Position numbers and translations under genes: made by a program
The notes under the pieces: model-generated
Database searches by the model: none
What the model was told of the DNA's origin: nothing
Seen by the model: only the letters and a program-made list of their open reading frames with translations
Virus record (IMG/VR): IMGVR_UViG_3300031951_000017
Span: 99,929 to 163,928 of that record
DNA: 64,000 nucleotides
Source of the DNA: a virus
Strand: one strand, 5' to 3'
Shown: positions 1 to 64,000 of the stretch, in pieces
Layout of the letters: every line of letters begins with the position of its first letter
How positions within the stretch are numbered: position 1 is the first letter of the stretch

Positions 1-1
1 A

Positions 2-613
2 ACCAGTTGTCAAAGCACCATTGTCCCAAGCAACTAAAGTTGCGTTTTGTGTGATTGCAGTCCACTGACCTTTTGAATAATCAAATAAACCAGCTGGGTC
101 TAAGTTAGGTTCGTTACCTTCATAGAACAAATCATAAAGATTCTTAGTGTAATAATCAGTACCTGCAGTACCATTAGCCATTTGTGGGTAACCTGCATCT
201 GGACTTCCAGGATAGTTACCAGGTGAACCTACTGGTGCATAGTGTTGACCTGATGCAGTAGCAGTTGCTCCAGTGTAACCTTGGATACGTGGTACGAAGT
301 AGAACAATTTACCAATTGGTAAGTTCATAGCTTGTACAGATACGATATCGTTAGCCAACAACTTAGAGAATACACGTCTTACGATTGGGAATACGACAGT
401 TTCAAAAGAACCTGAAGAATCTGTAGAAGACGCTTCGTTAATCAAATGTGACGCTTGGTTTTCATACAATTGTGCAACATTTTCTTTTAGGTGGCCTTTA
501 AGACCTTCTAGGAATCCTAATTTATCCCATTTGTTTATAGTGTCTTCTTTGATAACTTTCAAGTGCTTAAGACCGATGTTACCAACTAATCCACTTTCTA
601 ATAATGCTCCCAT
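2..613 (-). CDS. gp23: Major capsid protein, T4 gp23-like (5' part; runs off the window start)
   Basis: Not in ORF track. Manual translation from ATG 613: MGALLESGLVGNIGLKHLKVIKEDTINKWDKLGFLEGL...QLYENQASHLINEASS...FPIVRRVFSKLLANDIVSVQAMNLPIGKLFY. The PIVRRVF..L.ANDIVSVQ.M..P.G..FY block is the gp23 signature; it lies directly downstream of scaffold and protease. Confidence 0.93.
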   Translation of the reverse strand, partial: MGALLESGLVGNIGLKHLKVIKEDTINKWDKLGFLEGLKGHLKENVAQLYENQASHLINEASSTDSSGSFETVVFPIVRRVFSKLLANDIVSVQAMNLPIGKLFYFVPRIQGYTGATATASGQHYAPVGSPGNYPGSPDAGYPQMANGTAGTDYYTKNLYDLFYEGNEPNLDPAGLFDYSKGQWTAITQNATLVAWDNGALTTG

Positions 614-647
614 TTTTTAATTTGGTTTTTTATTTTTGTGTTTATTT

Positions 648-2231
648 TTATTTTATTAACTTTTGCATGATATCCTTCATTCTCATGAATTGAGGATTCT
701 CATAAGTTTTAGATTCAATCAAATTGATTGCGGAACCTGTTGAAGGTGTCTTATTGATTTTAGTTTCAACTGATTCTTTAACAATTTGACTATCGTTTTT
801 CGATGAAAGTTCATCCTTTATAGTTTTATATAAAGTCTTAGATTCTTTAATTGACTCAGCTCCATCAAAACGTCTCAAAATGTTAATCTTTTCTTGTTTT
901 GTAGTAGTATGTTCAGTGAACAATCTAGTAGCATAAGCCAAGTTAGAATTAAATACCGCAACTTCGTTAAGTTTGTCTCTGAATAAATTCAAAGCTTTAC
1001 GATATTCATCATTCTTAGATTTTAACATTTCAATTTCAGTGTTAACTGATTCAGTTGCTAAATGACGTGGTGCAGTTCTTGGTTTGTTTAAACCATTTCT
1101 ACCCCATTTCTTACCATTACCTAGTGTTCTAGCAGCTTCAGTATGTTCACCTTTTTTCGCTTTTGCTGGTGCTGGTTCATTTTCCTTATTAGGATTTCTC
1201 ATCGGATTACCAGGTTTTCTTTCAGTTTCAGTACCAGGTTTAACTTTTGGTTTTGCAGGTGCTGTTTTAGTTTCACCTTCCTTAAACTCAAATTTTGGAC
1301 CTTTACCCATTCCAACTCCACGAGAACCTTGTTTTTTATCTTCTTTAAATCCTCCTGTAGTTTTCTTGTAATTAAACTTTGGTTTACCGAATCCTTTACC
1401 TTTAGGTTTGAATCCAATACTTTCATTTGTCATTTCTTCATTTTCTTCGTCGTAATCCTCATCTATTTCTTCGTCAATTTCTTCATCCATTTCTTCGTCC
1501 ATTTCTTCGTCCAAAGTAATTTCGTAAATTGTTTCTTCAGATGACATTTCCATGTTGTCCATCTCATCCATTTCATCAATCTCATCAATATAAGACTCTT
1601 GGAATTCGTTATCAAACTCGAATTCGTCATCATCATTATTATTATCTAAATTGTCATTGTCTGACACATTAGATATTGCAGAAAGAAGTTCATCCATTTC
1701 TTCTGGAGTAAACTCTTCAGATTCGAACATTTCTTCGTTTGATTCCATTTCGTTAAGTTTGTTTTTTGGATTTTTAGTAACTGACTCACCCATTTTGATT
1801 AGGTAATTTTTATCAGTGTTATTATCTGATAATGAGATAGTATCGTCACTATTTTTTTTAATAATGATACCATCATCCTCACCCATTTCCATGAATGCTT
1901 TGATAACGTCTGACATAGGGGCATTTGTTAAATCTTTAACAACTTCCTCTTCATCGTCAACTGACAAATCAACATCTGTATCGTCTATATCTGTATCCTC
2001 TACATTATCAATATCAACCTCATCGGTATCCATTGTTGCAGCATCATCAACATCCATAGTGTCAACATCAATTTCTTCGTCGTCTTGTTCCTTTAAGGAT
2101 TCTTTTACTAGTTCATTGATTTCTTCCTTCATTGTTGAAGCAAGTATTCCTTTTGCATTCTCAGCGATTACATCTTCCAAATTTTTCATTTGGAGTACCG
2201 CTTCTTCGACTAATGATTTTTTATCACTCAT
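648..2231 (-). CDS. Prohead core/scaffolding protein (gp22-like), highly acidic with C-terminal coiled coil
   Basis: Lies between protease and MCP; long D/E-rich tract; C-terminal LNEVAVFNSNLAY...FD.A.S.KE.K.LY coiled-coil; many [IL]xE sites. Confidence 0.75.
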   Translation of the reverse strand: MSDKKSLVEEAVLQMKNLEDVIAENAKGILASTMKEEINELVKESLKEQDDEEIDVDTMDVDDAATMDTDEVDIDNVEDTDIDDTDVDLSVDDEEEVVKDLTNAPMSDVIKAFMEMGEDDGIIIKKNSDDTISLSDNNTDKNYLIKMGESVTKNPKNKLNEMESNEEMFESEEFTPEEMDELLSAISNVSDNDNLDNNNDDDEFEFDNEFQESYIDEIDEMDEMDNMEMSSEETIYEITLDEEMDEEMDEEIDEEIDEDYDEENEEMTNESIGFKPKGKGFGKPKFNYKKTTGGFKEDKKQGSRGVGMGKGPKFEFKEGETKTAPAKPKVKPGTETERKPGNPMRNPNKENEPAPAKAKKGEHTEAARTLGNGKKWGRNGLNKPRTAPRHLATESVNTEIEMLKSKNDEYRKALNLFRDKLNEVAVFNSNLAYATRLFTEHTTTKQEKINILRRFDGAESIKESKTLYKTIKDELSSKNDSQIVKESVETKINKTPSTGSAINLIESKTYENPQFMRMKDIMQKLIK

Positions 2232-2244
2232 TTTATGTTTTCTT

Positions 2245-2253
2245 TATAAATAT
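2245..2253 (-). promoter_or_regulatory. Phage-type (putative late) promoter box ATATTTATA for scaffold-MCP
   Basis: One of >25 copies of a sense-strand TATTTAT box just upstream of starts; second copy at 2296-2303. Confidence 0.6.
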
Positions 2254-2313
2254 GTTATTTTTTATAAAAAATTAATTTTTGATTAATTCTAGATAATAAA
2301 TATGTTATAAAAT

Positions 2314-2340
2314 AAAAAAAGGAGGTAAAAACCTCCTTTT
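2314..2340 (-). terminator. Intrinsic terminator
   Basis: AAAAGGAGGT-aaaa-ACCTCCTTTT hairpin; U-tract on minus strand downstream of 2365..2580. Confidence 0.8.
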
Positions 2341-2364
2341 GAAAACATTAAATACGATTATAAT

Positions 2365-2580
2365 TTATTCGAAAATCTCATCGATTTTACTTTCAGCAAC
2401 TGAAGTAATTCTCCAATCATAACTAAAGGATTCATACGCTTTAGTAACTTTTGCCTCCACGTCTGTTACATTATAACCCTTTACGAGTTTTTCTTCTCTT
2501 ACCTTTTTAATTTTTCCTGAGTTTTCATCTGGCAAATCATACTGAATTTTTGCCACAAAATATTTTTCGTCCATTTCCAT
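2365..2580 (-). CDS. DUF4494-like small protein
   Basis: YFVAKIQY..DENSGKIKKVREEKLV...TDVEAKV resembles the Bacteroidota DUF4494 pattern. Confidence 0.6.
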   Translation of the reverse strand: MEMDEKYFVAKIQYDLPDENSGKIKKVREEKLVKGYNVTDVEAKVTKAYESFSYDWRITSVAESKIDEIFE

Positions 2581-2614
2581 AATTTATTTTTTTAAAAATA
2601 TACGACAATTAAAA

Positions 2615-3352
2615 TTACCTATCAAGGTATGCGGAAAGTTTTTTCATTAAATCTAAAGATTTATTTGCAGAATCTTCACCACCTGTTAGAGTTCTAGATG
2701 CTTTCATTTTGTTTTCCTCATCTAAATTCTCCTCAAAATTATTTCTATCCTCAGGATTTGAGAATAAATAAGCCCCGGGTGTTGATGGGGAGGATACTAG
2801 GTCAAAACATATTAATTCAAAATCATCTTGTACTTCATTTTGTTCTCCGACCTTTTTTAATGACCCTACACCACGAGAAGAAATACCAAGGGTTACACCT
2901 TGTCTTAAATAATTTGCGGCTAAATCTCCTTTAGTTGAACAGATACCTCTTTCATGAAAACCTGGTGAGGTTAACAATCTTAATTTACCCATTAAAATCT
3001 TACCATCCCACCACACATCTGTTATGATGTGTGCAACTCTATCTAAATCTATTAATGATGATTCAGGGTGATTCAACTCAGAAAGTGAAACACCCTTAGC
3101 AATCATTTTTTTATAGTTCTCAGCTTCTCTTTTAAGAATTTTTTCAGGGTAAACCCTTCCGTTTCTATTTGGAGTATTATATTTCTGTAGTACTGCGTAA
3201 AACTCAAATGGTTTAGAGTAATCTAAAAAATTTTTATTTTCTTTTATTATCTCAGCATTTCCATTTTCTCTAGGGTTGATGTATCCTGCGTCGTATTCAA
3301 TTAGGATACCTTTTCCAGAATCAGTAGGTCCTAATATTTTTAAATTATTCAT
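2615..3352 (-). CDS. gp21: Prohead core protease (gp21-like)
   Basis: NRNGRVYP, ELNHP, LGISSRGVGSL, FDLVSSPSTPGAY motifs. Confidence 0.93.
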   Translation of the reverse strand: MNNLKILGPTDSGKGILIEYDAGYINPRENGNAEIIKENKNFLDYSKPFEFYAVLQKYNTPNRNGRVYPEKILKREAENYKKMIAKGVSLSELNHPESSLIDLDRVAHIITDVWWDGKILMGKLRLLTSPGFHERGICSTKGDLAANYLRQGVTLGISSRGVGSLKKVGEQNEVQDDFELICFDLVSSPSTPGAYLFSNPEDRNNFEENLDEENKMKASRTLTGGEDSANKSLDLMKKLSAYLDR

Positions 3353-3376
3353 CTTATATTTTTTATTATAAATATA

Positions 3377-3829
3377 TTAATTACGAATAACTTCAAAGTC
3401 CTCTTTTTTAGAAATAGAAAAATTGAAATGTTTATTGTTTTTTAGACAATATTTTATAACTGAATCAGTAATCTTTTTCATATGATTTTTTAATTCTAAA
3501 CATTTAAAATCATAGTGTTTAGTTGTGTAAAATACACATTCTAGATTCATAAAAGACTTTTTACCAAACATCACCCCACTAGACCTCAAATCCATATCAC
3601 ATATAAAATTTGATTCAAATAAATTTCTATCAATTAAATCACCTATTGTTAATTTAATTGTTCTAGTAAGATGATTAATTATTTTTTCAGCGTTTTCTAT
3701 GAAATCTTTTGGTTCTACCCAAGATTGAATGTTTAGATATACTGATTTAAGATTTTTAAAATCTACTGTTCCGTAACTTACTTTAAATGACTTATAACCT
3801 GTAAGTTTAATACTTTTTCCTTTTTTCAT
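3377..3829 (-). CDS. Hypothetical protein
   Basis: 150-aa ORF collinear with the head operon. Confidence 0.7.
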   Translation of the reverse strand: MKKGKSIKLTGYKSFKVSYGTVDFKNLKSVYLNIQSWVEPKDFIENAEKIINHLTRTIKLTIGDLIDRNLFESNFICDMDLRSSGVMFGKKSFMNLECVFYTTKHYDFKCLELKNHMKKITDSVIKYCLKNNKHFNFSISKKEDFEVIRN

Positions 3830-3895
3830 TAACCATTTTAATACTTGTTTATTTGTATCAAAATATAGTTAACAATTATAAAAAAAACAAAAATT

Positions 3896-4600
3896 TTAAA
3901 GATTATTAAATAATTGACGCAATTTCATTAAATTAATCTGATTTTTTGGTTCAGTTTTAATTCTCTCAATTGTCTCAGTTATTTTTTCTTTAGTTGGTGT
4001 GTCTGAAATAGAGACCAATTCGTCTAATTTTTCAATAGTCATTTCAGATAATAAATCGTATTTAGATACTATTTCAGATTCAGTTAGTGTCAAATACTTA
4101 TTTAAAGTTTTTAGTTCATTTTCAGATAAATCTGACAAATACTCCTTAGTAGTGTTTTCGGCTATCTCATAAACTTTATTTAAAGGTATACTAGGTGTGT
4201 CAGTTTTTTTATCCTTTAAAATAATTTTTTTAGTTATTGTTTTTTTTGCCTCTAAAATTTTCTCAATATCCAAATCCTCATTAAAAATATTATCTATAAT
4301 CTCATATGTGTTAGACTCAGTGGGAATTTCCTTTACCCAACTCTCAAGTTGTAAAATTTTTTTGGAGTTAAAATTTAATTTCTCAAATTGTCTGATACAC
4401 TCATTAATGAATAAATCTGCATCGTTTGGATTTAGTCCTCTTTTTCTATCCATAATATCGTAAAGATAAAATGCTTTTGCAATATTTTTATCCTCTAAAA
4501 CTAAAGACTTAAAAGTTTTAATCTTGTCTTTAAAGGTGTTATCAGACATAGATTCAACTAGAATCTTCTCAACTTTTGATTTTATTAGACCTATTTTCAT
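3896..4600 (-). CDS. Hypothetical helical protein, probable head/core component
   Basis: 234 aa between portal and protease; TATTTAT box at 4610-4618; ILVE site near N-terminus. Confidence 0.65.
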   Translation of the reverse strand: MKIGLIKSKVEKILVESMSDNTFKDKIKTFKSLVLEDKNIAKAFYLYDIMDRKRGLNPNDADLFINECIRQFEKLNFNSKKILQLESWVKEIPTESNTYEIIDNIFNEDLDIEKILEAKKTITKKIILKDKKTDTPSIPLNKVYEIAENTTKEYLSDLSENELKTLNKYLTLTESEIVSKYDLLSEMTIEKLDELVSISDTPTKEKITETIERIKTEPKNQINLMKLRQLFNNL

Positions 4601-4635
4601 TTTTTTATTTATAAATATATCAATTTACGATTAAA

Positions 4636-6990
4636 TTATTGTGGACAAACTCCACCAATACAAGCCCCGTAAAAAGCCACTGCCATATTAGCCGTTAATC
4701 CGCTTATATTACCAACTTTACAATATTTTGGAGTTCCGCTATTTGCCGGAACTACTTCATTTTTGGTATTTCCATTACATTGCGTAAATGTAATAACACC
4801 TGTAGTTTGTCCAGTGTTGACAACTTTAAAACATAAACAATTACTTGTTGGTGTCACGGTTGGTACTGGATTAAAAGATTGTGTAGGTGTTATAGTCCTT
4901 GTTGGTGTTGGAGTACTTGTTCTTGTCGCTGTGGGTGTTGGTGTTAATGCACATTGATTATTTACACATAACCCTAAAGTTTGTTTTATAATTCCTGACA
5001 CATTTGGTACACTACTAGCACAGAAATTAGAAGTTGTGGTATTGGCACCAACTACAATATTAGTGCTTTGATTTGAACAATTGGTATAAGTTACTACTAT
5101 CGCACTTGTTGTTGTATTTTGTAAACGATGACACAAACAATTATATGTTGGTGTTGGTGTACTTGTTCTAGTTGGTGTTGGTGTGCTTGTTCTAGTTGGT
5201 GTTGGACTTCCTGTCCTTGTTGGAGTATTTGTTAAGGTTGGGGTTATTCCAGGTGTTGTAGTTCTAGTTGGGGTATTCGTTAAAGTTGGGGTTGCCGTTC
5301 TAGTTGGGGTCGCTGTTCTAGTTGGAGTTGCCGTTCTAGTTGGAGTTGCCGTTCTAGTCAATGTTGGTGTTGGTGTTGGTGCTGGTGAACAATTTCCGTT
5401 TACACAAGTCCCGACATATAATACTTGGAGTCCTGTAGTAACTACTGGTAGTTGTCTAGCACAGAAATTATTACTAAATGAATTTGGTAATACAAAAGTA
5501 TTAGATGCCCCTCCATTACACCCTAAATAAGAAAAAGTTTTTGTGGTTACGGTATTGTTCCTCACACGATAACAAATACAGACGTTTGTAGGTGTTAAAG
5601 TAGGTGTTCTTGATGGTGTTGAGGTATTTGTTGGTGTTAATCCAAATGTATTTGTCGGGGTTACAGTTCTAGTTAGCGTTGGTGTTGGTGTCGGATATAG
5701 TTGACAAGAATTATTTAAACAAGAGCCCACCGTATTAATTATAATACCTGACATATTTTGTACAGATTTCGCACAAAAATTATTACTTGTAAAATTAGAT
5801 GGTACTATGATTGTTGTTAAAACATTATTACAATTGGTATATGTGACATTTTTTGTTGTTGTTGTCGTATTTTGTAAATTATAACATAAACAACTATTGG
5901 TACTTGTTGGAGTTGCGGTTCTAGTTGGAGTTGCGGTTAATGTTGGTGTAGTTGTTTTTGTCGGTGTAGGTGTAGGTGTCTTAGTTACAGTAGGTGTTGC
6001 ACTTGCGGTTCTAGTTGGAGTAACTGTTTTAGTCGGAGTTACCGTTGGTGTTAAGGTTTTGGTGCTAGTTACCGTTGGTGTTGGGGTTACAAATACAGGA
6101 ATGTCTTTAACTTGTTGGTATCCATATATCATATAACCCTTTAGCTCTATATTACTTTTTGCGGGAGACACCCAATTATCGTAAGCATTTTTAAAATTTA
6201 GATATGCCTGTTCAAATCCAAACTCCTCAAAGTATGAGTGCATATATGAAGTTCCACCATGATAAATTATTATTATTTCAACATTCCTATTTGACCCTGA
6301 TGCCGCATAACCTAATAATTCTAATTCTTCATCAATTGTGGTTAATCCATAATTTGTGGTTGCCGTAAATTGATTGGTTGTTATGTAACAAGTTAACAAA
6401 ATCCTATCTGTTCTATTAACTAAAAACGTGGAAATTTGTGATGGGGTATAAGCCGAAGTCTCATCCCTTATCAGTCCAATATAAGCATCAAAAGTAACAT
6501 TAGTACCTGATGTAACTGCAGACACTTGTAACATTTCATCCCTATATGTTAAAAACGGAACTGTCCCAACATTATCAGGATAATTCCAAAATTCATTCTC
6601 TAAATTAAATACATTAAAAGTTTCTGCCGAACTAGTACAACCCGTATTAAAGAAATAACGTGAATTATTTCCAGTTGTTCCAGTACCAACCAAAGTATTA
6701 CTACTACCCCCAATACCACCAACTTCCAATACTCCCGATTCTCTAACAGAAACGTTATAAGCCCTAACATTTGTACGACCTGAACTACTAGCTAATATGG
6801 GTGTTAAATCATAAAAATATAACGCATTAAAACCAAAATATTCTGTGAATATTTTTAAATTATTTTTTTCTGAACCATTATTAATTATTGTATCATAGTC
6901 ATTTACATATAACCCTTTGAACTGAATCAATGGGGTACTAGATGGTGTTGGTGTTAGGGGTATTGTTCCCGTCGGGAGTGGAGTTGACAT
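4636..6990 (-). CDS. Mucin-like virion surface protein: N-terminal globular (GH-like) domain, Thr/Pro tracts and four Cys-rich repeats
   Basis: (TP)n/TPTRTA tracts separating four CxC..N......YTxC.....NFC......GxCxxxxC modules; immediately downstream of portal. Confidence 0.7.
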   Translation of the reverse strand: MSTPLPTGTIPLTPTPSSTPLIQFKGLYVNDYDTIINNGSEKNNLKIFTEYFGFNALYFYDLTPILASSSGRTNVRAYNVSVRESGVLEVGGIGGSSNTLVGTGTTGNNSRYFFNTGCTSSAETFNVFNLENEFWNYPDNVGTVPFLTYRDEMLQVSAVTSGTNVTFDAYIGLIRDETSAYTPSQISTFLVNRTDRILLTCYITTNQFTATTNYGLTTIDEELELLGYAASGSNRNVEIIIIYHGGTSYMHSYFEEFGFEQAYLNFKNAYDNWVSPAKSNIELKGYMIYGYQQVKDIPVFVTPTPTVTSTKTLTPTVTPTKTVTPTRTASATPTVTKTPTPTPTKTTTPTLTATPTRTATPTSTNSCLCYNLQNTTTTTKNVTYTNCNNVLTTIIVPSNFTSNNFCAKSVQNMSGIIINTVGSCLNNSCQLYPTPTPTLTRTVTPTNTFGLTPTNTSTPSRTPTLTPTNVCICYRVRNNTVTTKTFSYLGCNGGASNTFVLPNSFSNNFCARQLPVVTTGLQVLYVGTCVNGNCSPAPTPTPTLTRTATPTRTATPTRTATPTRTATPTLTNTPTRTTTPGITPTLTNTPTRTGSPTPTRTSTPTPTRTSTPTPTYNCLCHRLQNTTTSAIVVTYTNCSNQSTNIVVGANTTTSNFCASSVPNVSGIIKQTLGLCVNNQCALTPTPTATRTSTPTPTRTITPTQSFNPVPTVTPTSNCLCFKVVNTGQTTGVITFTQCNGNTKNEVVPANSGTPKYCKVGNISGLTANMAVAFYGACIGGVCPQ
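5140..5385 (-). repeat. Degenerate 18-nt tandem repeat encoding TPTRTA/TPTRTS
   Basis: Repeated gttctagttgg(a/g)gt(t/c)gc units on + strand. Confidence 0.8.
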
Positions 6991-6992
6991 TT

Positions 6993-8807
6993 TTAATCTT
7001 TAAGCAATTTATTTAGTTTATTTTCCATTTCAGTTAACGAGTCACTACTTTTATCAAAATTAAAATAATCATCATCCATTGTTTCTAGTAAGATGTTTAA
7101 TTGTTTTTCCTTTGACTCGGGTGTAATTCCTGCTGGTTCTGCCGCTGGTTCAGGTGTAGGTTCTGCCGCTGGTTCACCTAATCCCCCTCCTAAATCACCA
7201 CTAGGCATTCCGCCTCCTCCAGCTTCACCACCTCCAGCTTCAGGTGTTGTAGTAGTCCCACTTGTTGACCCATACAACTTGTCAATATTATCAAATAATC
7301 CTGTATGTTTTATAACCTCAGCAGTTGCCGCTAACTCACCCGCAACGGCTTTCTCAACACGTTGTTGTTGGATATCAAGTTTAATTTCTTCATCAGAAAA
7401 CCCAAGGATATTTTTTTTAGCCCAAGATACTGAGGTCGGTGCTATACCTTCAATTGGTGTGACCGCATCTTTATACAATACAACTTTTTCTTTCCAAATG
7501 TCAATTTTTAACAAGTCTGCCTGAGAAGATGGGTTGGTTAACATTAAATTAAAATTGTTAAGTTCATCTTCAAACCCTAATAAGAACAAATGGATAATTG
7601 CAATTTTATTTAATTCTGCCAATACACACTTTTGAATTCTATTGATAGTTCTAGCGAAACGAATATCTAGTAATGAAAGGTTTTTACCATCCCCAACCAC
7701 TTCCTCAAACCCTAAAAATGCTTTAGGTACACGAAGTGCAGTAAGTAGTTTCTTTTGGATGTATTCAATATCTGCAATCTCAGATAGGTTTGTAGCTCCG
7801 GGTAATGTGTCAATTGGATTTGGTGCCGCTGGGTCTCTAACAGGAATAAAATAATCTTGGTCAACCGCCATTTGATTAAACCTCATATCCACATTACCCG
7901 TTTTATTATCAACAACTTGAGACCTTTTAAATTTATTGGCAACTCTTTGTACATATGGTTCAATATCTTTGTCATCCATATTACCCACAAATACTTTAAA
8001 TACTCTTCTCTCAGGTGCTCTAGATGTTCTGTAAATTAACATTGCATCTTCAGACAATAATAATTGTTTCCAAATACGTCTCGCTTTTTCTAACATCGAT
8101 GTACCATAAGGAAGTTTTCTATCATCACCTAACAATCTAAAATGTGCAATTTCCCAAGTATTGAATTCCATTTCTTTATTTTTCCAAACAAACTTTAAAC
8201 CATTTGTCTCTACGTCAGCATTATCCAAATTAGATTTTCCCTTCATTCCTCTTTCAATCCTTTCGATTTCAATGTTAGGTAGTTGTGAACACCCAACGAC
8301 ACCCTTTTCAGGGTCTAATCGTAAGTAAACAAAGTTATCACCATACTTACAAACATTTCTTATCCACATAGGTAAGTTAGTATTGACATCCAATGCATTA
8401 TTGAACAAATCAGTTAATACTGATTTAATCCTTTTAGACTCAGAATATATTTGTAACATATGACCATTTTGGTCAGGGGTTGTGGATTCTTCAGCATAAA
8501 TGTCTAAAGATGCCGAAATTTCAGGAGTATATTCCATAGATTCATAATCATAATATGATGCCAATCTAGTGGGTTCAAAATATACTCCTTGAGTATATAA
8601 ATTATTTTCAATTTTAGCCCACTGGTTAGCGAGATAAAATGTTTGTTGTGCTTGTAGTTTTGCTAAATCATATTCACCTTTTGACGTGGTTTTTAGTAAT
8701 TCTTTTTTATCAAATTTGTAGACTGGATAGTCTTGACCTAATAAAGAATTTGGACCGAATGTCTGCGATAATCTTTGCCAAACTGTTAATTTTTGATTAT
8801 TTTCCAT
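6993..8807 (-). CDS. gp20: Portal protein (gp20-like)
   Basis: EDAMLIYRTSRAPERRVFKVFVGNM, DYFIPVR, IDTLPG.NL..I.DIEY.QKKL..ALRVP motifs. Confidence 0.95.
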   Translation of the reverse strand: MENNQKLTVWQRLSQTFGPNSLLGQDYPVYKFDKKELLKTTSKGEYDLAKLQAQQTFYLANQWAKIENNLYTQGVYFEPTRLASYYDYESMEYTPEISASLDIYAEESTTPDQNGHMLQIYSESKRIKSVLTDLFNNALDVNTNLPMWIRNVCKYGDNFVYLRLDPEKGVVGCSQLPNIEIERIERGMKGKSNLDNADVETNGLKFVWKNKEMEFNTWEIAHFRLLGDDRKLPYGTSMLEKARRIWKQLLLSEDAMLIYRTSRAPERRVFKVFVGNMDDKDIEPYVQRVANKFKRSQVVDNKTGNVDMRFNQMAVDQDYFIPVRDPAAPNPIDTLPGATNLSEIADIEYIQKKLLTALRVPKAFLGFEEVVGDGKNLSLLDIRFARTINRIQKCVLAELNKIAIIHLFLLGFEDELNNFNLMLTNPSSQADLLKIDIWKEKVVLYKDAVTPIEGIAPTSVSWAKKNILGFSDEEIKLDIQQQRVEKAVAGELAATAEVIKHTGLFDNIDKLYGSTSGTTTTPEAGGGEAGGGGMPSGDLGGGLGEPAAEPTPEPAAEPAGITPESKEKQLNILLETMDDDYFNFDKSSDSLTEMENKLNKLLKD

Positions 8808-8844
8808 ATTAAAATTTAACCCTATTCATTTTTTTATAAATACA

Positions 8845-10602
8845 TCATCTTCTACTTCCAAACAACCAACCATATTTTGCGTAGTCTTCTCTTGAAAACT
8901 CCATAGGGTGGTTTTGTCCTCCAACAACATACGAAGGGACGTATGTATTTTGGTTTATACTTTTTGATACATTTTCATTCTCGGCAACTGACCAAGACTC
9001 TAACATAGTTTTTGCTTGCTCTGTAACTTTGGTTAAAGAAGAAAATGAATTTTCACCAACGTAACAAGCAATTGCGATTGACATAATTAGGTCATCGTGT
9101 TGTCCTTTTTGGTGGTCAGGTCTTCCATTAACATAAACAAAAGTATTCATCTCGTTTAACAATCTTGATGAATATACCTTAAACCCGTGTCTTAAATATT
9201 CCTCATATGCCGCAATTATTTGAACTCGTTTATTATTGAAGTTAATTCCTGGTATTTTTTCATTCATTTTTGGGTCATATTTCCATCTATTTGTCGAATC
9301 TAATCCATCAATATATAAATTTTTATAACCCAATTCTTGTAATTTTCTTGACGTAGTGACACCCATACCTCCTGTAATATCAACAACAATAAATGCTGAA
9401 TACATAGTTCCCCATTTATAACATAGTTCCGCCAAAGTGTCAGGTGGAAGTTTTCCAATATATTCAGCAACTTGTTCCCTTGTTTCAAAATCAATAATTT
9501 GAAACGTAGAATAGTCTTCACTATCGCCACGACTTACGTCAACTCCCATAATATACCTATGACCTTCAAGTGGGTCTTTCCATATCCATAATCCACCACT
9601 AACCATCTTACCTTGTGGTTCTCTAACCATATTGGCTCTAATGTCTTCAGTAAGTCTACTATCAAATACGTTATCACCAGAACCTAAAAAAGCACATTCT
9701 AATTCCTGATTAACTTTACGTTTGTCGTATTTAAGTTTTTTAACCATTTTCTCATACCAAGATGAGGTTGGTTTGTAACCTTGACCAATTAAAGAATTAA
9801 CTTCAACATAGTCTTTAACTTTGTCTGAAAAATCAATTACTTCATCATTTAAATGTTCCTCACGATTTAAAAAATAATGAATGATGTCATCACATTTAAC
9901 TAATTGTAGGTCTTTATTATATCTTGGGTCCTTATACCAAACCATTGGGGAGATTTTAAAATCGTTCATCCCTTTTTGTGCTTGGTCAAAAATTTCATAG
10001 TATATTGGGTCATAACCATTTGGGGTTGAAATGACTATTACCTTACCTCCTGTTGATAAAGATGCCATACAAGCTGCCCAAAAGTCACCATCTGCCTCGA
10101 TATATGCTGCCTCGTCAAACACCAATATTGTTGGTGTGTAACCACGTAAGGCATCGGTGGATGTTGCTACGGCTTTAACCTCACATCCATTTGTTAATTT
10201 AAAGTGTCTTTGTGAATTTTTTTCAGCAGAAAATGTAACCCCTACCCATTTTGGCCATTGTTCGGTGAAACCACGAACTTTGTTAGCCATCTCAACGGCA
10301 GTATCTAATTTGTTTGCAATAATAAGAACCTTTTCAGGTTTATTCTTTTTGGCAAATACTAATTTCTTTGATGCCCATGCGGCAGTTACTGTTGACACAC
10401 CTGCCTGACGATACTTTAACGCAATATTTTCATTAAAGTTTTCATAATCCTCAACAAGTGTTATTTGGTCAGGAAATAATTCTAGTGGAACATACTGAGA
10501 AACAGTATTATCATAAGTTTGTAGATAAGTTTTTAAGGCGTATGGAGTGTCCTTCATACACCTTGTGTACTCAATTATTAATTCTTCTTTTGTCATTGCC
10601 AT
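8845..10602 (-). CDS. gp17: Terminase large subunit (gp17-like)
   Basis: KYRQAGVST Walker A, ILVFDEAA Walker B, ISTPNG motif, nuclease GVDVSRG...HDDLIM. Confidence 0.95.
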   Translation of the reverse strand: MAMTKEELIIEYTRCMKDTPYALKTYLQTYDNTVSQYVPLELFPDQITLVEDYENFNENIALKYRQAGVSTVTAAWASKKLVFAKKNKPEKVLIIANKLDTAVEMANKVRGFTEQWPKWVGVTFSAEKNSQRHFKLTNGCEVKAVATSTDALRGYTPTILVFDEAAYIEADGDFWAACMASLSTGGKVIVISTPNGYDPIYYEIFDQAQKGMNDFKISPMVWYKDPRYNKDLQLVKCDDIIHYFLNREEHLNDEVIDFSDKVKDYVEVNSLIGQGYKPTSSWYEKMVKKLKYDKRKVNQELECAFLGSGDNVFDSRLTEDIRANMVREPQGKMVSGGLWIWKDPLEGHRYIMGVDVSRGDSEDYSTFQIIDFETREQVAEYIGKLPPDTLAELCYKWGTMYSAFIVVDITGGMGVTTSRKLQELGYKNLYIDGLDSTNRWKYDPKMNEKIPGINFNNKRVQIIAAYEEYLRHGFKVYSSRLLNEMNTFVYVNGRPDHQKGQHDDLIMSIAIACYVGENSFSSLTKVTEQAKTMLESWSVAENENVSKSINQNTYVPSYVVGGQNHPMEFSREDYAKYGWLFGSRR

Positions 10603-10634
10603 ATCTGATAAATACCTAGATATGGCAATGAAAT

Positions 10635-11951
10635 TTAGTCATCAGATAAATCAATACCTAAACTATCCAAAAACCCTGAGATATCATCGTCACCCGGTTT
10701 AATATTTTTCGATTGTTTGTATTCTTCATATTGTTGTAACATATCCATAGCATCTCTTACAATCTCTTTCATTTCCAATTTAGCTTTACTAATATCTTTT
10801 GGGTCATCGGAAATCACCAAAGACATTAAATTGAGGAATTCTTTTGGTTTTTTTGAATATAACAATTTTTTAAACCAAGGATTAACTTTTGAATTTTCCA
10901 ATGCTTCTATTGGTAATACATTCCTTAAAGCATCCACAACTTCAGGTCCAATACGGATTTGCATAATTTCATTCTCAAACGTATCAGTTTGACCATATAC
11001 TTCACCAGCATAACCTGGTTCAGTTTCTCTAAATTGTTCTCTTGTTGGAGCTTCTTCAATACCCTTAATAATTTCGTGTACTAATATTGGGAAAATGATT
11101 CCTTGTGCTACGATTTTTGTATCAGGAGCATCTTCATCAGGTTCTCCTCCACCCATTTCATCATTTTCTTCTTCGTCAGCATCTTCTAAATTAACACTAC
11201 CCGCAACACCTTGTCCTGTTTGAGTCGCCATTTCAATGAAATCCTCCATAGTAAAATAAGAGATATCCAACATGGTCATTAATTTTGAGTACAATGATGC
11301 AAGTTGTGGACTTTTTCTATCTAACTGAGATTTAATTGATGGGTCTTCAAAATAGTAATGACCTTTTTTAGCTTCACCTTGGGTAATTGCATTTGCCAAA
11401 TTTCTCATCTGAACGTGTTGTTGGAATTCCTCTTCCTCTGTTGGGAAATCAGGGTCAAATGCTTGTTCTCCATATTTTTCAAAATCAGGAACATTTTTTC
11501 GTTCCTTTCTTTTTTTTGGTCCCATTTGGAAATTTGGTGCGGAAAAATCGGTTTCTTCTTGTCCTAATGATAGTTCATACTGAAACCAATCTTTATCAAT
11601 ACCAGTTTTTTCAGCCGCAACTCTTAATGCCAAATCTTTAAGATATTTTTTATGAGGTGACTCTAACCTCATAATTTCTTTAACTAAAGAATACATAGAC
11701 ATAAACAAAGTACGAATTTCTTCGATACTACCTAATGATTCTTTACCATGTGCTTGTCTTGCTTTTCTAACAATGTTCTCAAATCTTTTTGATGACATTC
11801 TTTCGACATCTGCAACCCCTCTTTTTAAAGCGGGATTTTTAGCAAATAAACTTTCAGGTGAACCTAATTTTCTTTCAGTCCTTGGGTCCATCCTTTCAGG
11901 AAACCCTTCAGGATAACTTATTGGTGCCTCTCTTAAATTTCTCTTTGCCAT
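10635..11951 (-). CDS. Hypothetical protein, probable head/core protein
   Basis: 438 aa; N-terminal NLRE|A putative maturation site; in the morphogenesis operon. Confidence 0.65.
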   Translation of the reverse strand: MAKRNLREAPISYPEGFPERMDPRTERKLGSPESLFAKNPALKRGVADVERMSSKRFENIVRKARQAHGKESLGSIEEIRTLFMSMYSLVKEIMRLESPHKKYLKDLALRVAAEKTGIDKDWFQYELSLGQEETDFSAPNFQMGPKKRKERKNVPDFEKYGEQAFDPDFPTEEEEFQQHVQMRNLANAITQGEAKKGHYYFEDPSIKSQLDRKSPQLASLYSKLMTMLDISYFTMEDFIEMATQTGQGVAGSVNLEDADEEENDEMGGGEPDEDAPDTKIVAQGIIFPILVHEIIKGIEEAPTREQFRETEPGYAGEVYGQTDTFENEIMQIRIGPEVVDALRNVLPIEALENSKVNPWFKKLLYSKKPKEFLNLMSLVISDDPKDISKAKLEMKEIVRDAMDMLQQYEEYKQSKNIKPGDDDISGFLDSLGIDLSDD

Positions 11952-11953
11952 TT

Positions 11954-12799
11954 TTATTTCTTTAAAATTTTGTTAATTGCCGACATAAATTCGTCTTTCT
12001 TTCTTTGCATTTGTGAATTAGAAACTTCTTTAGTTTCAATTTTTTTAGCCTTAGCTGGTGCCGGACCTTCACCTGGTCTTGGATTTCTTCCAGGATGTGA
12101 TGGTTTTGGTCTTGTTTCAGTTCCAGGTTTAACTTTTGGTTTAGCTGGAGCTGTCTCAGTTTCAGACATTTCACTCTTACCATAAATGATACGACCAATT
12201 GGTTTATTCATCTTAGGTTTACCAATTAAATTAATAGTTGTTTCCATATCTTTTGATTTTGTTTCAAGCAAAGATACGAAATTTTTCTTAGTGATTCTAC
12301 CTTGTATGTTATTTTTAATCAAGTTCTCAAATTTAGACTCAAGAATTGTCATATAAGGATTTTTACCCTCATTAACATCTTGTTTAACTTGTTTAACACA
12401 TCTTTCATATTTATTTTTTTGTTTTGCTGACCACTCACTTCTTTCAGTAGTTTTAAACTCTTTACCTAGTTGTGCTGTACAAATAGCCCAAGGGTTATAT
12501 TTCGATTTCTTTTTCTTTTTACCCTCTGACATTTCACCATCTTTGATTACTTTGTTTTTAGGCGCTTCAGATTTACCTGACTTTTGTAGTACTCTTACTC
12601 CACCACCAGGTGTTGGTGTTACTTCACCATTTGATACATTAACACCCTCACCTTTCTTTTGCATATCTGCAACTTCAGATGCGGTATAATCAGTTATTTT
12701 AACAGTTTGAGTTTTAGTGGTGGCTTCTTGTAATAAAACATTAACAATCTTTTTTAAATCAGATTCGTTAATTTTTAAAATATTTTTATTCTTTTTCAT
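11954..12799 (-). CDS. Basic putative internal head protein with leader (ILKINESDL)
   Basis: Leader motif; shares a 41-aa module with the scaffold protein. Confidence 0.65.
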   Translation of the reverse strand: MKKNKNILKINESDLKKIVNVLLQEATTKTQTVKITDYTASEVADMQKKGEGVNVSNGEVTPTPGGGVRVLQKSGKSEAPKNKVIKDGEMSEGKKKKKSKYNPWAICTAQLGKEFKTTERSEWSAKQKNKYERCVKQVKQDVNEGKNPYMTILESKFENLIKNNIQGRITKKNFVSLLETKSKDMETTINLIGKPKMNKPIGRIIYGKSEMSETETAPAKPKVKPGTETRPKPSHPGRNPRPGEGPAPAKAKKIETKEVSNSQMQRKKDEFMSAINKILKK

Positions 12800-13193
12800 A
12801 AACTAAATTTTTTTCAAATTCAAGGATTAGGTCTCGTTCATAAAGTTTATCTTCAACTTCTTTAAGGGTCATTCCAAAATGAAAGACTAGTCTAGTTATT
12901 CTATCGAAATCTAAATCATCATCCATTTCCCAACCTAAAGCAATAACTTTATCTACAGCATCAAAAAAAGAAAAAAAATCAGAATTTTGAATCAATTCCA
13001 TTTTTAATTTAGAATTCTTCAAAATACCGACTTTTTTTATATGTTCCAATTTTGGTGGTTTTGGGTATCCATTTGCGGGTTTTGAGTCCCAATCTTCACC
13101 TTCACAATTTTTTTCATCACCAAAAATAAATTCATACATAAAGTTACCTTTATAGTCAGAACCTAATTGGTTTATGAAAATTAAATTATTCAC
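12786..13193 (-). CDS. Hypothetical protein
   Basis: 135 aa; overlaps both neighbours by a few nt. Confidence 0.7.
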   Translation of the reverse strand: MNNLIFINQLGSDYKGNFMYEFIFGDEKNCEGEDWDSKPANGYPKPPKLEHIKKVGILKNSKLKMELIQNSDFFSFFDAVDKVIALGWEMDDDLDFDRITRLVFHFGMTLKEVEDKLYERDLILEFEKNLVYEKE

Positions 13194-14469
13194 TAATTTT
13201 ACCAGATTTAGTAACTTTAATTTGTTTATTATTCATTTCAAATACTAAATTACCTTTATTAGTTTTCCCAACAAATCTAACGTTATCGTTTTCGTCAAGT
13301 AACATAATACTTTTTTTCTCTTGTATTGCAGTTTCACAAAGACGAGAAATTTCATTCATAGTTTTATCTTTTACCTTTTCTTGAATAAATTTCTTTTCTC
13401 GTTTGTCAACTTTAAAATATTTTGTTAAAATACTATCAACCTTTGATTCTGTAAACATACCATCCATAATTGATTGTACTTTTTCTTTTGGACTATATCC
13501 CATACTTTTTTTCATCATTGTCCCAGCAACATCTGTTGCCATTCTTGATGCTAACTCTGGCCAACTACCTTCTTCCATTTCACTAGTATTATCTGTTGGT
13601 AAATCTGTTGGAACTTCAGGAATATCTTCGTCAGTAACGTCAACATCCATTTCATCACCCATGTCCATTGACATATCACCGATTTCCTCATCTTCAAATT
13701 TAGCAATAATATCATCCTTATCGTCTTGAGATAATTTGGTTAAATCAATTGCTGATAAAATTGTATTGATTACGTATTTGATATCTTTGTCAGACAATTT
13801 ATCTTCGTCTTGTAAATCTCTCATTTTTTGAGTTGCCTTACCAAGAAGTTTTTGTACTACTCTAAAAGAACCAGGGATATTTGAGTCTTCAGTGTCACCA
13901 CTTTCTTCAGAACCCGTGTCATCCATAGGTGGAGTAGGGATTTCTTCAGAACCCATATCATCCATAGGTGGTGTCGGAATTTCTTCAGAACCCATATCAT
14001 CCATAGGTGGGACAGGAGTTTCATCAGGACCCATATTATCCATAGGTGGGGCAGGAACATTCTCTACCTCAGGTAAGTTTTCGGATGGACTAAAATTTTT
14101 TTTTTGTTTTAATACATATTTTGTATCTTCCGAAAATAAAGATAAACCTTTTTCATTACCATAATTTTCATTAAGTTCTTTAGCAATGATATTTAATCTT
14201 TTAAGTGCTTGAGAATAAGAACTAAAATATTTTCTTTCTTGGATTGGTTCTCTATAATCAATCGTATTTTCACTTACGGTTGATTTAATGATATAACCAT
14301 TTTTTTCTCTTACAATATGGTAAGTGTTACCATCCGCTAATAATTTAGTATACTCTGAAGTATTTTCATTGACGTTAGAATTATTTTTATAATTAGCTAT
14401 TTCAATAATTCTCTTAATTTTGTCGTCTCCTTGAAGTTTCTCACTTCCTAACGGTCTTAAATCTGACAT
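13186..14469 (-). CDS. Acidic putative prohead core protein with PPMDDMGSEEIPT repeats
   Basis: 427 aa, acidic centre, many xxE sites. Confidence 0.65.
   Translation of the reverse strand: MSDLRPLGSEKLQGDDKIKRIIEIANYKNNSNVNENTSEYTKLLADGNTYHIVREKNGYIIKSTVSENTIDYREPIQERKYFSSYSQALKRLNIIAKELNENYGNEKGLSLFSEDTKYVLKQKKNFSPSENLPEVENVPAPPMDNMGPDETPVPPMDDMGSEEIPTPPMDDMGSEEIPTPPMDDTGSEESGDTEDSNIPGSFRVVQKLLGKATQKMRDLQDEDKLSDKDIKYVINTILSAIDLTKLSQDDKDDIIAKFEDEEIGDMSMDMGDEMDVDVTDEDIPEVPTDLPTDNTSEMEEGSWPELASRMATDVAGTMMKKSMGYSPKEKVQSIMDGMFTESKVDSILTKYFKVDKREKKFIQEKVKDKTMNEISRLCETAIQEKKSIMLLDENDNVRFVGKTNKGNLVFEMNNKQIKVTKSGKISE
13903..14050 (-). repeat. 39-nt tandem repeat (~4 copies) encoding PPMDDMGSEEIPT
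   Basis: Repeated ttcttcagaacccatatcatccataggtgg units. Confidence 0.85.
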
Positions 14470-14484
14470 ATCTTTATTTTATTT

Positions 14485-14895
14485 TTACGAGTTTAATCCG
14501 TTAAATCCACCTAGGACTACGGAGTTCATTTGGATTACATCCACATTAGCATTATTTGTCCAAATAGCATGATTAACAGTTTTGGCACTAACACCAACAT
14601 TTTGATTCTCATCATTACATACTATTTGACAATATCTGTAATTTGTTCCTGCTGAAATAGTGTCCCTAGAATTATCACATTCATTACAATCATCAAAAGG
14701 ACCTGAGGCAAAAATTATTGATGATGAGGGTGTTGTACCTGTTGTTAATTTGGCACACCCACCAAACACACCATTACTATATTGTTGTAATTGAGTGTAG
14801 TAGAATTTATCGAGAGTTAAACTCCCGTCAACTGCTTGATTTGAAACAATTACTTGCCCTGAATCACAACCTGAAAATGCGTAATATGTTGCCAT
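14485..14895 (-). CDS. Cys-rich hypothetical protein, probable virion surface protein
   Basis: MATYYAFSGCD...DDCNEC...; TATTTAT box 14908-14916. Confidence 0.6.
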   Translation of the reverse strand: MATYYAFSGCDSGQVIVSNQAVDGSLTLDKFYYTQLQQYSNGVFGGCAKLTTGTTPSSSIIFASGPFDDCNECDNSRDTISAGTNYRYCQIVCNDENQNVGVSAKTVNHAIWTNNANVDVIQMNSVVLGGFNGLNS

Positions 14896-14917
14896 TTATT
14901 TTTTCTTTATAAATATA

Positions 14918-15670
14918 TCAAATATCACGATTTTCAATAGATAATTTTTTATCCATTATTTTATTTTTGGCGTCAAGTAACTTACCAATATAACCATTTC
15001 TTCTTAAAATTTTAAAAACTAAGTTTTCATACGATAATTCTCCCTTAGTTTCTAATCCACACTTACGATATTTTTTTAACTTATCTTGGTATTTTTTAAT
15101 TAGTTTTTTAGCATCATCAAGTTCCTCATCTTGGATATTCTCGAGTACACCATCAATGATGTTCATCCATTGCTTTGCCTTTTCTTTTAACTTGTCTTTA
15201 TCTAATCTGAAATTTTGTTTTTCAGGAACAACTTCCCATTCCTCATATAAAACAGAATATACTCCAGTAGACGTGTGTTCTTCATTAGCGTCTTGTATGT
15301 ATAACTCCACTTCATAATTTTTAATGGTAATATCATGAGTATCATTAAATAATGTTTTTTTCAGATTAAAAAGTTCCTTATACAACTCATTTTGAGATTC
15401 TTCAAATTGAGACATATCGACTAAGACGTGTAAATCAAAATCGGAATACTGAGACCAATTGTAATTTGATAAAGAACCCGTTAATATTATATCGGAAATA
15501 AAAAAGTCTAGACCGACAAAATCCACAAATTCATACGCAATCTCAAGTAGACTAGATTGTATCTCTTTTTTTAAAGTTGCGTTTTGAGGGTCGGTCTCAT
15601 TATCCCACACTTTCGGATTTAAACTATCCTGAATGTTAAAACTATCTATTACTTTACTTAAATTTGACAT
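14918..15670 (-). CDS. Pol-beta superfamily nucleotidyltransferase
   Basis: LTGSLSNYNWSQYSDFDLH (GS...DxD) plus downstream VELY strand. Confidence 0.8.
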   Translation of the reverse strand: MSNLSKVIDSFNIQDSLNPKVWDNETDPQNATLKKEIQSSLLEIAYEFVDFVGLDFFISDIILTGSLSNYNWSQYSDFDLHVLVDMSQFEESQNELYKELFNLKKTLFNDTHDITIKNYEVELYIQDANEEHTSTGVYSVLYEEWEVVPEKQNFRLDKDKLKEKAKQWMNIIDGVLENIQDEELDDAKKLIKKYQDKLKKYRKCGLETKGELSYENLVFKILRRNGYIGKLLDAKNKIMDKKLSIENRDI

Positions 15671-15691
15671 CTATAATAAATACTCAAGTTT

Positions 15692-15934
15692 TTACAACTT
15701 TTTGTACTTAAATGTTTTTGCTATATTTTTACTAAAAAAACTTCCTTGTGATTGAGCAGTTCTAAATGAAGTGTATAGTTGGTGAGGAACTTCCTCATAT
15801 TCATAATTGACTCCATTCTTAAATTCAACAATTAATTTTTTTGTTTCTGTATTGTAATCAGTTTTTACTATATTTGTGGACTCAATCTCACAAATAATAT
15901 GAGTACCTTTAATTTCTTCTTTAGTAATTGCCAT
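15692..15934 (-). CDS. KTSC domain protein
   Basis: STNI....YN......L.VEFKNG..YEY..VP...Y..F..A.S.GSFF..NI pattern. Confidence 0.88.
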   Translation of the reverse strand: MAITKEEIKGTHIICEIESTNIVKTDYNTETKKLIVEFKNGVNYEYEEVPHQLYTSFRTAQSQGSFFSKNIAKTFKYKKL

Positions 15935-16033
15935 ATGTTTTTTTTATTAACATAAATAGAATAAAATGACTTGTGAATATTATTTAGTTGAAATTTAAAA
16001 AAAAATGAATTATTATTTTAAAAACATAAAGTT

Positions 16034-18046
16034 ATGATAGAGTCAATGGACAATGACAAAAACAAGAATCAGGGGAAATCTGATTCATCAACAACTCCCG
16101 CTTTAGATAATTTTAGTAGGGACTTAATTAAATTGGCCGAACAGGGTAAATTGGACCCCGTTGTTGGTCGAGAAAAAGAAATTTTGAGAATTGCTCAAAT
16201 TCTTTCTCGTAGAAAGAAAAACAATCCAATCATTATTGGTGAACCTGGTTGTGGTAAAACCGCTCTAGTTGAGGGATTGGCTATGAAAATTCACCAAGGT
16301 GAGTGTCCTAGAAATTTAATGGACAAACGAATTTTATCTTTGGACATGACATCAATTGTTGCGGGAACAAAATATCGTGGACAATTTGAAGAAAGGATGA
16401 AAGTAGTTATTGAAGAACTTCAGGCCAACCCTGATATTATTGTGTTCATTGATGAGATTCATACAATAGTGGGTGCTGGAAACACAACAGGTTCTTTAGA
16501 TGCTTCAAATATCTTTAAACCAGCTTTAGCCCGTGGTGAGATTCAGTGTATTGGTGCCACGACTCTTGATGAGTATAGAAAGAACTTTGAAAAGGATGGT
16601 GCATTAGAAAGACGTTTTCAAAAGGTAGTCGTTGACCCATCTTCAGCTGAAGAAACTTTACAGATTCTTAAAAACATTAAAGACAAATACGAAACATTTC
16701 ATAAGGTAATTTTTACTGAAGAAATTCTTAATATTTGTGTCCGTTTGGCTGAGAGATATATCACCGACAGAGAATTTCCTGATAAGGCAATTGACATTTT
16801 GGACGAGGTTGGTGCTCGTAGTCAAGTTGAGATAAAGACTCCGGCAGTGATTGAGGACTTGAAAGCCGAGGCTGATGGAATCAAACAAGAAAAAATTCAA
16901 GTGGTTAAAAGTCAAAAATACGAGGAGGCCGCGGAACTAAGAGATAAGGAGAGAAAAGTTCTTTTAAAATTGGATAACGAGAAAAAGAAATTTGAACAAT
17001 CCCTTTTGAAAAAGAAAAAAACAATCCCAATTGAACTAGTCTATGAAGTAGTTTCAAACATGACGAAAATTCCATTGTCTAAACTTTCTTTAGATGATTC
17101 AAAATCATTAATCAATCTTGAAGAAACTTTATCGGGTAAAGTTATTGGTCAGGAAGATGCCGTTAAACGAATTTCAAAAGCTATACGTAGAAATCGTTTG
17201 GGGATTAAAGACCCAAATAAACCAATCGGGTCGTTTATTTTCTTGGGGTCAACAGGTGTTGGTAAAACATATTTGGCAAAACAATTGGCTAGGGAGATAT
17301 TTGGAAGTGATGAAAACTTAATCCGAGTTGATATGTCGGAATACCAGGAAAAACACTCAATATCTAAATTAATTGGGGCACCTCCTGGATATGTTGGATA
17401 TGACCAAGGTGGACAACTTACCGAACAAATTAAAAATAAACCTTATTGTGTTATTTTGTTCGATGAAATTGAGAAAGCCAACAAAGATGTATTCTCATCT
17501 TTACTTCAGGTTTTAGATGACGGACACATGACAGATGGTTTAGGTAGAAAAATTAATTTCAAGAATTGTTTGATTATTATGACATCAAACCTAGGAATTA
17601 AAAAATTACAAGATTTCGGGTCTAGTGTTGGTTTTAGTACTTCACAAAGTTCTTATAGTGCTGAGGAAAATAGAAAGAACATGCTTCAAAAAGAACTTAA
17701 AAATTTCTTTAGTCCAGAATTCCTAAACAGAATAGACGACGTAGTGATTTTCAACTCACTCAAAGAAGAACACATTGAGAGTATTGCTAAAATAGAGTTG
17801 GACAAACTAACTAAGAGATTGATGGAGATGAAATTTGATGTTAAATTTGATGAGAGTGTTGTAAAATATGTATCTAAGAATGGGTATGATGAACTTTATG
17901 GTGCACGTCCTTTAAAAAGAGCCATACAAGATAAATTAGAAGATTATATCTCTGATGAAGTTCTAAAGGGTAACATCGTTGAGAATGGTCATTACACTCT
18001 ATCAATCAAAGATGATGAAATCCAATTAATGGGTATTGTAATGTGA
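16034..18046 (+). CDS. clpC: ClpC-type AAA+ unfoldase lacking the N-terminal Clp-repeat domain
   Basis: D1 [25 protein letters not shown]; UVR-type middle domain [11 protein letters not shown]; D2 [17 protein letters not shown]; VGF loop; starts only ~20 aa before D1. Confidence 0.92.
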
Positions 18047-18071
18047 AAAAGGGAGGTTAACCTCCCTTTTT
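18046..18071. terminator. Bidirectional intrinsic terminator
   Basis: AAAAAGGGAGG-ttaa-CCTCCCTTTTT between convergent genes. Confidence 0.88.
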
Positions 18072-19482
18072 ACATTGCTTCTAATTTTGATTGAAGTTCT
18101 TCTGAATCTTCAATATTTTTACTTTTTAGTAATTCAGCTAATTTTCTAGATGTCATTCTATCCATTTTACCAGTTGAACTACTTAATCCATTATCTTTTT
18201 GGAATTTACTTAATGCGGTTTTAGTTTCGGGACCAAACTTGCCATCTGCACCATATTTTGGTAGTGAATACCCTAACTTCATTAAAGCGTTCTGTATTGT
18301 CACCGCATTATCGTTAACTGAATATTGTTTAGTGTCTCCTTGATATTCTGAAACTTCCTCTTGCATAAAGGCCAAAGATTCCTCAGATGTCATGTTTGGG
18401 TCTAAGTCTTCAAATTTATCGAGCATTGCCGAATCAAAGTCACCACTTGAAGTTAAAAAGTCTGCAAATCTTTTCATAAATAAAGGAACTGCAACAGTAT
18501 ATCCTCTTCTACCCCAAGGTGCTCCAACCGCATTTTTAATAAATGTTTCAGCTGGTAACATCATTTTTTGACCTTTTCCAAATAAAACTTGTACACCCGA
18601 ATCACTTATATTTAAAATTTTGGCAGTTGTTGCCTTACCATTTTTACCAACATATCTATAACTTTTCCCAGTAATAAATCCTAGTTTTCGCATAACTTTG
18701 ACAGGATTTGCAATTGGTTTTGCCATTCTAACAAATGAATAAAATCTATCTTTTAAATTTTTAGATAGAGTTTGTAATCCTTTCTTAATAGAAGTCTTAC
18801 CTGCAGTTTTACTAGTTGTTTTACCTGCCGCTGGAATTAATTTTTGAAATATTTGTCTAGCTCTTACTGCAAACCTTGAGAAAAAACCTCCTACCTTACT
18901 TGCATATTTACCTAAAAGTTTTTTACCTAATGTACTATTAACTGCCTTACCGATATATGCTGGAATTTTAACTAAAACTTCCTCTAAAATTCTACCAACA
19001 ACTCTTAAAGCAATTAGAACAGGTTTAGTTAAAGTTTTAACTGAACCACTAACAAAAGCTTTTAATGCTGGAGCAACCGCTTGTAATTGACCAGGTAATA
19101 CCCCAAATGCAAAAGTAATTGCGGCCATTAAGTATAAATTATCAGTCTCTTCCTCTGATTTAAATTGTGCTTCTACTATATAACTCAATGCATGAACAAT
19201 ATCGACAATTGCGCCTGAACCTGGTACAAAATAATCAACACCTGCGGAAACTAAATCAACACCAGCATGTATAATATCACTTAAACTCCAATCCTCATTA
19301 ATTGGGACTATGTCACCTGTTTGAATGTTATAAGCAGTACCTTCGTATACTAAATACTTGTGGTCATTAGTTATTTTACAAGATAATAATTTAGTTAAAG
19401 GTGTTATAGAATTTTCATCTATTGGATTATATAGGTTTAAAATTCTTTGTTTTTCGGATTCATTTAATAAAATTCTTGGCAT
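18070..19482 (-). CDS. Leader-bearing protein with hydrophobic helical segment and C-terminal peptidoglycan-binding (PG_binding_1) domain
   Basis: N-term RILLNESEKQRILNLY; C-term IQNALMKLGYSLPKYGADGKFGPETKTALSKFQKDNGL. Confidence 0.8.
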   Translation of the reverse strand: MPRILLNESEKQRILNLYNPIDENSITPLTKLLSCKITNDHKYLVYEGTAYNIQTGDIVPINEDWSLSDIIHAGVDLVSAGVDYFVPGSGAIVDIVHALSYIVEAQFKSEEETDNLYLMAAITFAFGVLPGQLQAVAPALKAFVSGSVKTLTKPVLIALRVVGRILEEVLVKIPAYIGKAVNSTLGKKLLGKYASKVGGFFSRFAVRARQIFQKLIPAAGKTTSKTAGKTSIKKGLQTLSKNLKDRFYSFVRMAKPIANPVKVMRKLGFITGKSYRYVGKNGKATTAKILNISDSGVQVLFGKGQKMMLPAETFIKNAVGAPWGRRGYTVAVPLFMKRFADFLTSSGDFDSAMLDKFEDLDPNMTSEESLAFMQEEVSEYQGDTKQYSVNDNAVTIQNALMKLGYSLPKYGADGKFGPETKTALSKFQKDNGLSSSTGKMDRMTSRKLAELLKSKNIEDSEELQSKLEAM

Positions 19483-19521
19483 AATTTACTTTTTATATAA
19501 ATATTGCCATATAATAAAAAA

Positions 19522-20346
19522 TTACCAATACCTAAAAGATGGACTCTTTTGTGGACTGAGTTCGTATTTTTTAAGACCTAAATCTTGAATCATTTTTTTA
19601 CCCATATCAATACCATTAAACACATCCTCAATCACAACATATTCATTTCTTGTGTGATATTGATAATAACCGATTGATATGTTGATACAAGAAAAGTCAA
19701 ACAAACTTTTAAGGGCATATACATCAGTATAGGGGTGAACCATATATTTTTTCTTGTCGTTCATTCCCTCTGTCAAAATTTTATCACAGGTACTGAAAAA
19801 TTCACCTTCCCTATCAAATAACTTAGCACCAAAACAAGTTTCAGTAATCATCCAGTTTTCAGGACCGTCGAATTGAATCGCATAACCAACATCAGAAAAG
19901 AAAGACTTGTCAGCATACCTTGAGCCATGACATCCAGTTTCCTCAGAAACAAAAAATGCGGCTTTAATGGTTTCCATCTCTTCCAAAAGTTCCATACAGG
20001 CAAATACTCCACATTTATCATCTCCACCAATACCTGTTGGTTCTCCGTGGTCATTATACGCCTTCAAAGACAATTTCAATTCTCTATGAGAATTTGGCAA
20101 CATTTCCTCAACAACATTAATTGAGTCTATTGGGTGGACAGTATCGGTGTGACATACAACACATGGGTATTTTTCATTATCATTAAGAATACCTTTTGTT
20201 GCATAGATATTAAAATGTTCATCAACCACAAAGTCAATGTTTTTTTCTTTAAGCCAATCACATATGTATTGTACCATTTTTTCCTCACGATAAGTGTGAG
20301 TCGGTACAGCTAATACCGATTTTAATAACGTTAAATCTCGATTCAT
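19522..20346 (-). CDS. M20/M28-family metallopeptidase
   Basis: HTDTV, GGDDK.G, EETG, YH motifs; ATG 20346 chosen because a TATATTTG promoter lies just upstream. Confidence 0.85.
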   Translation of the reverse strand: MNRDLTLLKSVLAVPTHTYREEKMVQYICDWLKEKNIDFVVDEHFNIYATKGILNDNEKYPCVVCHTDTVHPIDSINVVEEMLPNSHRELKLSLKAYNDHGEPTGIGGDDKCGVFACMELLEEMETIKAAFFVSEETGCHGSRYADKSFFSDVGYAIQFDGPENWMITETCFGAKLFDREGEFFSTCDKILTEGMNDKKKYMVHPYTDVYALKSLFDFSCINISIGYYQYHTRNEYVVIEDVFNGIDMGKKMIQDLGLKKYELSPQKSPSFRYW

Positions 20347-20382
20347 TTTTATTTGTTTAAGGTGCAAATATATGAATAATCC

Positions 20383-21444
20383 TTAATCAAACAACTCTGG
20401 GTGAAATAAAAATGTTAAAAAATCATCATAACCCATTTTAAATTCTTCAATTGTTTCAAAAGATGCTTGTGAATATTCTACAATAATTTTTCCTGCAAAA
20501 ATATTAAGAATCTTAAATTTAGAGTTTGTATTTTGTTTTTGTTTGGGAAATGAATACCAAGTATTATATTTATAGTCATACTTATGCATAAGTTCCTGGA
20601 GTTCATTATTTTTTTCTAGAACACCTGAATCCATATCTTCCTCTATCGCATCAATTATTTTGTCTAATTGATTTTCAACACTTCGATTAAATCCCTCTTT
20701 ATCAAAATTTTCCCAACTGAAATAATCAAAATAGTCATCATATAAATCTTCATCCAAAACTAAGTCTTCCATTTTCATTATATTATTCATCATTTCTAAA
20801 AAATCATCATCAAATCTTTCGTATTTTTCATAAAGTTTCAAAATGTTTTTAACATTTGTAACATACTTTAACTGGCATTTCACCTCAACAAATTTAAATT
20901 TTGTAAGGACTCCACAAAATTTTTGACTAAGATAATCTTTAAGTCCTGCAACTAAGGCAATATCATATTCATCGGCGTAGTCACCAACAATGTAATCCAC
21001 TTCTTTTTCAAATTTATCATACAAGAATGAAGCAATATCACTTTTAATATTCCAAAAATCTTCATTTTGTATCTCTGAAAATAATTTTATATTTGTTAAT
21101 CTAACAATTTCTTTTACTTTATTAATATTCTCATTATCGAATGAATCAAATATATATCCTTCCTTAAAGTCTTCTTCCGCCCAATATTTGTCGACAAACA
21201 TATGACCATATCCGTAACTATTACCAAAAACATTATTTATGTAGAACGTATTATTTGTGTAGTCATTACGGTTATCGAACATTGATAAAAATTCGGGTCT
21301 ACTAAAAAATACATTAACTACGGTTCTTTCTCGTTCTTCTTTTCTTAGTACAGGTATTTTTAGTACGTCATCATCAGACTCCCTAGTTGGGTCATAATCA
21401 ATTTCACCATTTACGTAAGATTTCAATGCGGTATATAAATTCAT
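20383..21444 (-). CDS. Hypothetical acidic protein
   Basis: 353-aa ORF. Confidence 0.7.
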   Translation of the reverse strand: MNLYTALKSYVNGEIDYDPTRESDDDVLKIPVLRKEERERTVVNVFFSRPEFLSMFDNRNDYTNNTFYINNVFGNSYGYGHMFVDKYWAEEDFKEGYIFDSFDNENINKVKEIVRLTNIKLFSEIQNEDFWNIKSDIASFLYDKFEKEVDYIVGDYADEYDIALVAGLKDYLSQKFCGVLTKFKFVEVKCQLKYVTNVKNILKLYEKYERFDDDFLEMMNNIMKMEDLVLDEDLYDDYFDYFSWENFDKEGFNRSVENQLDKIIDAIEEDMDSGVLEKNNELQELMHKYDYKYNTWYSFPKQKQNTNSKFKILNIFAGKIIVEYSQASFETIEEFKMGYDDFLTFLFHPELFD

Positions 21445-21480
21445 GTTTTTTTTACAAATATATTAATATCTTAATAAATA

Positions 21481-21512
21481 TTTGTTTTAATGAAAAGATA
21501 TTTATATCTTTG
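21481..21512 (+). promoter_or_regulatory. Bacteroidota sigma70-type promoter for tmRNA (-33 TTTG, 20-nt spacer, -7 TATCTTTG), overlapped by a TATTTAT box
   Basis: TTTG 21481-21484; TATCTTTG 21505-21512; GATATTTATA at 21497-21506. Confidence 0.7.
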
Positions 21513-21533
21513 TATCGTAGTTCTTTGATTTAT

Positions 21534-21927
21534 GGGGATGTTTTTGGCTTTGACAGGTATGATACGCCATAAAACGCACGTCGGAGCTGAATTAACTCCG
21601 TTAAACTGATTCAAATTGTAAACGGCAACGTTATCAACAAACTTTCAGTAGCTGGTTTAATCCGCACTGAAGAAGTAGCAGTAGCTTAATCTAGGATTAA
21701 CCTACAAAACGGGTCGGTAAGCATATAACCTTGGAACAGAAGCTCGTATTGTGGTGTGGTTTCTACCCAAAAAGAAACAAGTGGAGGATTAGTTCTCAGT
21801 AAACCGAACCACTATAAAATAAGGGAATTGTGAAGTTTTGGATTATTTAGAAAAATAATGACCTAAACGTGTAGTGTTTTATGTCTTACTTATTTGGACC
21901 CGGGTTCGACCCCCGGCATCTCCACCA
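21534..21927 (+). ncRNA. ssrA: tmRNA (transfer-messenger RNA)
   Basis: GGGGATG/CATCTCC acceptor stem with G3:U70 Ala determinant, encoded ACCA end, TTTGACAG 5' motif, T-arm CCGGG-TTCGACC-CCCGG, internal tag ORF 21624-21689 GNVINKLSVAGLIRTEEVAVA*. Confidence 0.95.
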
Positions 21928-21929
21928 TT

Positions 21930-21961
21930 AAATAAAGGGACTTTGGTCCCTTTATTTTTTT
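21930..21961 (+). terminator. Intrinsic terminator after tmRNA
   Basis: AAATAAAGGGAC-tttg-GTCCCTTTATTT followed by T-run. Confidence 0.88.
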
Positions 21962-21985
21962 ATGTATTTTTTATATTTATATCAT

Positions 21986-22834
21986 ATGAATAAAGATTTT
22001 GTTTTAAATGTTGTAAATAAAGTTGATAGATTTTGGGAATCATCAGATGGTGTTTTAAGTTTCACAACTAAATTAGTTAAGGATAAAAAATTCGCTGGGA
22101 TTTTTGAGAAGTTCAAGGGTAGTAGTCTATTTGTAATTTCTTTTCTAGTTCAGGCAAAGAAAAACAATCAAGATTTAGATAAAATTTTTGATGAACTTGA
22201 GAATAGTCTTTTTGTTTATAATACAATTACGGTAGAAGATACTGAACCAACTATAGAGTGTGATGCTTGTGATGGTGATGGTACATTTGAATGTCCTGAA
22301 TGTAATGGTAGTGGTAGGGAAGAATGCTGGGAGTGTGGTGGTAGTGGTGAAAAAGAGTGTGGGGATTGTGAGGGTACTGGTGAGGATTCAGATGGGGAAG
22401 AGTGTACAAGATGTTATGGTAGCGGAATGGAAACATGTAATGAGTGTCTTGGTGATGGTGAAACTAGGTGTGAACGATGTTCGGGTAAGGGTGACAAAGA
22501 ATGTTACAAATGTGAAGGTGAAGGTGAGGTCACTACTAAAGACCAATTCAAGGTTATACAAAGACAATACATTAGTTATGATGGTGAGTATTTAAATTAT
22601 CTTGAAAATTTAAAAAAAGAGGAAGAAATAGAATATTCCCCAACAACTGATAGAGCCTCATTACTAAGAGAAGATATTGGGTATATTGATTCTAGTTTAT
22701 ATGATTTTGAACAGGGTGTGGAATATTTTATGGACATATTCCTAAATGAAGATGGTAATGTCGGTGTTACCATATTAAATTCACACAATAAATTTATGTT
22801 CGATAGTTACGAACTAGATAATTATTTAGATTAA
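21986..22834 (+). CDS. DnaJ-type zinc-finger repeat protein (8 CxxCxGxG), no J-domain
   Basis: CDACDGDG...CYKCEGEG x8; no HPD motif; start 21986 follows a TATTTAT box (track start 21962). Confidence 0.85.
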   Translation: MNKDFVLNVVNKVDRFWESSDGVLSFTTKLVKDKKFAGIFEKFKGSSLFVISFLVQAKKNNQDLDKIFDELENSLFVYNTITVEDTEPTIECDACDGDGTFECPECNGSGREECWECGGSGEKECGDCEGTGEDSDGEECTRCYGSGMETCNECLGDGETRCERCSGKGDKECYKCEGEGEVTTKDQFKVIQRQYISYDGEYLNYLENLKKEEEIEYSPTTDRASLLREDIGYIDSSLYDFEQGVEYFMDIFLNEDGNVGVTILNSHNKFMFDSYELDNYLD

Positions 22835-22839
22835 AATAT

Positions 22840-23694
22840 ATGAATCCATTAATAAAACTTGCTTTAGTTAAAAGACTACAGAAATTGTGGAGACCAGGGG
22901 ATACTACCATTGGTTTTTTTAAAGATTTACGTGCTAACAAAAAAATCAAACATTTTTTTGAAAATTATGATTTAACTGATTTAATTGAAATTTGTATGTT
23001 AGTTAACGTCGCCAATCATGGTTTAGACCTTAATAAAGAATATGATTTAATGAAAAAAAATCTTTTTACATTTTCATTAATTAGGGTGGAGGAGTTGAGT
23101 CCTGAAGTTGATTGTGGGGTATGTGATGGGTCAGGGGAGATTAGGTGTGATTATTGTTATAACGGAAGTGTTGATTGTGCTCATTGTGATGGTGGTGATA
23201 TAGATTGTAGACGTTGTGATGGTAGTGGTGAAGGTCCAGATGAGGAGGATTGTACACATTGTGATGGTAGTGGTTATGAACAATGTGAATATTGTGATGG
23301 TGATGGAAAAATAGATTGTGATGAATGTGGTGGTACTGGTGATATAGGATGTGATGAGTGTGAAGCGTCAGGGTATGTTAATAGGGAAGATAGAATGCAG
23401 ATTTCACAACTTGAATATATAAGTTATGATGTTAAACTGAAAGATATATTAGAAAGAAAAAACGAATTTGACGTTATGAGTGATGAAATTATGGAATACA
23501 TATCAAATTCTAAAAGTACTAGTATATTGAGTGACTTTGGTGGAATTAACGATGAATCAAAAATAGTTTTAGATGATGCTGATTTTGAAGAGGGTGTTGT
23601 GTATTTTGGTGAGTTAAATTTACATCACATTTATATTAGAAATTTTTCTAGAAGTGTAGTGACTGATGGTAATTTAGAACAATATTACGATTAA
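22840..23694 (+). CDS. DnaJ-type zinc-finger repeat protein, paralog of upstream gene
   Basis: 8 CxxC(x)GxG-like units; shared YISYD and FE.GV.YF motifs. Confidence 0.85.
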   Translation: MNPLIKLALVKRLQKLWRPGDTTIGFFKDLRANKKIKHFFENYDLTDLIEICMLVNVANHGLDLNKEYDLMKKNLFTFSLIRVEELSPEVDCGVCDGSGEIRCDYCYNGSVDCAHCDGGDIDCRRCDGSGEGPDEEDCTHCDGSGYEQCEYCDGDGKIDCDECGGTGDIGCDECEASGYVNREDRMQISQLEYISYDVKLKDILERKNEFDVMSDEIMEYISNSKSTSILSDFGGINDESKIVLDDADFEEGVVYFGELNLHHIYIRNFSRSVVTDGNLEQYYD

Positions 23695-24311
23695 ATTTGT
23701 GTATGTAGAGAATTTGATTCTCTAAGAATGTCTTTTTTGAAATCTTCTGTAAATTCACCATTAACAACAATTTCGGTTGTGGGTTCACTGAATACCCAAT
23801 CCATACCTAACATCCCTATTAAATGTTTATCCCGGTCATATATGGGACAGGCAACGTGAGATTGAGTTCCATATGATGATAAAAAAGCTCTAGTAGAAAT
23901 ATCTTCAATTTTATTCAAATCAGTGTAAAACATTTTTTCATCAACCATTTGACGGATATACCAATTAAAATGTGATACTAAAACATTTTGAAATTTGTCT
24001 GATAATTTCTCTAAACCATCAGAACATCTTTCATATGTCATTGTAGATTTTTGCATTGGGGATTCAGTATAGAAATTACCCCCATTGTGGTATTGAATGA
24101 TGAATATACGGTCACAATTATATAACCTTCTTAATTCTCGTAAAGCAAAATGAACAATCTCATCTTTTTTTATACGTGCAATTAGACCTTCTCTAGATTT
24201 TTTTTCCTTCTTTTTTTCCTGCCAATTTCTAAAAAAACCTGAAGCAATCAAAGCGACTAATATCGAGGTTATTGAGGTAATCCCCAATTCTATAATTTTC
24301 ATGTAATCCAT
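23691..24311 (-). CDS. N-terminal TM + GAF-domain protein (T4 holin T-like architecture)
   Basis: TM IIELGITSITSILVALIASGFF; GAF-like FLSSYGTQSHVACPIYD....IGMLGMDW. Confidence 0.65.
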   Translation of the reverse strand: MDYMKIIELGITSITSILVALIASGFFRNWQEKKKEKKSREGLIARIKKDEIVHFALRELRRLYNCDRIFIIQYHNGGNFYTESPMQKSTMTYERCSDGLEKLSDKFQNVLVSHFNWYIRQMVDEKMFYTDLNKIEDISTRAFLSSYGTQSHVACPIYDRDKHLIGMLGMDWVFSEPTTEIVVNGEFTEDFKKDILRESNSLHTQI

Positions 24312-24349
24312 TCAAATAGTATAACAAATAATAAATATCACCTATTCTA

Positions 24350-25294
24350 TTATTGTTTACCATACATACCAATCAAATAGTCTTTGATGTGAAGAAAACT
24401 CTTAGTGATATCAAACCCAGCAAAATAATTTCTCAACTTGCCTAAGTCTAATCTATATTCCCTATCATGACCCAATCTGTCAGGAACAAATTCAATTGTT
24501 GCCGTATTATCAGGAACTATCTCTTGAATCATTTTAATAATTTCAATATTCTGAAATTCAATGTTTGAACCAATGTTGAATGTGTCATTTATGATATGTT
24601 CGTTAAACATAAATTCAGCAATTATTCTAACATTGTCATAAACATAAATCCATTCTCTTGATTGTTTCCCATCACCATATACAGGTATGTTTTTACCTTC
24701 TTTGATTGAATTATAAATGACAGGTAAAAACTTTTCTTTGAACTGGTGTTCGCCAAAGTTATTACAAGTTCTTGTTATCAAATATGGTAACCCATATGTT
24801 CTATGACAAGCTTTAACCAATAAATCCGCAGCAGCCTTTGATGCTGAATAATATGAACTTGGATTTAATTCATGGTCTTCATTTGCCGACTTATGTTTAA
24901 AAACAACCGATTCCATATCACCATACACCTCGTCTGTCGATATTTGGATGAACTTCTTCAATCTTTTGTTTTGTCTTGCACACTCAAGTAGATTAAACGT
25001 CCCTTCAATATTTGATTTAATAAATGGTTTTCCATTTTTAATCGAATTATCAACATGTGATTCTGCGGCAAAGTTTACAAGATAATCATATTCACCTAAG
25101 TCTTTAGGAGTGACATCACAAATATCCTTCTCAAGGAATTGGTCATCAAGTCCAAACTCTATTTTTATATTGTCAAGATTTGAGCAATATGTTAATGAAT
25201 CAACACATAAAATGTTACAATGAAAATTCTCTTTTAAATAATTAATAAATGCAGAACCTATAAATCCCGCACCACCTGTGACTACTACTCTCAT
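24350..25294 (-). CDS. rfbB: dTDP-glucose 4,6-dehydratase
   Basis: VTGGAGFIGS, FAAESHVD.SI, ISTDEVYG, YSASKAA, DRLGHD.EY. Confidence 0.93.
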   Translation of the reverse strand: MRVVVTGGAGFIGSAFINYLKENFHCNILCVDSLTYCSNLDNIKIEFGLDDQFLEKDICDVTPKDLGEYDYLVNFAAESHVDNSIKNGKPFIKSNIEGTFNLLECARQNKRLKKFIQISTDEVYGDMESVVFKHKSANEDHELNPSSYYSASKAAADLLVKACHRTYGLPYLITRTCNNFGEHQFKEKFLPVIYNSIKEGKNIPVYGDGKQSREWIYVYDNVRIIAEFMFNEHIINDTFNIGSNIEFQNIEIIKMIQEIVPDNTATIEFVPDRLGHDREYRLDLGKLRNYFAGFDITKSFLHIKDYLIGMYGKQ

Positions 25295-25467
25295 ATTTTT
25301 TTTATTTCGTATTTGTATCCTGAATCAGAATTTTGTTCAAAAATCTCCTTAAATTTAATTGCCTCTTCCTGGACATCAAATTCTAAAACTTCACCATGTG
25401 AATCTAAAATGATTACAGGTAAAGACACTCCTTTTTTGTTTTCAATATATTTTAAAATTACCCACAT
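25291..25467 (-). CDS. Small hypothetical protein (58 aa)
   Basis: Not in track; MWVILKYIENKKGVSLPVIILDSHGEVLEF...KYEIKKI*; TGA overlaps the rfbB ATG (ATGA). Confidence 0.7.
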   Translation of the reverse strand: MWVILKYIENKKGVSLPVIILDSHGEVLEFDVQEEAIKFKEIFEQNSDSGYKYEIKKI

Positions 25468-25511
25468 ATATCGTTTGTTTTGTACAAAGATAAACTATTT
25501 AACGTTTTCTC

Positions 25512-27497
25512 TCAACTTTTTTTCAAAAAAATTTCTTGCCACTCTTTTCTCCGATTATCTATATCAGTTTTATTCTGTGGTTTTACAATTTTTGGGCTGT
25601 CCACAATAGATTTAATAATTTTTAAGTTTTCCTTATTATTTATATACTCTAAAATTTTTTTATTGTCATTTACTTTATACTTTTCATTATTTTCAATAAT
25701 GACAGGATTGAATTTTTTTAAATCTACATTGGTGACTAGCTTACTAATCAAATTATTTTTTTCTTTATTATTAATGGTGTCGGTATTATTTACAATAATA
25801 TTTTCAGATAATATTTCTTTAATAGTTGATGTCTCCTCCTCAACTTTATTTTTAACCTCTGTTAAATTTATATTTTTTAAATCATTTGTTTTTTCAACTA
25901 AGTTGTTCTTTTTTTGTTTAATTACTATGTAATTTTTATTTATTTTTTTGTTAATTGTATCTAATTTTAAATTTCTATTTTCCTTTAAGTTTTTAGATTG
26001 GATTTCAATATGTTCTTTTTCAGTTTTAGTTAGTTTAAATTTAAGTTTGTTGTATCTAGGTAGGGAATATATATACTTTTCAGTTCTTTTTTGAAGTGTG
26101 GTATCTTTAACTGACGAATTAATGGTGTGTGTGTTTCTATTATGCCAATTATACACATAGGTGATGTCATTAAATTTTTTAAAGTGTTCTTTCCCTGCCA
26201 TTTCAAGCATCGGCATTCCGTAAGCAATATCATTTGCGGCTTTTATAAACTCACCTTCAAACATTAAATCTGTTTTTTTAATATTTCTAAATAAAAACGC
26301 CTTAAAAACTCTCATGGCTGAAAATCCCCAAATGTTTTTTCTAGGATTATCAGCATCAGGTATTGCGGTAAATGGTGATTTTCTTCTAAAATTGTCTATC
26401 CAATTATAACCAGCAATCCATAAATCTAGATTTGAAAAATGGTAATCTACTTTATTTAAAACGTCATTTCCAAAAAAATAATCGTCTCCGTCTAATTCAA
26501 TTATTACATCTTCATCATCAATTAACTCGTTATTATTAATTAATTCATAAAAATTTTGTGTTTTAAATTTTTGAGTAGTGTTTTTAAAAATAGTGAACCT
26601 AGTATCATCACTAATCTCTTCTAATAGAGTTTCATATGTCCCATCATTAGAATTATCATCAATTACAAATACTTTAAAATTTTTGTATTGTTGTCGTTTA
26701 ATTGAATTAACATAAGTTCTAACAAAATTTTTAGCATTCCAAATAGTACTAACTATTATTAGATTACTTTTTACTTTATTAGGAACATCAATTCTTTTTT
26801 GAAAATCTGATATGACTAAATCAGGTAAAGGTCCATAATTACTAGTTTTTCTTTTCGAACTTCTAATTTCATGATATTTTTTTCGTATTGTCGAATTCAT
26901 GTTTGTGTTTGAAGCATTCGACAAACTCTGATTGTAACGTCTATAAAAAAAAGGTGCTTCAGAAAGATACCTAATTTTGAATTTATTAGATTCTACCCTC
27001 CAAAAAAATTCATTGTCGGCGGCACACACCCAAGGTTCAAAACCATTTAAAAATTTAAAAACATGTTTATTAATTCCAAAAGCCCCTGCAGCGTAATTAT
27101 TAGATGATGTTTCATTTATTAATTTAAGTTCTTCATTTTCTTTAAAATTAAAAAAAGAAAATTTAACAAAATCAAAATTATCCAATAATTCATTAGTTTT
27201 TGAAACCAAATTTTTTGACATTAAATCATCAGAATCAAAAAAAATAATTTTTTTATACTGACATTCTTTAAATAGAGTATTACGTATAATATAAGTGCCA
27301 GGTTTTTTTTTAAAGAAAAATAATTTTAAATTTTGATATTTTTTTTTTTGATTAAGAACTGATTTATATGTTTTTTCACAATTGTCAATACCTAATAATA
27401 TTTCATATTCTAAATTTTTACAAGAACTAATAACTGAATCAAGACATTCATGTATAAATTCATCATTATTATATGCCGTAATTACAATTGAAATCAT
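25512..27497 (-). CDS. Double GT2 glycosyltransferase with low-complexity C-terminal tail
   Basis: Two GT-A domains (ISIVITAYN...FFDSDD; VIDDNSNDGT...LDGDD). Confidence 0.88.
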   Translation of the reverse strand: MISIVITAYNNDEFIHECLDSVISSCKNLEYEILLGIDNCEKTYKSVLNQKKKYQNLKLFFFKKKPGTYIIRNTLFKECQYKKIIFFDSDDLMSKNLVSKTNELLDNFDFVKFSFFNFKENEELKLINETSSNNYAAGAFGINKHVFKFLNGFEPWVCAADNEFFWRVESNKFKIRYLSEAPFFYRRYNQSLSNASNTNMNSTIRKKYHEIRSSKRKTSNYGPLPDLVISDFQKRIDVPNKVKSNLIIVSTIWNAKNFVRTYVNSIKRQQYKNFKVFVIDDNSNDGTYETLLEEISDDTRFTIFKNTTQKFKTQNFYELINNNELIDDEDVIIELDGDDYFFGNDVLNKVDYHFSNLDLWIAGYNWIDNFRRKSPFTAIPDADNPRKNIWGFSAMRVFKAFLFRNIKKTDLMFEGEFIKAANDIAYGMPMLEMAGKEHFKKFNDITYVYNWHNRNTHTINSSVKDTTLQKRTEKYIYSLPRYNKLKFKLTKTEKEHIEIQSKNLKENRNLKLDTINKKINKNYIVIKQKKNNLVEKTNDLKNINLTEVKNKVEEETSTIKEILSENIIVNNTDTINNKEKNNLISKLVTNVDLKKFNPVIIENNEKYKVNDNKKILEYINNKENLKIIKSIVDSPKIVKPQNKTDIDNRRKEWQEIFLKKS

Positions 27498-28228
27498 CGT
27501 TTTTCTTTTTGTCTCATTTTTAAATACTCATCTAAAACTTTCCTTTCATTTAATTTAGATGAAGGGTCATCCATGTGTATTGCATAATTTGGGATAGTTC
27601 CATAATGCTTATTTCTTGTGATGTTAACTTTACCACTTTTCACACAAAATGGTGTTGCAAAATAGCCCATTTTTTTTCCCTCAGGTAAATAAAATCCACC
27701 AGTTAATTCAAAAATTTCTCGTGTCATTAATGTTGCCCCCAATCCAGTTCTAGGTACTTTTAATGTGTTATCATTAATTTTTTCAACACCCTCATCTAAA
27801 TTATATCTAGCGTAGTCATAAAATGAAACAATACCACAATCATTAAATTTGGACATAATTTCAATAACCGCTAAATCCCAATATCTATGAAAATACATAT
27901 CATCATTTGCCATTACAAAAACTTTTGATTTTGAGAGTCTGATTATCTCATTGAAATTGTTAGCGGTTCCCTTGTTTTTATTATTTAATACTAAGTGATG
28001 TATTTTTCCATCCTTTTCCATTTTTTTTAACCACTCAACAGAACCATCAGTAGATGAATCATCAATAACATATAAATTATATTTAACACTAGTCGATGCT
28101 ATAATACTATTAATACATTTTTGTAAATACACTAATCTATTATAAGTTACTACACAAATATCGATTGTATTTCCAAATTCAAATCCCTTAACTAAATTAT
28201 CCCTAATTTCTTTTTTGAAGTAGTCCAT
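27494..28228 (-). CDS. GT2 glycosyltransferase
   Basis: ICVVTYNR, VIDDSSTDGS, NDDMYF; start MDYF at 28228 (track 28255). Confidence 0.88.
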   Translation of the reverse strand: MDYFKKEIRDNLVKGFEFGNTIDICVVTYNRLVYLQKCINSIIASTSVKYNLYVIDDSSTDGSVEWLKKMEKDGKIHHLVLNNKNKGTANNFNEIIRLSKSKVFVMANDDMYFHRYWDLAVIEIMSKFNDCGIVSFYDYARYNLDEGVEKINDNTLKVPRTGLGATLMTREIFELTGGFYLPEGKKMGYFATPFCVKSGKVNITRNKHYGTIPNYAIHMDDPSSKLNERKVLDEYLKMRQKEKR

Positions 28229-28232
28229 ATTT

Positions 28233-28805
28233 TTAATTTTTAACCCAAATAACACCTAGGTGGTCCTTATCAATTTTCACACATTTTGTGTCCTTACCTA
28301 ATATCTTAATAAAATCCTCCTGAAAAAATGTCCAGTGGTGTAATTTTACACCTCTATCTAAATTACTATTGGGGTAGGGTACCGTAATGAACAAATTACC
28401 ATTTGGTTTTAACCAATTTTTCATATTATTAATTATTAATTCAGGGTTATCAACATGTTCTAAAGTTTGTGAATTAATAATTAAATCAAATTTATTATCG
28501 TGATTAGCCTTTTCGGCATCCTCACAAATAAATTTAATATGTGGATAATATTCTGAAGCTTTGTTAATTGCTATTTCAGATAAATCAGAACCAACCAAAT
28601 TTAATTTTTTATTTTTGTTATATATCCAATCTAATGTTTTTCCAAAACCACAACCAACCTCTAAAACATCTCCATTTTTTGGTATTAATTTTGTTAATAA
28701 TGGAATCATCCATTCATTGAATCTTTCTTTCTGTGGATTAAATTTATTATAAAATTCATCCATTTTTTCTTTTGTGTTTGGATTTACGTTAAATCTTTTT
28801 TTCAT
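28233..28805 (-). CDS. Class I SAM-dependent methyltransferase
   Basis: VLEVGCGFG, GSDLS, FDLI....LEHV..P, LKPNG.L.ITVP. Confidence 0.9.
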   Translation of the reverse strand: MKKRFNVNPNTKEKMDEFYNKFNPQKERFNEWMIPLLTKLIPKNGDVLEVGCGFGKTLDWIYNKNKKLNLVGSDLSEIAINKASEYYPHIKFICEDAEKANHDNKFDLIINSQTLEHVDNPELIINNMKNWLKPNGNLFITVPYPNSNLDRGVKLHHWTFFQEDFIKILGKDTKCVKIDKDHLGVIWVKN

Positions 28806-29463
28806 CTGGTTTAATTTTAGATAATGTGTTATTATTGTGTATCCCTAATTTAACATAGGTTTTAGGAATATAAATTATGTTTTTAGTTAACCTACTTAAA
28901 TGGTCGTGCATAACATCCATTATGCCATGTTTAACTTTTTTTTGAATTAAAGTTGAGAACATAGAACACACTTTAGAATAATCTCGACTATGTTGAAATT
29001 CTTGTTTAGTTATTACATCATATTTAGTTGGTTGGAAATTTAATATAAAGTCATCATATTTTTCTTTGTTCTTATCATACAAATTATGAATATGTTTTAT
29101 ATAATTAGGCATCATAATATCATCACAATCGTGTCTTGTTTGAATTGTGATGTTATTCTCTACTACAAAATTTTTATAGTCTTTTTTAGAATCGGTTAAT
29201 TGGATAATTGGAACGCCCTTACCAAATTCATAATCTTCGTAATCTTCCTGATTATCAATAAATGGGATGACTTTTATTTTTTTGTTAAATTCTTTAATAA
29301 TAGTGTCAAAATGTTTTTGATTACAAATTAAAGCAATAGAAAAATTTTTATCGGTTTGATTATTAATCGACGGGATATATGTCTTTTTCATAACTTCAAA
29401 ATATTTTAAAAACAATTCGTCATTCTTAAATTTACATCTTGTCACTATTATGTGTTTTATCAT
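28789..29463 (-). CDS. Putative rhamnosyltransferase-like glycosyltransferase
   Basis: IPSINNQTDKNF and TRHDCDD motifs. Confidence 0.7.
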   Translation of the reverse strand: MIKHIIVTRCKFKNDELFLKYFEVMKKTYIPSINNQTDKNFSIALICNQKHFDTIIKEFNKKIKVIPFIDNQEDYEDYEFGKGVPIIQLTDSKKDYKNFVVENNITIQTRHDCDDIMMPNYIKHIHNLYDKNKEKYDDFILNFQPTKYDVITKQEFQHSRDYSKVCSMFSTLIQKKVKHGIMDVMHDHLSRLTKNIIYIPKTYVKLGIHNNNTLSKIKPDEKKI

Positions 29464-30194
29464 ATAGAATCAGTATTTTTATAATTATTTATTTTTTTGT
29501 ATTTATTAACGCTAAATAATTCTATAGGTGTAATTAATTTTTTATTTTTCTTATCTTCTATTTTTTTTTGATTTTCTTTTCTAATATCAGATGAAAAATT
29601 TGTCTCAGGACTATTAGTTAGACTTCCATCATGTATCCTTCGATAAAACAATTGGTTTTGTAAAATGATAATGTTACTTGTATTTTTAGATGTTCTCCAT
29701 TCAAATTCAGTGTCCGCCCCACAAACCCAGGGCTCAAAACCCCCCATAAACATAAAAAAACTTTTTTTTATTGCAAACACACCATCAGAAAATTTCCAAC
29801 TATTTGTTTTAACATTAATATTATTTGTAAAATTTAAAAAATTAAATCTAACTATTTTGTGTTGTTCTAAATTTGAAAGTATTAGGCCTATTGCATTTTT
29901 TTTAAGTATGTCGTCAGAATCAAAAAAAAGTAAATTTTCATACTTAGCCTCATTAGCCAAAGTATTTTTAATAACGTAAGGGCCTAATTTTTCTTTAAAG
30001 AAATAAAATTTAACATTTTCATATTTTTGATAATTTTCATGAACATACTCTAAGGTTTTTTCACAGTTGTCAATTCCGACTAATATCTCATATTCAACAT
30101 TGACACAATCGTCAATTACGGATTGTAAACATTCTTCAATATATTCTACATTATTAAAAGTTGGAATAACTACACTTATGGATTTATTTACCAT
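29460..30194 (-). CDS. GT2 glycosyltransferase (paralog of the N-terminal domain of 25512..27497)
   Basis: ISVVIPTFN, FFDSDD, GFEPWVCGADTEF, YRRIH. Confidence 0.88.
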   Translation of the reverse strand: MVNKSISVVIPTFNNVEYIEECLQSVIDDCVNVEYEILVGIDNCEKTLEYVHENYQKYENVKFYFFKEKLGPYVIKNTLANEAKYENLLFFDSDDILKKNAIGLILSNLEQHKIVRFNFLNFTNNINVKTNSWKFSDGVFAIKKSFFMFMGGFEPWVCGADTEFEWRTSKNTSNIIILQNQLFYRRIHDGSLTNSPETNFSSDIRKENQKKIEDKKNKKLITPIELFSVNKYKKINNYKNTDSI

Positions 30195-30222
30195 GTTTTA
30201 TTATTATTTATTATAAATAGTT

Positions 30223-30915
30223 ATGGACACAGACATTAAAATAGTTATATATTCACTAGATATAAACGGTTATGATGAAATAATTAACCCATTAATGTAT
30301 GACAAAAATGTACGTTATATTTTATTTTCTGATGACAGGACAAGAGTTTCAAAATTTTGGGAGGTGATTCATATCGACCCTATTGAGGACTTAGACCATA
30401 GAAAACTAGCTAGATATTATAAAGTGAACTCACATTTAGTGTTACCTAAACATGATGTAAGTATTTATGTCGATTCTAGTTTTACCCTTAATCTTTTGGA
30501 CATTAATCTAATTTTAAACGAAAATAATTTTTTAAATTGTGATTTAATGTGTTATAAACATTTTATGAGAAATTGTACTTACGAAGAATCAAATGTGGTT
30601 ATTGATTTCAAAACTGAATCTAAGGAGGTTATTGATAAACAGATGTCATTTTATGAGAATGAGGGATTCCCCAAAGAGTTTGGTCTTTTTGAGACGGGTC
30701 TTATAATCAGAAAAAATAATGCAAATACAATTCGATTTAACTCCACTTGGTGGGAACAGGTAAGAAAATTTAGCGGTAGGGACCAATTATCTCAGGTGTA
30801 TTCATCTTGGAAAACCGGGATAACTATTTGTGGGTTTGAAAAAGGTAGGGATATATATTCTAATCCTTACCTAACTAAATTCAGACCTCACAAAAAAAAA
30901 TGGGTGGTTGATTAG
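30223..30915 (+). CDS. DUF616 (TOD1/MUCI70)-like glycosyltransferase
   Basis: GYD...P, ARYYK..SH, IYVDS, H..RNC.YEE, WW.......RDQLS. Confidence 0.8.
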   Translation: MDTDIKIVIYSLDINGYDEIINPLMYDKNVRYILFSDDRTRVSKFWEVIHIDPIEDLDHRKLARYYKVNSHLVLPKHDVSIYVDSSFTLNLLDINLILNENNFLNCDLMCYKHFMRNCTYEESNVVIDFKTESKEVIDKQMSFYENEGFPKEFGLFETGLIIRKNNANTIRFNSTWWEQVRKFSGRDQLSQVYSSWKTGITICGFEKGRDIYSNPYLTKFRPHKKKWVVD

Positions 30916-30935
30916 ATAAGTTACAAATAATTTAT

Positions 30936-30943
30936 TACATTTG
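30936..30943 (+). promoter_or_regulatory. Host-type -7 element TACATTTG, 4 nt before ATG
   Basis: Matches TAnnTTTG; same 4-nt spacing recurs at 36804, 50152 and upstream of 60147. Confidence 0.6.
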
Positions 30944-30947
30944 TCTT

Positions 30948-31436
30948 ATGGACAAGGTTTTAGTATTAAATGCTGATTATTCACCTTTAAATGTAACAAC
31001 GTTACACCGGGGATTTAATTTGGTTTTTACTGGTAAGGCCGAAATAGTTAAATCAAGTGATAATCTAATCGTCACTGATAAAAAATCATATGAACGACCA
31101 GTCATTATAAGGCTTTTAAACTACGTTAGATACGTTTATCGTAGGTTACGTGTCAACAGACATAAAATCTATAAAAGAGATGGTCACAAATGCGTTTATT
31201 GTGGAAATTCAAAACAATTAACAATTGACCATTTAATCCCAAAGTCAAAAGGTGGGAAAAATACTTGGGAGAATCTTGTGACTTGTTGTTCTAAGTGTAA
31301 TGTTAAAAAGGGAGATAAAACAATTGAACAGGCTGGGTTAAGATTGTTGAAAAAACCATACGAACCAGACATATTCATTGAGGCAATGAATACAGCATTG
31401 GAGAAGGTTTGGACTGAGTATAAAAACTCTTTTTAA
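30948..31436 (+). CDS. HNH endonuclease
   Basis: VLVLNADY.PL, RDGHKCVYCG, TIDHLIPKSKGG, WENLVTCCSKCNVKKG. Confidence 0.93.
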   Translation: MDKVLVLNADYSPLNVTTLHRGFNLVFTGKAEIVKSSDNLIVTDKKSYERPVIIRLLNYVRYVYRRLRVNRHKIYKRDGHKCVYCGNSKQLTIDHLIPKSKGGKNTWENLVTCCSKCNVKKGDKTIEQAGLRLLKKPYEPDIFIEAMNTALEKVWTEYKNSF

Positions 31437-31439
31437 TCA

Positions 31440-31465
31440 TTAAGGGGTTCCGAAGAACCCCTTAA
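31440..31465 (-). terminator. Hairpin with cUUCGg tetraloop on minus strand (terminator or processing signal)
   Basis: TTAAGGGGTTC-cgaa-GAACCCCTTAA between convergent genes; no clear U-tract. Confidence 0.6.
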
Positions 31466-31538
31466 CTTTAGGATAATTTAAAACCCCCTGTATTTTTTTA
31501 TCAGGTTTATATTGGTGAGTTTTACCCCACCAATGTCT

Positions 31539-33587
31539 TTAAATTATATTATCACTAATACTTTTTATTTTACTTTCAGCTGTTTTGTCAGCATCACTAA
31601 GTGTTTCACAAACACTAGGTGAAATCATTGCAACTAGTTCTTTAACTATAGAATCATCTTGTAATTTGTCAAACATTTGTGAACCAATCTTTGTTAACAT
31701 TTCATTTGAACCTTGGATACTAGATAATTTCTTACCAAATGCTTTTGGTAATGATTCCGCGATTTTAATACTCAAATTATTACAATTTGTCAATAACTTT
31801 GGTAGGTCATCAACATCAGTTGATTTAACAACATTATTAATAATTTCTTGGGTTGTTTCATCAGAAACGTCAAATCCAATTTTAGTCAAAACTCGTTTAA
31901 CAATGTTTTCAACAAATGTAATCTTAACATCTAACTCATCTTTATATAAGGTCGTTAAAAGTGCAAATAAGTTATCTAAATTCTCTTTTACAATTTGTTT
32001 GTTATATCTCTTTGAGTTGAACTTTTTAACTTCAGATATTACTTCGTTTGAGATTTTTTTTAATCCTTGTCTTTGGTTATTTCCGGCAGACTCAAGTATC
32101 ATAAATAATTTGTCCTCGACAATATCATTCTCAAGAATTTCAAACTTTTTTCTTTCTTTAGCTTCAACCAATAACTTATTAATATTTTTCTTTAAGTTAC
32201 TTTCAGTTTGAGGACAACCTGTTTGTTTATAAGGGTCGGAAATATTTATAAAAATACAAGCATTTGAAGCGTCTCTAAAAACTCCGTTATTTGAGAAGAA
32301 CACCCTACCAATGTCATTTAGATATATGTTAGTTCTTAGTTTACTTCCACCCTCAACCTTTTTATTAATACCACCACTTGAAAACATATTTGTCATATAA
32401 CAATTCGCCAACCTTTGTTTAATTTGAATATTAACACTATCAGGAAGTCTGTCTTCAGATGCCGAATAATCTTCAAGTTTATCTTTAAGCGTGGAGTTTA
32501 ATTTAGTTAGATATGCATCATTACAATATCTTTGTAATGTTTTGTTGTATTTTCCCATATTACAAGCATATCCTTGGAATGCCTCTAAGCAGGTTTTAAC
32601 TGTAATCTTATTATTGTCAAAGATTTGTACCGCAAATTCCTGTGCTTGGTTAGCCGCTTTACTACCGATTTTAACACCTCTTGGATAATAGAATGTTTGT
32701 TTACTATCTAAATTTTCAAATGGTGTTCCCATTGTATTCAATGGTTCCTTTAAATACCTTTCAAGATTTTTACCAGCAGGATTGATTGTTTGATTTGGTT
32801 GAATTCTATCAAAGAATTCTTGCATTCCTGTTAATAAATTTTGTTCTTCAGTATTTAATCCACCTAATCTATCTGATTTTTCTTTTAAAATTTTATATTT
32901 TGCACCTATTGCACTTTTAAAATATCCAAAATAAATTGATGTTGCGGAATAATCATCCATATAACTTTTAATGTTTGCCGAAGCATTATTAACAACGTTA
33001 TAATCATTAAAATTAATACCTAATTTATCGGTGAAATAGGTTAGATTTTTAAATTCTTCATCACTAATAACCTGTCTTTTTTTAGCTTCTTCAGCTTCTT
33101 TGTTTTTAGTCTCAAGTTCCTTAGATAATTGTTTAGACGTAGTTTGAGTATCAAATATATCCAAAATTGTGTCAGTACTCATATTCCAAGCAACAACTGA
33201 TATTTCATTTGATGAACATTTAACACCTGTTGGGGTTGGCACATTTCCGCCGTTAGTAACAGGTTGGTTAATGTTGTATTGGGCAGTAACCTTCCCATCA
33301 ATTGTTTTGTCACGTAACCCTATTTTACAAGTTTGGTTTGGGTATGTGTAAACCACCAAAAGATTTTCTTTTACTCTATTAGTTTCATTATCTTTATAGC
33401 CCAAACTAGCTCTAAATGAATCGCCCTGATTCATTTGATTAGTTACGTTTTCTAATTCGCCATAGTTAACATTTTTTTTGTTAACTGGACTACTATTAGA
33501 ATTTCCTTGCCCTCTAGGGCTATTTCCATTAGGTTTTCCATCCTCCTCTTCAATTTCACGAGGATTTTTTGTTTCAATTTTTGCCAT
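31539..33587 (-). CDS. Large hypothetical protein, probable virion internal protein
   Basis: 682 aa; internal leader-like segment ESNLKKNINKLLVE. Confidence 0.7.
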   Translation of the reverse strand: MAKIETKNPREIEEEDGKPNGNSPRGQGNSNSSPVNKKNVNYGELENVTNQMNQGDSFRASLGYKDNETNRVKENLLVVYTYPNQTCKIGLRDKTIDGKVTAQYNINQPVTNGGNVPTPTGVKCSSNEISVVAWNMSTDTILDIFDTQTTSKQLSKELETKNKEAEEAKKRQVISDEEFKNLTYFTDKLGINFNDYNVVNNASANIKSYMDDYSATSIYFGYFKSAIGAKYKILKEKSDRLGGLNTEEQNLLTGMQEFFDRIQPNQTINPAGKNLERYLKEPLNTMGTPFENLDSKQTFYYPRGVKIGSKAANQAQEFAVQIFDNNKITVKTCLEAFQGYACNMGKYNKTLQRYCNDAYLTKLNSTLKDKLEDYSASEDRLPDSVNIQIKQRLANCYMTNMFSSGGINKKVEGGSKLRTNIYLNDIGRVFFSNNGVFRDASNACIFINISDPYKQTGCPQTESNLKKNINKLLVEAKERKKFEILENDIVEDKLFMILESAGNNQRQGLKKISNEVISEVKKFNSKRYNKQIVKENLDNLFALLTTLYKDELDVKITFVENIVKRVLTKIGFDVSDETTQEIINNVVKSTDVDDLPKLLTNCNNLSIKIAESLPKAFGKKLSSIQGSNEMLTKIGSQMFDKLQDDSIVKELVAMISPSVCETLSDADKTAESKIKSISDNII

Positions 33588-33601
33588 AGTACTTTTAAAT
33601 A

Positions 33602-35479
33602 TTAATATTCAATATATTTCCCATTTTTATATGTGTAAAAATATTCCTTACCATTGGTATCTAATGCTATGTAATATTTTACTCCATTTATAACTTCAGT
33701 ATTTACTGTTTTTAGGTCATTAATTTCATTCCCCCAACCAGCTGGTGATTTTAGAAAACTCTTAAATTCATCTAAAGTCGTACCATAAGTTCCACTATAA
33801 GTTTCACTTTGTTTTTCTACTGGAGTTTCATCAGTGTCTAATAATTTAGACTCACCTTTATTTATTTTTTCTTCAGCGGACTTTTTAATTTTTTCCATCC
33901 CCTCACCTGCCTTTTTTTGTAGTTCCTCTAATTCTTCTTTGAATTTAAACCCCTCTTCTTTGGTCATTGGTCTATTCTCATATTTATGAGTTATACTATA
34001 TAACATTGCCCCAATGTTATCAGTAAAACCTGGAATTGCGACTTTTAAATCGGCAACATTTGACACGGTGTATCCTAACATGTCTGATAAAAATCCAGTA
34101 AATCCACCAATACTCTTACCTAATTCAGTATTACCCATTTCATTTTTTTCTTCACTACTATGACTATTGTGCCAAGACATTGCTTGATTTTTAACCCAAT
34201 CTCTATCTTTAAAATATGTAGCATCTTCTAACCAAAGCCCAAGTAAATCAGTCGCATAATCACAAAAACCATAAACAAACGCTAATGATAACCAAGATAC
34301 CCCCCATTCCTTCCCAACACTAAAAACCGCTTGAGGCATTCCTACAACTTTTGAGTATTTTTTAAATCCTTCCCATCCTTTTGTTTGTCCGGTAAGAAAC
34401 CATCTTCTAAATTCTTTAAATTCTTCTCCTGTAAAAATTTTACTCCATTTTTTCAACCGAGAACTTTCATATTTTGTGATTGACTTTCCAAACCATCTCC
34501 AAGGTAACACAATTTCAGCAATCTGAGACCATAATTTTCCTTTACGTGTCATTAAACTACCATATTCTTTTTTCCAAGATTCTAAAGACGTACCATCTAA
34601 TAATGATGCAGCCCTTTTATACCCCTCTTCACTTGAAACCATACTTTTTAATTTGTAATTTGGTACATTAACATCTATCCAATTATCAATGACTTTAAAA
34701 TTAGTTTTATCTTTATTAGTTAGTGTTGTTAAATTGTCACCAATTTTACTTAATAAATTTGTAATAACTTCCCCGTCTGTTTGTCCATCTAATGTTTTAA
34801 TCATTCTTAAAGTCTCATCAATCAATTCGTCTTGTGATTTCATCATATCTGAAACCCCTGTTGCAAATTTTCGCATATTTTTAAAATATGAACCCAATCC
34901 TTTTGCACGATATAGTTTTTCTAATTCTCTTAATTCTTGTTGAGTTAATGGTCTTAAATCAGTCCATTTTTTAGCTGCCGCTCTAGTTGAGGCTCCGGCT
35001 CCTTGGGTCACTTGTTTTGCGACCTCGTCCATATAATCTGAAACTTCTTTTTTGAGTATATCTTTAACTCCTGTAAATTGGGTGTTCACATTAGTTTCAA
35101 TCCAATTGTCTGTATTTGATTTAACAGCATTTACGTCAGCTCCATTCCTAATTAAATCCCCAAAACTTGTTTTCAATGAAGATATTAATTGTTGTTCTTG
35201 TGAATTTAATGTTGCTAAAACTTTTGGGGCTACGTATTGTAGCAGTTCATCTGACTCGTCACACAATTTTGCAATAATGGTAATCGCATCATTATCACTT
35301 GTAACATTTCTTAACTGATTAAATAAGTTATCAAAATTTGAGGAAACTCTACCTACTTTACTACTAAATTTAGAAACTACGTCAGTGGCCAAACTAACAT
35401 AACTCTCGGTCAAAAGATGTCGAGTCATAATAGTTTTTATTCTTTGTACTTCTGAGATTACAATGTTATTGTCTTGCAT
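33602..35479 (-). CDS. Large hypothetical protein with hydrophobic segment, probable virion internal protein
   Basis: Leader VISEVQRIKTIM..LLTE; TATTTAT box 35495-35503 inside the upstream gene; hydrophobic WGVSWLSLAFVYGF. Confidence 0.7.
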   Translation of the reverse strand: MQDNNIVISEVQRIKTIMTRHLLTESYVSLATDVVSKFSSKVGRVSSNFDNLFNQLRNVTSDNDAITIIAKLCDESDELLQYVAPKVLATLNSQEQQLISSLKTSFGDLIRNGADVNAVKSNTDNWIETNVNTQFTGVKDILKKEVSDYMDEVAKQVTQGAGASTRAAAKKWTDLRPLTQQELRELEKLYRAKGLGSYFKNMRKFATGVSDMMKSQDELIDETLRMIKTLDGQTDGEVITNLLSKIGDNLTTLTNKDKTNFKVIDNWIDVNVPNYKLKSMVSSEEGYKRAASLLDGTSLESWKKEYGSLMTRKGKLWSQIAEIVLPWRWFGKSITKYESSRLKKWSKIFTGEEFKEFRRWFLTGQTKGWEGFKKYSKVVGMPQAVFSVGKEWGVSWLSLAFVYGFCDYATDLLGLWLEDATYFKDRDWVKNQAMSWHNSHSSEEKNEMGNTELGKSIGGFTGFLSDMLGYTVSNVADLKVAIPGFTDNIGAMLYSITHKYENRPMTKEEGFKFKEELEELQKKAGEGMEKIKKSAEEKINKGESKLLDTDETPVEKQSETYSGTYGTTLDEFKSFLKSPAGWGNEINDLKTVNTEVINGVKYYIALDTNGKEYFYTYKNGKYIEY

Positions 35480-36755
35480 ACATATCAATATTACTATAAA
35501 TATCCATCATTTTGTTAATTGTTATCTTATCAATAATACCATCAGATTTTAGTTTATTATCCTCTTGAAATATTTCGACAGAAAATTTCATAGCTTCATC
35601 AAATTCACCATTATTCCAATCAGTTATTGTTTGGAAATCAGTAATATAGTCTTCATATCCCATATCATACAACATTTTTTGTATCTCTTTAACTGATTCT
35701 CCCTTATCACCTAATTCAATCACATCTGAACCATTTTTAACACTATCAATTGATGGGGATGTGACATAGTTAATTGTTTGAGGTTCATTTGTATTAGTTT
35801 TTTGAGATTCTAAAGCCCATTTCATCGCAGCCTCTTCAGGTGTTTCAGTAGGATTGATTGAAATTAAATCCACTTTTCCACCTTCTAAAGCTTTTTCTAA
35901 TGACTCGGTAGCCTTTGCAATCATATATTCTTTTACTTGTTCCTCATACCCAAGTAACCCATTAACCATAGCTCTTAAATCGTTCTTGGTTCTACTATCC
36001 AAATCTTTTTTACTTTCTAAAACATCTCTAAACACAAAAAGATAAAGTTTATCGGCAGTCCAAGCTGTACCGCCAACTTTAAACACTAATTCAGATAATT
36101 TAAACACACCAATTTTCTTTAATATCATCAATAAATTCATGATGTATTTTGGTGTTTTATCTTTTAAACTCTTAATGAAATTTTTACCTAGGTTCTTTTT
36201 CATTAATTTACTAATGGTACTAGATTCCTTAGACATAATTTTACCAAGAGATACTAAATCTTTAGTCTCTTCCGCAGTAAGTTTAGCACCTGATTTATAT
36301 TTTTTAATTAAGTCTTTAGTACCTTTTATACCTCTTCTGCCTATAACCTTAGTACCTTTAAGTCCTTTCATTAATTCACCTCCAGGTATAATACTTAGTG
36401 CTAACATCATTGTACCCATGTATTTATCACCTTCATTATAGTAAGTTACCGCATCAGTAACTCCCGCTAAAGTGGATATCCCAAGAAACAACGGAGCCGC
36501 AGGTGTTGGTATCATTCCTAGTACGGCAGTCGATATCTCTACTAATGTCAACCAATCGTGATTATTAAATGAAGCAAACCAATTATATAAACTTTTAAAT
36601 TTCTGTTTTATTTTTTTCCAAAATTCAAAATCTTCATTTAATAATTCAGATTCTAATATCATTATGTTTTCCTTGTAAGTTACAGTTGAATCATACTGCA
36701 TCATTAATCTAACTCTTTCAAGTAGAACTTCAGGATTATTTTTTTCAATGTTCAT
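35466..36755 (-). CDS. Leader-bearing protein with hydrophobic hairpin and C-terminal peptidoglycan-binding domain
   Basis: LGDKGESVKEIQKMLYDMGY...GEFD....SVEIFQEDNKLKSDGII. Confidence 0.78.
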   Translation of the reverse strand: MNIEKNNPEVLLERVRLMMQYDSTVTYKENIMILESELLNEDFEFWKKIKQKFKSLYNWFASFNNHDWLTLVEISTAVLGMIPTPAAPLFLGISTLAGVTDAVTYYNEGDKYMGTMMLALSIIPGGELMKGLKGTKVIGRRGIKGTKDLIKKYKSGAKLTAEETKDLVSLGKIMSKESSTISKLMKKNLGKNFIKSLKDKTPKYIMNLLMILKKIGVFKLSELVFKVGGTAWTADKLYLFVFRDVLESKKDLDSRTKNDLRAMVNGLLGYEEQVKEYMIAKATESLEKALEGGKVDLISINPTETPEEAAMKWALESQKTNTNEPQTINYVTSPSIDSVKNGSDVIELGDKGESVKEIQKMLYDMGYEDYITDFQTITDWNNGEFDEAMKFSVEIFQEDNKLKSDGIIDKITINKMMDIYSNIDMYARQ

Positions 36756-36815
36756 TGATTACTCTTTTTATGTAAATATTTTGATAATAAATAAAAATGT
36801 CCATATATTTGCCAA

Positions 36816-37124
36816 ATGGAAACAATAAATATTGGAGATTTAGTTTATAATACTAAAACAAAAACTGAACATTTAGTCGAATCTATTGAGTTAGTTGACG
36901 ATGACTTTATAATTTTTACTGACGACATTAAATGTTTTCCTATATCTGATTTGGTTAGATTACCAAAATCAAAAATAGCTAGATTATTTTTATCTTGGTT
37001 TGAGAACAAAAAATTAAACGATGAAGACGAAAAGGAACTAGATGATTTAATTAAACGTACAAAACCAATAACAATTCAAATCTGTGATATTGAAGGGTAT
37101 ATTAAAGAACAGGGTTTAAAGTAA
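36816..37124 (+). CDS. Hypothetical protein
   Basis: 102 aa; TATATTTG 36804-36811 upstream. Confidence 0.65.
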   Translation: METINIGDLVYNTKTKTEHLVESIELVDDDFIIFTDDIKCFPISDLVRLPKSKIARLFLSWFENKKLNDEDEKELDDLIKRTKPITIQICDIEGYIKEQGLK

Positions 37125-37454
37125 GGTATTACCCTTTCCTCTTGTAACTCCACTAGACCATTTTGATTTTTGGTCGATTGGATTTGCCTTACCTCTATTG
37201 AGTTTTACTATATCACTCCACTTTGTATTACCAATTTGATTTGCGGGACCTCTAGTAACACCAGATTCCCATTTTGTTACCGCAGGATATTTTTGACCCC
37301 CTCCTGATGGACTTGCAGAAGAACCTCCACCTGACGAAGCTGGTGGAGTTGACGGAGCAGGACTAGTTGTTCCACCCTCGTCTTGTTCATCAATCTCACG
37401 TTTACGTTCATCAGTATATTGACGTAATAATTTAATAATCTTTTGTATATCCAT
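37116..37454 (-). CDS. Small protein with three KWxSGVTRGxAN-like repeats
   Basis: KWESGVTRGPANQI / KWSDIVKLNRGKANPI / KWSSGVTRGKGNTL. Confidence 0.7.
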   Translation of the reverse strand: MDIQKIIKLLRQYTDERKREIDEQDEGGTTSPAPSTPPASSGGGSSASPSGGGQKYPAVTKWESGVTRGPANQIGNTKWSDIVKLNRGKANPIDQKSKWSSGVTRGKGNTLL

Positions 37455-37750
37455 TAAAAAAAATCTGCTTTTGGTAATCTTTTAGTATTCACAGTATAGT
37501 ACTCATTTAAGAATCCCATGAGTTCGTCCTCGTCAATATCAATCATTTCATCATCATCTTCAAACTCATCATCCTCGTCAAAAAAGTCAAAAGATTCGGT
37601 TAATAAATTATACCCAAAATCTTTTGCCTCTTTCAATGATATTGTATCATTTCTCACTTCATCCTCAGAATCTAAAGTGGTTCTAAATGAGACCTCCAAA
37701 GTATTTGCGTCATCATTTAAGAAATAACTAACAATCTCAGTAACTTCCAT
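37454..37750 (-). CDS. Acidic hypothetical protein
   Basis: 98 aa; 1-nt overlap with downstream gene. Confidence 0.7.
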   Translation of the reverse strand: MEVTEIVSYFLNDDANTLEVSFRTTLDSEDEVRNDTISLKEAKDFGYNLLTESFDFFDEDDEFEDDDEMIDIDEDELMGFLNEYYTVNTKRLPKADFF

Positions 37751-37755
37751 AAAAA

Positions 37756-38556
37756 TTATTTTAACATTCTCTTAAACATGTTAAGAGTTTTATCAACACT
37801 CTCATTAATTTTTGGTTTTGAAAACTCTTCCTTTCTTTCAAATACTACTGAATCATCATCTGAAAATATCATTAACATATCAATGTCATCATCTTCATTA
37901 TTAGTATCTTCAATATAAGGTTCTGAAATTTCATCCTCACTTTCAATATCATAGGTTAACCTGTTTCCAGAAGAAATAAAGTCATCTAAATCTAATTTAC
38001 TTGTGAACATATTCATTGATTCATCAATCTCTTCATACATATTTGGTCCACATTCACATATACCTTCATACATACCACATTCAGAACAAGTCTTCGGTTC
38101 TTCATCTAATTCCTCAGGTTCATTTAAATATTTTTCAATATCGTGTTTACCAATTAAATGACCTTTTTCTTTTTTTCCTCCAAATGCAAACATTTTCTCA
38201 CCACTCGGATAACTAACTTCATCTTCGAATTCTAATTCATCTTCAGCATCAGGTCTGTTATACTTATAACTTTTTCCTTTCTCTAGTTTATCTAATGCAA
38301 TTTCTTCCATTTCATTATAACCACATTCATTACATTCACCTGATGATTCTTTCATATAAATTTTATTATTATATTCAGATACTTCACCATTTGAATTTAT
38401 GGTGATGCCACCTTTATCATTTGCAAAATCTTGAACCATTAAAGGTTGGGTGTTTGATGTGTTTTGTCTTGTAACGTAACCATCATATGGTGTTTTGTGT
38501 AAATCAAGAATATTTTCTCTTTCTGATTTATCTACATTTAAAAAATAAGGTCTCAT
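37756..38556 (-). CDS. Acidic leader-bearing protein with CxECG motifs
   Basis: SERENILDLH leader; CNECG and CSECGMYEGICECG. Confidence 0.7.
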   Translation of the reverse strand: MRPYFLNVDKSERENILDLHKTPYDGYVTRQNTSNTQPLMVQDFANDKGGITINSNGEVSEYNNKIYMKESSGECNECGYNEMEEIALDKLEKGKSYKYNRPDAEDELEFEDEVSYPSGEKMFAFGGKKEKGHLIGKHDIEKYLNEPEELDEEPKTCSECGMYEGICECGPNMYEEIDESMNMFTSKLDLDDFISSGNRLTYDIESEDEISEPYIEDTNNEDDDIDMLMIFSDDDSVVFERKEEFSKPKINESVDKTLNMFKRMLK

Positions 38557-38578
38557 AATTTAATTTTAATATAAATAT

Positions 38579-39184
38579 TTATTTTGTGACTATAAACCAT
38601 TGTAAAATACTTGGTATATTACTATGTATAATTCTTTCCACGTTTTCTATGGTAACTTTTTTATTTTCTTTTTCTAGTGTTTTAATTGCTCCAGTAATAA
38701 TAGCATCTTTAACATCATCAGCCATTTCTAAAACCTCATCACAAATTTCACTTGAAACTCTATGGTATTCAAAATCAATTTCCATACGACTTTGTCCCAT
38801 AACTAAATATTTGGTTGCCTGAAGCATATTAGTGACACCGCATTGTCTTAATTTTTCTAAAAATTCTACTAATAGCGCTAAGTTAGTATTACGTAAAAAA
38901 CCACCTCGTTTTTTAATTAATTCAGCCATTGACTCAGCTTTACCTTCTTGGATGTTGTTATCTCCTTTTTCAACTAATATCCACTTATCAGCGTCTGACA
39001 ATAAGTCTAATTTTGAACCATTTTCCCAATCTACTTGGTAATGGGTGTTACCCATAACATCGTTTGACCCTGTTACAACACCTTTTAGCCCAGGCTTTAA
39101 ACTTTCTCCTTCCATATACCAAAGCATGATTTTATCACCTTTACTTAACGGAGCGTTAACATTTCTTTTATCTATTTTACTCAT
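38579..39184 (-). CDS. DUF4314-like domain fused to DUF5049-like domain
   Basis: GDKI.L..M.....PG.KG.V......VDWENGS.L.L...D.W then LR..GVTNM. Confidence 0.55.
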   Translation of the reverse strand: MSKIDKRNVNAPLSKGDKIMLWYMEGESLKPGLKGVVTGSNDVMGNTHYQVDWENGSKLDLLSDADKWILVEKGDNNIQEGKAESMAELIKKRGGFLRNTNLALLVEFLEKLRQCGVTNMLQATKYLVMGQSRMEIDFEYHRVSSEICDEVLEMADDVKDAIITGAIKTLEKENKKVTIENVERIIHSNIPSILQWFIVTK

Positions 39185-39217
39185 AATAATAAATATTAAT
39201 TACTATTTATAAGTATT

Positions 39218-39838
39218 ATGGAAATTATTATTACCGAGAATCAAAAAAAATTATTACTTTTGTCCGAATCTATGGAAAAAGTAGGTGATATAATTAAACA
39301 TATGTCAAACGTAGGTATTGATGCAATTAAAAAGGCAAACGAAAATTTTAAATTTGATTTAAAGATTTTATTAACCTTCAGTGCTGCAATTGGTGGAGTT
39401 TTTGGACCATTAAGTGAGTTTGTGTCTGGGTCATTCCCCCATTTGTCTGAAGAAAATATTCTATTAATAACTTTAGCCGTTGTTATGGTTATAGTGACTG
39501 AACATACAGGAAATGTTAAAAAGTTATTATTAGAGATTAAAAATAGAAATCTACAAAAAGAATTTAATAAAACACTAGAGATAGGAACAGATTTAAGAAA
39601 TTCTTTTTTAGATTTTGTTAATAGTTTAAATTTAACATTTTCTAAAGTAACCATTATGATGAGTTACGCTTTTCTAATTCCTATTTTAGATATTCTTCTA
39701 GATTTGTCAAAAGAAAATTCAACTGAAAGTATTAAAGAGATAGCATATCGGATGGGACTTTCTTTAGGAACTCACTTTTCGGCCATATTCATAAAAGAAA
39801 TTGTCACTAAAATAATAGAAAGATTTAAAAAAGATTAA
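39218..39838 (+). CDS. Leader-bearing membrane protein
   Basis: MEIIITENQKKLL leader; several hydrophobic helices; TATTTAT box 7 nt upstream. Confidence 0.7.
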   Translation: MEIIITENQKKLLLLSESMEKVGDIIKHMSNVGIDAIKKANENFKFDLKILLTFSAAIGGVFGPLSEFVSGSFPHLSEENILLITLAVVMVIVTEHTGNVKKLLLEIKNRNLQKEFNKTLEIGTDLRNSFLDFVNSLNLTFSKVTIMMSYAFLIPILDILLDLSKENSTESIKEIAYRMGLSLGTHFSAIFIKEIVTKIIERFKKD

Positions 39839-40218
39839 TAGTATCTTCTTTTGAAACTTTCTAAAAGTGATTTACAATTAATAGACGAGACATAAATTTT
39901 ATCCTCAGTAAACTCACTTGTTATTTTAAAAATGTCTTGGGCTAAATTTAATGTCATACTAACATATTCTTTATCAGTAATTCCTTCTTTTCCGGAAGAA
40001 CAAAATTTAATAATATGTGGTTTGTAACTAGGGTTTGTTAAAATTTCATCGATAATAATATCAACCTTAATTATGTTTTTTTCTTCCCCATAAATCTTTT
40101 TAGTGGTTGGGTTAACATACTTAACCACATAGTTAATCTTAACTTTAGAGTCTTTGTCCTCAGTTAACATACCAATCCAAGACATTGGTTTATCGATTAA
40201 AATTTCATCAAAATTCAT
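39835..40218 (-). CDS. Hypothetical protein
   Basis: Start MNFDE at 40218, 4 nt after a TATTTAT box. Confidence 0.6.
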   Translation of the reverse strand: MNFDEILIDKPMSWIGMLTEDKDSKVKINYVVKYVNPTTKKIYGEEKNIIKVDIIIDEILTNPSYKPHIIKFCSSGKEGITDKEYVSMTLNLAQDIFKITSEFTEDKIYVSSINCKSLLESFKRRYY

Positions 40219-40233
40219 ACTCATAAATATTAT

Positions 40234-40267
40234 AAAAAAATAAAAGACCTAATTTCTTAGGTCTTTT
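40234..40267 (-). terminator. Intrinsic terminator (GAAA tetraloop on minus strand)
   Basis: AAAAGACCTAA-tttc-TTAGGTCTTTT plus U-tract on minus strand. Confidence 0.82.
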
Positions 40268-40369
40268 GGTGTTATATATATGTAATACCCTACAAGTAGG
40301 GTGGGGGTATATGATAAATATACCCAATTTTAAAAAAAATACTTCTGAAAGTCCAATAAATCGAACTTT

Positions 40370-41203
40370 TTATTTAAGTAAATTGTAGTATTCTTTAAAA
40401 TGTTTGATACGGTCTGCTAATCCAATGGTTCCGCCATTAACTCTTTTAGTTACAGCTGTAATTGTTGCATCATCGGCACCTTTATCACAAATAGACCAAA
40501 GTTTATTTGAGTCAAAGAAAAACGCTGCAGACGCTAATGGATATTTGGTGGCAACTAAATCAGGATTTGACACAGTATCTTCACCAATAAACTTAGCAAA
40601 ATTTGTATAATTTTGTTTGCCTGTCAATTGGATGTAACCTCTACCACGAAATTTGAATCCTTCACCTGTTGATTCATCACCATTACCCATTCTTCCACCA
40701 TAAACTTTTGAAGCTATTTTTTGTGGATTTCTAGCATAACTTTCAGCTAAATTACCAGGGAAATATTTTGGGAATATCTTTTTAAGTCCATCTGCAGAAT
40801 AGTTTAAATTCTCCTGAACTGCTTTGAATCCGCCTGATTCGTGACCACATTGTGCTAAAAAGTGCGCCAATCTTAATGGATTAGTAATATTAAATTTCTT
40901 AGCGGTGTCAGGAATTTGTGATATTACCGCGTCAGGAATGTGACCTTTTAAATTTTGTAGTTTAAATTCTGAACTTGTAGGAATAACAACATCCTCAGTC
41001 ACTACTTGTGTTGGAGGAGTATTACTCTCAAGTCTTGCCATTGTTGCTGGACCTACAATACCATCAGCTTGTAATCCGTGTTTAGTTTGCCATTCTTTTA
41101 CGGCTTTTTCAGTCCCAGGACCAAAAACACCATCAGCGTTTAATCCCAATCTTTGTTGTAAGTTTTTAACTTCGTCACCTCTTGAACCAATTTTTAAAAT
41201 CAT
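40370..41203 (-). CDS. Endolysin: PG-binding domain + GH19 catalytic domain
   Basis: LKIGSRG.EVK.LQ..LGL.ADGVFG..TE.AVKEWQ; LAHFLAQCGHESG, FRGRGYIQLTGK.NY, VTKRVNGG..GL.DR. Confidence 0.93.
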   Translation of the reverse strand: MILKIGSRGDEVKNLQQRLGLNADGVFGPGTEKAVKEWQTKHGLQADGIVGPATMARLESNTPPTQVVTEDVVIPTSSEFKLQNLKGHIPDAVISQIPDTAKKFNITNPLRLAHFLAQCGHESGGFKAVQENLNYSADGLKKIFPKYFPGNLAESYARNPQKIASKVYGGRMGNGDESTGEGFKFRGRGYIQLTGKQNYTNFAKFIGEDTVSNPDLVATKYPLASAAFFFDSNKLWSICDKGADDATITAVTKRVNGGTIGLADRIKHFKEYYNLLK

Positions 41204-41254
41204 TTTTGTAAATTTGAAATGTTTATGTATCTTTGCAATAAATATTTTAAAATT

Positions 41255-42274
41255 ATGGAATTATCAGAAAATGAAAAATACATTCAGTCAATCAATAAGA
41301 TACTAGATGTTTCAAACGTTAAATCCAAAAAAATAGATTTTTATTTAAGTGAGATTATCGCTCACTATGACGAACATTTAGTTGATTTCAAACTTCTAGA
41401 ACGTGGTGTTAGAAAGGTATTACTTAAAAAAGGAAATAAGAAAAAAAACTTCGAGTCTTTTTTTTGTAACATATGGGAGTCACTAGAAAAACGAAAGTTT
41501 GATGACGACACCGATGATATTGACGTTGACGAACCATCTATTCTTCCAAAGAAAATATATAGAAGAGAATTGTTTTTATTACAAGTTGAACTTCTTAAAC
41601 TTCAGGAATGGTTAAAAAGTACAGGTAAAACAGTTAGTATTGTTTTTGAGGGTAGGGACTCGGCTGGGAAGGGTTCAACAATAAAAAAATTCATAGAGAA
41701 CATGAACCCTAGATATTACAATACTATTGCTTTGGGTATCCCTACCGAGGATGAACGAAAGTTTTGGTGGGATAGATATCGTTCAAAGATACATAGGGCC
41801 AAAATCAATTTGTTTGATAGGAGTTGGTATAACCGGGGGTTGGTCGAACCTGTGATGGGTTATGGTACCGAACAAGAATATAATGACTTTATGAACAATG
41901 TTAATGATTTTGAAAAGTCATTAGTTAATAACGGAGACTATTTATTTAAACTTTGGTTTTCAATTGATAAGGATACTCAAAAAAATAGATTTAGTGTTAG
42001 GAAAAAATCTCCGTTAAAATATTGGAAGTATTCTGTAAATGACGAAAAAATGCAGGATAAATGGGAAGAATTTACAAAATATAAAGAAAAGTTATTTGAC
42101 CAAACATCTACGTCTGAACACCCTTGGGTAATCTTGGATTCAAATGATAAAAAGATTTCTGGATTAAATGCTATTAGGTACGTTCTTCAAAATATACCAT
42201 ATGGTAATAAAAATGAAGAGATTTTAAATCGAGAATTTCCTGAGGCTGTTTTAGTATTGGGCCCTAAAAATTGA
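41255..42274 (+). CDS. ppk2: Polyphosphate kinase 2 with N-terminal extension
   Basis: LQVELLKLQ.W, FEGRDSAGKGSTIK, FDRSWYNR..VE.VMG, PLKYWK.S..D; TATCTTTG promoter 41228-41235. Confidence 0.93.
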   Translation: MELSENEKYIQSINKILDVSNVKSKKIDFYLSEIIAHYDEHLVDFKLLERGVRKVLLKKGNKKKNFESFFCNIWESLEKRKFDDDTDDIDVDEPSILPKKIYRRELFLLQVELLKLQEWLKSTGKTVSIVFEGRDSAGKGSTIKKFIENMNPRYYNTIALGIPTEDERKFWWDRYRSKIHRAKINLFDRSWYNRGLVEPVMGYGTEQEYNDFMNNVNDFEKSLVNNGDYLFKLWFSIDKDTQKNRFSVRKKSPLKYWKYSVNDEKMQDKWEEFTKYKEKLFDQTSTSEHPWVILDSNDKKISGLNAIRYVLQNIPYGNKNEEILNREFPEAVLVLGPKN

Positions 42275-43042
42275 TTAGGCTAAGTTATCCATTATACCCT
42301 CAATCTTATTAGCACTTCTAGCAACCGCACTTTCTTTTCTAGAATCTATAGCTAAGTCCCTTAATTCTTCCCTAGATGTTACACCATCTTTGACTGCTTT
42401 ATTAATTTTTTCGGCAAATTTTTTAAAAAATCCAGGACCATTCCAACTAGCATATATAAAATGGAATAATAATGGGTTGTCTGAATTTACAATTTGTCTA
42501 GCTCCGTCAGTTAAATATTTTTCTGATAAACTAGTGTAATGAGGTTTCATAATTTTAACAACTAAGTCTCTTAATTGATTTTCTAATTCACCACCCCTAT
42601 AACCATGTTTCCAAACATCCTTTGTTTTGTTTTTATCAATTATCGACCAAAACTCAACACCCGCTGGTGAAGTATTTAAATTACCACCATGTTTCCTATC
42701 AATACCAAACATAGTTTCTCCTGACCTACCCATAGCTCTTTTATAATGCCATTCAGGATTATAATATCCCCCTTCTATTTTATTAATGACCAATTTAGTC
42801 ATCTCATCAAAATTTCCTTGTGTTGTTGGTGAAATGTCTACACCTAATTCATTTTTATTTTTAGTATTAGGTTTAATTTTGTCATTATTTTTAACATTGA
42901 AGATGTTTTTACTGATGTCGTCAGCATTTATTTCTTTACCCATCATTAAACCTACGATGTCTTTTGCCAAATCTTCGTTCATAGGTAATTTAGATATTTC
43001 TCTAATTCGATTAATTTCTGATAAAATTTTTTTTTGATTCAT
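42275..43042 (-). CDS. Leader-bearing GH108-like (EGGY) lysozyme-family protein
   Basis: IEGGYYNP...GETMFGID; start MNQKKILSEINRIREI at 43042. Confidence 0.7.
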   Translation of the reverse strand: MNQKKILSEINRIREISKLPMNEDLAKDIVGLMMGKEINADDISKNIFNVKNNDKIKPNTKNKNELGVDISPTTQGNFDEMTKLVINKIEGGYYNPEWHYKRAMGRSGETMFGIDRKHGGNLNTSPAGVEFWSIIDKNKTKDVWKHGYRGGELENQLRDLVVKIMKPHYTSLSEKYLTDGARQIVNSDNPLLFHFIYASWNGPGFFKKFAEKINKAVKDGVTSREELRDLAIDSRKESAVARSANKIEGIMDNLA

Positions 43043-43056
43043 AATAAATGTATATC

Positions 43057-43070
43057 TATAAATATTTATA
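43057..43070. promoter_or_regulatory. Palindromic bidirectional phage promoter TATAAATATTTATA
   Basis: Two back-to-back TATTTAT boxes between divergent genes; identical 14-mer at 48421-48434. Confidence 0.65.
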
Positions 43071-43084
43071 TAAAAATAGTTTTT

Positions 43085-43702
43085 ATGAATATCAAACAAT
43101 TATTGAAGGAAGAATTAGAAAATTTTTCGTCAAGTATGAAATTAGTGACTGAAACTTATGTTTCTGATAACTTAAAATATCATTTAGAAAATAACATTCC
43201 TCTTAGTAAATCAATATTTAGAAGTGGCTCAAACGCTTATTTAGATTTAGTGAATGAGGTTAGGGAATTACATAATGTTGGTTTCATTGACTTAAATAAA
43301 AAAGATAAATGGATTATTGAAAGTAATATTGGAGAAACTATTATTTTAGAAAATGGTAAAGAGGTTTCATTAGATTTACCTATTATTGAGGGTACACTAA
43401 ATGAGGCTGAGTATAAAGGTAGAAAAGTTCAGGTTGGAAAACCAATGAGAAATTCAGGTGGTGGTAAAAAATATGTTGTATATGTTAAAAATCCATCAAC
43501 AGGTAAAATTAAAAAGATTTCTTTTGGGGATGTTTCAGGAGGTTTAACTGCTAAAGTATCAAATCCTAAAGCTCGTAAAGCATTTGCATCAAGACATCAA
43601 TGTGATAAAAAGAAGGATAGAATGACCGCAGGTTATTGGGCTTGTAGAATCAATCGTTATGGACACTTGTGGGGTGGTAAAACATATCCAGGTTATTGGT
43701 AA
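43085..43702 (+). CDS. Phage protein with basic C-terminal domain (DUF6321-like)
   Basis: LNE|AEYKGRKV..GKP...KKY.VYVKNP.TG.IKKISFGD...RKAFASRHQC...AGYWAC. Confidence 0.7.
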   Translation: MNIKQLLKEELENFSSSMKLVTETYVSDNLKYHLENNIPLSKSIFRSGSNAYLDLVNEVRELHNVGFIDLNKKDKWIIESNIGETIILENGKEVSLDLPIIEGTLNEAEYKGRKVQVGKPMRNSGGGKKYVVYVKNPSTGKIKKISFGDVSGGLTAKVSNPKARKAFASRHQCDKKKDRMTAGYWACRINRYGHLWGGKTYPGYW

Positions 43703-43703
43703 T

Positions 43704-43997
43704 ATGAACGAACTTCCATTTATTCAAGAAAACATATCAGATACAATTAAAATCAGAACATTTACAGAAGATACTGATTCAGGTGAACTTATGTGGCATA
43801 GGGACAGAGAAAACCGATTAGTTGAGATTTTGGAGAGTAATGGGTGGAAATACCAATCTGATAATAACTTACCCATAGAAATGAAAAAAGGGGATAAAAT
43901 CTTTATCCCCAAAGGTTTATATCATAGAGTAATTAAAGGTAGTGGTGACTTAATAATACAGGTTGAGTTTAACCCGCCATCATCCTACCAATCATAG
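43704..43997 (+). CDS. Cupin-fold protein
   Basis: WHRDRE...GDKIFIPKGLYHRVIKG. Confidence 0.8.
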   Translation: MNELPFIQENISDTIKIRTFTEDTDSGELMWHRDRENRLVEILESNGWKYQSDNNLPIEMKKGDKIFIPKGLYHRVIKGSGDLIIQVEFNPPSSYQS

Positions 43998-44901
43998 CAT
44001 TTCTATTAATGTTTATTGTTGGTTCAGGTATAGGTAATTCTAAATCTAAATTAATATCTCTTACTCTTTGAGTTACTTCAATTTCTGGTGACAATTTTTC
44101 ACCATATTCAAATCTCAACATATATAATGCTTCTTTATTAATTTGTTCTTCAGACATTAAGTCGTGATTTGATTTATTTTTCAAAATTTCAGACCTAACA
44201 ATATCCAAAATACTATATGGTAATCCTGTATCTAATGAATCAATTCTATTATCTTGCATGTTCCAAAAGGTGGATGAATATTCTGAATAATCTCTATGAG
44301 CCGCAACTTTCAATCCTGTCATTTTATTTATACAATAAATCAATGCTCCACTTTTTGAATACCTTCCAAAATAACTTGGTTCGTGTTCTGAAGTCGTACA
44401 CCATTTGGTTGAACTTCCGTATTTCATAGATGACAGATGAGTTAGTGGACGTAAAACCAACCATTCTTTATCTTCATAAATCTTGATAATTTCTTTTTCA
44501 AGTTCATTACCCATCTTTTTAATTTCAGATAACGAGTTTAGTTTTTCCAAATCATCAAAACTTTTAATTGATGTGTAATCCACCCCATTCATCAAATTTT
44601 GTTTATCATAATTAATGAACGTGTTTAACATTTTAACTTGATTATCATTCAACATATAATCAAGAACTCTAAAAATATATGAAAGTTCAGATTCTGAATA
44701 TTTTTCTAATATGTGATTGATAGAATCACCATAATAATGTTTTAGTTCATCTTTGGACATTTTATTATTACTAAATCTATTTTTAATTAGATTTATAATC
44801 ATTTCCTTATACTTCGCATCGGGAAATATTGAATCAATTATGTCAAATCCACTTAACATTAATACGGGATTGTGTAATTTAAGTTGCTCTTTCTTTGTCA
44901 T
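43969..44901 (-). CDS. Hypothetical protein, KYGxxTxWCT family
   Basis: RPLTHLSSMKYGSSTKWCTTS; paralog of 55576..56442. Confidence 0.75.
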   Translation of the reverse strand: MTKKEQLKLHNPVLMLSGFDIIDSIFPDAKYKEMIINLIKNRFSNNKMSKDELKHYYGDSINHILEKYSESELSYIFRVLDYMLNDNQVKMLNTFINYDKQNLMNGVDYTSIKSFDDLEKLNSLSEIKKMGNELEKEIIKIYEDKEWLVLRPLTHLSSMKYGSSTKWCTTSEHEPSYFGRYSKSGALIYCINKMTGLKVAAHRDYSEYSSTFWNMQDNRIDSLDTGLPYSILDIVRSEILKNKSNHDLMSEEQINKEALYMLRFEYGEKLSPEIEVTQRVRDINLDLELPIPEPTININRNAMIGRMMAG

Positions 44902-44903
44902 AC

Positions 44904-45035
44904 TCAAAATATATTATAAAAAAATTTAATTATCCAACTAACTAGAAATAAAAGAAAAATGGACAAAACTGCAACAAACACTGATATTATTATCAGTCCT
45001 ACAATTTTTGTCCATTTATTAATAACCCATTTCAT
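44904..45035 (-). CDS. Small membrane protein (43 aa)
   Basis: Not in track; MKWVINKWTKIVGLIIISVFVAVLSIFLLFLVSWIIKFFYNIF*. Confidence 0.55.
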   Translation of the reverse strand: MKWVINKWTKIVGLIIISVFVAVLSIFLLFLVSWIIKFFYNIF

Positions 45036-45072
45036 CCATAAAATATTATGGACAAAATGTTATATTGTCAAA

Positions 45073-45882
45073 TTATTGTTGTGATAATTGAATTGCTCTT
45101 ACCATTCTTGTAACACCAATTCCGCCACCAAATCTTGGTATAAATGAGTGAGCCAAAAACTCATCTAATTCTTTGTTAACTCTTTCTTTACCAAATAGTT
45201 CATATAACTTATTAGCGTAACCACCTTCAGAAATTGTATTGAAAAAGTTTCTCATCTCCGTTGGGTTTGTTGACCGTTCTGCTGAACCAATTGTCTCTTG
45301 TCCCATTAAAATAATATCAATCTTACTGAATAATTTGTCACCAGCATATTTCATATTCCAAAATGGTGAAGTTCTTTCAGGGAACATCGTGATTGCGACT
45401 GATTTACCCAAACCTGTTGTCATTTTTTCTTCGTGTTCGGCAGTCAAGATATCAACCCCGTATTTCCTACATAAATCGTCATAGGTTAGCACAATTGGTA
45501 CGGGTAGTCCCATGTATTGGACGAGTTCAATTTCAAGGTCTAATAGGTCTTGTAATGTTCCTTTTGCCTCAAACTCAAACATTGGGAAAATTTTCTCATG
45601 CCTCCCTTCAATTGGGTTAGGTTCATTTCGGTATGAGGTGGAGATGCAGAATACCCCAGGCCAACTTGGATTTTTAAGTAATTCATATTCTAACCACATT
45701 TGACCTGTCTGTGGTAATGGCCAAACAACATTATCATAAGTAAATGTTGATACTGTGTGTGGGTCCTCACACGCGGCCAAAATGGATAATCTAGATTGTA
45801 CTGGAACTTCAATAAAACCCTTCTTCAAGAAAAATGTTCGTAGTTTCTGAACTACATTGTGATAATTAATTGTGTCTTTCAT
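45073..45882 (-). CDS. Class IIb aminoacyl-tRNA synthetase catalytic-core-only protein (Asp/Asn/Lys type)
   Basis: Motif 1 LRTFF..KGFIEVP, motif 2 YRNE....RH..IF.M.EFE, ETIGSAER, motif 3 PRFGGGIGVTR; no anticodon-binding domain. Confidence 0.85.
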   Translation of the reverse strand: MKDTINYHNVVQKLRTFFLKKGFIEVPVQSRLSILAACEDPHTVSTFTYDNVVWPLPQTGQMWLEYELLKNPSWPGVFCISTSYRNEPNPIEGRHEKIFPMFEFEAKGTLQDLLDLEIELVQYMGLPVPIVLTYDDLCRKYGVDILTAEHEEKMTTGLGKSVAITMFPERTSPFWNMKYAGDKLFSKIDIILMGQETIGSAERSTNPTEMRNFFNTISEGGYANKLYELFGKERVNKELDEFLAHSFIPRFGGGIGVTRMVRAIQLSQQ

Positions 45883-45918
45883 TTTTTATTTATTTGTGTT
45901 TATTTGTATTTTAAGGAC

Positions 45919-45949
45919 AAAAAAAAATCACCTAAAAGGTGATTTCTTT
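45919..45949 (-). terminator. Intrinsic terminator
   Basis: AAATCACCT-aaa-AGGTGATTT with U-run on minus strand. Confidence 0.75.
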
Positions 45950-45970
45950 CATAGATATTTTATTAAGTAA

Positions 45971-46294
45971 TTATTTTTGTTCATCTATTATTATTTCTTC
46001 AGATTCATTACCTGATTTGTTTATTTCAGCTTCCGCTAATTGGTTCTTAGCCGAAGTGAAGTTTTTAACACCCAAAAGACCTGCGCCAATTCCTGTAAAG
46101 ATAACAGATTGGTCTATAATGTCAATACTTTTATCAATGAACATTACATTTATTACCCCCATAATAAAAGAAAGTCCACCAATAAAGACAATATAAATTC
46201 CAGCAGTCGATGTTGCCGAAGTTTTACCATTGGTGTTGGATGTCATTTCACCAAAGGAAAACTTTTTAATGTTTCCAATGAATTTCATAGTCAT
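45971..46294 (-). CDS. Two-TM membrane protein (holin candidate)
   Basis: Two hydrophobic helices and charged C-terminus; 107 aa. Confidence 0.55.
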   Translation of the reverse strand: MTMKFIGNIKKFSFGEMTSNTNGKTSATSTAGIYIVFIGGLSFIMGVINVMFIDKSIDIIDQSVIFTGIGAGLLGVKNFTSAKNQLAEAEINKSGNESEEIIIDEQK

Positions 46295-46309
46295 TAGATT
46301 TTTGGAAAT

Positions 46310-46435
46310 TTATCTACCCTGACCTCTATAAGATTTGGGTTTCTCTTCTTTAGGACCATACTTCTTTTTAAGTTTGCCCGTCTTTTTTGTTCCAAAGGTA
46401 ACTTTACCTTGTTTTGTGTTTGTTGTTTTTGCCAT
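46310..46435 (-). CDS. Small basic protein ending YRGQGR (41 aa)
   Basis: Not in track; MAKTTNTKQGKVTFGTKKTGKLKKKYGPKEEKPKSYRGQGR*. Confidence 0.75.
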   Translation of the reverse strand: MAKTTNTKQGKVTFGTKKTGKLKKKYGPKEEKPKSYRGQGR

Positions 46436-46437
46436 AT

Positions 46438-47436
46438 TTATTCAAATTTAATGTGAACATAATTTCCTCTATTACCCAAACCTTTTAATATGTATGGTGT
46501 TGATTTAAGTTGTGGGATTACCCCGACCAAATCATCGTAAGTGTGTTTTGCTCTTGCTTTTGATAATTGTAGATTTCCAGTTCTATCATCGTTATTACCA
46601 AATACTTCATCGTATTCAGTAATCTCTTTCCACTTACCATTGTTACAATCATTATCCTTACAACCTGCAGGCATTCTAGATGTTGACGCTTCAATAGTTA
46701 CACGATTAATTTGTCCACCTTTCTTAATGAACTCATTAATTGAGTTAAGAAACGACGCTCTTTTAAGATTCTTGGGTCTACTTATATTCTCTTCAAAAAA
46801 TTCACCTATATTGTAAGTCTTAGGTAATTTTAAGTTATTCTTAGAAATACCAAAATCTTCTAGGTTTAATTCCATTCCAGTCTCAGCAATCTTTAATTTA
46901 ATACCATAAGATTTTTTACCTTCAAAATATGATTCTTGGTAAATAATTTTATTATTTGGTCTTGCAGATATTGGTTCCATATCTTCATCAGAAGGTTGGT
47001 TGAAATCGGTTGACACCCACATACCTGCGATAACAGGTCTTCTTTTAGTTAACGAATAGAATACGATAGGAATATGGTGACCGATATTAATTTGGTCTTT
47101 CATTTTATCCCCGTAATATACCGCTTTTTTCATTTCGTCTGTTAGTCCAAAATTCAATAAATCTTGAACCTTACTTTCAGGATTTTCAACTTCCTTGGTT
47201 TGTTGTGTCCAAAGAATTGATATTTCATCAGATGATGGGAATTTAACATTCATATTAGGTTTTAATTCTTCGTCACCTTTCTTTTCCGCCAAATACATAT
47301 TTTCACCATCAAAATAAAATATGTGACCATAAAGTGAAAAATACTTTCCTTTTTGACGAGATTCATCTTCTTCTTTGATTACTCTTTTAACGATTTTTTC
47401 AATATCGTTGTAAGTTAGTTTTATTATTTTACTCAT
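46438..47436 (-). CDS. Leader-bearing protein with OmpA-like C-terminal motif
   Basis: IIKLTYNDIEKIVKRVIKE leader; VTIEASTS...NLQLSKARA. Confidence 0.65.
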   Translation of the reverse strand: MSKIIKLTYNDIEKIVKRVIKEEDESRQKGKYFSLYGHIFYFDGENMYLAEKKGDEELKPNMNVKFPSSDEISILWTQQTKEVENPESKVQDLLNFGLTDEMKKAVYYGDKMKDQINIGHHIPIVFYSLTKRRPVIAGMWVSTDFNQPSDEDMEPISARPNNKIIYQESYFEGKKSYGIKLKIAETGMELNLEDFGISKNNLKLPKTYNIGEFFEENISRPKNLKRASFLNSINEFIKKGGQINRVTIEASTSRMPAGCKDNDCNNGKWKEITEYDEVFGNNDDRTGNLQLSKARAKHTYDDLVGVIPQLKSTPYILKGLGNRGNYVHIKFE

Positions 47437-47442
47437 ATTTAT

Positions 47443-48402
47443 TTATTTTTTGGGAGGGAAAATTGCGTTATAATAATCGGTAGGACTTGATGGTAAAACT
47501 TCATCCTTACTTATGTTTCTATTTGGAAATGAACTTTGTTGTGTATTTTCTCCTCCTGTTGTAGTTCCCGCAGTTCCTGTTGTAGTTCCCGCAGTTCCTG
47601 TTGTAGTTCCCGCAGTTCCTGTTGTAGTTCCCGCAGTTCCTGTTGTAGTTCCCTCAGTTCCTGTTGTAGTTCCCTCAGTTCCTGTTGTAACTCTAGTCTT
47701 AGTTTTTATGTTACCATCTACAGAACCTTCTATTGTGGTGTTCTGACCTTTTTGAGTATATTCGTCATATAAACTATTATTACTAGCAACTTCTTTTTCA
47801 AATTTAGCGATAATATCGTCAACATCAGTTTGGGTTATTTTGAATTCACTTACGTTTTTTCCTTTTTTGTCTCTTACGTTTTGAAAATATAGTGCTAAAT
47901 TAGAATATTTAGTTAGGTTATCAAAATCACCACCTGGTTTGTTTGCCGATAGACTTAATGACAAAGCATAATACATTAACGCATTTGGATTATACTTTAA
48001 TTTAATCGGTTCAGCTGTAGTTGGGGTATCCGGGGTTGTAGTCGTAGTATTTGGTGCTGTAGTGTTATTTTTGTCAGTACTTGTACCGCCAAAATCATTT
48101 ATTACCAATTTTTCACCAGCATAAATTGTATTAGGGTTACCTGATTTTAAATTTTTTTTGTTATCCTCATACATTTTTTTCCAATCAACTCCAAAAGCTT
48201 TGGCTATTTTAGTCAAATATTCATTTTTAGCGATTGTGTATGTTTTTGTTGCGGGGTCCCAACTACCTTGTAGTCCGCCAGGTGCGGCATCTTCATTTAA
48301 GATATTATCCCATTTTTGCTCCATTTCAAATAATGTCTTATTTCTTTCAAATGACATTAATTCATATATTCTAGAGAAATCTTTTTTATTTATAGTGTTC
48401 AT
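47443..48402 (-). CDS. LysM domain protein with Thr/Gly repeats
   Basis: YTIAKNEYLTKIAKAFGV.WK.MY..N......NPNTIYAGEKLVI. Confidence 0.85.
   Translation of the reverse strand: MNTINKKDFSRIYELMSFERNKTLFEMEQKWDNILNEDAAPGGLQGSWDPATKTYTIAKNEYLTKIAKAFGVDWKKMYEDNKKNLKSGNPNTIYAGEKLVINDFGGTSTDKNNTTAPNTTTTTPDTPTTAEPIKLKYNPNALMYYALSLSLSANKPGGDFDNLTKYSNLALYFQNVRDKKGKNVSEFKITQTDVDDIIAKFEKEVASNNSLYDEYTQKGQNTTIEGSVDGNIKTKTRVTTGTEGTTTGTEGTTTGTAGTTTGTAGTTTGTAGTTTGTAGTTTGGENTQQSSFPNRNISKDEVLPSSPTDYYNAIFPPKK
47554..47689 (-). repeat. 21-nt tandem repeat (~6.5 copies) encoding TTGT(A/E)GT
   Basis: tcctgttgtagttccc(g/t)cagt units. Confidence 0.92.
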
Positions 48403-48420
48403 ATTAAATAATTGTTCTTT

Positions 48421-48434
48421 TATAAATATTTATA
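48421..48434. promoter_or_regulatory. Palindromic bidirectional phage promoter TATAAATATTTATA
   Basis: Between divergent 48402(-) and 48450(+) starts. Confidence 0.65.
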
Positions 48435-48449
48435 AATAAAAAAAAGACA

Positions 48450-48698
48450 ATGGAAAAAAGAATTAAACAACTATTACGTGAAATGTCTGAAAAAAAAATG
48501 AGAGTTGATAGGGAACTAATTGATGATGTTATTAACCGATTAACAAATTTAAAGACAGGTGAAGAATATGAAATGCGATTGAGAGAATTAAATTCAGAGT
48601 TTGGAGCCGAACATGTAAAGAGGACTAACAGACCAACAGAATTTGAACCATTACCATCACATATTAAAGTAAGGTCTTCAACTTATCCAAATAGATAA
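48450..48698 (+). CDS. Hypothetical protein
   Basis: 82 aa; IKQLLRE leader-like start. Confidence 0.65.
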   Translation: MEKRIKQLLREMSEKKMRVDRELIDDVINRLTNLKTGEEYEMRLRELNSEFGAEHVKRTNRPTEFEPLPSHIKVRSSTYPNR

Positions 48699-48759
48699 TT
48701 TTTAAAAATATTTGTTTTTTCATTTTTTTACATTTATATTTTGGTATAAACTTATTAAA

Positions 48760-49203
48760 ATGGCAAAGAAAAAAACAAAAATTTTAGTTAAAGACGGTGA
48801 TAGTGTTACCGTCAATTACACAGGTAAATTGGAGGATGGAAGTGTATTCGATTCTTCGTTTAATGAGGGACGTGGTCCTTTATCAGCAACTTTAGGGGCA
48901 AATCAACTTATTCCAGGATTTGAAAAAGGATTGATTGGTATGGGTATTGGTGATAAAAAAGTTGTTGAGATTGCACCTTTTGAAGCTTATGGAAACTACA
49001 GACCTGATATGGTAAGTGAGATTGAAAAATCAAAATTCCCTGAAGATGTTACTGTGGGTAGTACTTTACAAGGTATGTCTCAAGCGGGTCCTGTAATTGT
49101 AACAGTACTTGAGGTTAATGAAGAAACTGTAAAGGTTGACGCTAATCACCCACTTGCTGGTAAGAAACTAATATTTGAAATCGAAGTTGTTTCAGTAAAC
49201 TAA
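48760..49203 (+). CDS. slyD: FKBP-type peptidyl-prolyl isomerase (SlyD/SlpA type)
   Basis: VNYTGKLEDGSVFDSS, LIPGFEKGL.GM, EAYG, VDANHPLAGK.L.FEIEV; no His-rich tail. Confidence 0.92.
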   Translation: MAKKKTKILVKDGDSVTVNYTGKLEDGSVFDSSFNEGRGPLSATLGANQLIPGFEKGLIGMGIGDKKVVEIAPFEAYGNYRPDMVSEIEKSKFPEDVTVGSTLQGMSQAGPVIVTVLEVNEETVKVDANHPLAGKKLIFEIEVVSVN

Positions 49204-49204
49204 C

Positions 49205-49230
49205 AAAAAATCCCCAAAGGGGATTTTTTT
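49205..49230. terminator. Bidirectional intrinsic terminator
   Basis: AAAAAATCCCC-aaa-GGGGATTTTTT between convergent genes. Confidence 0.85.
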
Positions 49231-50125
49231 ATTGTATATATTTAACACTTATTTTAACATCATTAGGTTCAAGTATTTTAGTCTTTAGGAACACCTGTGC
49301 TGAAAAATTCCTTTCCACCTCATTTTTTTGTTCTTCATTTAATTCAATATTATCGTATCTCTTTTTTGGTTTAACTTCAGCATCAATTATGATTTTTTCC
49401 CCATCCAATTCAATATTAGTTATTCTACAATCAAATGAAATTTGTGTTCCTATATCATTTATTGTAAATCTCATGTAACCATAAAAAGAAGAATTAATCA
49501 ATTTTTCTTTATAGTCATCCATAAATTCATCAATTCTGCGATTTTGTATTTCTTCTTCAGTTTTACCATACACTAAACTTTTTAGGTCCTTACTTCTAAG
49601 TTGGGTGGTTTTATATATACCTTTCCTAGTAACATTACCATATTGTTTAGCTGTCGAACTTGAATACTTTTCTGACACTGAATACCATTTATTATTTTTG
49701 AAAACTAATATTGGATACCAGCCATAGGAACTAATAACATATTGGTCAACACCACGAACATCTCTACTCCAATAACCACGTAAATTACTTCCCTCAAAAG
49801 GCATTTTTGCATAGGCATAGGTTCCTGATGATACATTTGTTATCTTATTTCCTGGAAAATCTTTTTCATTTTTTAATTCTTCAGGACTTATGTTTTCATA
49901 ATCACCATTTTCTCTATAGTTAAGGGTGTATAAATAATAATAACGCATTGCGTCTTCCTTTGGGAGTCCAATTAAAGGTAATTTTTTCTCAAAGAATTCA
50001 ATTGTGGCTTTTTTTGTTTTTAAATCTTTTTTCTTATTTTGTAAAAATTTAAACAATTGGATAACTGATTGACTCAATTGTTTGGTCATCTCCTCATTAA
50101 TTTTTTTTTTCAAAAAACTTTTCAT
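49229..50125 (-). CDS. Hypothetical protein
   Basis: 298 aa; KINEE leader-like start; YVISSYG.YP...W....KYSSSTAKQ segment. Confidence 0.7.
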   Translation of the reverse strand: MKSFLKKKINEEMTKQLSQSVIQLFKFLQNKKKDLKTKKATIEFFEKKLPLIGLPKEDAMRYYYLYTLNYRENGDYENISPEELKNEKDFPGNKITNVSSGTYAYAKMPFEGSNLRGYWSRDVRGVDQYVISSYGWYPILVFKNNKWYSVSEKYSSSTAKQYGNVTRKGIYKTTQLRSKDLKSLVYGKTEEEIQNRRIDEFMDDYKEKLINSSFYGYMRFTINDIGTQISFDCRITNIELDGEKIIIDAEVKPKKRYDNIELNEEQKNEVERNFSAQVFLKTKILEPNDVKISVKYIQ

Positions 50126-50163
50126 ATTTGATAAATATATTGATTTTTAGATATATTTGCGGT

Positions 50164-50661
50164 ATGAACATATTCTTTCTAGATTGGGATGTTAAAAAAT
50201 CCGCAGAATATCATTGTGATAAACACGTGGTTAAGATGATATTGGAAACAGCACAATTATTATGTGGTGCTCACCACGTGACCGACCAAGTACCCACTAA
50301 GTACCCACCAAGTACCCTCCAAGTGCCCTACAAGTTATCTCACAAGAATCATCCATGTGCTATTTGGACACGTGAGTCACTGTCTAACTATTTGTATCTA
50401 TGTGAACTTGGGTTGGAACTATGTAAGGAATACACTTACCGATATGGTAAACGTCATAAATCTCAGGATGTGATTGAGTGGTGTGTCACAAATAAGGTAA
50501 ACATTTGTGACAAGGGATTTACTAATCCACCAAAAGCAATGCCTGATGAGTATAAGGTAGATGATGTTGTTAAATCATACCGAAATTATTATCGCGGAGC
50601 CAAGTCAGAGTTTGCGGTATGGAAAAATAGACAAGTTCCCGAATGGTACATGTCTTTATAA
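50164..50661 (+). CDS. Pyrimidine dimer DNA glycosylase/endonuclease V family protein
   Basis: MNIF.LD......A..HCDKHVVKMILETAQLL, H.NHPC..W.R, EY..RYGK.H, P.AMP..YK, YR.YY. Confidence 0.85.
   Translation: MNIFFLDWDVKKSAEYHCDKHVVKMILETAQLLCGAHHVTDQVPTKYPPSTLQVPYKLSHKNHPCAIWTRESLSNYLYLCELGLELCKEYTYRYGKRHKSQDVIEWCVTNKVNICDKGFTNPPKAMPDEYKVDDVVKSYRNYYRGAKSEFAVWKNRQVPEWYMSL
50288..50335 (+). repeat. 11-nt tandem repeat (4 degenerate copies) inside the glycosylase gene
   Basis: aagtacccact aagtacccacc aagtaccctcc aagtgccctac aagt. Confidence 0.85.
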
Positions 50662-50691
50662 TTGATGTTATTTAATTATTATTCCAAAGTT

Positions 50692-51060
50692 ATGAAATCA
50701 ATAATTGCTGTAAATAATTTAGGGTATATTGGACTAGACAATAAACTCCTATGGAAATCCGCTCAGGATATGTCACACTTCGTTAAGATGACCATAAACC
50801 AAAGATTGTTGGTTGGGTATAATACGGCTCAGGATTTACCTAAACTTAAAAATAGGGCCATTATAATTGATAATAGAGACGAATTAATTACAGATGTTGA
50901 TTGGTGTATAGGGGGTAAAAAAACATATGAGAAATACGCATCTCATTTTACTGAGTTACACATTTCTCATATAGATAATAACGATATTGGTGATATAATG
51001 TTTCCTGATTTTAGAAACTTAAACCCAAATTGTAAAATTTTTAATTATTACTTTAAGTAA
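50692..51060 (+). CDS. folA: Dihydrofolate reductase (short)
   Basis: IIAV....IG.DNKLLW....DM.HF..MT....VG..T, IGG...YE, GD..FP. Confidence 0.88.
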   Translation: MKSIIAVNNLGYIGLDNKLLWKSAQDMSHFVKMTINQRLLVGYNTAQDLPKLKNRAIIIDNRDELITDVDWCIGGKKTYEKYASHFTELHISHIDNNDIGDIMFPDFRNLNPNCKIFNYYFK

Positions 51061-51618
51061 TTAAACGCCGCCAGCTTTCATTCTGTCTCTCAAGTCGGTA
51101 TTTCTTTTTCCAGTTCTACCACACTTAGCCTTTTTACTTCTTCTTTTCTGAACTTTTCTTCTTTTACGATAATTGATACCTTGTTCAGTTATTTCACCAC
51201 CTTCACTTTCGTCTGCAGCTAAAAGTCCCGCACCAATTACAGCTGCCTCATTTTTAAGTTCTTCAGGGATTTGTAAACCACCAACAGGTTGTCCCTTTAG
51301 TACATTTCCAATAGCACTTTCTAATTCAGTAGTTGTTCCTAAATTGTTAAAGAAATCAAAAACCTTTGATAGAATTCCTGTTTTATCAGTATCAGGAACA
51401 CACATTGGGTTGTCTCCGGTATTTACATAATCACCGATATTAAACTGAGCTCCGTTATCCTTTAGAATGTCTTGAGTTAATGACATAATACTTGAAACAT
51501 CAACTTTTGGTTGAACTTCTGGTGCTTCATTAATTGTAACTTTTGATTCTAAAAATCTTTTTTCTAGTCTTTCGTTTGCCTCAGAAAGATGTCTTCTTTT
51601 ACTAAAACTTGTATTCAT
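51061..51618 (-). CDS. Leader-bearing protein with highly basic C-terminus
   Basis: SFSKRRHLSEANERLEKRFLE leader; Arg/Lys-rich tail after ITE site. Confidence 0.7.
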   Translation of the reverse strand: MNTSFSKRRHLSEANERLEKRFLESKVTINEAPEVQPKVDVSSIMSLTQDILKDNGAQFNIGDYVNTGDNPMCVPDTDKTGILSKVFDFFNNLGTTTELESAIGNVLKGQPVGGLQIPEELKNEAAVIGAGLLAADESEGGEITEQGINYRKRRKVQKRRSKKAKCGRTGKRNTDLRDRMKAGGV

Positions 51619-51643
51619 ATTTTTTTATTTATAAATATATCGT

Positions 51644-52630
51644 TTAAAATTTAAATTCAATGTTATGCCCTTCACAGACACCCATTTCAATTATTTCATC
51701 GTTAAATCCTTCAGGTGAAAATTTTATAATTAGACATTTTCTACTGCCCCACTTGGGGTCTCCCCCCATAGTTTCATTGTTAACATTAAAAGATAGTTTA
51801 AATCCGTTGTGAGTGTCCAAAAGTTTAGTAACAATTTCTGTTACATCATTAACAACATTTAATGGTGTCGTACTATACCCTTCATCAATCTCAAATGGAG
51901 GTGTTCCATATGTTGCACTTTTAATTATTATTCTACACCCTTTAAATTTATCATATTCACCATTATATAATTTTGGAGTTAATTCGGTTAGATAGGGGTT
52001 AAACCCTAGGTGGTAGAATTGGTAACTAAGTGATTCAGGACAATCTTTATTTATCCAAGACTCGTAGTCCCACCTACTCCAAATACCTACATCACAGGTT
52101 TTATTAATGTGACTTGTTTTAGTCCACCAAAAATTCCCCCAAAACTCTTTTCCATTTAAACTAGCACCAACATTATCATAATAGTCTAATTTACTAACAC
52201 ATTCCCTCCAGTTATCTATCAAAAAATACTCCATAAACTCTCTCCAATAATTAGAGTTTTTAGATTTAATGTCTGAAATCTCACCACCATTAAAAGTTGT
52301 CCAATTATTGCTTACACCCTTTGTATGGAAATATAAAATTTTAGCATCAAATTCTTTTGATAATTGTTTCACTTTTAAAATTCCTGGATACTCACCATGA
52401 TTATCCTTAAAAAATTCTAGATTTAATTTTTCATAACGTTTAAAAAAACTGATGACATCCTCTATCTCAACATCACCTAAATTAATTGTGACGTAAATAT
52501 TGTCGGCTTCATCATATAATTTAGAATTTATTAATCTATCTAATTGTTGTGTAATTAACTCTTTCCATTTTTTGGTCAGATAACAATGATACACAATTAA
52601 TATCGGTTGTTTTTTTTCAATATTATCCAT
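51644..52630 (-). CDS. Glycosyltransferase-like protein with C-terminal lectin-like domain
   Basis: ILYFHTKG...WR..MEYF...GNFWW; C-term I.SATYG...DVT.IV...N..MGGDP..G..K.L.I. Confidence 0.6.
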   Translation of the reverse strand: MDNIEKKQPILIVYHCYLTKKWKELITQQLDRLINSKLYDEADNIYVTINLGDVEIEDVISFFKRYEKLNLEFFKDNHGEYPGILKVKQLSKEFDAKILYFHTKGVSNNWTTFNGGEISDIKSKNSNYWREFMEYFLIDNWRECVSKLDYYDNVGASLNGKEFWGNFWWTKTSHINKTCDVGIWSRWDYESWINKDCPESLSYQFYHLGFNPYLTELTPKLYNGEYDKFKGCRIIIKSATYGTPPFEIDEGYSTTPLNVVNDVTEIVTKLLDTHNGFKLSFNVNNETMGGDPKWGSRKCLIIKFSPEGFNDEIIEMGVCEGHNIEFKF

Positions 52631-53156
52631 ATCTAAATGCTACAGAATAAGAATCTAAAGTATAATTTTTTTGATTTACTAACTTTTCTAGTTCCTCTCT
52701 TTTTTCTTTAAAATTGTCACCGTCTTTATACCCAATACCTTTAAATGTAATTTTTATTCTTGGGTCATCCCAAACAGCCGAAAATTCACATTCACCACCA
52801 ATTGTGTCTTTAAGTAAACTATTTATTTGATTTTCAATATGGTCAAGATAGTCAAAGTTTTTAAAAGCAAACCCAAATCTATAGTTTTCACTAATAAATG
52901 GTATTTTTTCATGAGCCGATTGTATTACCCTTTCAAATTTACCTGTTGGTGAATAGAAAAATCGTCCGAGGTTATCTTTAGGGTTTTTATATAATTCTGA
53001 CGCATATTTTTCATCATATGATGGTGTATTCTTATCCATTTTCTCACAATCAACATGTAATTGCACCACTTCAGGATTTGTAATTCTGAAATCATAGTCG
53101 TTATTTTTAAATTTCAAGTTAAGAAATCTTAGAAGAGCTTTATCTTGTGTTGTCAT
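52623..53156 (-). CDS. Hypothetical protein
   Basis: 177 aa; overlaps neighbours. Confidence 0.7.
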   Translation of the reverse strand: MTTQDKALLRFLNLKFKNNDYDFRITNPEVVQLHVDCEKMDKNTPSYDEKYASELYKNPKDNLGRFFYSPTGKFERVIQSAHEKIPFISENYRFGFAFKNFDYLDHIENQINSLLKDTIGGECEFSAVWDDPRIKITFKGIGYKDGDNFKEKREELEKLVNQKNYTLDSYSVAFRYG

Positions 53157-54379
53157 AATTTTTTCTTACTGAAGGAGTATTGTTTAATCTCTTTGGTAAA
53201 TTTTGGTTTGGTTTTCTTATACAACTTATGATATAAGTCAAAATCAATTATGGATGAAGAACTCTCACCAATTAGTGAATATAATTTACTCAATTTCTTA
53301 ATCATTTTATCCGCAACTGATGACATATATTTTATCTCGTGTTTAAAGAAATCGTCAGGCTCACCTTCAAATCTTCTAAGTCTCGCTAAATACTTCTTAA
53401 AGAATTTTATTTTTTCTTCTCTATTATCTTCTTTACCAATTAATTGGAAAATCAAACTTCGTATTTGACTATCATCATTTAATCCTAAATATTCAAAAAC
53501 CCCTTCTCCCTTCCAGTTAGTTATATTAATATAAACTATTTTTAATACCATCCTAATTACGTCATTTTTAGACATAAACCTATCGTAGGCATTAACTTGT
53601 TTTAAAAATCCAACACAATCAGTATATTCATTTCTTAAATCACTAATTAATTGTTCAAAACTATAATCCCTAATTTCTAGTAAATTTTTAATGGTCTCGT
53701 CTTGGAAAAAATAATCATAAAAATTCTCCTTGTCAACCTCGTCATATTTCATTCTAGAAAATATTTCACTAGGTCTTACTAGATTTTCAACCAATGTTGT
53801 ATAGTAAAGATTTATCAAAAAATTATCAATTGCATTAATACCAAATCTTCTATCTGAATAGGTACTATATTCCATAGTATCTGTAACTTTTGGTCTGTCG
53901 TATTTAAAATGGTTATATGTATGGGTTAGTTCATGTGAAAATGTACTAATTGTATCTCGTTTATTTTCAGTAAAGTAATTAATCAAGTCTTCACCAGAAA
54001 CATCCTCAGGAACGGTAATAACTATATTTAACTTAATGGTCCCTTCAAACGATTTATATTCCATCCTGATTTCATCATCACTCAATCTAATCTGTTGTAC
54101 GTTTTGAAATGCAACAGGATGTATTTCAGTGAACTCTAAAAAATTAAATCCAATAACTACCTCATCAATATCTAATTCATTTATATTATCATTAATATAA
54201 ATGTCTATGGTACTATTCTCTAATTCATCTTTAGTCGCGTCGGGATTAATACCATCTATAAGTCCATCAAATATTTTTAAGGACACTTCATGTATATTAT
54301 CAGGTACACCGACTTTTTCAGTCAGTATTCTTTCTACAATTTTTCTTATTGTACTTTCATTTATTTTTACAATTTTCAT
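53153..54379 (-). CDS. Leader-bearing protein with HExxH zinc-metalloprotease motif
   Basis: IVKINESTIRKIVERILTE leader; FSHELTHTY. Confidence 0.7.
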   Translation of the reverse strand: MKIVKINESTIRKIVERILTEKVGVPDNIHEVSLKIFDGLIDGINPDATKDELENSTIDIYINDNINELDIDEVVIGFNFLEFTEIHPVAFQNVQQIRLSDDEIRMEYKSFEGTIKLNIVITVPEDVSGEDLINYFTENKRDTISTFSHELTHTYNHFKYDRPKVTDTMEYSTYSDRRFGINAIDNFLINLYYTTLVENLVRPSEIFSRMKYDEVDKENFYDYFFQDETIKNLLEIRDYSFEQLISDLRNEYTDCVGFLKQVNAYDRFMSKNDVIRMVLKIVYINITNWKGEGVFEYLGLNDDSQIRSLIFQLIGKEDNREEKIKFFKKYLARLRRFEGEPDDFFKHEIKYMSSVADKMIKKLSKLYSLIGESSSSIIDFDLYHKLYKKTKPKFTKEIKQYSFSKKKL

Positions 54380-54423
54380 TACTCAAGTATATACCTTTAT
54401 AAATACTTAGAAAAGTGTAAAAT

Positions 54424-54449
54424 AAAACCCCCTAATTAAGGGGGTTTTT
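54424..54449 (-). terminator. Intrinsic terminator
   Basis: AAAACCCCCT-aatta-AGGGGGTTTT. Confidence 0.82.
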
Positions 54450-54452
54450 ATA

Positions 54453-54956
54453 TTAGATATTGTTGTACCAGTCATTGAGATGATATTTCCCCTCAATGTT
54501 TTTCATATATTCATCAAATCCGTTTATTTCTATCCCACACTTTTCATAGAATAGGTATCCTGGTCGATTAGTACCCCTAGACATGTTTGTAACCAATGTG
54601 TGTTCTTCTTTAGTTAATTTTACTATTGAACACAAATCTTTACAAATTTCAGTGAATCTATCTAAAGACATATTCTCATCTTTTTCAAGCTCGTTGAAAA
54701 TAAATCTTGAGGATAAAATACGATTGAAGTAGTGTTCCTTAGTACTTGGCTGAGTCCTGTCACTTAGTAATTTTTGACTACTAAAGTTAGTTTCAAAAAA
54801 TTTGTTGCCTGATATATCCCAAAGAGGACTTCTATTCATACTGAACAAAAATTTTAGGCCACTAGGGTCATTTTTGAATTGTTTATACACAACTAGTTGA
54901 GACTTAAAACTAAGGAGTATGAGATTTAATTTTTCTGGTAAAGTTAATCTTGCCAT
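54453..54956 (-). CDS. Hypothetical protein
   Basis: Likely start MARLTL at 54956; TKEHYFNR...LTKEEH may be a degenerate His-Me finger. Confidence 0.65.
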   Translation of the reverse strand: MARLTLPEKLNLILLSFKSQLVVYKQFKNDPSGLKFLFSMNRSPLWDISGNKFFETNFSSQKLLSDRTQPSTKEHYFNRILSSRFIFNELEKDENMSLDRFTEICKDLCSIVKLTKEEHTLVTNMSRGTNRPGYLFYEKCGIEINGFDEYMKNIEGKYHLNDWYNNI

Positions 54957-55005
54957 TATTTTAATTTTTATTACATTAAAAAAGTAAATAAAAAAATTCA
55001 AATAA

Positions 55006-55545
55006 TCAAATTTTATCGTAAACTAAATTAACAAATTCTTCTTCGGATACTTCGTAGTCTAATGACATATTGTTAAATGAAATACCATTAATTGATGATA
55101 CATAAAAAAGTCCCATCCAGTTTTTATTTGATATAAAATTTTTTTCATCAATCAGTATAGCATCATCACCATAACCATAAGTTAGATGGTCATTAATAAA
55201 ATTGGCAACTTTAATTAAATCCTCTTCATTTGTAAATCTAGGTAACTGAATGTTAATTCCAATTTCTAAATGTGTAAATTCAGTATCATAGGACGAATCA
55301 TTAATAGAGATGACATTTATTGGAATATCGATATATTCACCTCGATATTCCCTCCAGTTCTCATAATCTTTTTCAGGACGATATATAAAGTCGCCACTTA
55401 ATTTTTGTTTGATAATTTTTTCTAAAGTAGGGTATTGACTCACTAATTCAAAAAAATTATCCATCCCCCCAAAAAAATTAGAAATGGTGATGATATCTTT
55501 ACCTTTATCAATCATTCTTAAAACACCATCAACAATCTTGTTCAT
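55006..55545 (-). CDS. Hypothetical protein
   Basis: 179 aa; TATTTAT box 5 nt upstream. Confidence 0.7.
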   Translation of the reverse strand: MNKIVDGVLRMIDKGKDIITISNFFGGMDNFFELVSQYPTLEKIIKQKLSGDFIYRPEKDYENWREYRGEYIDIPINVISINDSSYDTEFTHLEIGINIQLPRFTNEEDLIKVANFINDHLTYGYGDDAILIDEKNFISNKNWMGLFYVSSINGISFNNMSLDYEVSEEEFVNLVYDKI

Positions 55546-55575
55546 ATTAAATAAATATGATGGATAAAAAAATAA

Positions 55576-56442
55576 TTAAATTTTAAAATCTTGAATCACG
55601 TTCAAAAAATTATTTATCATTTCTTGAGCTTTATCGTGTTTTTCGGTGTCGGTATTTTTAATCACACTTAAATGTTGTTTAAACTCATCAATATTAAATG
55701 AACTTAACAAATTAACAACTCGTTGTACTTCACCCATTGACTTTTTAAGTTTAACATATTTAATCTTTTCCACCCGGAATTTTGCGTATGCTTCAATCAA
55801 CACATCCTCACTCCATCCATTTTCAATAATAGTACCATCTTGAATTGAATTATCTGATTGATTAAATACTTCTAATGACCCTGTAAACATATTGGTTCCT
55901 CTTTCATAGAAAGCAATTTTTGAATACGTCGAACCCTTTGAATTTTTCTTATCAATCAAATAGACAAGTAATCCTCCATTAGTATAGCTAGTGAAAGTAG
56001 ATGGGTTGTTTTTAGAAGCGGTGCACCATCGTGTATTTGACCCATATTTCAATGAACCTACGTGAGTTTTAGGTCTAACCATTAAATAATCATCAGTTTC
56101 CCATAAAACATCTACGTGGTCCTCTCTAATGAATTCTTTATCTTCTTTGATTTGAATGAGTTCAGTAACTAATTGTTGTAAATTAGTAATTGTACCAAAT
56201 TGTTTGGAGTAAATGTCCCTATTAATATTATTGTATGGCAGTAAAGTATCAAAAAGTTTAACCAGTGACACTAGATACTCAGCAGATTTTATTTGTTGGT
56301 TTCCTTCTAATTTTTTAACCCATAGACTACACATATACTCCAAATACTTCTTGGTTGGTGTAGTGTCTCCACTAACAAACTTATTAAAACTTGCTTGTGT
56401 AATACGTGGGAATTTTTCTCTGATTTGGTCTACTTTTGCCAT
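55576..56442 (-). CDS. Hypothetical protein, KYGxxTxWCT family
   Basis: RPKTHVGSLKYGSNTRWCTAS; DTTPTKKYLEYM; TACTTTTG upstream. Confidence 0.75.
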   Translation of the reverse strand: MAKVDQIREKFPRITQASFNKFVSGDTTPTKKYLEYMCSLWVKKLEGNQQIKSAEYLVSLVKLFDTLLPYNNINRDIYSKQFGTITNLQQLVTELIQIKEDKEFIREDHVDVLWETDDYLMVRPKTHVGSLKYGSNTRWCTASKNNPSTFTSYTNGGLLVYLIDKKNSKGSTYSKIAFYERGTNMFTGSLEVFNQSDNSIQDGTIIENGWSEDVLIEAYAKFRVEKIKYVKLKKSMGEVQRVVNLLSSFNIDEFKQHLSVIKNTDTEKHDKAQEMINNFLNVIQDFKI

Positions 56443-56500
56443 AATATTTCTTATATGTCGACAAAAGTAGTAAAACTATTTTAAATATCCAAAATTATTT

Positions 56501-56998
56501 TTAATCTATTTTTTCAGGTGTTCGGTAATAGTAATCGTGACTTTCACTATCATGAACATCCGTGTGAGTAATCTCACCATCATATAATGAAAGTTCCCCA
56601 ATTTGTTCTTCATATCTAAATTTAAGTTCAGCAACATCGGGGTCATCACAATATGAATCAAATGTGTTACCATATGTGGTAGTTTGTTGGATTGTCTCTC
56701 TTACATCCACATTAATATAGTACATAGAATATTTTGGTATCTTCAAATCGGAATTTTCGTCATCGTTTTCTAAAACACCAAGATTTAATTTGATTACATT
56801 AAAGAGAAAATCAATATCATTCGTGAAGTAATCTAAACCTATTTGTTTTAATACCTTTTCGTATACCTCATAAGCTACAGCATATTCATAAACATCGTCC
56901 CAATTGGCATCAGAATTTTCACATCTTTTTAAAATTTTCTTACAAATTTTAAATAAAATCTTTTTAGGTAATTTTTCTAATTTTGATTTGTTGTCCAT
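56501..56998 (-). CDS. Hypothetical protein
   Basis: 165-aa ORF. Confidence 0.7.
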   Translation of the reverse strand: MDNKSKLEKLPKKILFKICKKILKRCENSDANWDDVYEYAVAYEVYEKVLKQIGLDYFTNDIDFLFNVIKLNLGVLENDDENSDLKIPKYSMYYINVDVRETIQQTTTYGNTFDSYCDDPDVAELKFRYEEQIGELSLYDGEITHTDVHDSESHDYYYRTPEKID

Positions 56999-57037
56999 AA
57001 TATTAAATATTTGTGTTATTAAATAATAAATCCCTAA

Positions 57038-57394
57038 TTACCAGTCTATGCCTGGACCAAACTCATTATCATTTATGATTTCATTTTCTATAATAGTTAC
57101 TGATGGTAGAAAATTATTTATGTAATATTCTAATTCATTAAGAAAGTTATCAAAATCGTTTCTAGTTCCATTTATATATACGTTCACATATACTTTAATC
57201 ATACCTTTTGATAAATCAATTCTATCAATTTCAATCCTGTCCACAGAAGTTACTTCATGTATTTCGTCCATTGCATCCATACCCCAGTCTTCAGCTTCCA
57301 TTTTTATTTTTTTAACCGACTTATCAATAAGTTTTTGTATTGGTTTATACAACTTATCTGATTGCATTTCAGTTATTATTATTTTTTTTACCAT
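57038..57394 (-). CDS. Leader-bearing hypothetical protein
   Basis: KKIIITEMQ leader. Confidence 0.7.
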   Translation of the reverse strand: MVKKIIITEMQSDKLYKPIQKLIDKSVKKIKMEAEDWGMDAMDEIHEVTSVDRIEIDRIDLSKGMIKVYVNVYINGTRNDFDNFLNELEYYINNFLPSVTIIENEIINDNEFGPGIDW

Positions 57395-57398
57395 AATA

Positions 57399-58142
57399 TT
57401 AATTATTATTACTCCGACTTAAATAAAAATTTAGATAATCCAACTCGTTATCAAAGAATGTTTTATGGTCTAATAACCCAGATTTACTAATTATTTGGTA
57501 AAATATAGTTTCAGCGAACTCTCGCCATTCATAATTTAAAGTGTAAAGTAGCTCATCAATTCGATTAGTGTCTAATTCTATAATTTCTCCATCAGTATTT
57601 CTAATCTTAACATTACTAATTTCAATAAAACAATCAACTTGGTCGCCAGCAAAATCAAAAGTTATATTTTCATCACATTCAAAACTAATTTCGGCATCTA
57701 CATGGTCACCATCAGGAAAAATTATATTACCTATACTCATAACATATGGTAGACGAAAAAACTTGTTATTAATATTTTGAGTAATTTCGTTTTTAATTAT
57801 TTTCCTATATCTTAGTGGGATATAGTAATCAATTTCACCACTCCATTCAACAAGAGCATAACATTGGTCTAATGAGGCGGCAATATTCTTCATACTACCT
57901 AACATTAGTCCTAATTTATCTAATTTAGTACTAATTTCATATTTTATATTTTCTTTACGCCAAGGCAAGTCGTTCGGATTTTCAATTTCGTAAGTGGGTA
58001 CTGGTCCATGATAACCTAATACTGGTATATATTTATCAATCCATTCGGATTCATCTTCAATATAATTAAATTCAATACCTAATACATTAAATTTCTTTTT
58101 TAAAAATTTAACAATAAGCTTAAAGACATTTGCTATTTCCAT
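57399..58142 (-). CDS. Hypothetical protein
   Basis: Start MEIANV at 58142 after TATTTAT box 58150-58158. Confidence 0.7.
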   Translation of the reverse strand: MEIANVFKLIVKFLKKKFNVLGIEFNYIEDESEWIDKYIPVLGYHGPVPTYEIENPNDLPWRKENIKYEISTKLDKLGLMLGSMKNIAASLDQCYALVEWSGEIDYYIPLRYRKIIKNEITQNINNKFFRLPYVMSIGNIIFPDGDHVDAEISFECDENITFDFAGDQVDCFIEISNVKIRNTDGEIIELDTNRIDELLYTLNYEWREFAETIFYQIISKSGLLDHKTFFDNELDYLNFYLSRSNNN

Positions 58143-58160
58143 TATCAACTATAAATATAC

Positions 58161-58190
58161 AAAAAAATAAACCCTCAATCGAGGGTTATT
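58161..58190 (-). terminator. Intrinsic terminator
   Basis: AACCCTC-aatc-GAGGGTT with U-rich tail on minus strand. Confidence 0.7.
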
Positions 58191-58211
58191 AAATAATTTA
58201 ATTTAAAAATT

Positions 58212-58550
58212 TTAATCTTCACCTAACTCAAATTCTAAAGATTTAATTTCATTTGATAATTCTTTGATTTGAGTGTAGTAATCTCTAGCCATATCAAAAA
58301 TATCACCTTCTTCATTGTCTAAGATTTCCTTTAATCCATACATAATGTCTCGGATACCATATCCAATTCTCTCTTCTAAATATGACTCTACAAAATCTAA
58401 CGCTTCTTGTAAAACAGATTCTAATTCATTTTCAGTTCTTTCTAATTCGGCCATTAATTCATCTTTACTAGATGGGCCATCCATTTCTGAAATAATTCTT
58501 TTTATAACATTGGTCAATTGAGACTCAGTTAATTTTATCTTTTTATTCAT
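58212..58550 (-). CDS. Leader-bearing acidic coiled-coil protein
   Basis: KKIKLTESQLTNVIKRIISE leader. Confidence 0.72.
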   Translation of the reverse strand: MNKKIKLTESQLTNVIKRIISEMDGPSSKDELMAELERTENELESVLQEALDFVESYLEERIGYGIRDIMYGLKEILDNEEGDIFDMARDYYTQIKELSNEIKSLEFELGED

Positions 58551-58622
58551 TGTTTTTTATTTTATAAATATCTAAATGGAATAAAAAGTTTTCTTATTGG
58601 ATAAGTTTATTATTTTAAATAA

Positions 58623-59477
58623 ATGAACATTTTAAGTCTTTTTGATGGTATGAGTTGTGGGCAGATAGCCCTAAATCGAGTCGGTATTAAATACGATAAT
58701 TATTACTCATCCGAAATTGATAAGTACTCCATCCAGGTTACCCAACACAATTATCCTGATACAATTCAATTAGGTGATATTACAAAATTAGATGGAAAAC
58801 AATTACCTAAAATTGATTTGCTAATTGGTGGGTCCCCGTGTCAATCATTTTCAAATGCTGGTAATGGTAAAGGATTTGACGGTAAGAGCGGATTATTTTG
58901 GGAGTATGTGAGAATTTTTAACGAAGTAGAACCAACTTATTTCCTTCTAGAGAATGTTAAAATGAAACAGGAATGGAGAGATATCATTACAAAAGAATTA
59001 GGTGTTGAGCCGATAAAAATTAATTCTAATTTGGTTTCAGCTCAAAATAGAGAACGTTTATATTGGACTAATATTCCATTTGTCACACAACCAATTGATA
59101 AAAAAATCTATATTGAAGATATTGTTGATTTAGAATTTGACGAGAAGTATTGGTTAAAACAAAAAAATGTTGACCTCCTGTTAAAAAAAGTGGATGTGTC
59201 TGAGTCACCAAATATTGCATGTATTGATGTTTACAACAAAAAAGTAAAGTTAGATAGAAAATGTCCAACACTAACTTTACCTCATCATAATTCAATACGT
59301 TTAATTTATAATGGGAGAATCAGAAAACTAACCCCTAACGAATGTGAGAAACTTCAGACAGTACCACTAAATTATACTAATTGTGACATAAGTGACATTC
59401 ACCGATATTCAATGTTAGGGAATGGTTGGACAGTGGATGTGATTGCCCAGATATTCAAGAATTTACTTAGTGTTTGA
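58623..59477 (+). CDS. dcm: DNA (cytosine-5)-methyltransferase
   Basis: LSLFDGMSCG, EID, GGSPCQSFS, FLLENV, QNRERLYW, LGNGW. Confidence 0.93.
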   Translation: MNILSLFDGMSCGQIALNRVGIKYDNYYSSEIDKYSIQVTQHNYPDTIQLGDITKLDGKQLPKIDLLIGGSPCQSFSNAGNGKGFDGKSGLFWEYVRIFNEVEPTYFLLENVKMKQEWRDIITKELGVEPIKINSNLVSAQNRERLYWTNIPFVTQPIDKKIYIEDIVDLEFDEKYWLKQKNVDLLLKKVDVSESPNIACIDVYNKKVKLDRKCPTLTLPHHNSIRLIYNGRIRKLTPNECEKLQTVPLNYTNCDISDIHRYSMLGNGWTVDVIAQIFKNLLSV

Positions 59478-59657
59478 TTTATAATCTAACCACTCAATGT
59501 AAAACCCGACGGCCACAATTATATTCATTCCGATTGAACTCCACAATTCAACAACGTCGTCGTAAACATTCAAACTTAAATGAACATGACCAACAATCCA
59601 AAAAGGTATTGATAGATTAGACGCAATCCAGGTTATTGTGAATTTAAGAAATTTCAT
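59463..59657 (-). CDS. Small membrane protein
   Basis: Two hydrophobic segments; start MMKFLKF probable. Confidence 0.6.
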   Translation of the reverse strand: MKFLKFTITWIASNLSIPFWIVGHVHLSLNVYDDVVELWSSIGMNIIVAVGFYIEWLDYKSNTK

Positions 59658-60147
59658 CATCTGTCTTATACACAAGAAGGACAGGTTTATCAAAATTCAT
59701 ATCATACCCCTCAAGTTCTTTTTTATACTCATCAATTCTTTCACGAGAAAAAATAGGAGCAAAAAGTGGTCTATTTTTGAATGGTACATTATCTCGGTTT
59801 TCCCACAACTCAAGTTCCTTTTCCATTTCAGGGATACTATTTGTTAAATAATCCCATTTTTTCCAAGCATTATAATCTTCTTCTGACTTAATGAAAAATA
59901 CGTTCCCATAATTATACATATTCAAATCAGGATTGGTTGTATAAACATCCACAATTCCTTCTTCACCATCATAACGAATACATAATTCATTAACGGAATA
60001 TGAATTTTCATGACGTTCAGTCCAATTCCTACCATAAGAACGAACTTTACATATATACAAAAATCCATCAGGTGTGGAACGAAGATAACTTTCAATCTCG
60101 TTTTTTAATTTTACGAGTTCGTCAAAGGTGTGGTTAGATAAATTCAT
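59644..60147 (-). CDS. Hypothetical protein
   Basis: Start MNLSNH 4 nt after TATATTTG. Confidence 0.7.
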   Translation of the reverse strand: MNLSNHTFDELVKLKNEIESYLRSTPDGFLYICKVRSYGRNWTERHENSYSVNELCIRYDGEEGIVDVYTTNPDLNMYNYGNVFFIKSEEDYNAWKKWDYLTNSIPEMEKELELWENRDNVPFKNRPLFAPIFSRERIDEYKKELEGYDMNFDKPVLLVYKTDDEIS

Positions 60148-60176
60148 AAGACAAATATATAATAAATTTTTTAAAT

Positions 60177-60211
60177 AAAAAACCCCCACCTAAAAAAAGA
60201 CGGGGGCTTTT
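60177..60211 (-). terminator. Intrinsic terminator
   Basis: Minus strand GCCCCCGTCT-loop-AGGTGGGGGT (with G:U pairs) then U-run. Confidence 0.75.
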
Positions 60212-60225
60212 ATCAGTGGGTAAGA

Positions 60226-60300
60226 TTACAGCTTACACCATCCAAGACATACCTTACCAAAGGTAATCTTTTGAACGAATTTACAAATAAATGTTTTCAT
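60226..60300 (-). CDS. 24-aa cationic Cys-containing peptide
   Basis: Not in track; MKTFICKFVQKITFGKVCLGWCKL*; own TATTTAT box (60304-60312) and own terminator. Confidence 0.7.
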   Translation of the reverse strand: MKTFICKFVQKITFGKVCLGWCKL

Positions 60301-60314
60301 AACAATAAATACCA

Positions 60315-60515
60315 TTAATTAATTCCTTCGTTGAATTTTTCTTCAATTTCCTTTAATTCTTCTTCGGTGAGGTCATCGTCGTGTTCAATCTCCTCAACCC
60401 AGGTGTTATGTCCGTCATAACGAGCAACAATAGTAAATTCTCTACCATCTTCAGTTGTTCCGTCATAACTCTTTAAACAGAACATCAACATTTCATTTTC
60501 AAAATCAATATTCAT
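60315..60515 (-). CDS. Small acidic hypothetical protein
   Basis: 66 aa. Confidence 0.65.
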   Translation of the reverse strand: MNIDFENEMLMFCLKSYDGTTEDGREFTIVARYDGHNTWVEEIEHDDDLTEEELKEIEEKFNEGIN

Positions 60516-60517
60516 AA

Positions 60518-60796
60518 TTAATCAAATCTACATTCTTGTTCTTCACCTGTAATTTTTTCTCTTATAGTGTCCGCATTATTACACTCTTCCCAAAGAGATT
60601 CATACCATTCACCATTTGTTGGTTTCATATCACTCCAATTTTCTGAAATGTATTCTTGCATTTCTTCTTCGGTCATTCCGTTAAGTTCAGGATAATCTTC
60701 CACATTAATTTCAACGGGTTCTTTAACGAGCATTGTGTTGTAATACTCAACCATTCTAACTGAAATGGTTTTTGGTGTTTCTGTGTTTTCTGACAT
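60518..60796 (-). CDS. Small acidic hypothetical protein
   Basis: 92 aa; TAAGTTTG upstream. Confidence 0.68.
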   Translation of the reverse strand: MSENTETPKTISVRMVEYYNTMLVKEPVEINVEDYPELNGMTEEEMQEYISENWSDMKPTNGEWYESLWEECNNADTIREKITGEEQECRFD

Positions 60797-60854
60797 AATC
60801 TTATTTTTTACAAACTTACAAAAAATAATTTGTTATGTCAAATAAAATATTAAC

Positions 60855-61172
60855 TTATTCACAATCGTCAATTTCACGAGAAAATACATATTCTATCCTA
60901 TTCACATAATTATTGAAAAAATAATCATAAAGAAAATCATATAATTCTTTGTTGTCGTATGCACTTTCACTAAATATCTTATTTAGGACGCTCATAAAAG
61001 TTAATCGATTGACACTACCATCTAAAATATTATCTAGCCACCCTTTTAGTCCAGTTTCTTTATAGCTACAGGGGTCAGATTCCTGCATTTCATACTCAAC
61101 AATATCTGACATAAACTCTATTAAATGTGGGTCATTTAATCTTCTTTTAAACCTAATTAAATCGGTATTCAT
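60855..61172 (-). CDS. Hypothetical protein
   Basis: 105 aa; TATTTAT box 6 nt upstream. Confidence 0.68.
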   Translation of the reverse strand: MNTDLIRFKRRLNDPHLIEFMSDIVEYEMQESDPCSYKETGLKGWLDNILDGSVNRLTFMSVLNKIFSESAYDNKELYDFLYDYFFNNYVNRIEYVFSREIDDCE

Positions 61173-61189
61173 ATATCAATAAATATATG

Positions 61190-61957
61190 TCATTTCAAAC
61201 TAAATTTAACAGGAATTGTCATTTTTAATGCAACAGGATTACCATTCATTTTGGCAGGTTCAAATTTACCAAGTTTTTTAACCGCATTTATTGCACATTG
61301 TCCAAACTTTTCACTTTCTTCACAGGGTCTCAAAACACTTACATCTGAAACATAACCATTTGTATTTACAACAAAAGTTACATACAACATACATTCAATA
61401 CCAAAGTTTTTTTCATTTTCAGGATATATTATGTGTTTAGCCAAATCAACATATAAGTCACCATCATATTTTGGCATTTCTTCCGCAAATGTGAAAATCT
61501 TTTCAACTTCTTTTTTAACCTCAACAACATTAATTATATCAGTAACTACAAATTCAGAACTATCATCAGAATTATCAAAACCAATTTTATGTCTCCACAT
61601 TTCATCCATACTTTTAAGTTTATCAAATACTTCTTCATCTGTAACCTCAATTTCAGTAAATTTAACATTGGACCTAAATGAAGATTTTTTTTCAGGAATT
61701 TCAACTTTTTTAGGTTCAATTACTTCTTTTGGTTTTTCTTCAATTGGTTTGATAAGATATTCAGTGGTTGTAATTACAACATCAGAATTAATAATCTCAT
61801 TTGACATCATTAACATTGGGGTCATTAATAATAATGAAAATAATGTGGATACCACAAATGTTGCAAACATTAAATGTTTTGGGTAGTTTACCCGGAGAGT
61901 GTAGGCCCCGTAATCTTTTACTCGACCTTCAAAAATTAAATCTAAATACTTTTTCAT
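61190..61957 (-). CDS. tonB: Energy transducer TonB (Bacteroidota type)
   Basis: LDLIFEGR.K.YGAY.LR..Y + TM helix; AEEMP.Y.G; YP......I...YVTFVV...G.V.DV.V.R; F.PAK.NG.PV.....IPVKF.L. Confidence 0.9.
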   Translation of the reverse strand: MKKYLDLIFEGRVKDYGAYTLRVNYPKHLMFATFVVSTLFSLLLMTPMLMMSNEIINSDVVITTTEYLIKPIEEKPKEVIEPKKVEIPEKKSSFRSNVKFTEIEVTDEEVFDKLKSMDEMWRHKIGFDNSDDSSEFVVTDIINVVEVKKEVEKIFTFAEEMPKYDGDLYVDLAKHIIYPENEKNFGIECMLYVTFVVNTNGYVSDVSVLRPCEESEKFGQCAINAVKKLGKFEPAKMNGNPVALKMTIPVKFSLK

Positions 61958-62005
61958 AACCTTTTTTTCTTCTGTATAGTTAAGAAGGAAAAAGGTTCAT
62001 TTTAA

Positions 62006-62440
62006 TTAAGCAATTTTTTTCTTACCTGGAGTTTGTCCTTCTTCAGGTAACCCACTTTCACCTAAATCAATATAGACTGGTACATTTAAATTAGAATTAC
62101 ATTTTGTTTTATAGTAATCTTTAACCGCATTTGTAAAATAATTTTTGTCATTCTCATAAAATCTATATGTACTACCTTCTCTTCCTCCTTCTAGAACGAT
62201 TGGTTTCCCACATTGAACATTTTGATTATCTAAAAAATCTTTCATATTATCCCATCCAGTAGGTGCAGTGTCGTATTTAGTTTGTTCATTAATATTTCTA
62301 ACAAATGGTTTAATTTCACCCGATTTTGCATTGACCAACTTATTAAAGTTTTCAATTACAATTTTCTTTCCACCTTCTTGGTGTTGTTCTAGGATAGAAT
62401 TTTTTTCTTCCTCAGATAAGTTATTCAATAAATGTTTCAT
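62006..62440 (-). CDS. Leader-bearing hypothetical protein
   Basis: MKHLLNNLSEEEKNSILEQH leader. Confidence 0.7.
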   Translation of the reverse strand: MKHLLNNLSEEEKNSILEQHQEGGKKIVIENFNKLVNAKSGEIKPFVRNINEQTKYDTAPTGWDNMKDFLDNQNVQCGKPIVLEGGREGSTYRFYENDKNYFTNAVKDYYKTKCNSNLNVPVYIDLGESGLPEEGQTPGKKKIA

Positions 62441-62507
62441 AGTCTTTTGTTTATAAATATATTAATTATCTAGTTTCTCAACTTTTATGTAGTCAATGTT
62501 GGTTATA

Positions 62508-62939
62508 TCACGGTCTACGTAATTGACCTGATAAAAAAGAATTTACAATAATTGTATCTGGGTCATCTATTCCAAATTTTTGACTAACCCACAAAGATAT
62601 AACTTGTCCTGTTTCATATAATTTTTTATCATTAATATTATGTGAACCAACAAAAATGTTAGCAATTTTTTTAACAAAATGTAAATCAACATAACATGTT
62701 TCTAGTTGGATGTCATATGCAAATTCTGCAAAATTATCTTTTTCGGATTTTAAATAAAAAACTATACCATTTTCAACAGTAAAAACTAAGTTACGTAACT
62801 CAATAAATTTAAAAATTTGTTTTTGTATTTGTTTGTTATTAAGGATTGACCTCTTATCAATATTTAAAGTCTCGTTGAGAACTTTACCTATGATAGTTAC
62901 TAGGTCGGATTCTGCCAATTTTAAAATTTTCTTACCCAT
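62508..62939 (-). CDS. Leader-bearing hypothetical protein (paralog of 63623..63940)
   Basis: KILKLAESDLVTIIGKVLNE; IFKF..L..L...C.......I...F...I..WV. Confidence 0.7.
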   Translation of the reverse strand: MGKKILKLAESDLVTIIGKVLNETLNIDKRSILNNKQIQKQIFKFIELRNLVFTVENGIVFYLKSEKDNFAEFAYDIQLETCYVDLHFVKKIANIFVGSHNINDKKLYETGQVISLWVSQKFGIDDPDTIIVNSFLSGQLRRP

Positions 62940-62943
62940 AACA

Positions 62944-63246
62944 TTAACATTTACCTGAATATGGTCTTATGTCGACATAAATACCAAATTTTGCAAGCAC
63001 AAATTCTCTCGCGTTTTTTATAATTTTATTTAATACATCTTTACCACCAAATCCATTTTCTGTCATAACACTATTAACCCATTGGTTATCAATTTTTAAT
63101 GAAATGACAGGAAAATCTTCAATATCCTCATTATGTGGATATTCAAATTTACAAATTTCATAAAAATCCGCAAATTGGGAGTTTAAATCCAAAACAATTT
63201 GTTTTGAAAAAGCTTTAAACTGAGATTCTGTTATCAAATATTTCAT
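62944..63246 (-). CDS. Leader-bearing hypothetical protein
   Basis: MKYLITESQF. Confidence 0.72.
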   Translation of the reverse strand: MKYLITESQFKAFSKQIVLDLNSQFADFYEICKFEYPHNEDIEDFPVISLKIDNQWVNSVMTENGFGGKDVLNKIIKNAREFVLAKFGIYVDIRPYSGKC

Positions 63247-63248
63247 TA

Positions 63249-63620
63249 TTAACCAAAATTTGCTATTACGACCCTAGTGACCTTTTTATTTGGGAACAAA
63301 GATTCAAAAACATCGGCCATTAGATATTTTTTATTAACCAACCATATTGGATGTGGAAAATGAACGGAGTACTTATCATCAATTGACTTATCATAGAATA
63401 ACTCGCCTGATAATTCATTAAACATTGCAATTTCAACATTCTTTTTATTATAAAGGTGAATACGATTATCATTTTCACTATATGAATCGAATATTTTTTC
63501 AACCGCAGGAATTAATACACCCTTAATTTTGTCATACTGGCTCTCATATTCAGCATCCATCCAATGTCTATCGAGTTCGGAGATTAATTTAAACTGAGAT
63601 TCTGTTATAACAAATTTCAT
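63249..63620 (-). CDS. Leader-bearing hypothetical protein
   Basis: MKFVITESQFKLISE. Confidence 0.72.
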   Translation of the reverse strand: MKFVITESQFKLISELDRHWMDAEYESQYDKIKGVLIPAVEKIFDSYSENDNRIHLYNKKNVEIAMFNELSGELFYDKSIDDKYSVHFPHPIWLVNKKYLMADVFESLFPNKKVTRVVIANFG

Positions 63621-63622
63621 TA

Positions 63623-63940
63623 TTAATAAGAATTATTTTTGGGAATGTGGTATGGTGGTATCATTGTTTTGGTAATTTCCACTTGTAAAGTATTCCCAAC
63701 CCATTTACCGATAATTGTTTCAGCAATAGATTCGTCAATTGAGAAAAAATTGGATACCTCCGTAATTAATTCATGGTAGATAAAACATCTTCCATCTTTT
63801 TTAACATATATGATATATTTGTTATTTTCCGAATTGACAAAATGGATTGCATTATTTTCATCAACAATGTTCAATCTTTTTAAATTAAGATATTTAAAAA
63901 TTACTTTATCTAATTGTAATTCTGTTATTATATATTTCAT
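63623..63940 (-). CDS. Leader-bearing hypothetical protein
   Basis: MKYIITELQLDKVI; TATTTAT box 63946-63954. Confidence 0.72.
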   Translation of the reverse strand: MKYIITELQLDKVIFKYLNLKRLNIVDENNAIHFVNSENNKYIIYVKKDGRCFIYHELITEVSNFFSIDESIAETIIGKWVGNTLQVEITKTMIPPYHIPKNNSY

Positions 63941-63964
63941 ATAACAATAAATACCTCAAAAAAT

Positions 63965-63994
63965 AAAAAACCCCATCTGAATAAGATGGGGTTT
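63965..63994 (-). terminator. Intrinsic terminator
   Basis: AAACCCCATCT-gaata-AGATGGGGTTT with U-run on minus strand. Confidence 0.82.
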
Positions 63995-64000
63995 AACTAA

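What the first reader, a model, noticed from the sequence alone, without database searches (positions are those of the whole stretch)
11954..63940. Candidate capsid-cargo targeting system: shared cleavable N-terminal leaders on ~20 unrelated proteins
Seen: proteins with unrelated bodies start with the same short motifs. Type A (K-x-I-x-[IL]-[TN]-E-S-[QD]-L): 12799 ILKINESDL, 39218 IIITENQ, 47436 IIKLTYNDI, 54379 IVKINESTI, 57394 IIITEMQ, 58550 IKLTESQL, 62939 ILKLAESDL, 63246 YLITESQF, 63620 FVITESQF, 63940 YIITELQL. Type B (E.EK..IL..H/Y): 19482, 38556, 62440. Type C (E..RI..[LI]M): 35479, 36755, 43042, 48402. Many leaders end in [IL]-x-E (VLLQE, RILTE, RIISE, KVLNE, KLISE, NILNE), the same signal as HLINE|A in the MCP. 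Most of these genes sit behind the TATTTAT box or in operons headed by it. Host-promoter metabolic genes (PPK2, glycosylase, HNH, peptidase) lack the leader. Known: T4 gp21 cleaves after [IL]xE, and T4 internal proteins are loaded into the prohead by a ~10-aa N-terminal capsid-targeting sequence. Inference: this phage uses a different, much expanded address tag to load a payload (HExxH protease, GH108-like, LysM, PG-binding, membrane and small unknown proteins) into the head, remove it with the encoded protease, and inject the proteins as early effectors or anti-defence factors.
Basis: partly seen in the sequence, partly recalled or inferred. Interest (0 to 1): 0.85.

Follow-up and report, generated by a model that had tools for sequence, protein, structure and literature searches.

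The report
Shared head-loading leader tags on phage proteins
About twenty unrelated proteins of this uncultured T4-like jumbo phage start with a few interchangeable short tags, each ending in the cutting motif of the phage's head protease; they most likely load proteins into the capsid as T4 does with three internal proteins, but neither packaging nor cutting has been measured.

Summary
Every coordinate and motif was found.

- **Type A** is two families. A long 21-residue tag (K-I-I-K-L-T-E-S-D-L-x-K-I-V-K-R-V-I-x-E) sits on 5 window proteins and 1 elsewhere on the contig. A short MK[YF]-x-I-T-E-x-Q form sits on 5.
- **Types B and C** are not separable from chance inside the window. Both are real families in related phages, and a fourth family (D) includes 51061-51618.
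- **Spread:** a profile of the long tag finds 3,934 protein clusters in public metagenomes, nearly all at residue 1, on unrelated bodies. Prokaryote genomes almost lack it.

The capsid-loading reading is supported indirectly.

- The phage and all 5 complete relatives encode a T4 gp21-type protease (Peptidase_S77).
- All tag families end in [I/L]-x-E.
- In one orthologous family the tag varies from 5 to 22 residues, yet the junction stays [IL]-x-E (P1 E in 44 of 44).
- [IL]xE is specifically depleted in the bodies of family A and B proteins.

Packaging, cleavage and injection are untested, and I found no cultured phage with the tag. This scan had already noted the same tags on other genomes. 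I class it as a new variant of T4's capsid-targeting sequence. Confidence is about 0.6 and interest about 0.7.

The parts
11954..12799 (-). Family A leader protein (281 aa). Leader is residues 1-25, ending VLLQE. The body carries a 48-aa Pro/Lys-rich segment 67% identical to the scaffold protein.
46438..47436 (-). Family A leader protein (332 aa). Leader is residues 1-22, ending RVIKE. Homologs down to 43% identity keep the leader and an [IV]-x-E junction.
53153..54379 (-). Family A leader protein (408 aa). Leader is residues 1-21, ending RILTE. The body has invariant HExxH plus E and no known fold.
58212..58550 (-). Family A leader protein (112 aa), leader ending RIISE; acidic helical body.
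62508..62939 (-). Family A leader protein (143 aa), leader ending KVLNE.
37116..37454 (-). Possible half-length family A leader (MDIQKIIKLLRQYTDE), grouped with family A by N-terminal clustering.
39218..39838 (+). Family A' (short ITExQ) N-terminus on a 206-aa protein with hydrophobic stretches.
57038..57394 (-). Family A' N-terminus (MVKKIIITEMQ), 118 aa.
62944..63940 (-). Three tandem small genes (100, 123 and 105 aa), each starting MK[YF]xITE[SL]Q (family A').
18070..19482 (-). Family B leader protein (470 aa): MPRILLNESEKQRILNLY, a hydrophobic region and a C-terminal PG_binding_1 domain.
62006..62440 (-). Family B leader protein (144 aa): MKHLLNNLSEEEKNSILE|QH.
37756..38556 (-). Weak family B-like N-terminus (DKSERENILDLH). 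Not linked to family B at my threshold.
33602..35479 (-). Resembles clade family C but is not linked to it at my threshold.
35466..36755 (-).
42275..43042 (-).
47443..48402 (-).
51061..51618 (-). Family D leader protein (185 aa): SFSKRRHLSEANERLEKRFLE|S. In relatives this family ends [FL]-L-x-E.
2615..3352 (-). Prohead protease of the T4 gp21 family (Peptidase_S77); the proposed processing enzyme.
648..2231 (-). Scaffold-like acidic protein between protease and MCP; the proposed docking partner (inferred). It has 14 [IL]xE sites against 8.8 expected.
2..613 (-). N-terminal part of the T4-like major capsid protein. The propeptide ends HLINE|A, and this junction is kept in a 75%-identical ortholog.
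16034..18046 (+). ClpC-like double AAA+ ATPase beside the head module. Present in all 7 leader-carrying genomes tested and absent from 3 leader-less cultured phages. It is a possible alternative partner for the tags.

Best explanation
The tags are modular N-terminal propeptides.

Proposed mechanism:
1. Each tag is a short strand-plus-amphipathic-helix element.
2. The tag binds a phage-encoded part of the prohead core, most likely the scaffold. This brings the attached protein into the assembling head.
3. The tag ends in [I/L]-x-E. The gp21-type protease cuts there during head maturation and frees the mature protein inside the capsid.
4. Several tag families (A, A', B, C, D) do the same job and are swapped between bodies.
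5. Part of the cargo binds or cuts peptidoglycan, so some of it probably leaves with the DNA and acts in the cell envelope at entry.

Shown here: the tags, their modularity, their restriction to phages, the protease gene, the conserved [IL]-x-E junction, and depletion of that motif in the bodies.

Inferred: binding to the core, cleavage, packaging and ejection.
For: 1. The tag is real and N-terminal. The profile finds 3,934 clusters among 1.84 billion representative proteins, almost all starting at residue 1.

2. The tag is modular. In related loci plus this contig, 437 of 1,992 N-termini form one similarity network, and only 2.6% of its links join related bodies. Ordinary gene families mostly show nearly all links between related bodies.

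3. The end of the tag looks like a cleavage site. The DNA pattern used to collect the tags stopped at the residue before P2. Even so, P1 is E in 98%, P3 is I/L/V in 99%, P2 is variable, and conservation collapses right after E. Families B, C and D also end in hydrophobic-x-E.

4. In the 54-member family of 53153-54379 the leader is a full A tag, a half A tag, an A' tag or a 5-8-residue stub. The junction before the conserved body start (xxGVP) stays the same: P1 E in 44/44 and P3 I/L in 41/44.

5. [IL]xE is depleted in family A+B bodies. O/E is 0.88 (CI 0.77-0.995) against 1.15 (CI 1.10-1.21) in non-leader proteins, with 0 of 2,000 bootstraps overlapping. [IL]xD/K/Q/N, [VM]xE and Ex[IL] are not depleted. 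The 149 global hits replicate this once internal tag copies are masked: O/E 0.82 (CI 0.71-0.94).

6. The protease is Peptidase_S77. It is present in 18 of 21 leader-carrying contigs of 90 kb or more, and in 5 of 5 complete genomes. T4 gp21 cuts after L/I-x-E, and T4 internal proteins use 10-19-residue capsid-targeting sequences (PMC9026906).

7. There are links to the head. 11954-12799 shares a 48-aa segment with the scaffold. In at least four relatives, leader genes sit between the protease and scaffold genes.

8. The tag is virus-specific. The same DNA pattern gives at least 120 stretches in IMG/VR but only 3 in 596 Gb of prokaryote genomes, all on MAG contigs.

9. In the AF2 model the leader of 53153-54379 has pLDDT 56-66 against 88-98 for the body.

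10. The true endolysin (PG_binding_1 plus GH19, 40370-41203) has no tag.
Against: - No virion proteome, N-terminal sequence or packaging assay exists for any tag-bearing phage.
- None of the six cultured and database phages tested carries the tag.
- Co-occurrence with the S77 protease may only reflect that the tag is confined to one T4-like clade.
- The [IL]xE depletion is moderate (about 24%). Family A' shows none (O/E 1.05).
- The tag itself contains a second [IL]xE (L-T-E).
- Some proteins carry internal or tandem tag copies, which T4's sequence does not.
- A PPK2 enzyme carries a C-type tag in one relative.
- Leader genes are not enriched near head genes. Only 1 of 18 contigs with a located protease has one within 3 kb.
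- The tag has no sequence similarity to T4's MKTYQEFIAE.
Confidence: 0.6

Rival explanations
1. The tags are propeptides cut by the head protease, but they are not address labels. They might keep enzymes inactive or help folding until maturation, while entry into the head depends on the bodies or on other parts.
For: The conserved [IL]-x-E junction and the motif depletion speak for cleavage rather than for targeting as such. Stubs of 5-8 residues in the HExxH family seem too short to hold a docking helix. Several bodies are lytic or hydrolytic.
Against: The 20 residues upstream of the site are far better conserved than any body across about 3,900 clusters, which implies one common binding partner. 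Unrelated bodies are unlikely each to have their own way into the prohead. In T4 the same short peptide does both jobs.
Confidence: 0.12
2. The tag is an uncut docking or recognition helix for another phage-encoded partner. The leading candidate is the ClpC-like AAA+ unfoldase at 16034-18046, with the tag acting as a degron or unfolding tag. A membrane-associated assembly site is another possibility.
For: The ClpC-like gene is 69-75% identical in all 7 leader-carrying genomes tested and absent from 3 leader-less cultured phages. Read directly from the sequence, it lacks the usual N-domain and keeps a VGF loop of the kind that docks ClpP. The tag is a basic amphipathic helix. Internal and tandem copies would suit a binding module.
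Against: This reading does not predict the invariant E with I/L two residues before it, the sharp end of conservation after E, or the specific depletion of [IL]xE in the bodies. The Clp co-occurrence is at clade level and so is not specific.
Confidence: 0.15
3. The shared N-termini are by-products of promoter-plus-leader DNA cassettes that recombine, or of selection for efficient translation starts. In this reading the peptide has no function.
For: Earlier notes on other genomes report DNA-identical leader cassettes. Many tagged genes sit directly behind the TATTTAT box.
Against: In this genome the six long tags use different synonymous codons. The amino-acid motif is kept across about 3,900 clusters at 50% identity. 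Conservation is residue-specific and ends exactly at E.
Confidence: 0.04

Closest known systems
Phage T4 capsid targeting sequence (CTS) of internal proteins IPI, IPII and IPIII (and the Alt propeptide), removed by prohead protease gp21
   Same: Both are short N-terminal peptides on otherwise unrelated proteins. Both end in L/I-x-E. A gp21-family protease, a scaffold core and a T4-like MCP propeptide are all present. T4's internal proteins are likewise a diverse set that shares only the targeting sequence (PMC3012670; PMC9026906).
   Different: There is no sequence similarity to MKTYQEFIAE. The tag is 21-29 residues instead of 10-19. There are at least four or five interchangeable tag families. 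Each contig of 95-321 kb carries 1-14 family-A genes, and about 20 genes of all families lie on this 164-kb contig, against T4's three or four. Internal and tandem copies occur. The system is confined to uncultured jumbo phages. Function is untested.
Propeptides of head and ejection proteins in phiKZ-like giant phages (phiKZ, 201phi2-1, SPN3US), cut by gp175/gp245 proteases
   Same: Many head-internal proteins are processed by a gp21-related protease C-terminal to Glu at a three-residue motif. Some propeptides are short, at 20-24 residues (PMC10052503).
   Different: Their motif is S/A-x-E rather than I/L-x-E. Their propeptides are mostly 111-254 residues and are not a shared portable tag. Those phages have virion mass spectrometry; this clade has none.
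Encapsulin cargo-loading peptides (from my own knowledge, not tested here)
   Same: A short conserved peptide on diverse cargo proteins directs them to the inside of an HK97-fold shell.
   Different: They are usually C-terminal, are not removed by a protease, and belong to a bacterial nanocompartment rather than a virus head.

Membership tests
T4-type capsid targeting sequence (CTS) | Located at the extreme N-terminus of otherwise unrelated proteins | tested here: met
   All six HMM hits on the contig start at residues 1-6. In related loci, 202 of 227 hits are N-terminal. The bodies are unrelated.
T4-type capsid targeting sequence (CTS) | Ends in the prohead protease site L/I-x-E | tested here: met
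   P1 is E in 98% and P3 is I/L/V in 99%. In the HExxH family, P1 is E in 44/44 and P3 is I/L in 41/44. Families B, C and D also end in hydrophobic-x-E.
T4-type capsid targeting sequence (CTS) | Genome encodes a gp21-family protease and a T4-like head module | tested here: met
   PF03420 at E=6.7e-24. PHROG hits for MCP, protease and portal. The protease is present in 5 of 5 complete leader-carrying genomes.
T4-type capsid targeting sequence (CTS) | Sequence similarity to the T4 sequence MKTYQEFIAE | tested here: not met
   By direct reading, the consensus MKKIIRLTESDLTRIVKRVINE shares only the terminal I-x-E with the T4 sequence, which I quote from memory. This rules out sequence homology to T4's CTS, but not the same mode of action.
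T4-type capsid targeting sequence (CTS) | Tag is cleaved off by the protease in the prohead | not testable with these tools
   Only indirect evidence exists: specific [IL]xE depletion in the bodies.
T4-type capsid targeting sequence (CTS) | Tag is sufficient to carry a protein into the prohead | not testable with these tools
   This needs a packaging assay or virion proteomics. No cultured phage with the tag was found.
Cellular export or degradation signal used by the host | The same tag occurs on host (cellular) proteins | tested here: not met
   The DNA pattern matches only 3 stretches in 596 Gb of prokaryote genomes, all on MAG contigs, against at least 120 in IMG/VR.

The most novel reading that the evidence does not exclude
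A large clade of uncultured jumbo T4-like phages, probably infecting Bacteroidota, uses a small set of interchangeable, protease-removable address tags to load dozens of different proteins per genome into the capsid. The packaged and ejected proteome, thousands of protein families, could then be read directly from sequence, and the tags could serve as natural handles for loading foreign proteins into phage heads.
Probability: 0.45. Interest if true: 0.85.

Novelty: new variant of a known kind. Interest (0 to 1): 0.7.

Why it matters
- **Predicting cargo:** proteins carried inside phage heads are hard to predict, yet they include the first weapons a phage brings into a cell. If these tags mark such proteins, a simple profile search would list the cargo of a whole, so far uncultured, group of jumbo phages. 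That list runs to about 3,900 protein clusters, nearly all of unknown function.
- **Phage evolution:** it would show that T4's three-protein trick was expanded elsewhere into a general, combinatorial loading system.
- **A reusable test:** the depletion of the protease motif in cargo bodies is a new sequence-only test. It can be applied to other phages with known protease specificity.

Tried and rejected
- **Word-index search** with the leader region of 58212-58550 found only two near-identical orthologs.
- **tblastn** of a 38-aa leader protein against 50,697 phage records gave nothing at E<=1.
- **Profile search of six cultured or database phage records** found no tag in Flavobacterium immuto, Mel-JY01, C48C1, LR756511 or Tenacibaculum PTm1. 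LR756508 gave only weak hits.
- **Literature search** for the motif strings and for capsid-targeting in jumbo or Bacteroidetes phages found no description of this tag.
- **Pfam** gave nothing for any of the ten Type A proteins.
- **Fold search:** the AF2 model of 53153-54379 (pLDDT 85.7) had no Foldseek match at E<=0.001 and no VIA-align match above Z 5.6, so its fold stays unassigned.
- **PDB sequence search** with the MCP N-terminus found nothing. The alignment of LINE|A to T4's gp23 cleavage site therefore rests on my memory of the T4 sequence.
- **Per-protein [IL]xE counts** on this contig are too small to interpret.
- **Rejected explanations:** a nucleotide-level element and a compositional artefact.


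Full report
**What the window is**

The window is the last 64 kb of a 163,928-bp single-contig virus record. CheckV rates the record 56% complete, so the real genome is probably a jumbo phage of about 290 kb. GC content is about 30%.

The left end of the window holds a distant T4-like head module, all on the minus strand:
- major capsid protein (PHROG 138);
- an acidic scaffold-like protein (648-2231);
- a prohead protease (2615-3352; PHROG 207; Pfam Peptidase_S77, E=6.7e-24);
- portal (6993-8807);
- large terminase (8845-10602).

The nearest cultured phages share only 28-41% identity in terminase or portal.

**Checking the observation**

Five window proteins share a 21-residue N-terminal block, K-I-[IV]-K-[LI]-[TN]-E-S-[DQ]-L-x-K-I-[IV]-K-R-[VI]-[IL]-x-E. 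They are 11954-12799, 46438-47436, 53153-54379, 58212-58550 and 62508-62939. A sixth protein lies upstream on the contig at genome 95278-95889.

- An HMM of this block, run on the six-frame translation of the whole contig, hits only these six N-termini, at 30-35 bits. The next best hit scores 10 bits.
- N-terminal 30-residue windows give 20 protein pairs with a local score of 40 or more. Interior windows give 3-5. The excess is almost entirely these six proteins plus true paralogs.
- The copies use different synonymous codons, so the conservation is in the peptide and not in the DNA.
- The bodies are unrelated by BLASTP.

The other five "Type A" genes carry a shorter form, MK[YF]-x-I-T-E-x-Q, which I call A'. 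Types B and C are not distinguishable from background inside the window alone.

**The tag in public data**

A profile of the six leaders was run against 1.84 billion representative proteins. It found 3,934 clusters at E<=0.001. Nearly all of the listed matches start at residue 1, and protein lengths run from about 30 to 750 residues. The consensus is MKKIIRLTESDLTRIVKRVINE.

The same pattern hit only 3 stretches in 596 Gb of prokaryote genomes. All three are MAG contigs, labelled Bacteroidetes, Prevotellaceae and Parcubacteria. The tag is therefore a phage feature and not a cellular signal, and its receptor should be phage-encoded. The MAG labels are a weak hint at Bacteroidota hosts.

Of 21 tag-carrying contigs of 90 kb or more, 18 carry Peptidase_S77, including all 5 rated complete (257-321 kb). 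Each carries 1-14 family-A genes.

None of the six cultured or database phage records tested carries the tag. I found no paper that describes it.

**Modularity and tag families**

I called genes in 1.03 Mb of the IMG/VR loci and added this contig.

- 211 of 1,829 predicted proteins in the loci carry the A tag. Their median length is 128 aa. 202 hits are N-terminal and 25 are internal.
- All-against-all comparison of the first 36 residues gives one network of 437 of 1,992 proteins. Only 2.6% of its links join proteins with related bodies. Ordinary gene families mostly show nearly 100%.
- Community detection separates four groups:
  - A: 213 proteins;
  - A': 131;
  - B, consensus x-I-T-E-E-E-K-x-R-I-L-G-M-H: 42, including 18070-19482 and 62006-62440;
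  - C, consensus N-L-x-E-x-I-x-R-I-x-x-M-M-G: 18.
- A separate family D (S-Y-S-K-I-R-H-I-Q-E-x-N-x-x-L-E-K-R-x-L-x-E) includes 51061-51618.

**Evidence bearing on cleavage**

1. *The tag logo.* The DNA pattern used to collect tags stopped one residue before P2. Even so, P1 is E in 98%, P3 is I/L/V in 99%, P2 is variable, and conservation vanishes after the E.

2. *Other families.* B, C and D each end in hydrophobic-x-E as well.

3. *One orthologous family with many leaders.* The 54 homologs of 53153-54379 share a body that starts xxGVP and holds invariant HExxH plus E. Their leaders differ: a full A tag, a half A tag, an A' tag, or stubs of 5-8 residues. The junction does not differ: P1 is E in 44 of 44 distinct junctions, P3 is I or L in 41 of 44, and P2 takes eight different residues. 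A second family (46438-47436) keeps the full tag and an [IV]-x-E junction down to 43% body identity.

4. *Motif depletion.* [IL]xE is depleted in the bodies of family A and B proteins.
   - O/E is 0.88 (cluster-bootstrap CI 0.77-0.995) against 1.15 (CI 1.10-1.21) in non-tag proteins of the same loci. None of 2,000 bootstrap replicates overlapped.
   - [IL]xD, [IL]xK, [IL]xQ, [IL]xN, [VM]xE and Ex[IL] are not depleted.
   - The 149 proteins from the global search replicate this once internal tag copies are masked: O/E 0.82 (CI 0.71-0.94), with controls at 1.05-1.28.
   - This is what selection against internal cutting by an [IL]xE-specific protease would produce.
   - Family A' shows no depletion (O/E 1.05).

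T4 gp21 cuts after L/I-x-E. T4's internal proteins use 10-19-residue N-terminal capsid-targeting sequences that bind the core and are then removed (PMC9026906; PMC3012670).

The MCP here has a T4-like propeptide ending HLINE|A. That junction is kept in a 75%-identical ortholog while the residues after it vary.

**Links to the head**

- The tagged protein 11954-12799 lies in the head gene block. It shares a 48-residue Pro/Lys-rich segment (67% identity, E=4e-13) with the scaffold.
- In at least four relatives, tagged genes of families A and D fill the slot between the protease and scaffold genes. This is not a general rule: only 1 of 18 contigs with a located protease shows it.
- In the AF2 model of 53153-54379 (mean pLDDT 85.7), the leader is a low-confidence helix (pLDDT 56-66) ahead of a confident body (88-98).

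**What the cargo is**

Pfam names few bodies. Among 82 non-redundant tagged proteins it found PG_binding_1 (5), phage lysozyme, SLT, OmpA and PPK2.

In the window, PG_binding_1 or LysM domains sit behind B and C tags. The canonical endolysin (PG_binding_1 plus GH19, 40370-41203) has no tag.

A and B tags both occur on PG-binding bodies in relatives. This fits proteins that reach the cell wall from the virion.

The HExxH protein has no recognisable fold.

**Caveats**

- Packaging, cleavage and ejection are all inferred.
- Co-occurrence with the protease may be only a clade effect.
- A ClpC-like AAA+ ATPase beside the head module (16034-18046) is 69-75% identical in all 7 tag-carrying genomes tested and absent from three tag-less cultured phages. 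It could be an alternative or additional partner for the tags.
- About a third of the top global hits carry a second or third tag copy, internal or tandem. That list is biased towards multi-copy proteins.
- The PPK2 ortholog of one relative carries a C-like tag, so "metabolic genes lack the leader" is not strict.
- The TATTTAT box precedes many structural genes and 12 of 22 tagged genes, against 37 of 141 others (p=0.011). With my stricter set the association is not significant (p=0.16).

**Earlier notes of this scan**

The scan has reported the same tag families on several other genomes, with the same reading and the same lack of direct proof. One note covers this same contig. I treated these as leads only. 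The junction analysis and the motif-depletion test were done here.

**Verdict**

The capsid-loading interpretation is the best-supported reading, at about 0.6, but it remains unproven. The finding is a new, much expanded variant of the T4 capsid-targeting principle.

Noticed in passing
window 16034-18046 (+); G004:C1:149236-152885 and G015:C1:31844-35493: A ClpC-like double AAA+ ATPase without the usual N-domain, and with a VGF loop, sits beside the head module. It is 69-75% identical in all related jumbo phages tested. In two relatives the gene matches in two pieces about 1.6 kb apart, which suggests an inserted element (intron, intein or homing endonuclease).
   Followed up: partly
window 53153-54379 (-): A 408-aa protein family (54 homologs) has invariant HExxH plus a downstream E. 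It gives a confident AF2 model (pLDDT 85.7) with no match in the PDB. It may be a new zincin-like enzyme carried by these phages.
   Followed up: partly
window 11954-12799 (-) and 648-2231 (-): A 48-residue Pro/Lys-rich basic segment (ETAPAKPKVKPGTE...APAKAKK) is shared at 67% identity between a tagged protein and the scaffold protein.
   Followed up: partly
proteins P0003-P0151 (global hits), e.g. P0010, P0056, P0088, P0024: Many metagenomic proteins carry two or three copies of the tag: tandem at the N-terminus, or internal between two bodies. Some internal copies start with Met, so some may be fused gene calls and others true polyproteins.
   Followed up: partly
window 41219-42274 (+); L018:7206-8972: The polyphosphate kinase 2 (PPK2) gene has a 110-residue N-terminal extension here. 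Its 66%-identical ortholog in a relative starts with a C-type tag (MRNLLTEVSKIKNNMGLTE).
   Followed up: partly
window 4636-6990 (-): A 784-aa protein between the portal gene and a head-module gene consists of Thr/Pro-rich linkers alternating with repeated Cys-containing modules. This matches the mucin-like virion proteins noted earlier on this genome.
   Followed up: no
L099:1433-3392, L115:3691-3975, L070:10136-10432, L079:11077-12222: The slot between the protease (plus a conserved 71-aa gene) and the scaffold gene is a variable site. In different relatives it holds one to three tagged genes of different families. In this window the slot is empty.
   Followed up: partly
window 45073-45882 (-) and 50662-51060 (+): The phage encodes a class II aminoacyl-tRNA-synthetase-like protein (269 aa) and a dihydrofolate reductase. 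Both lack a tag.
   Followed up: no
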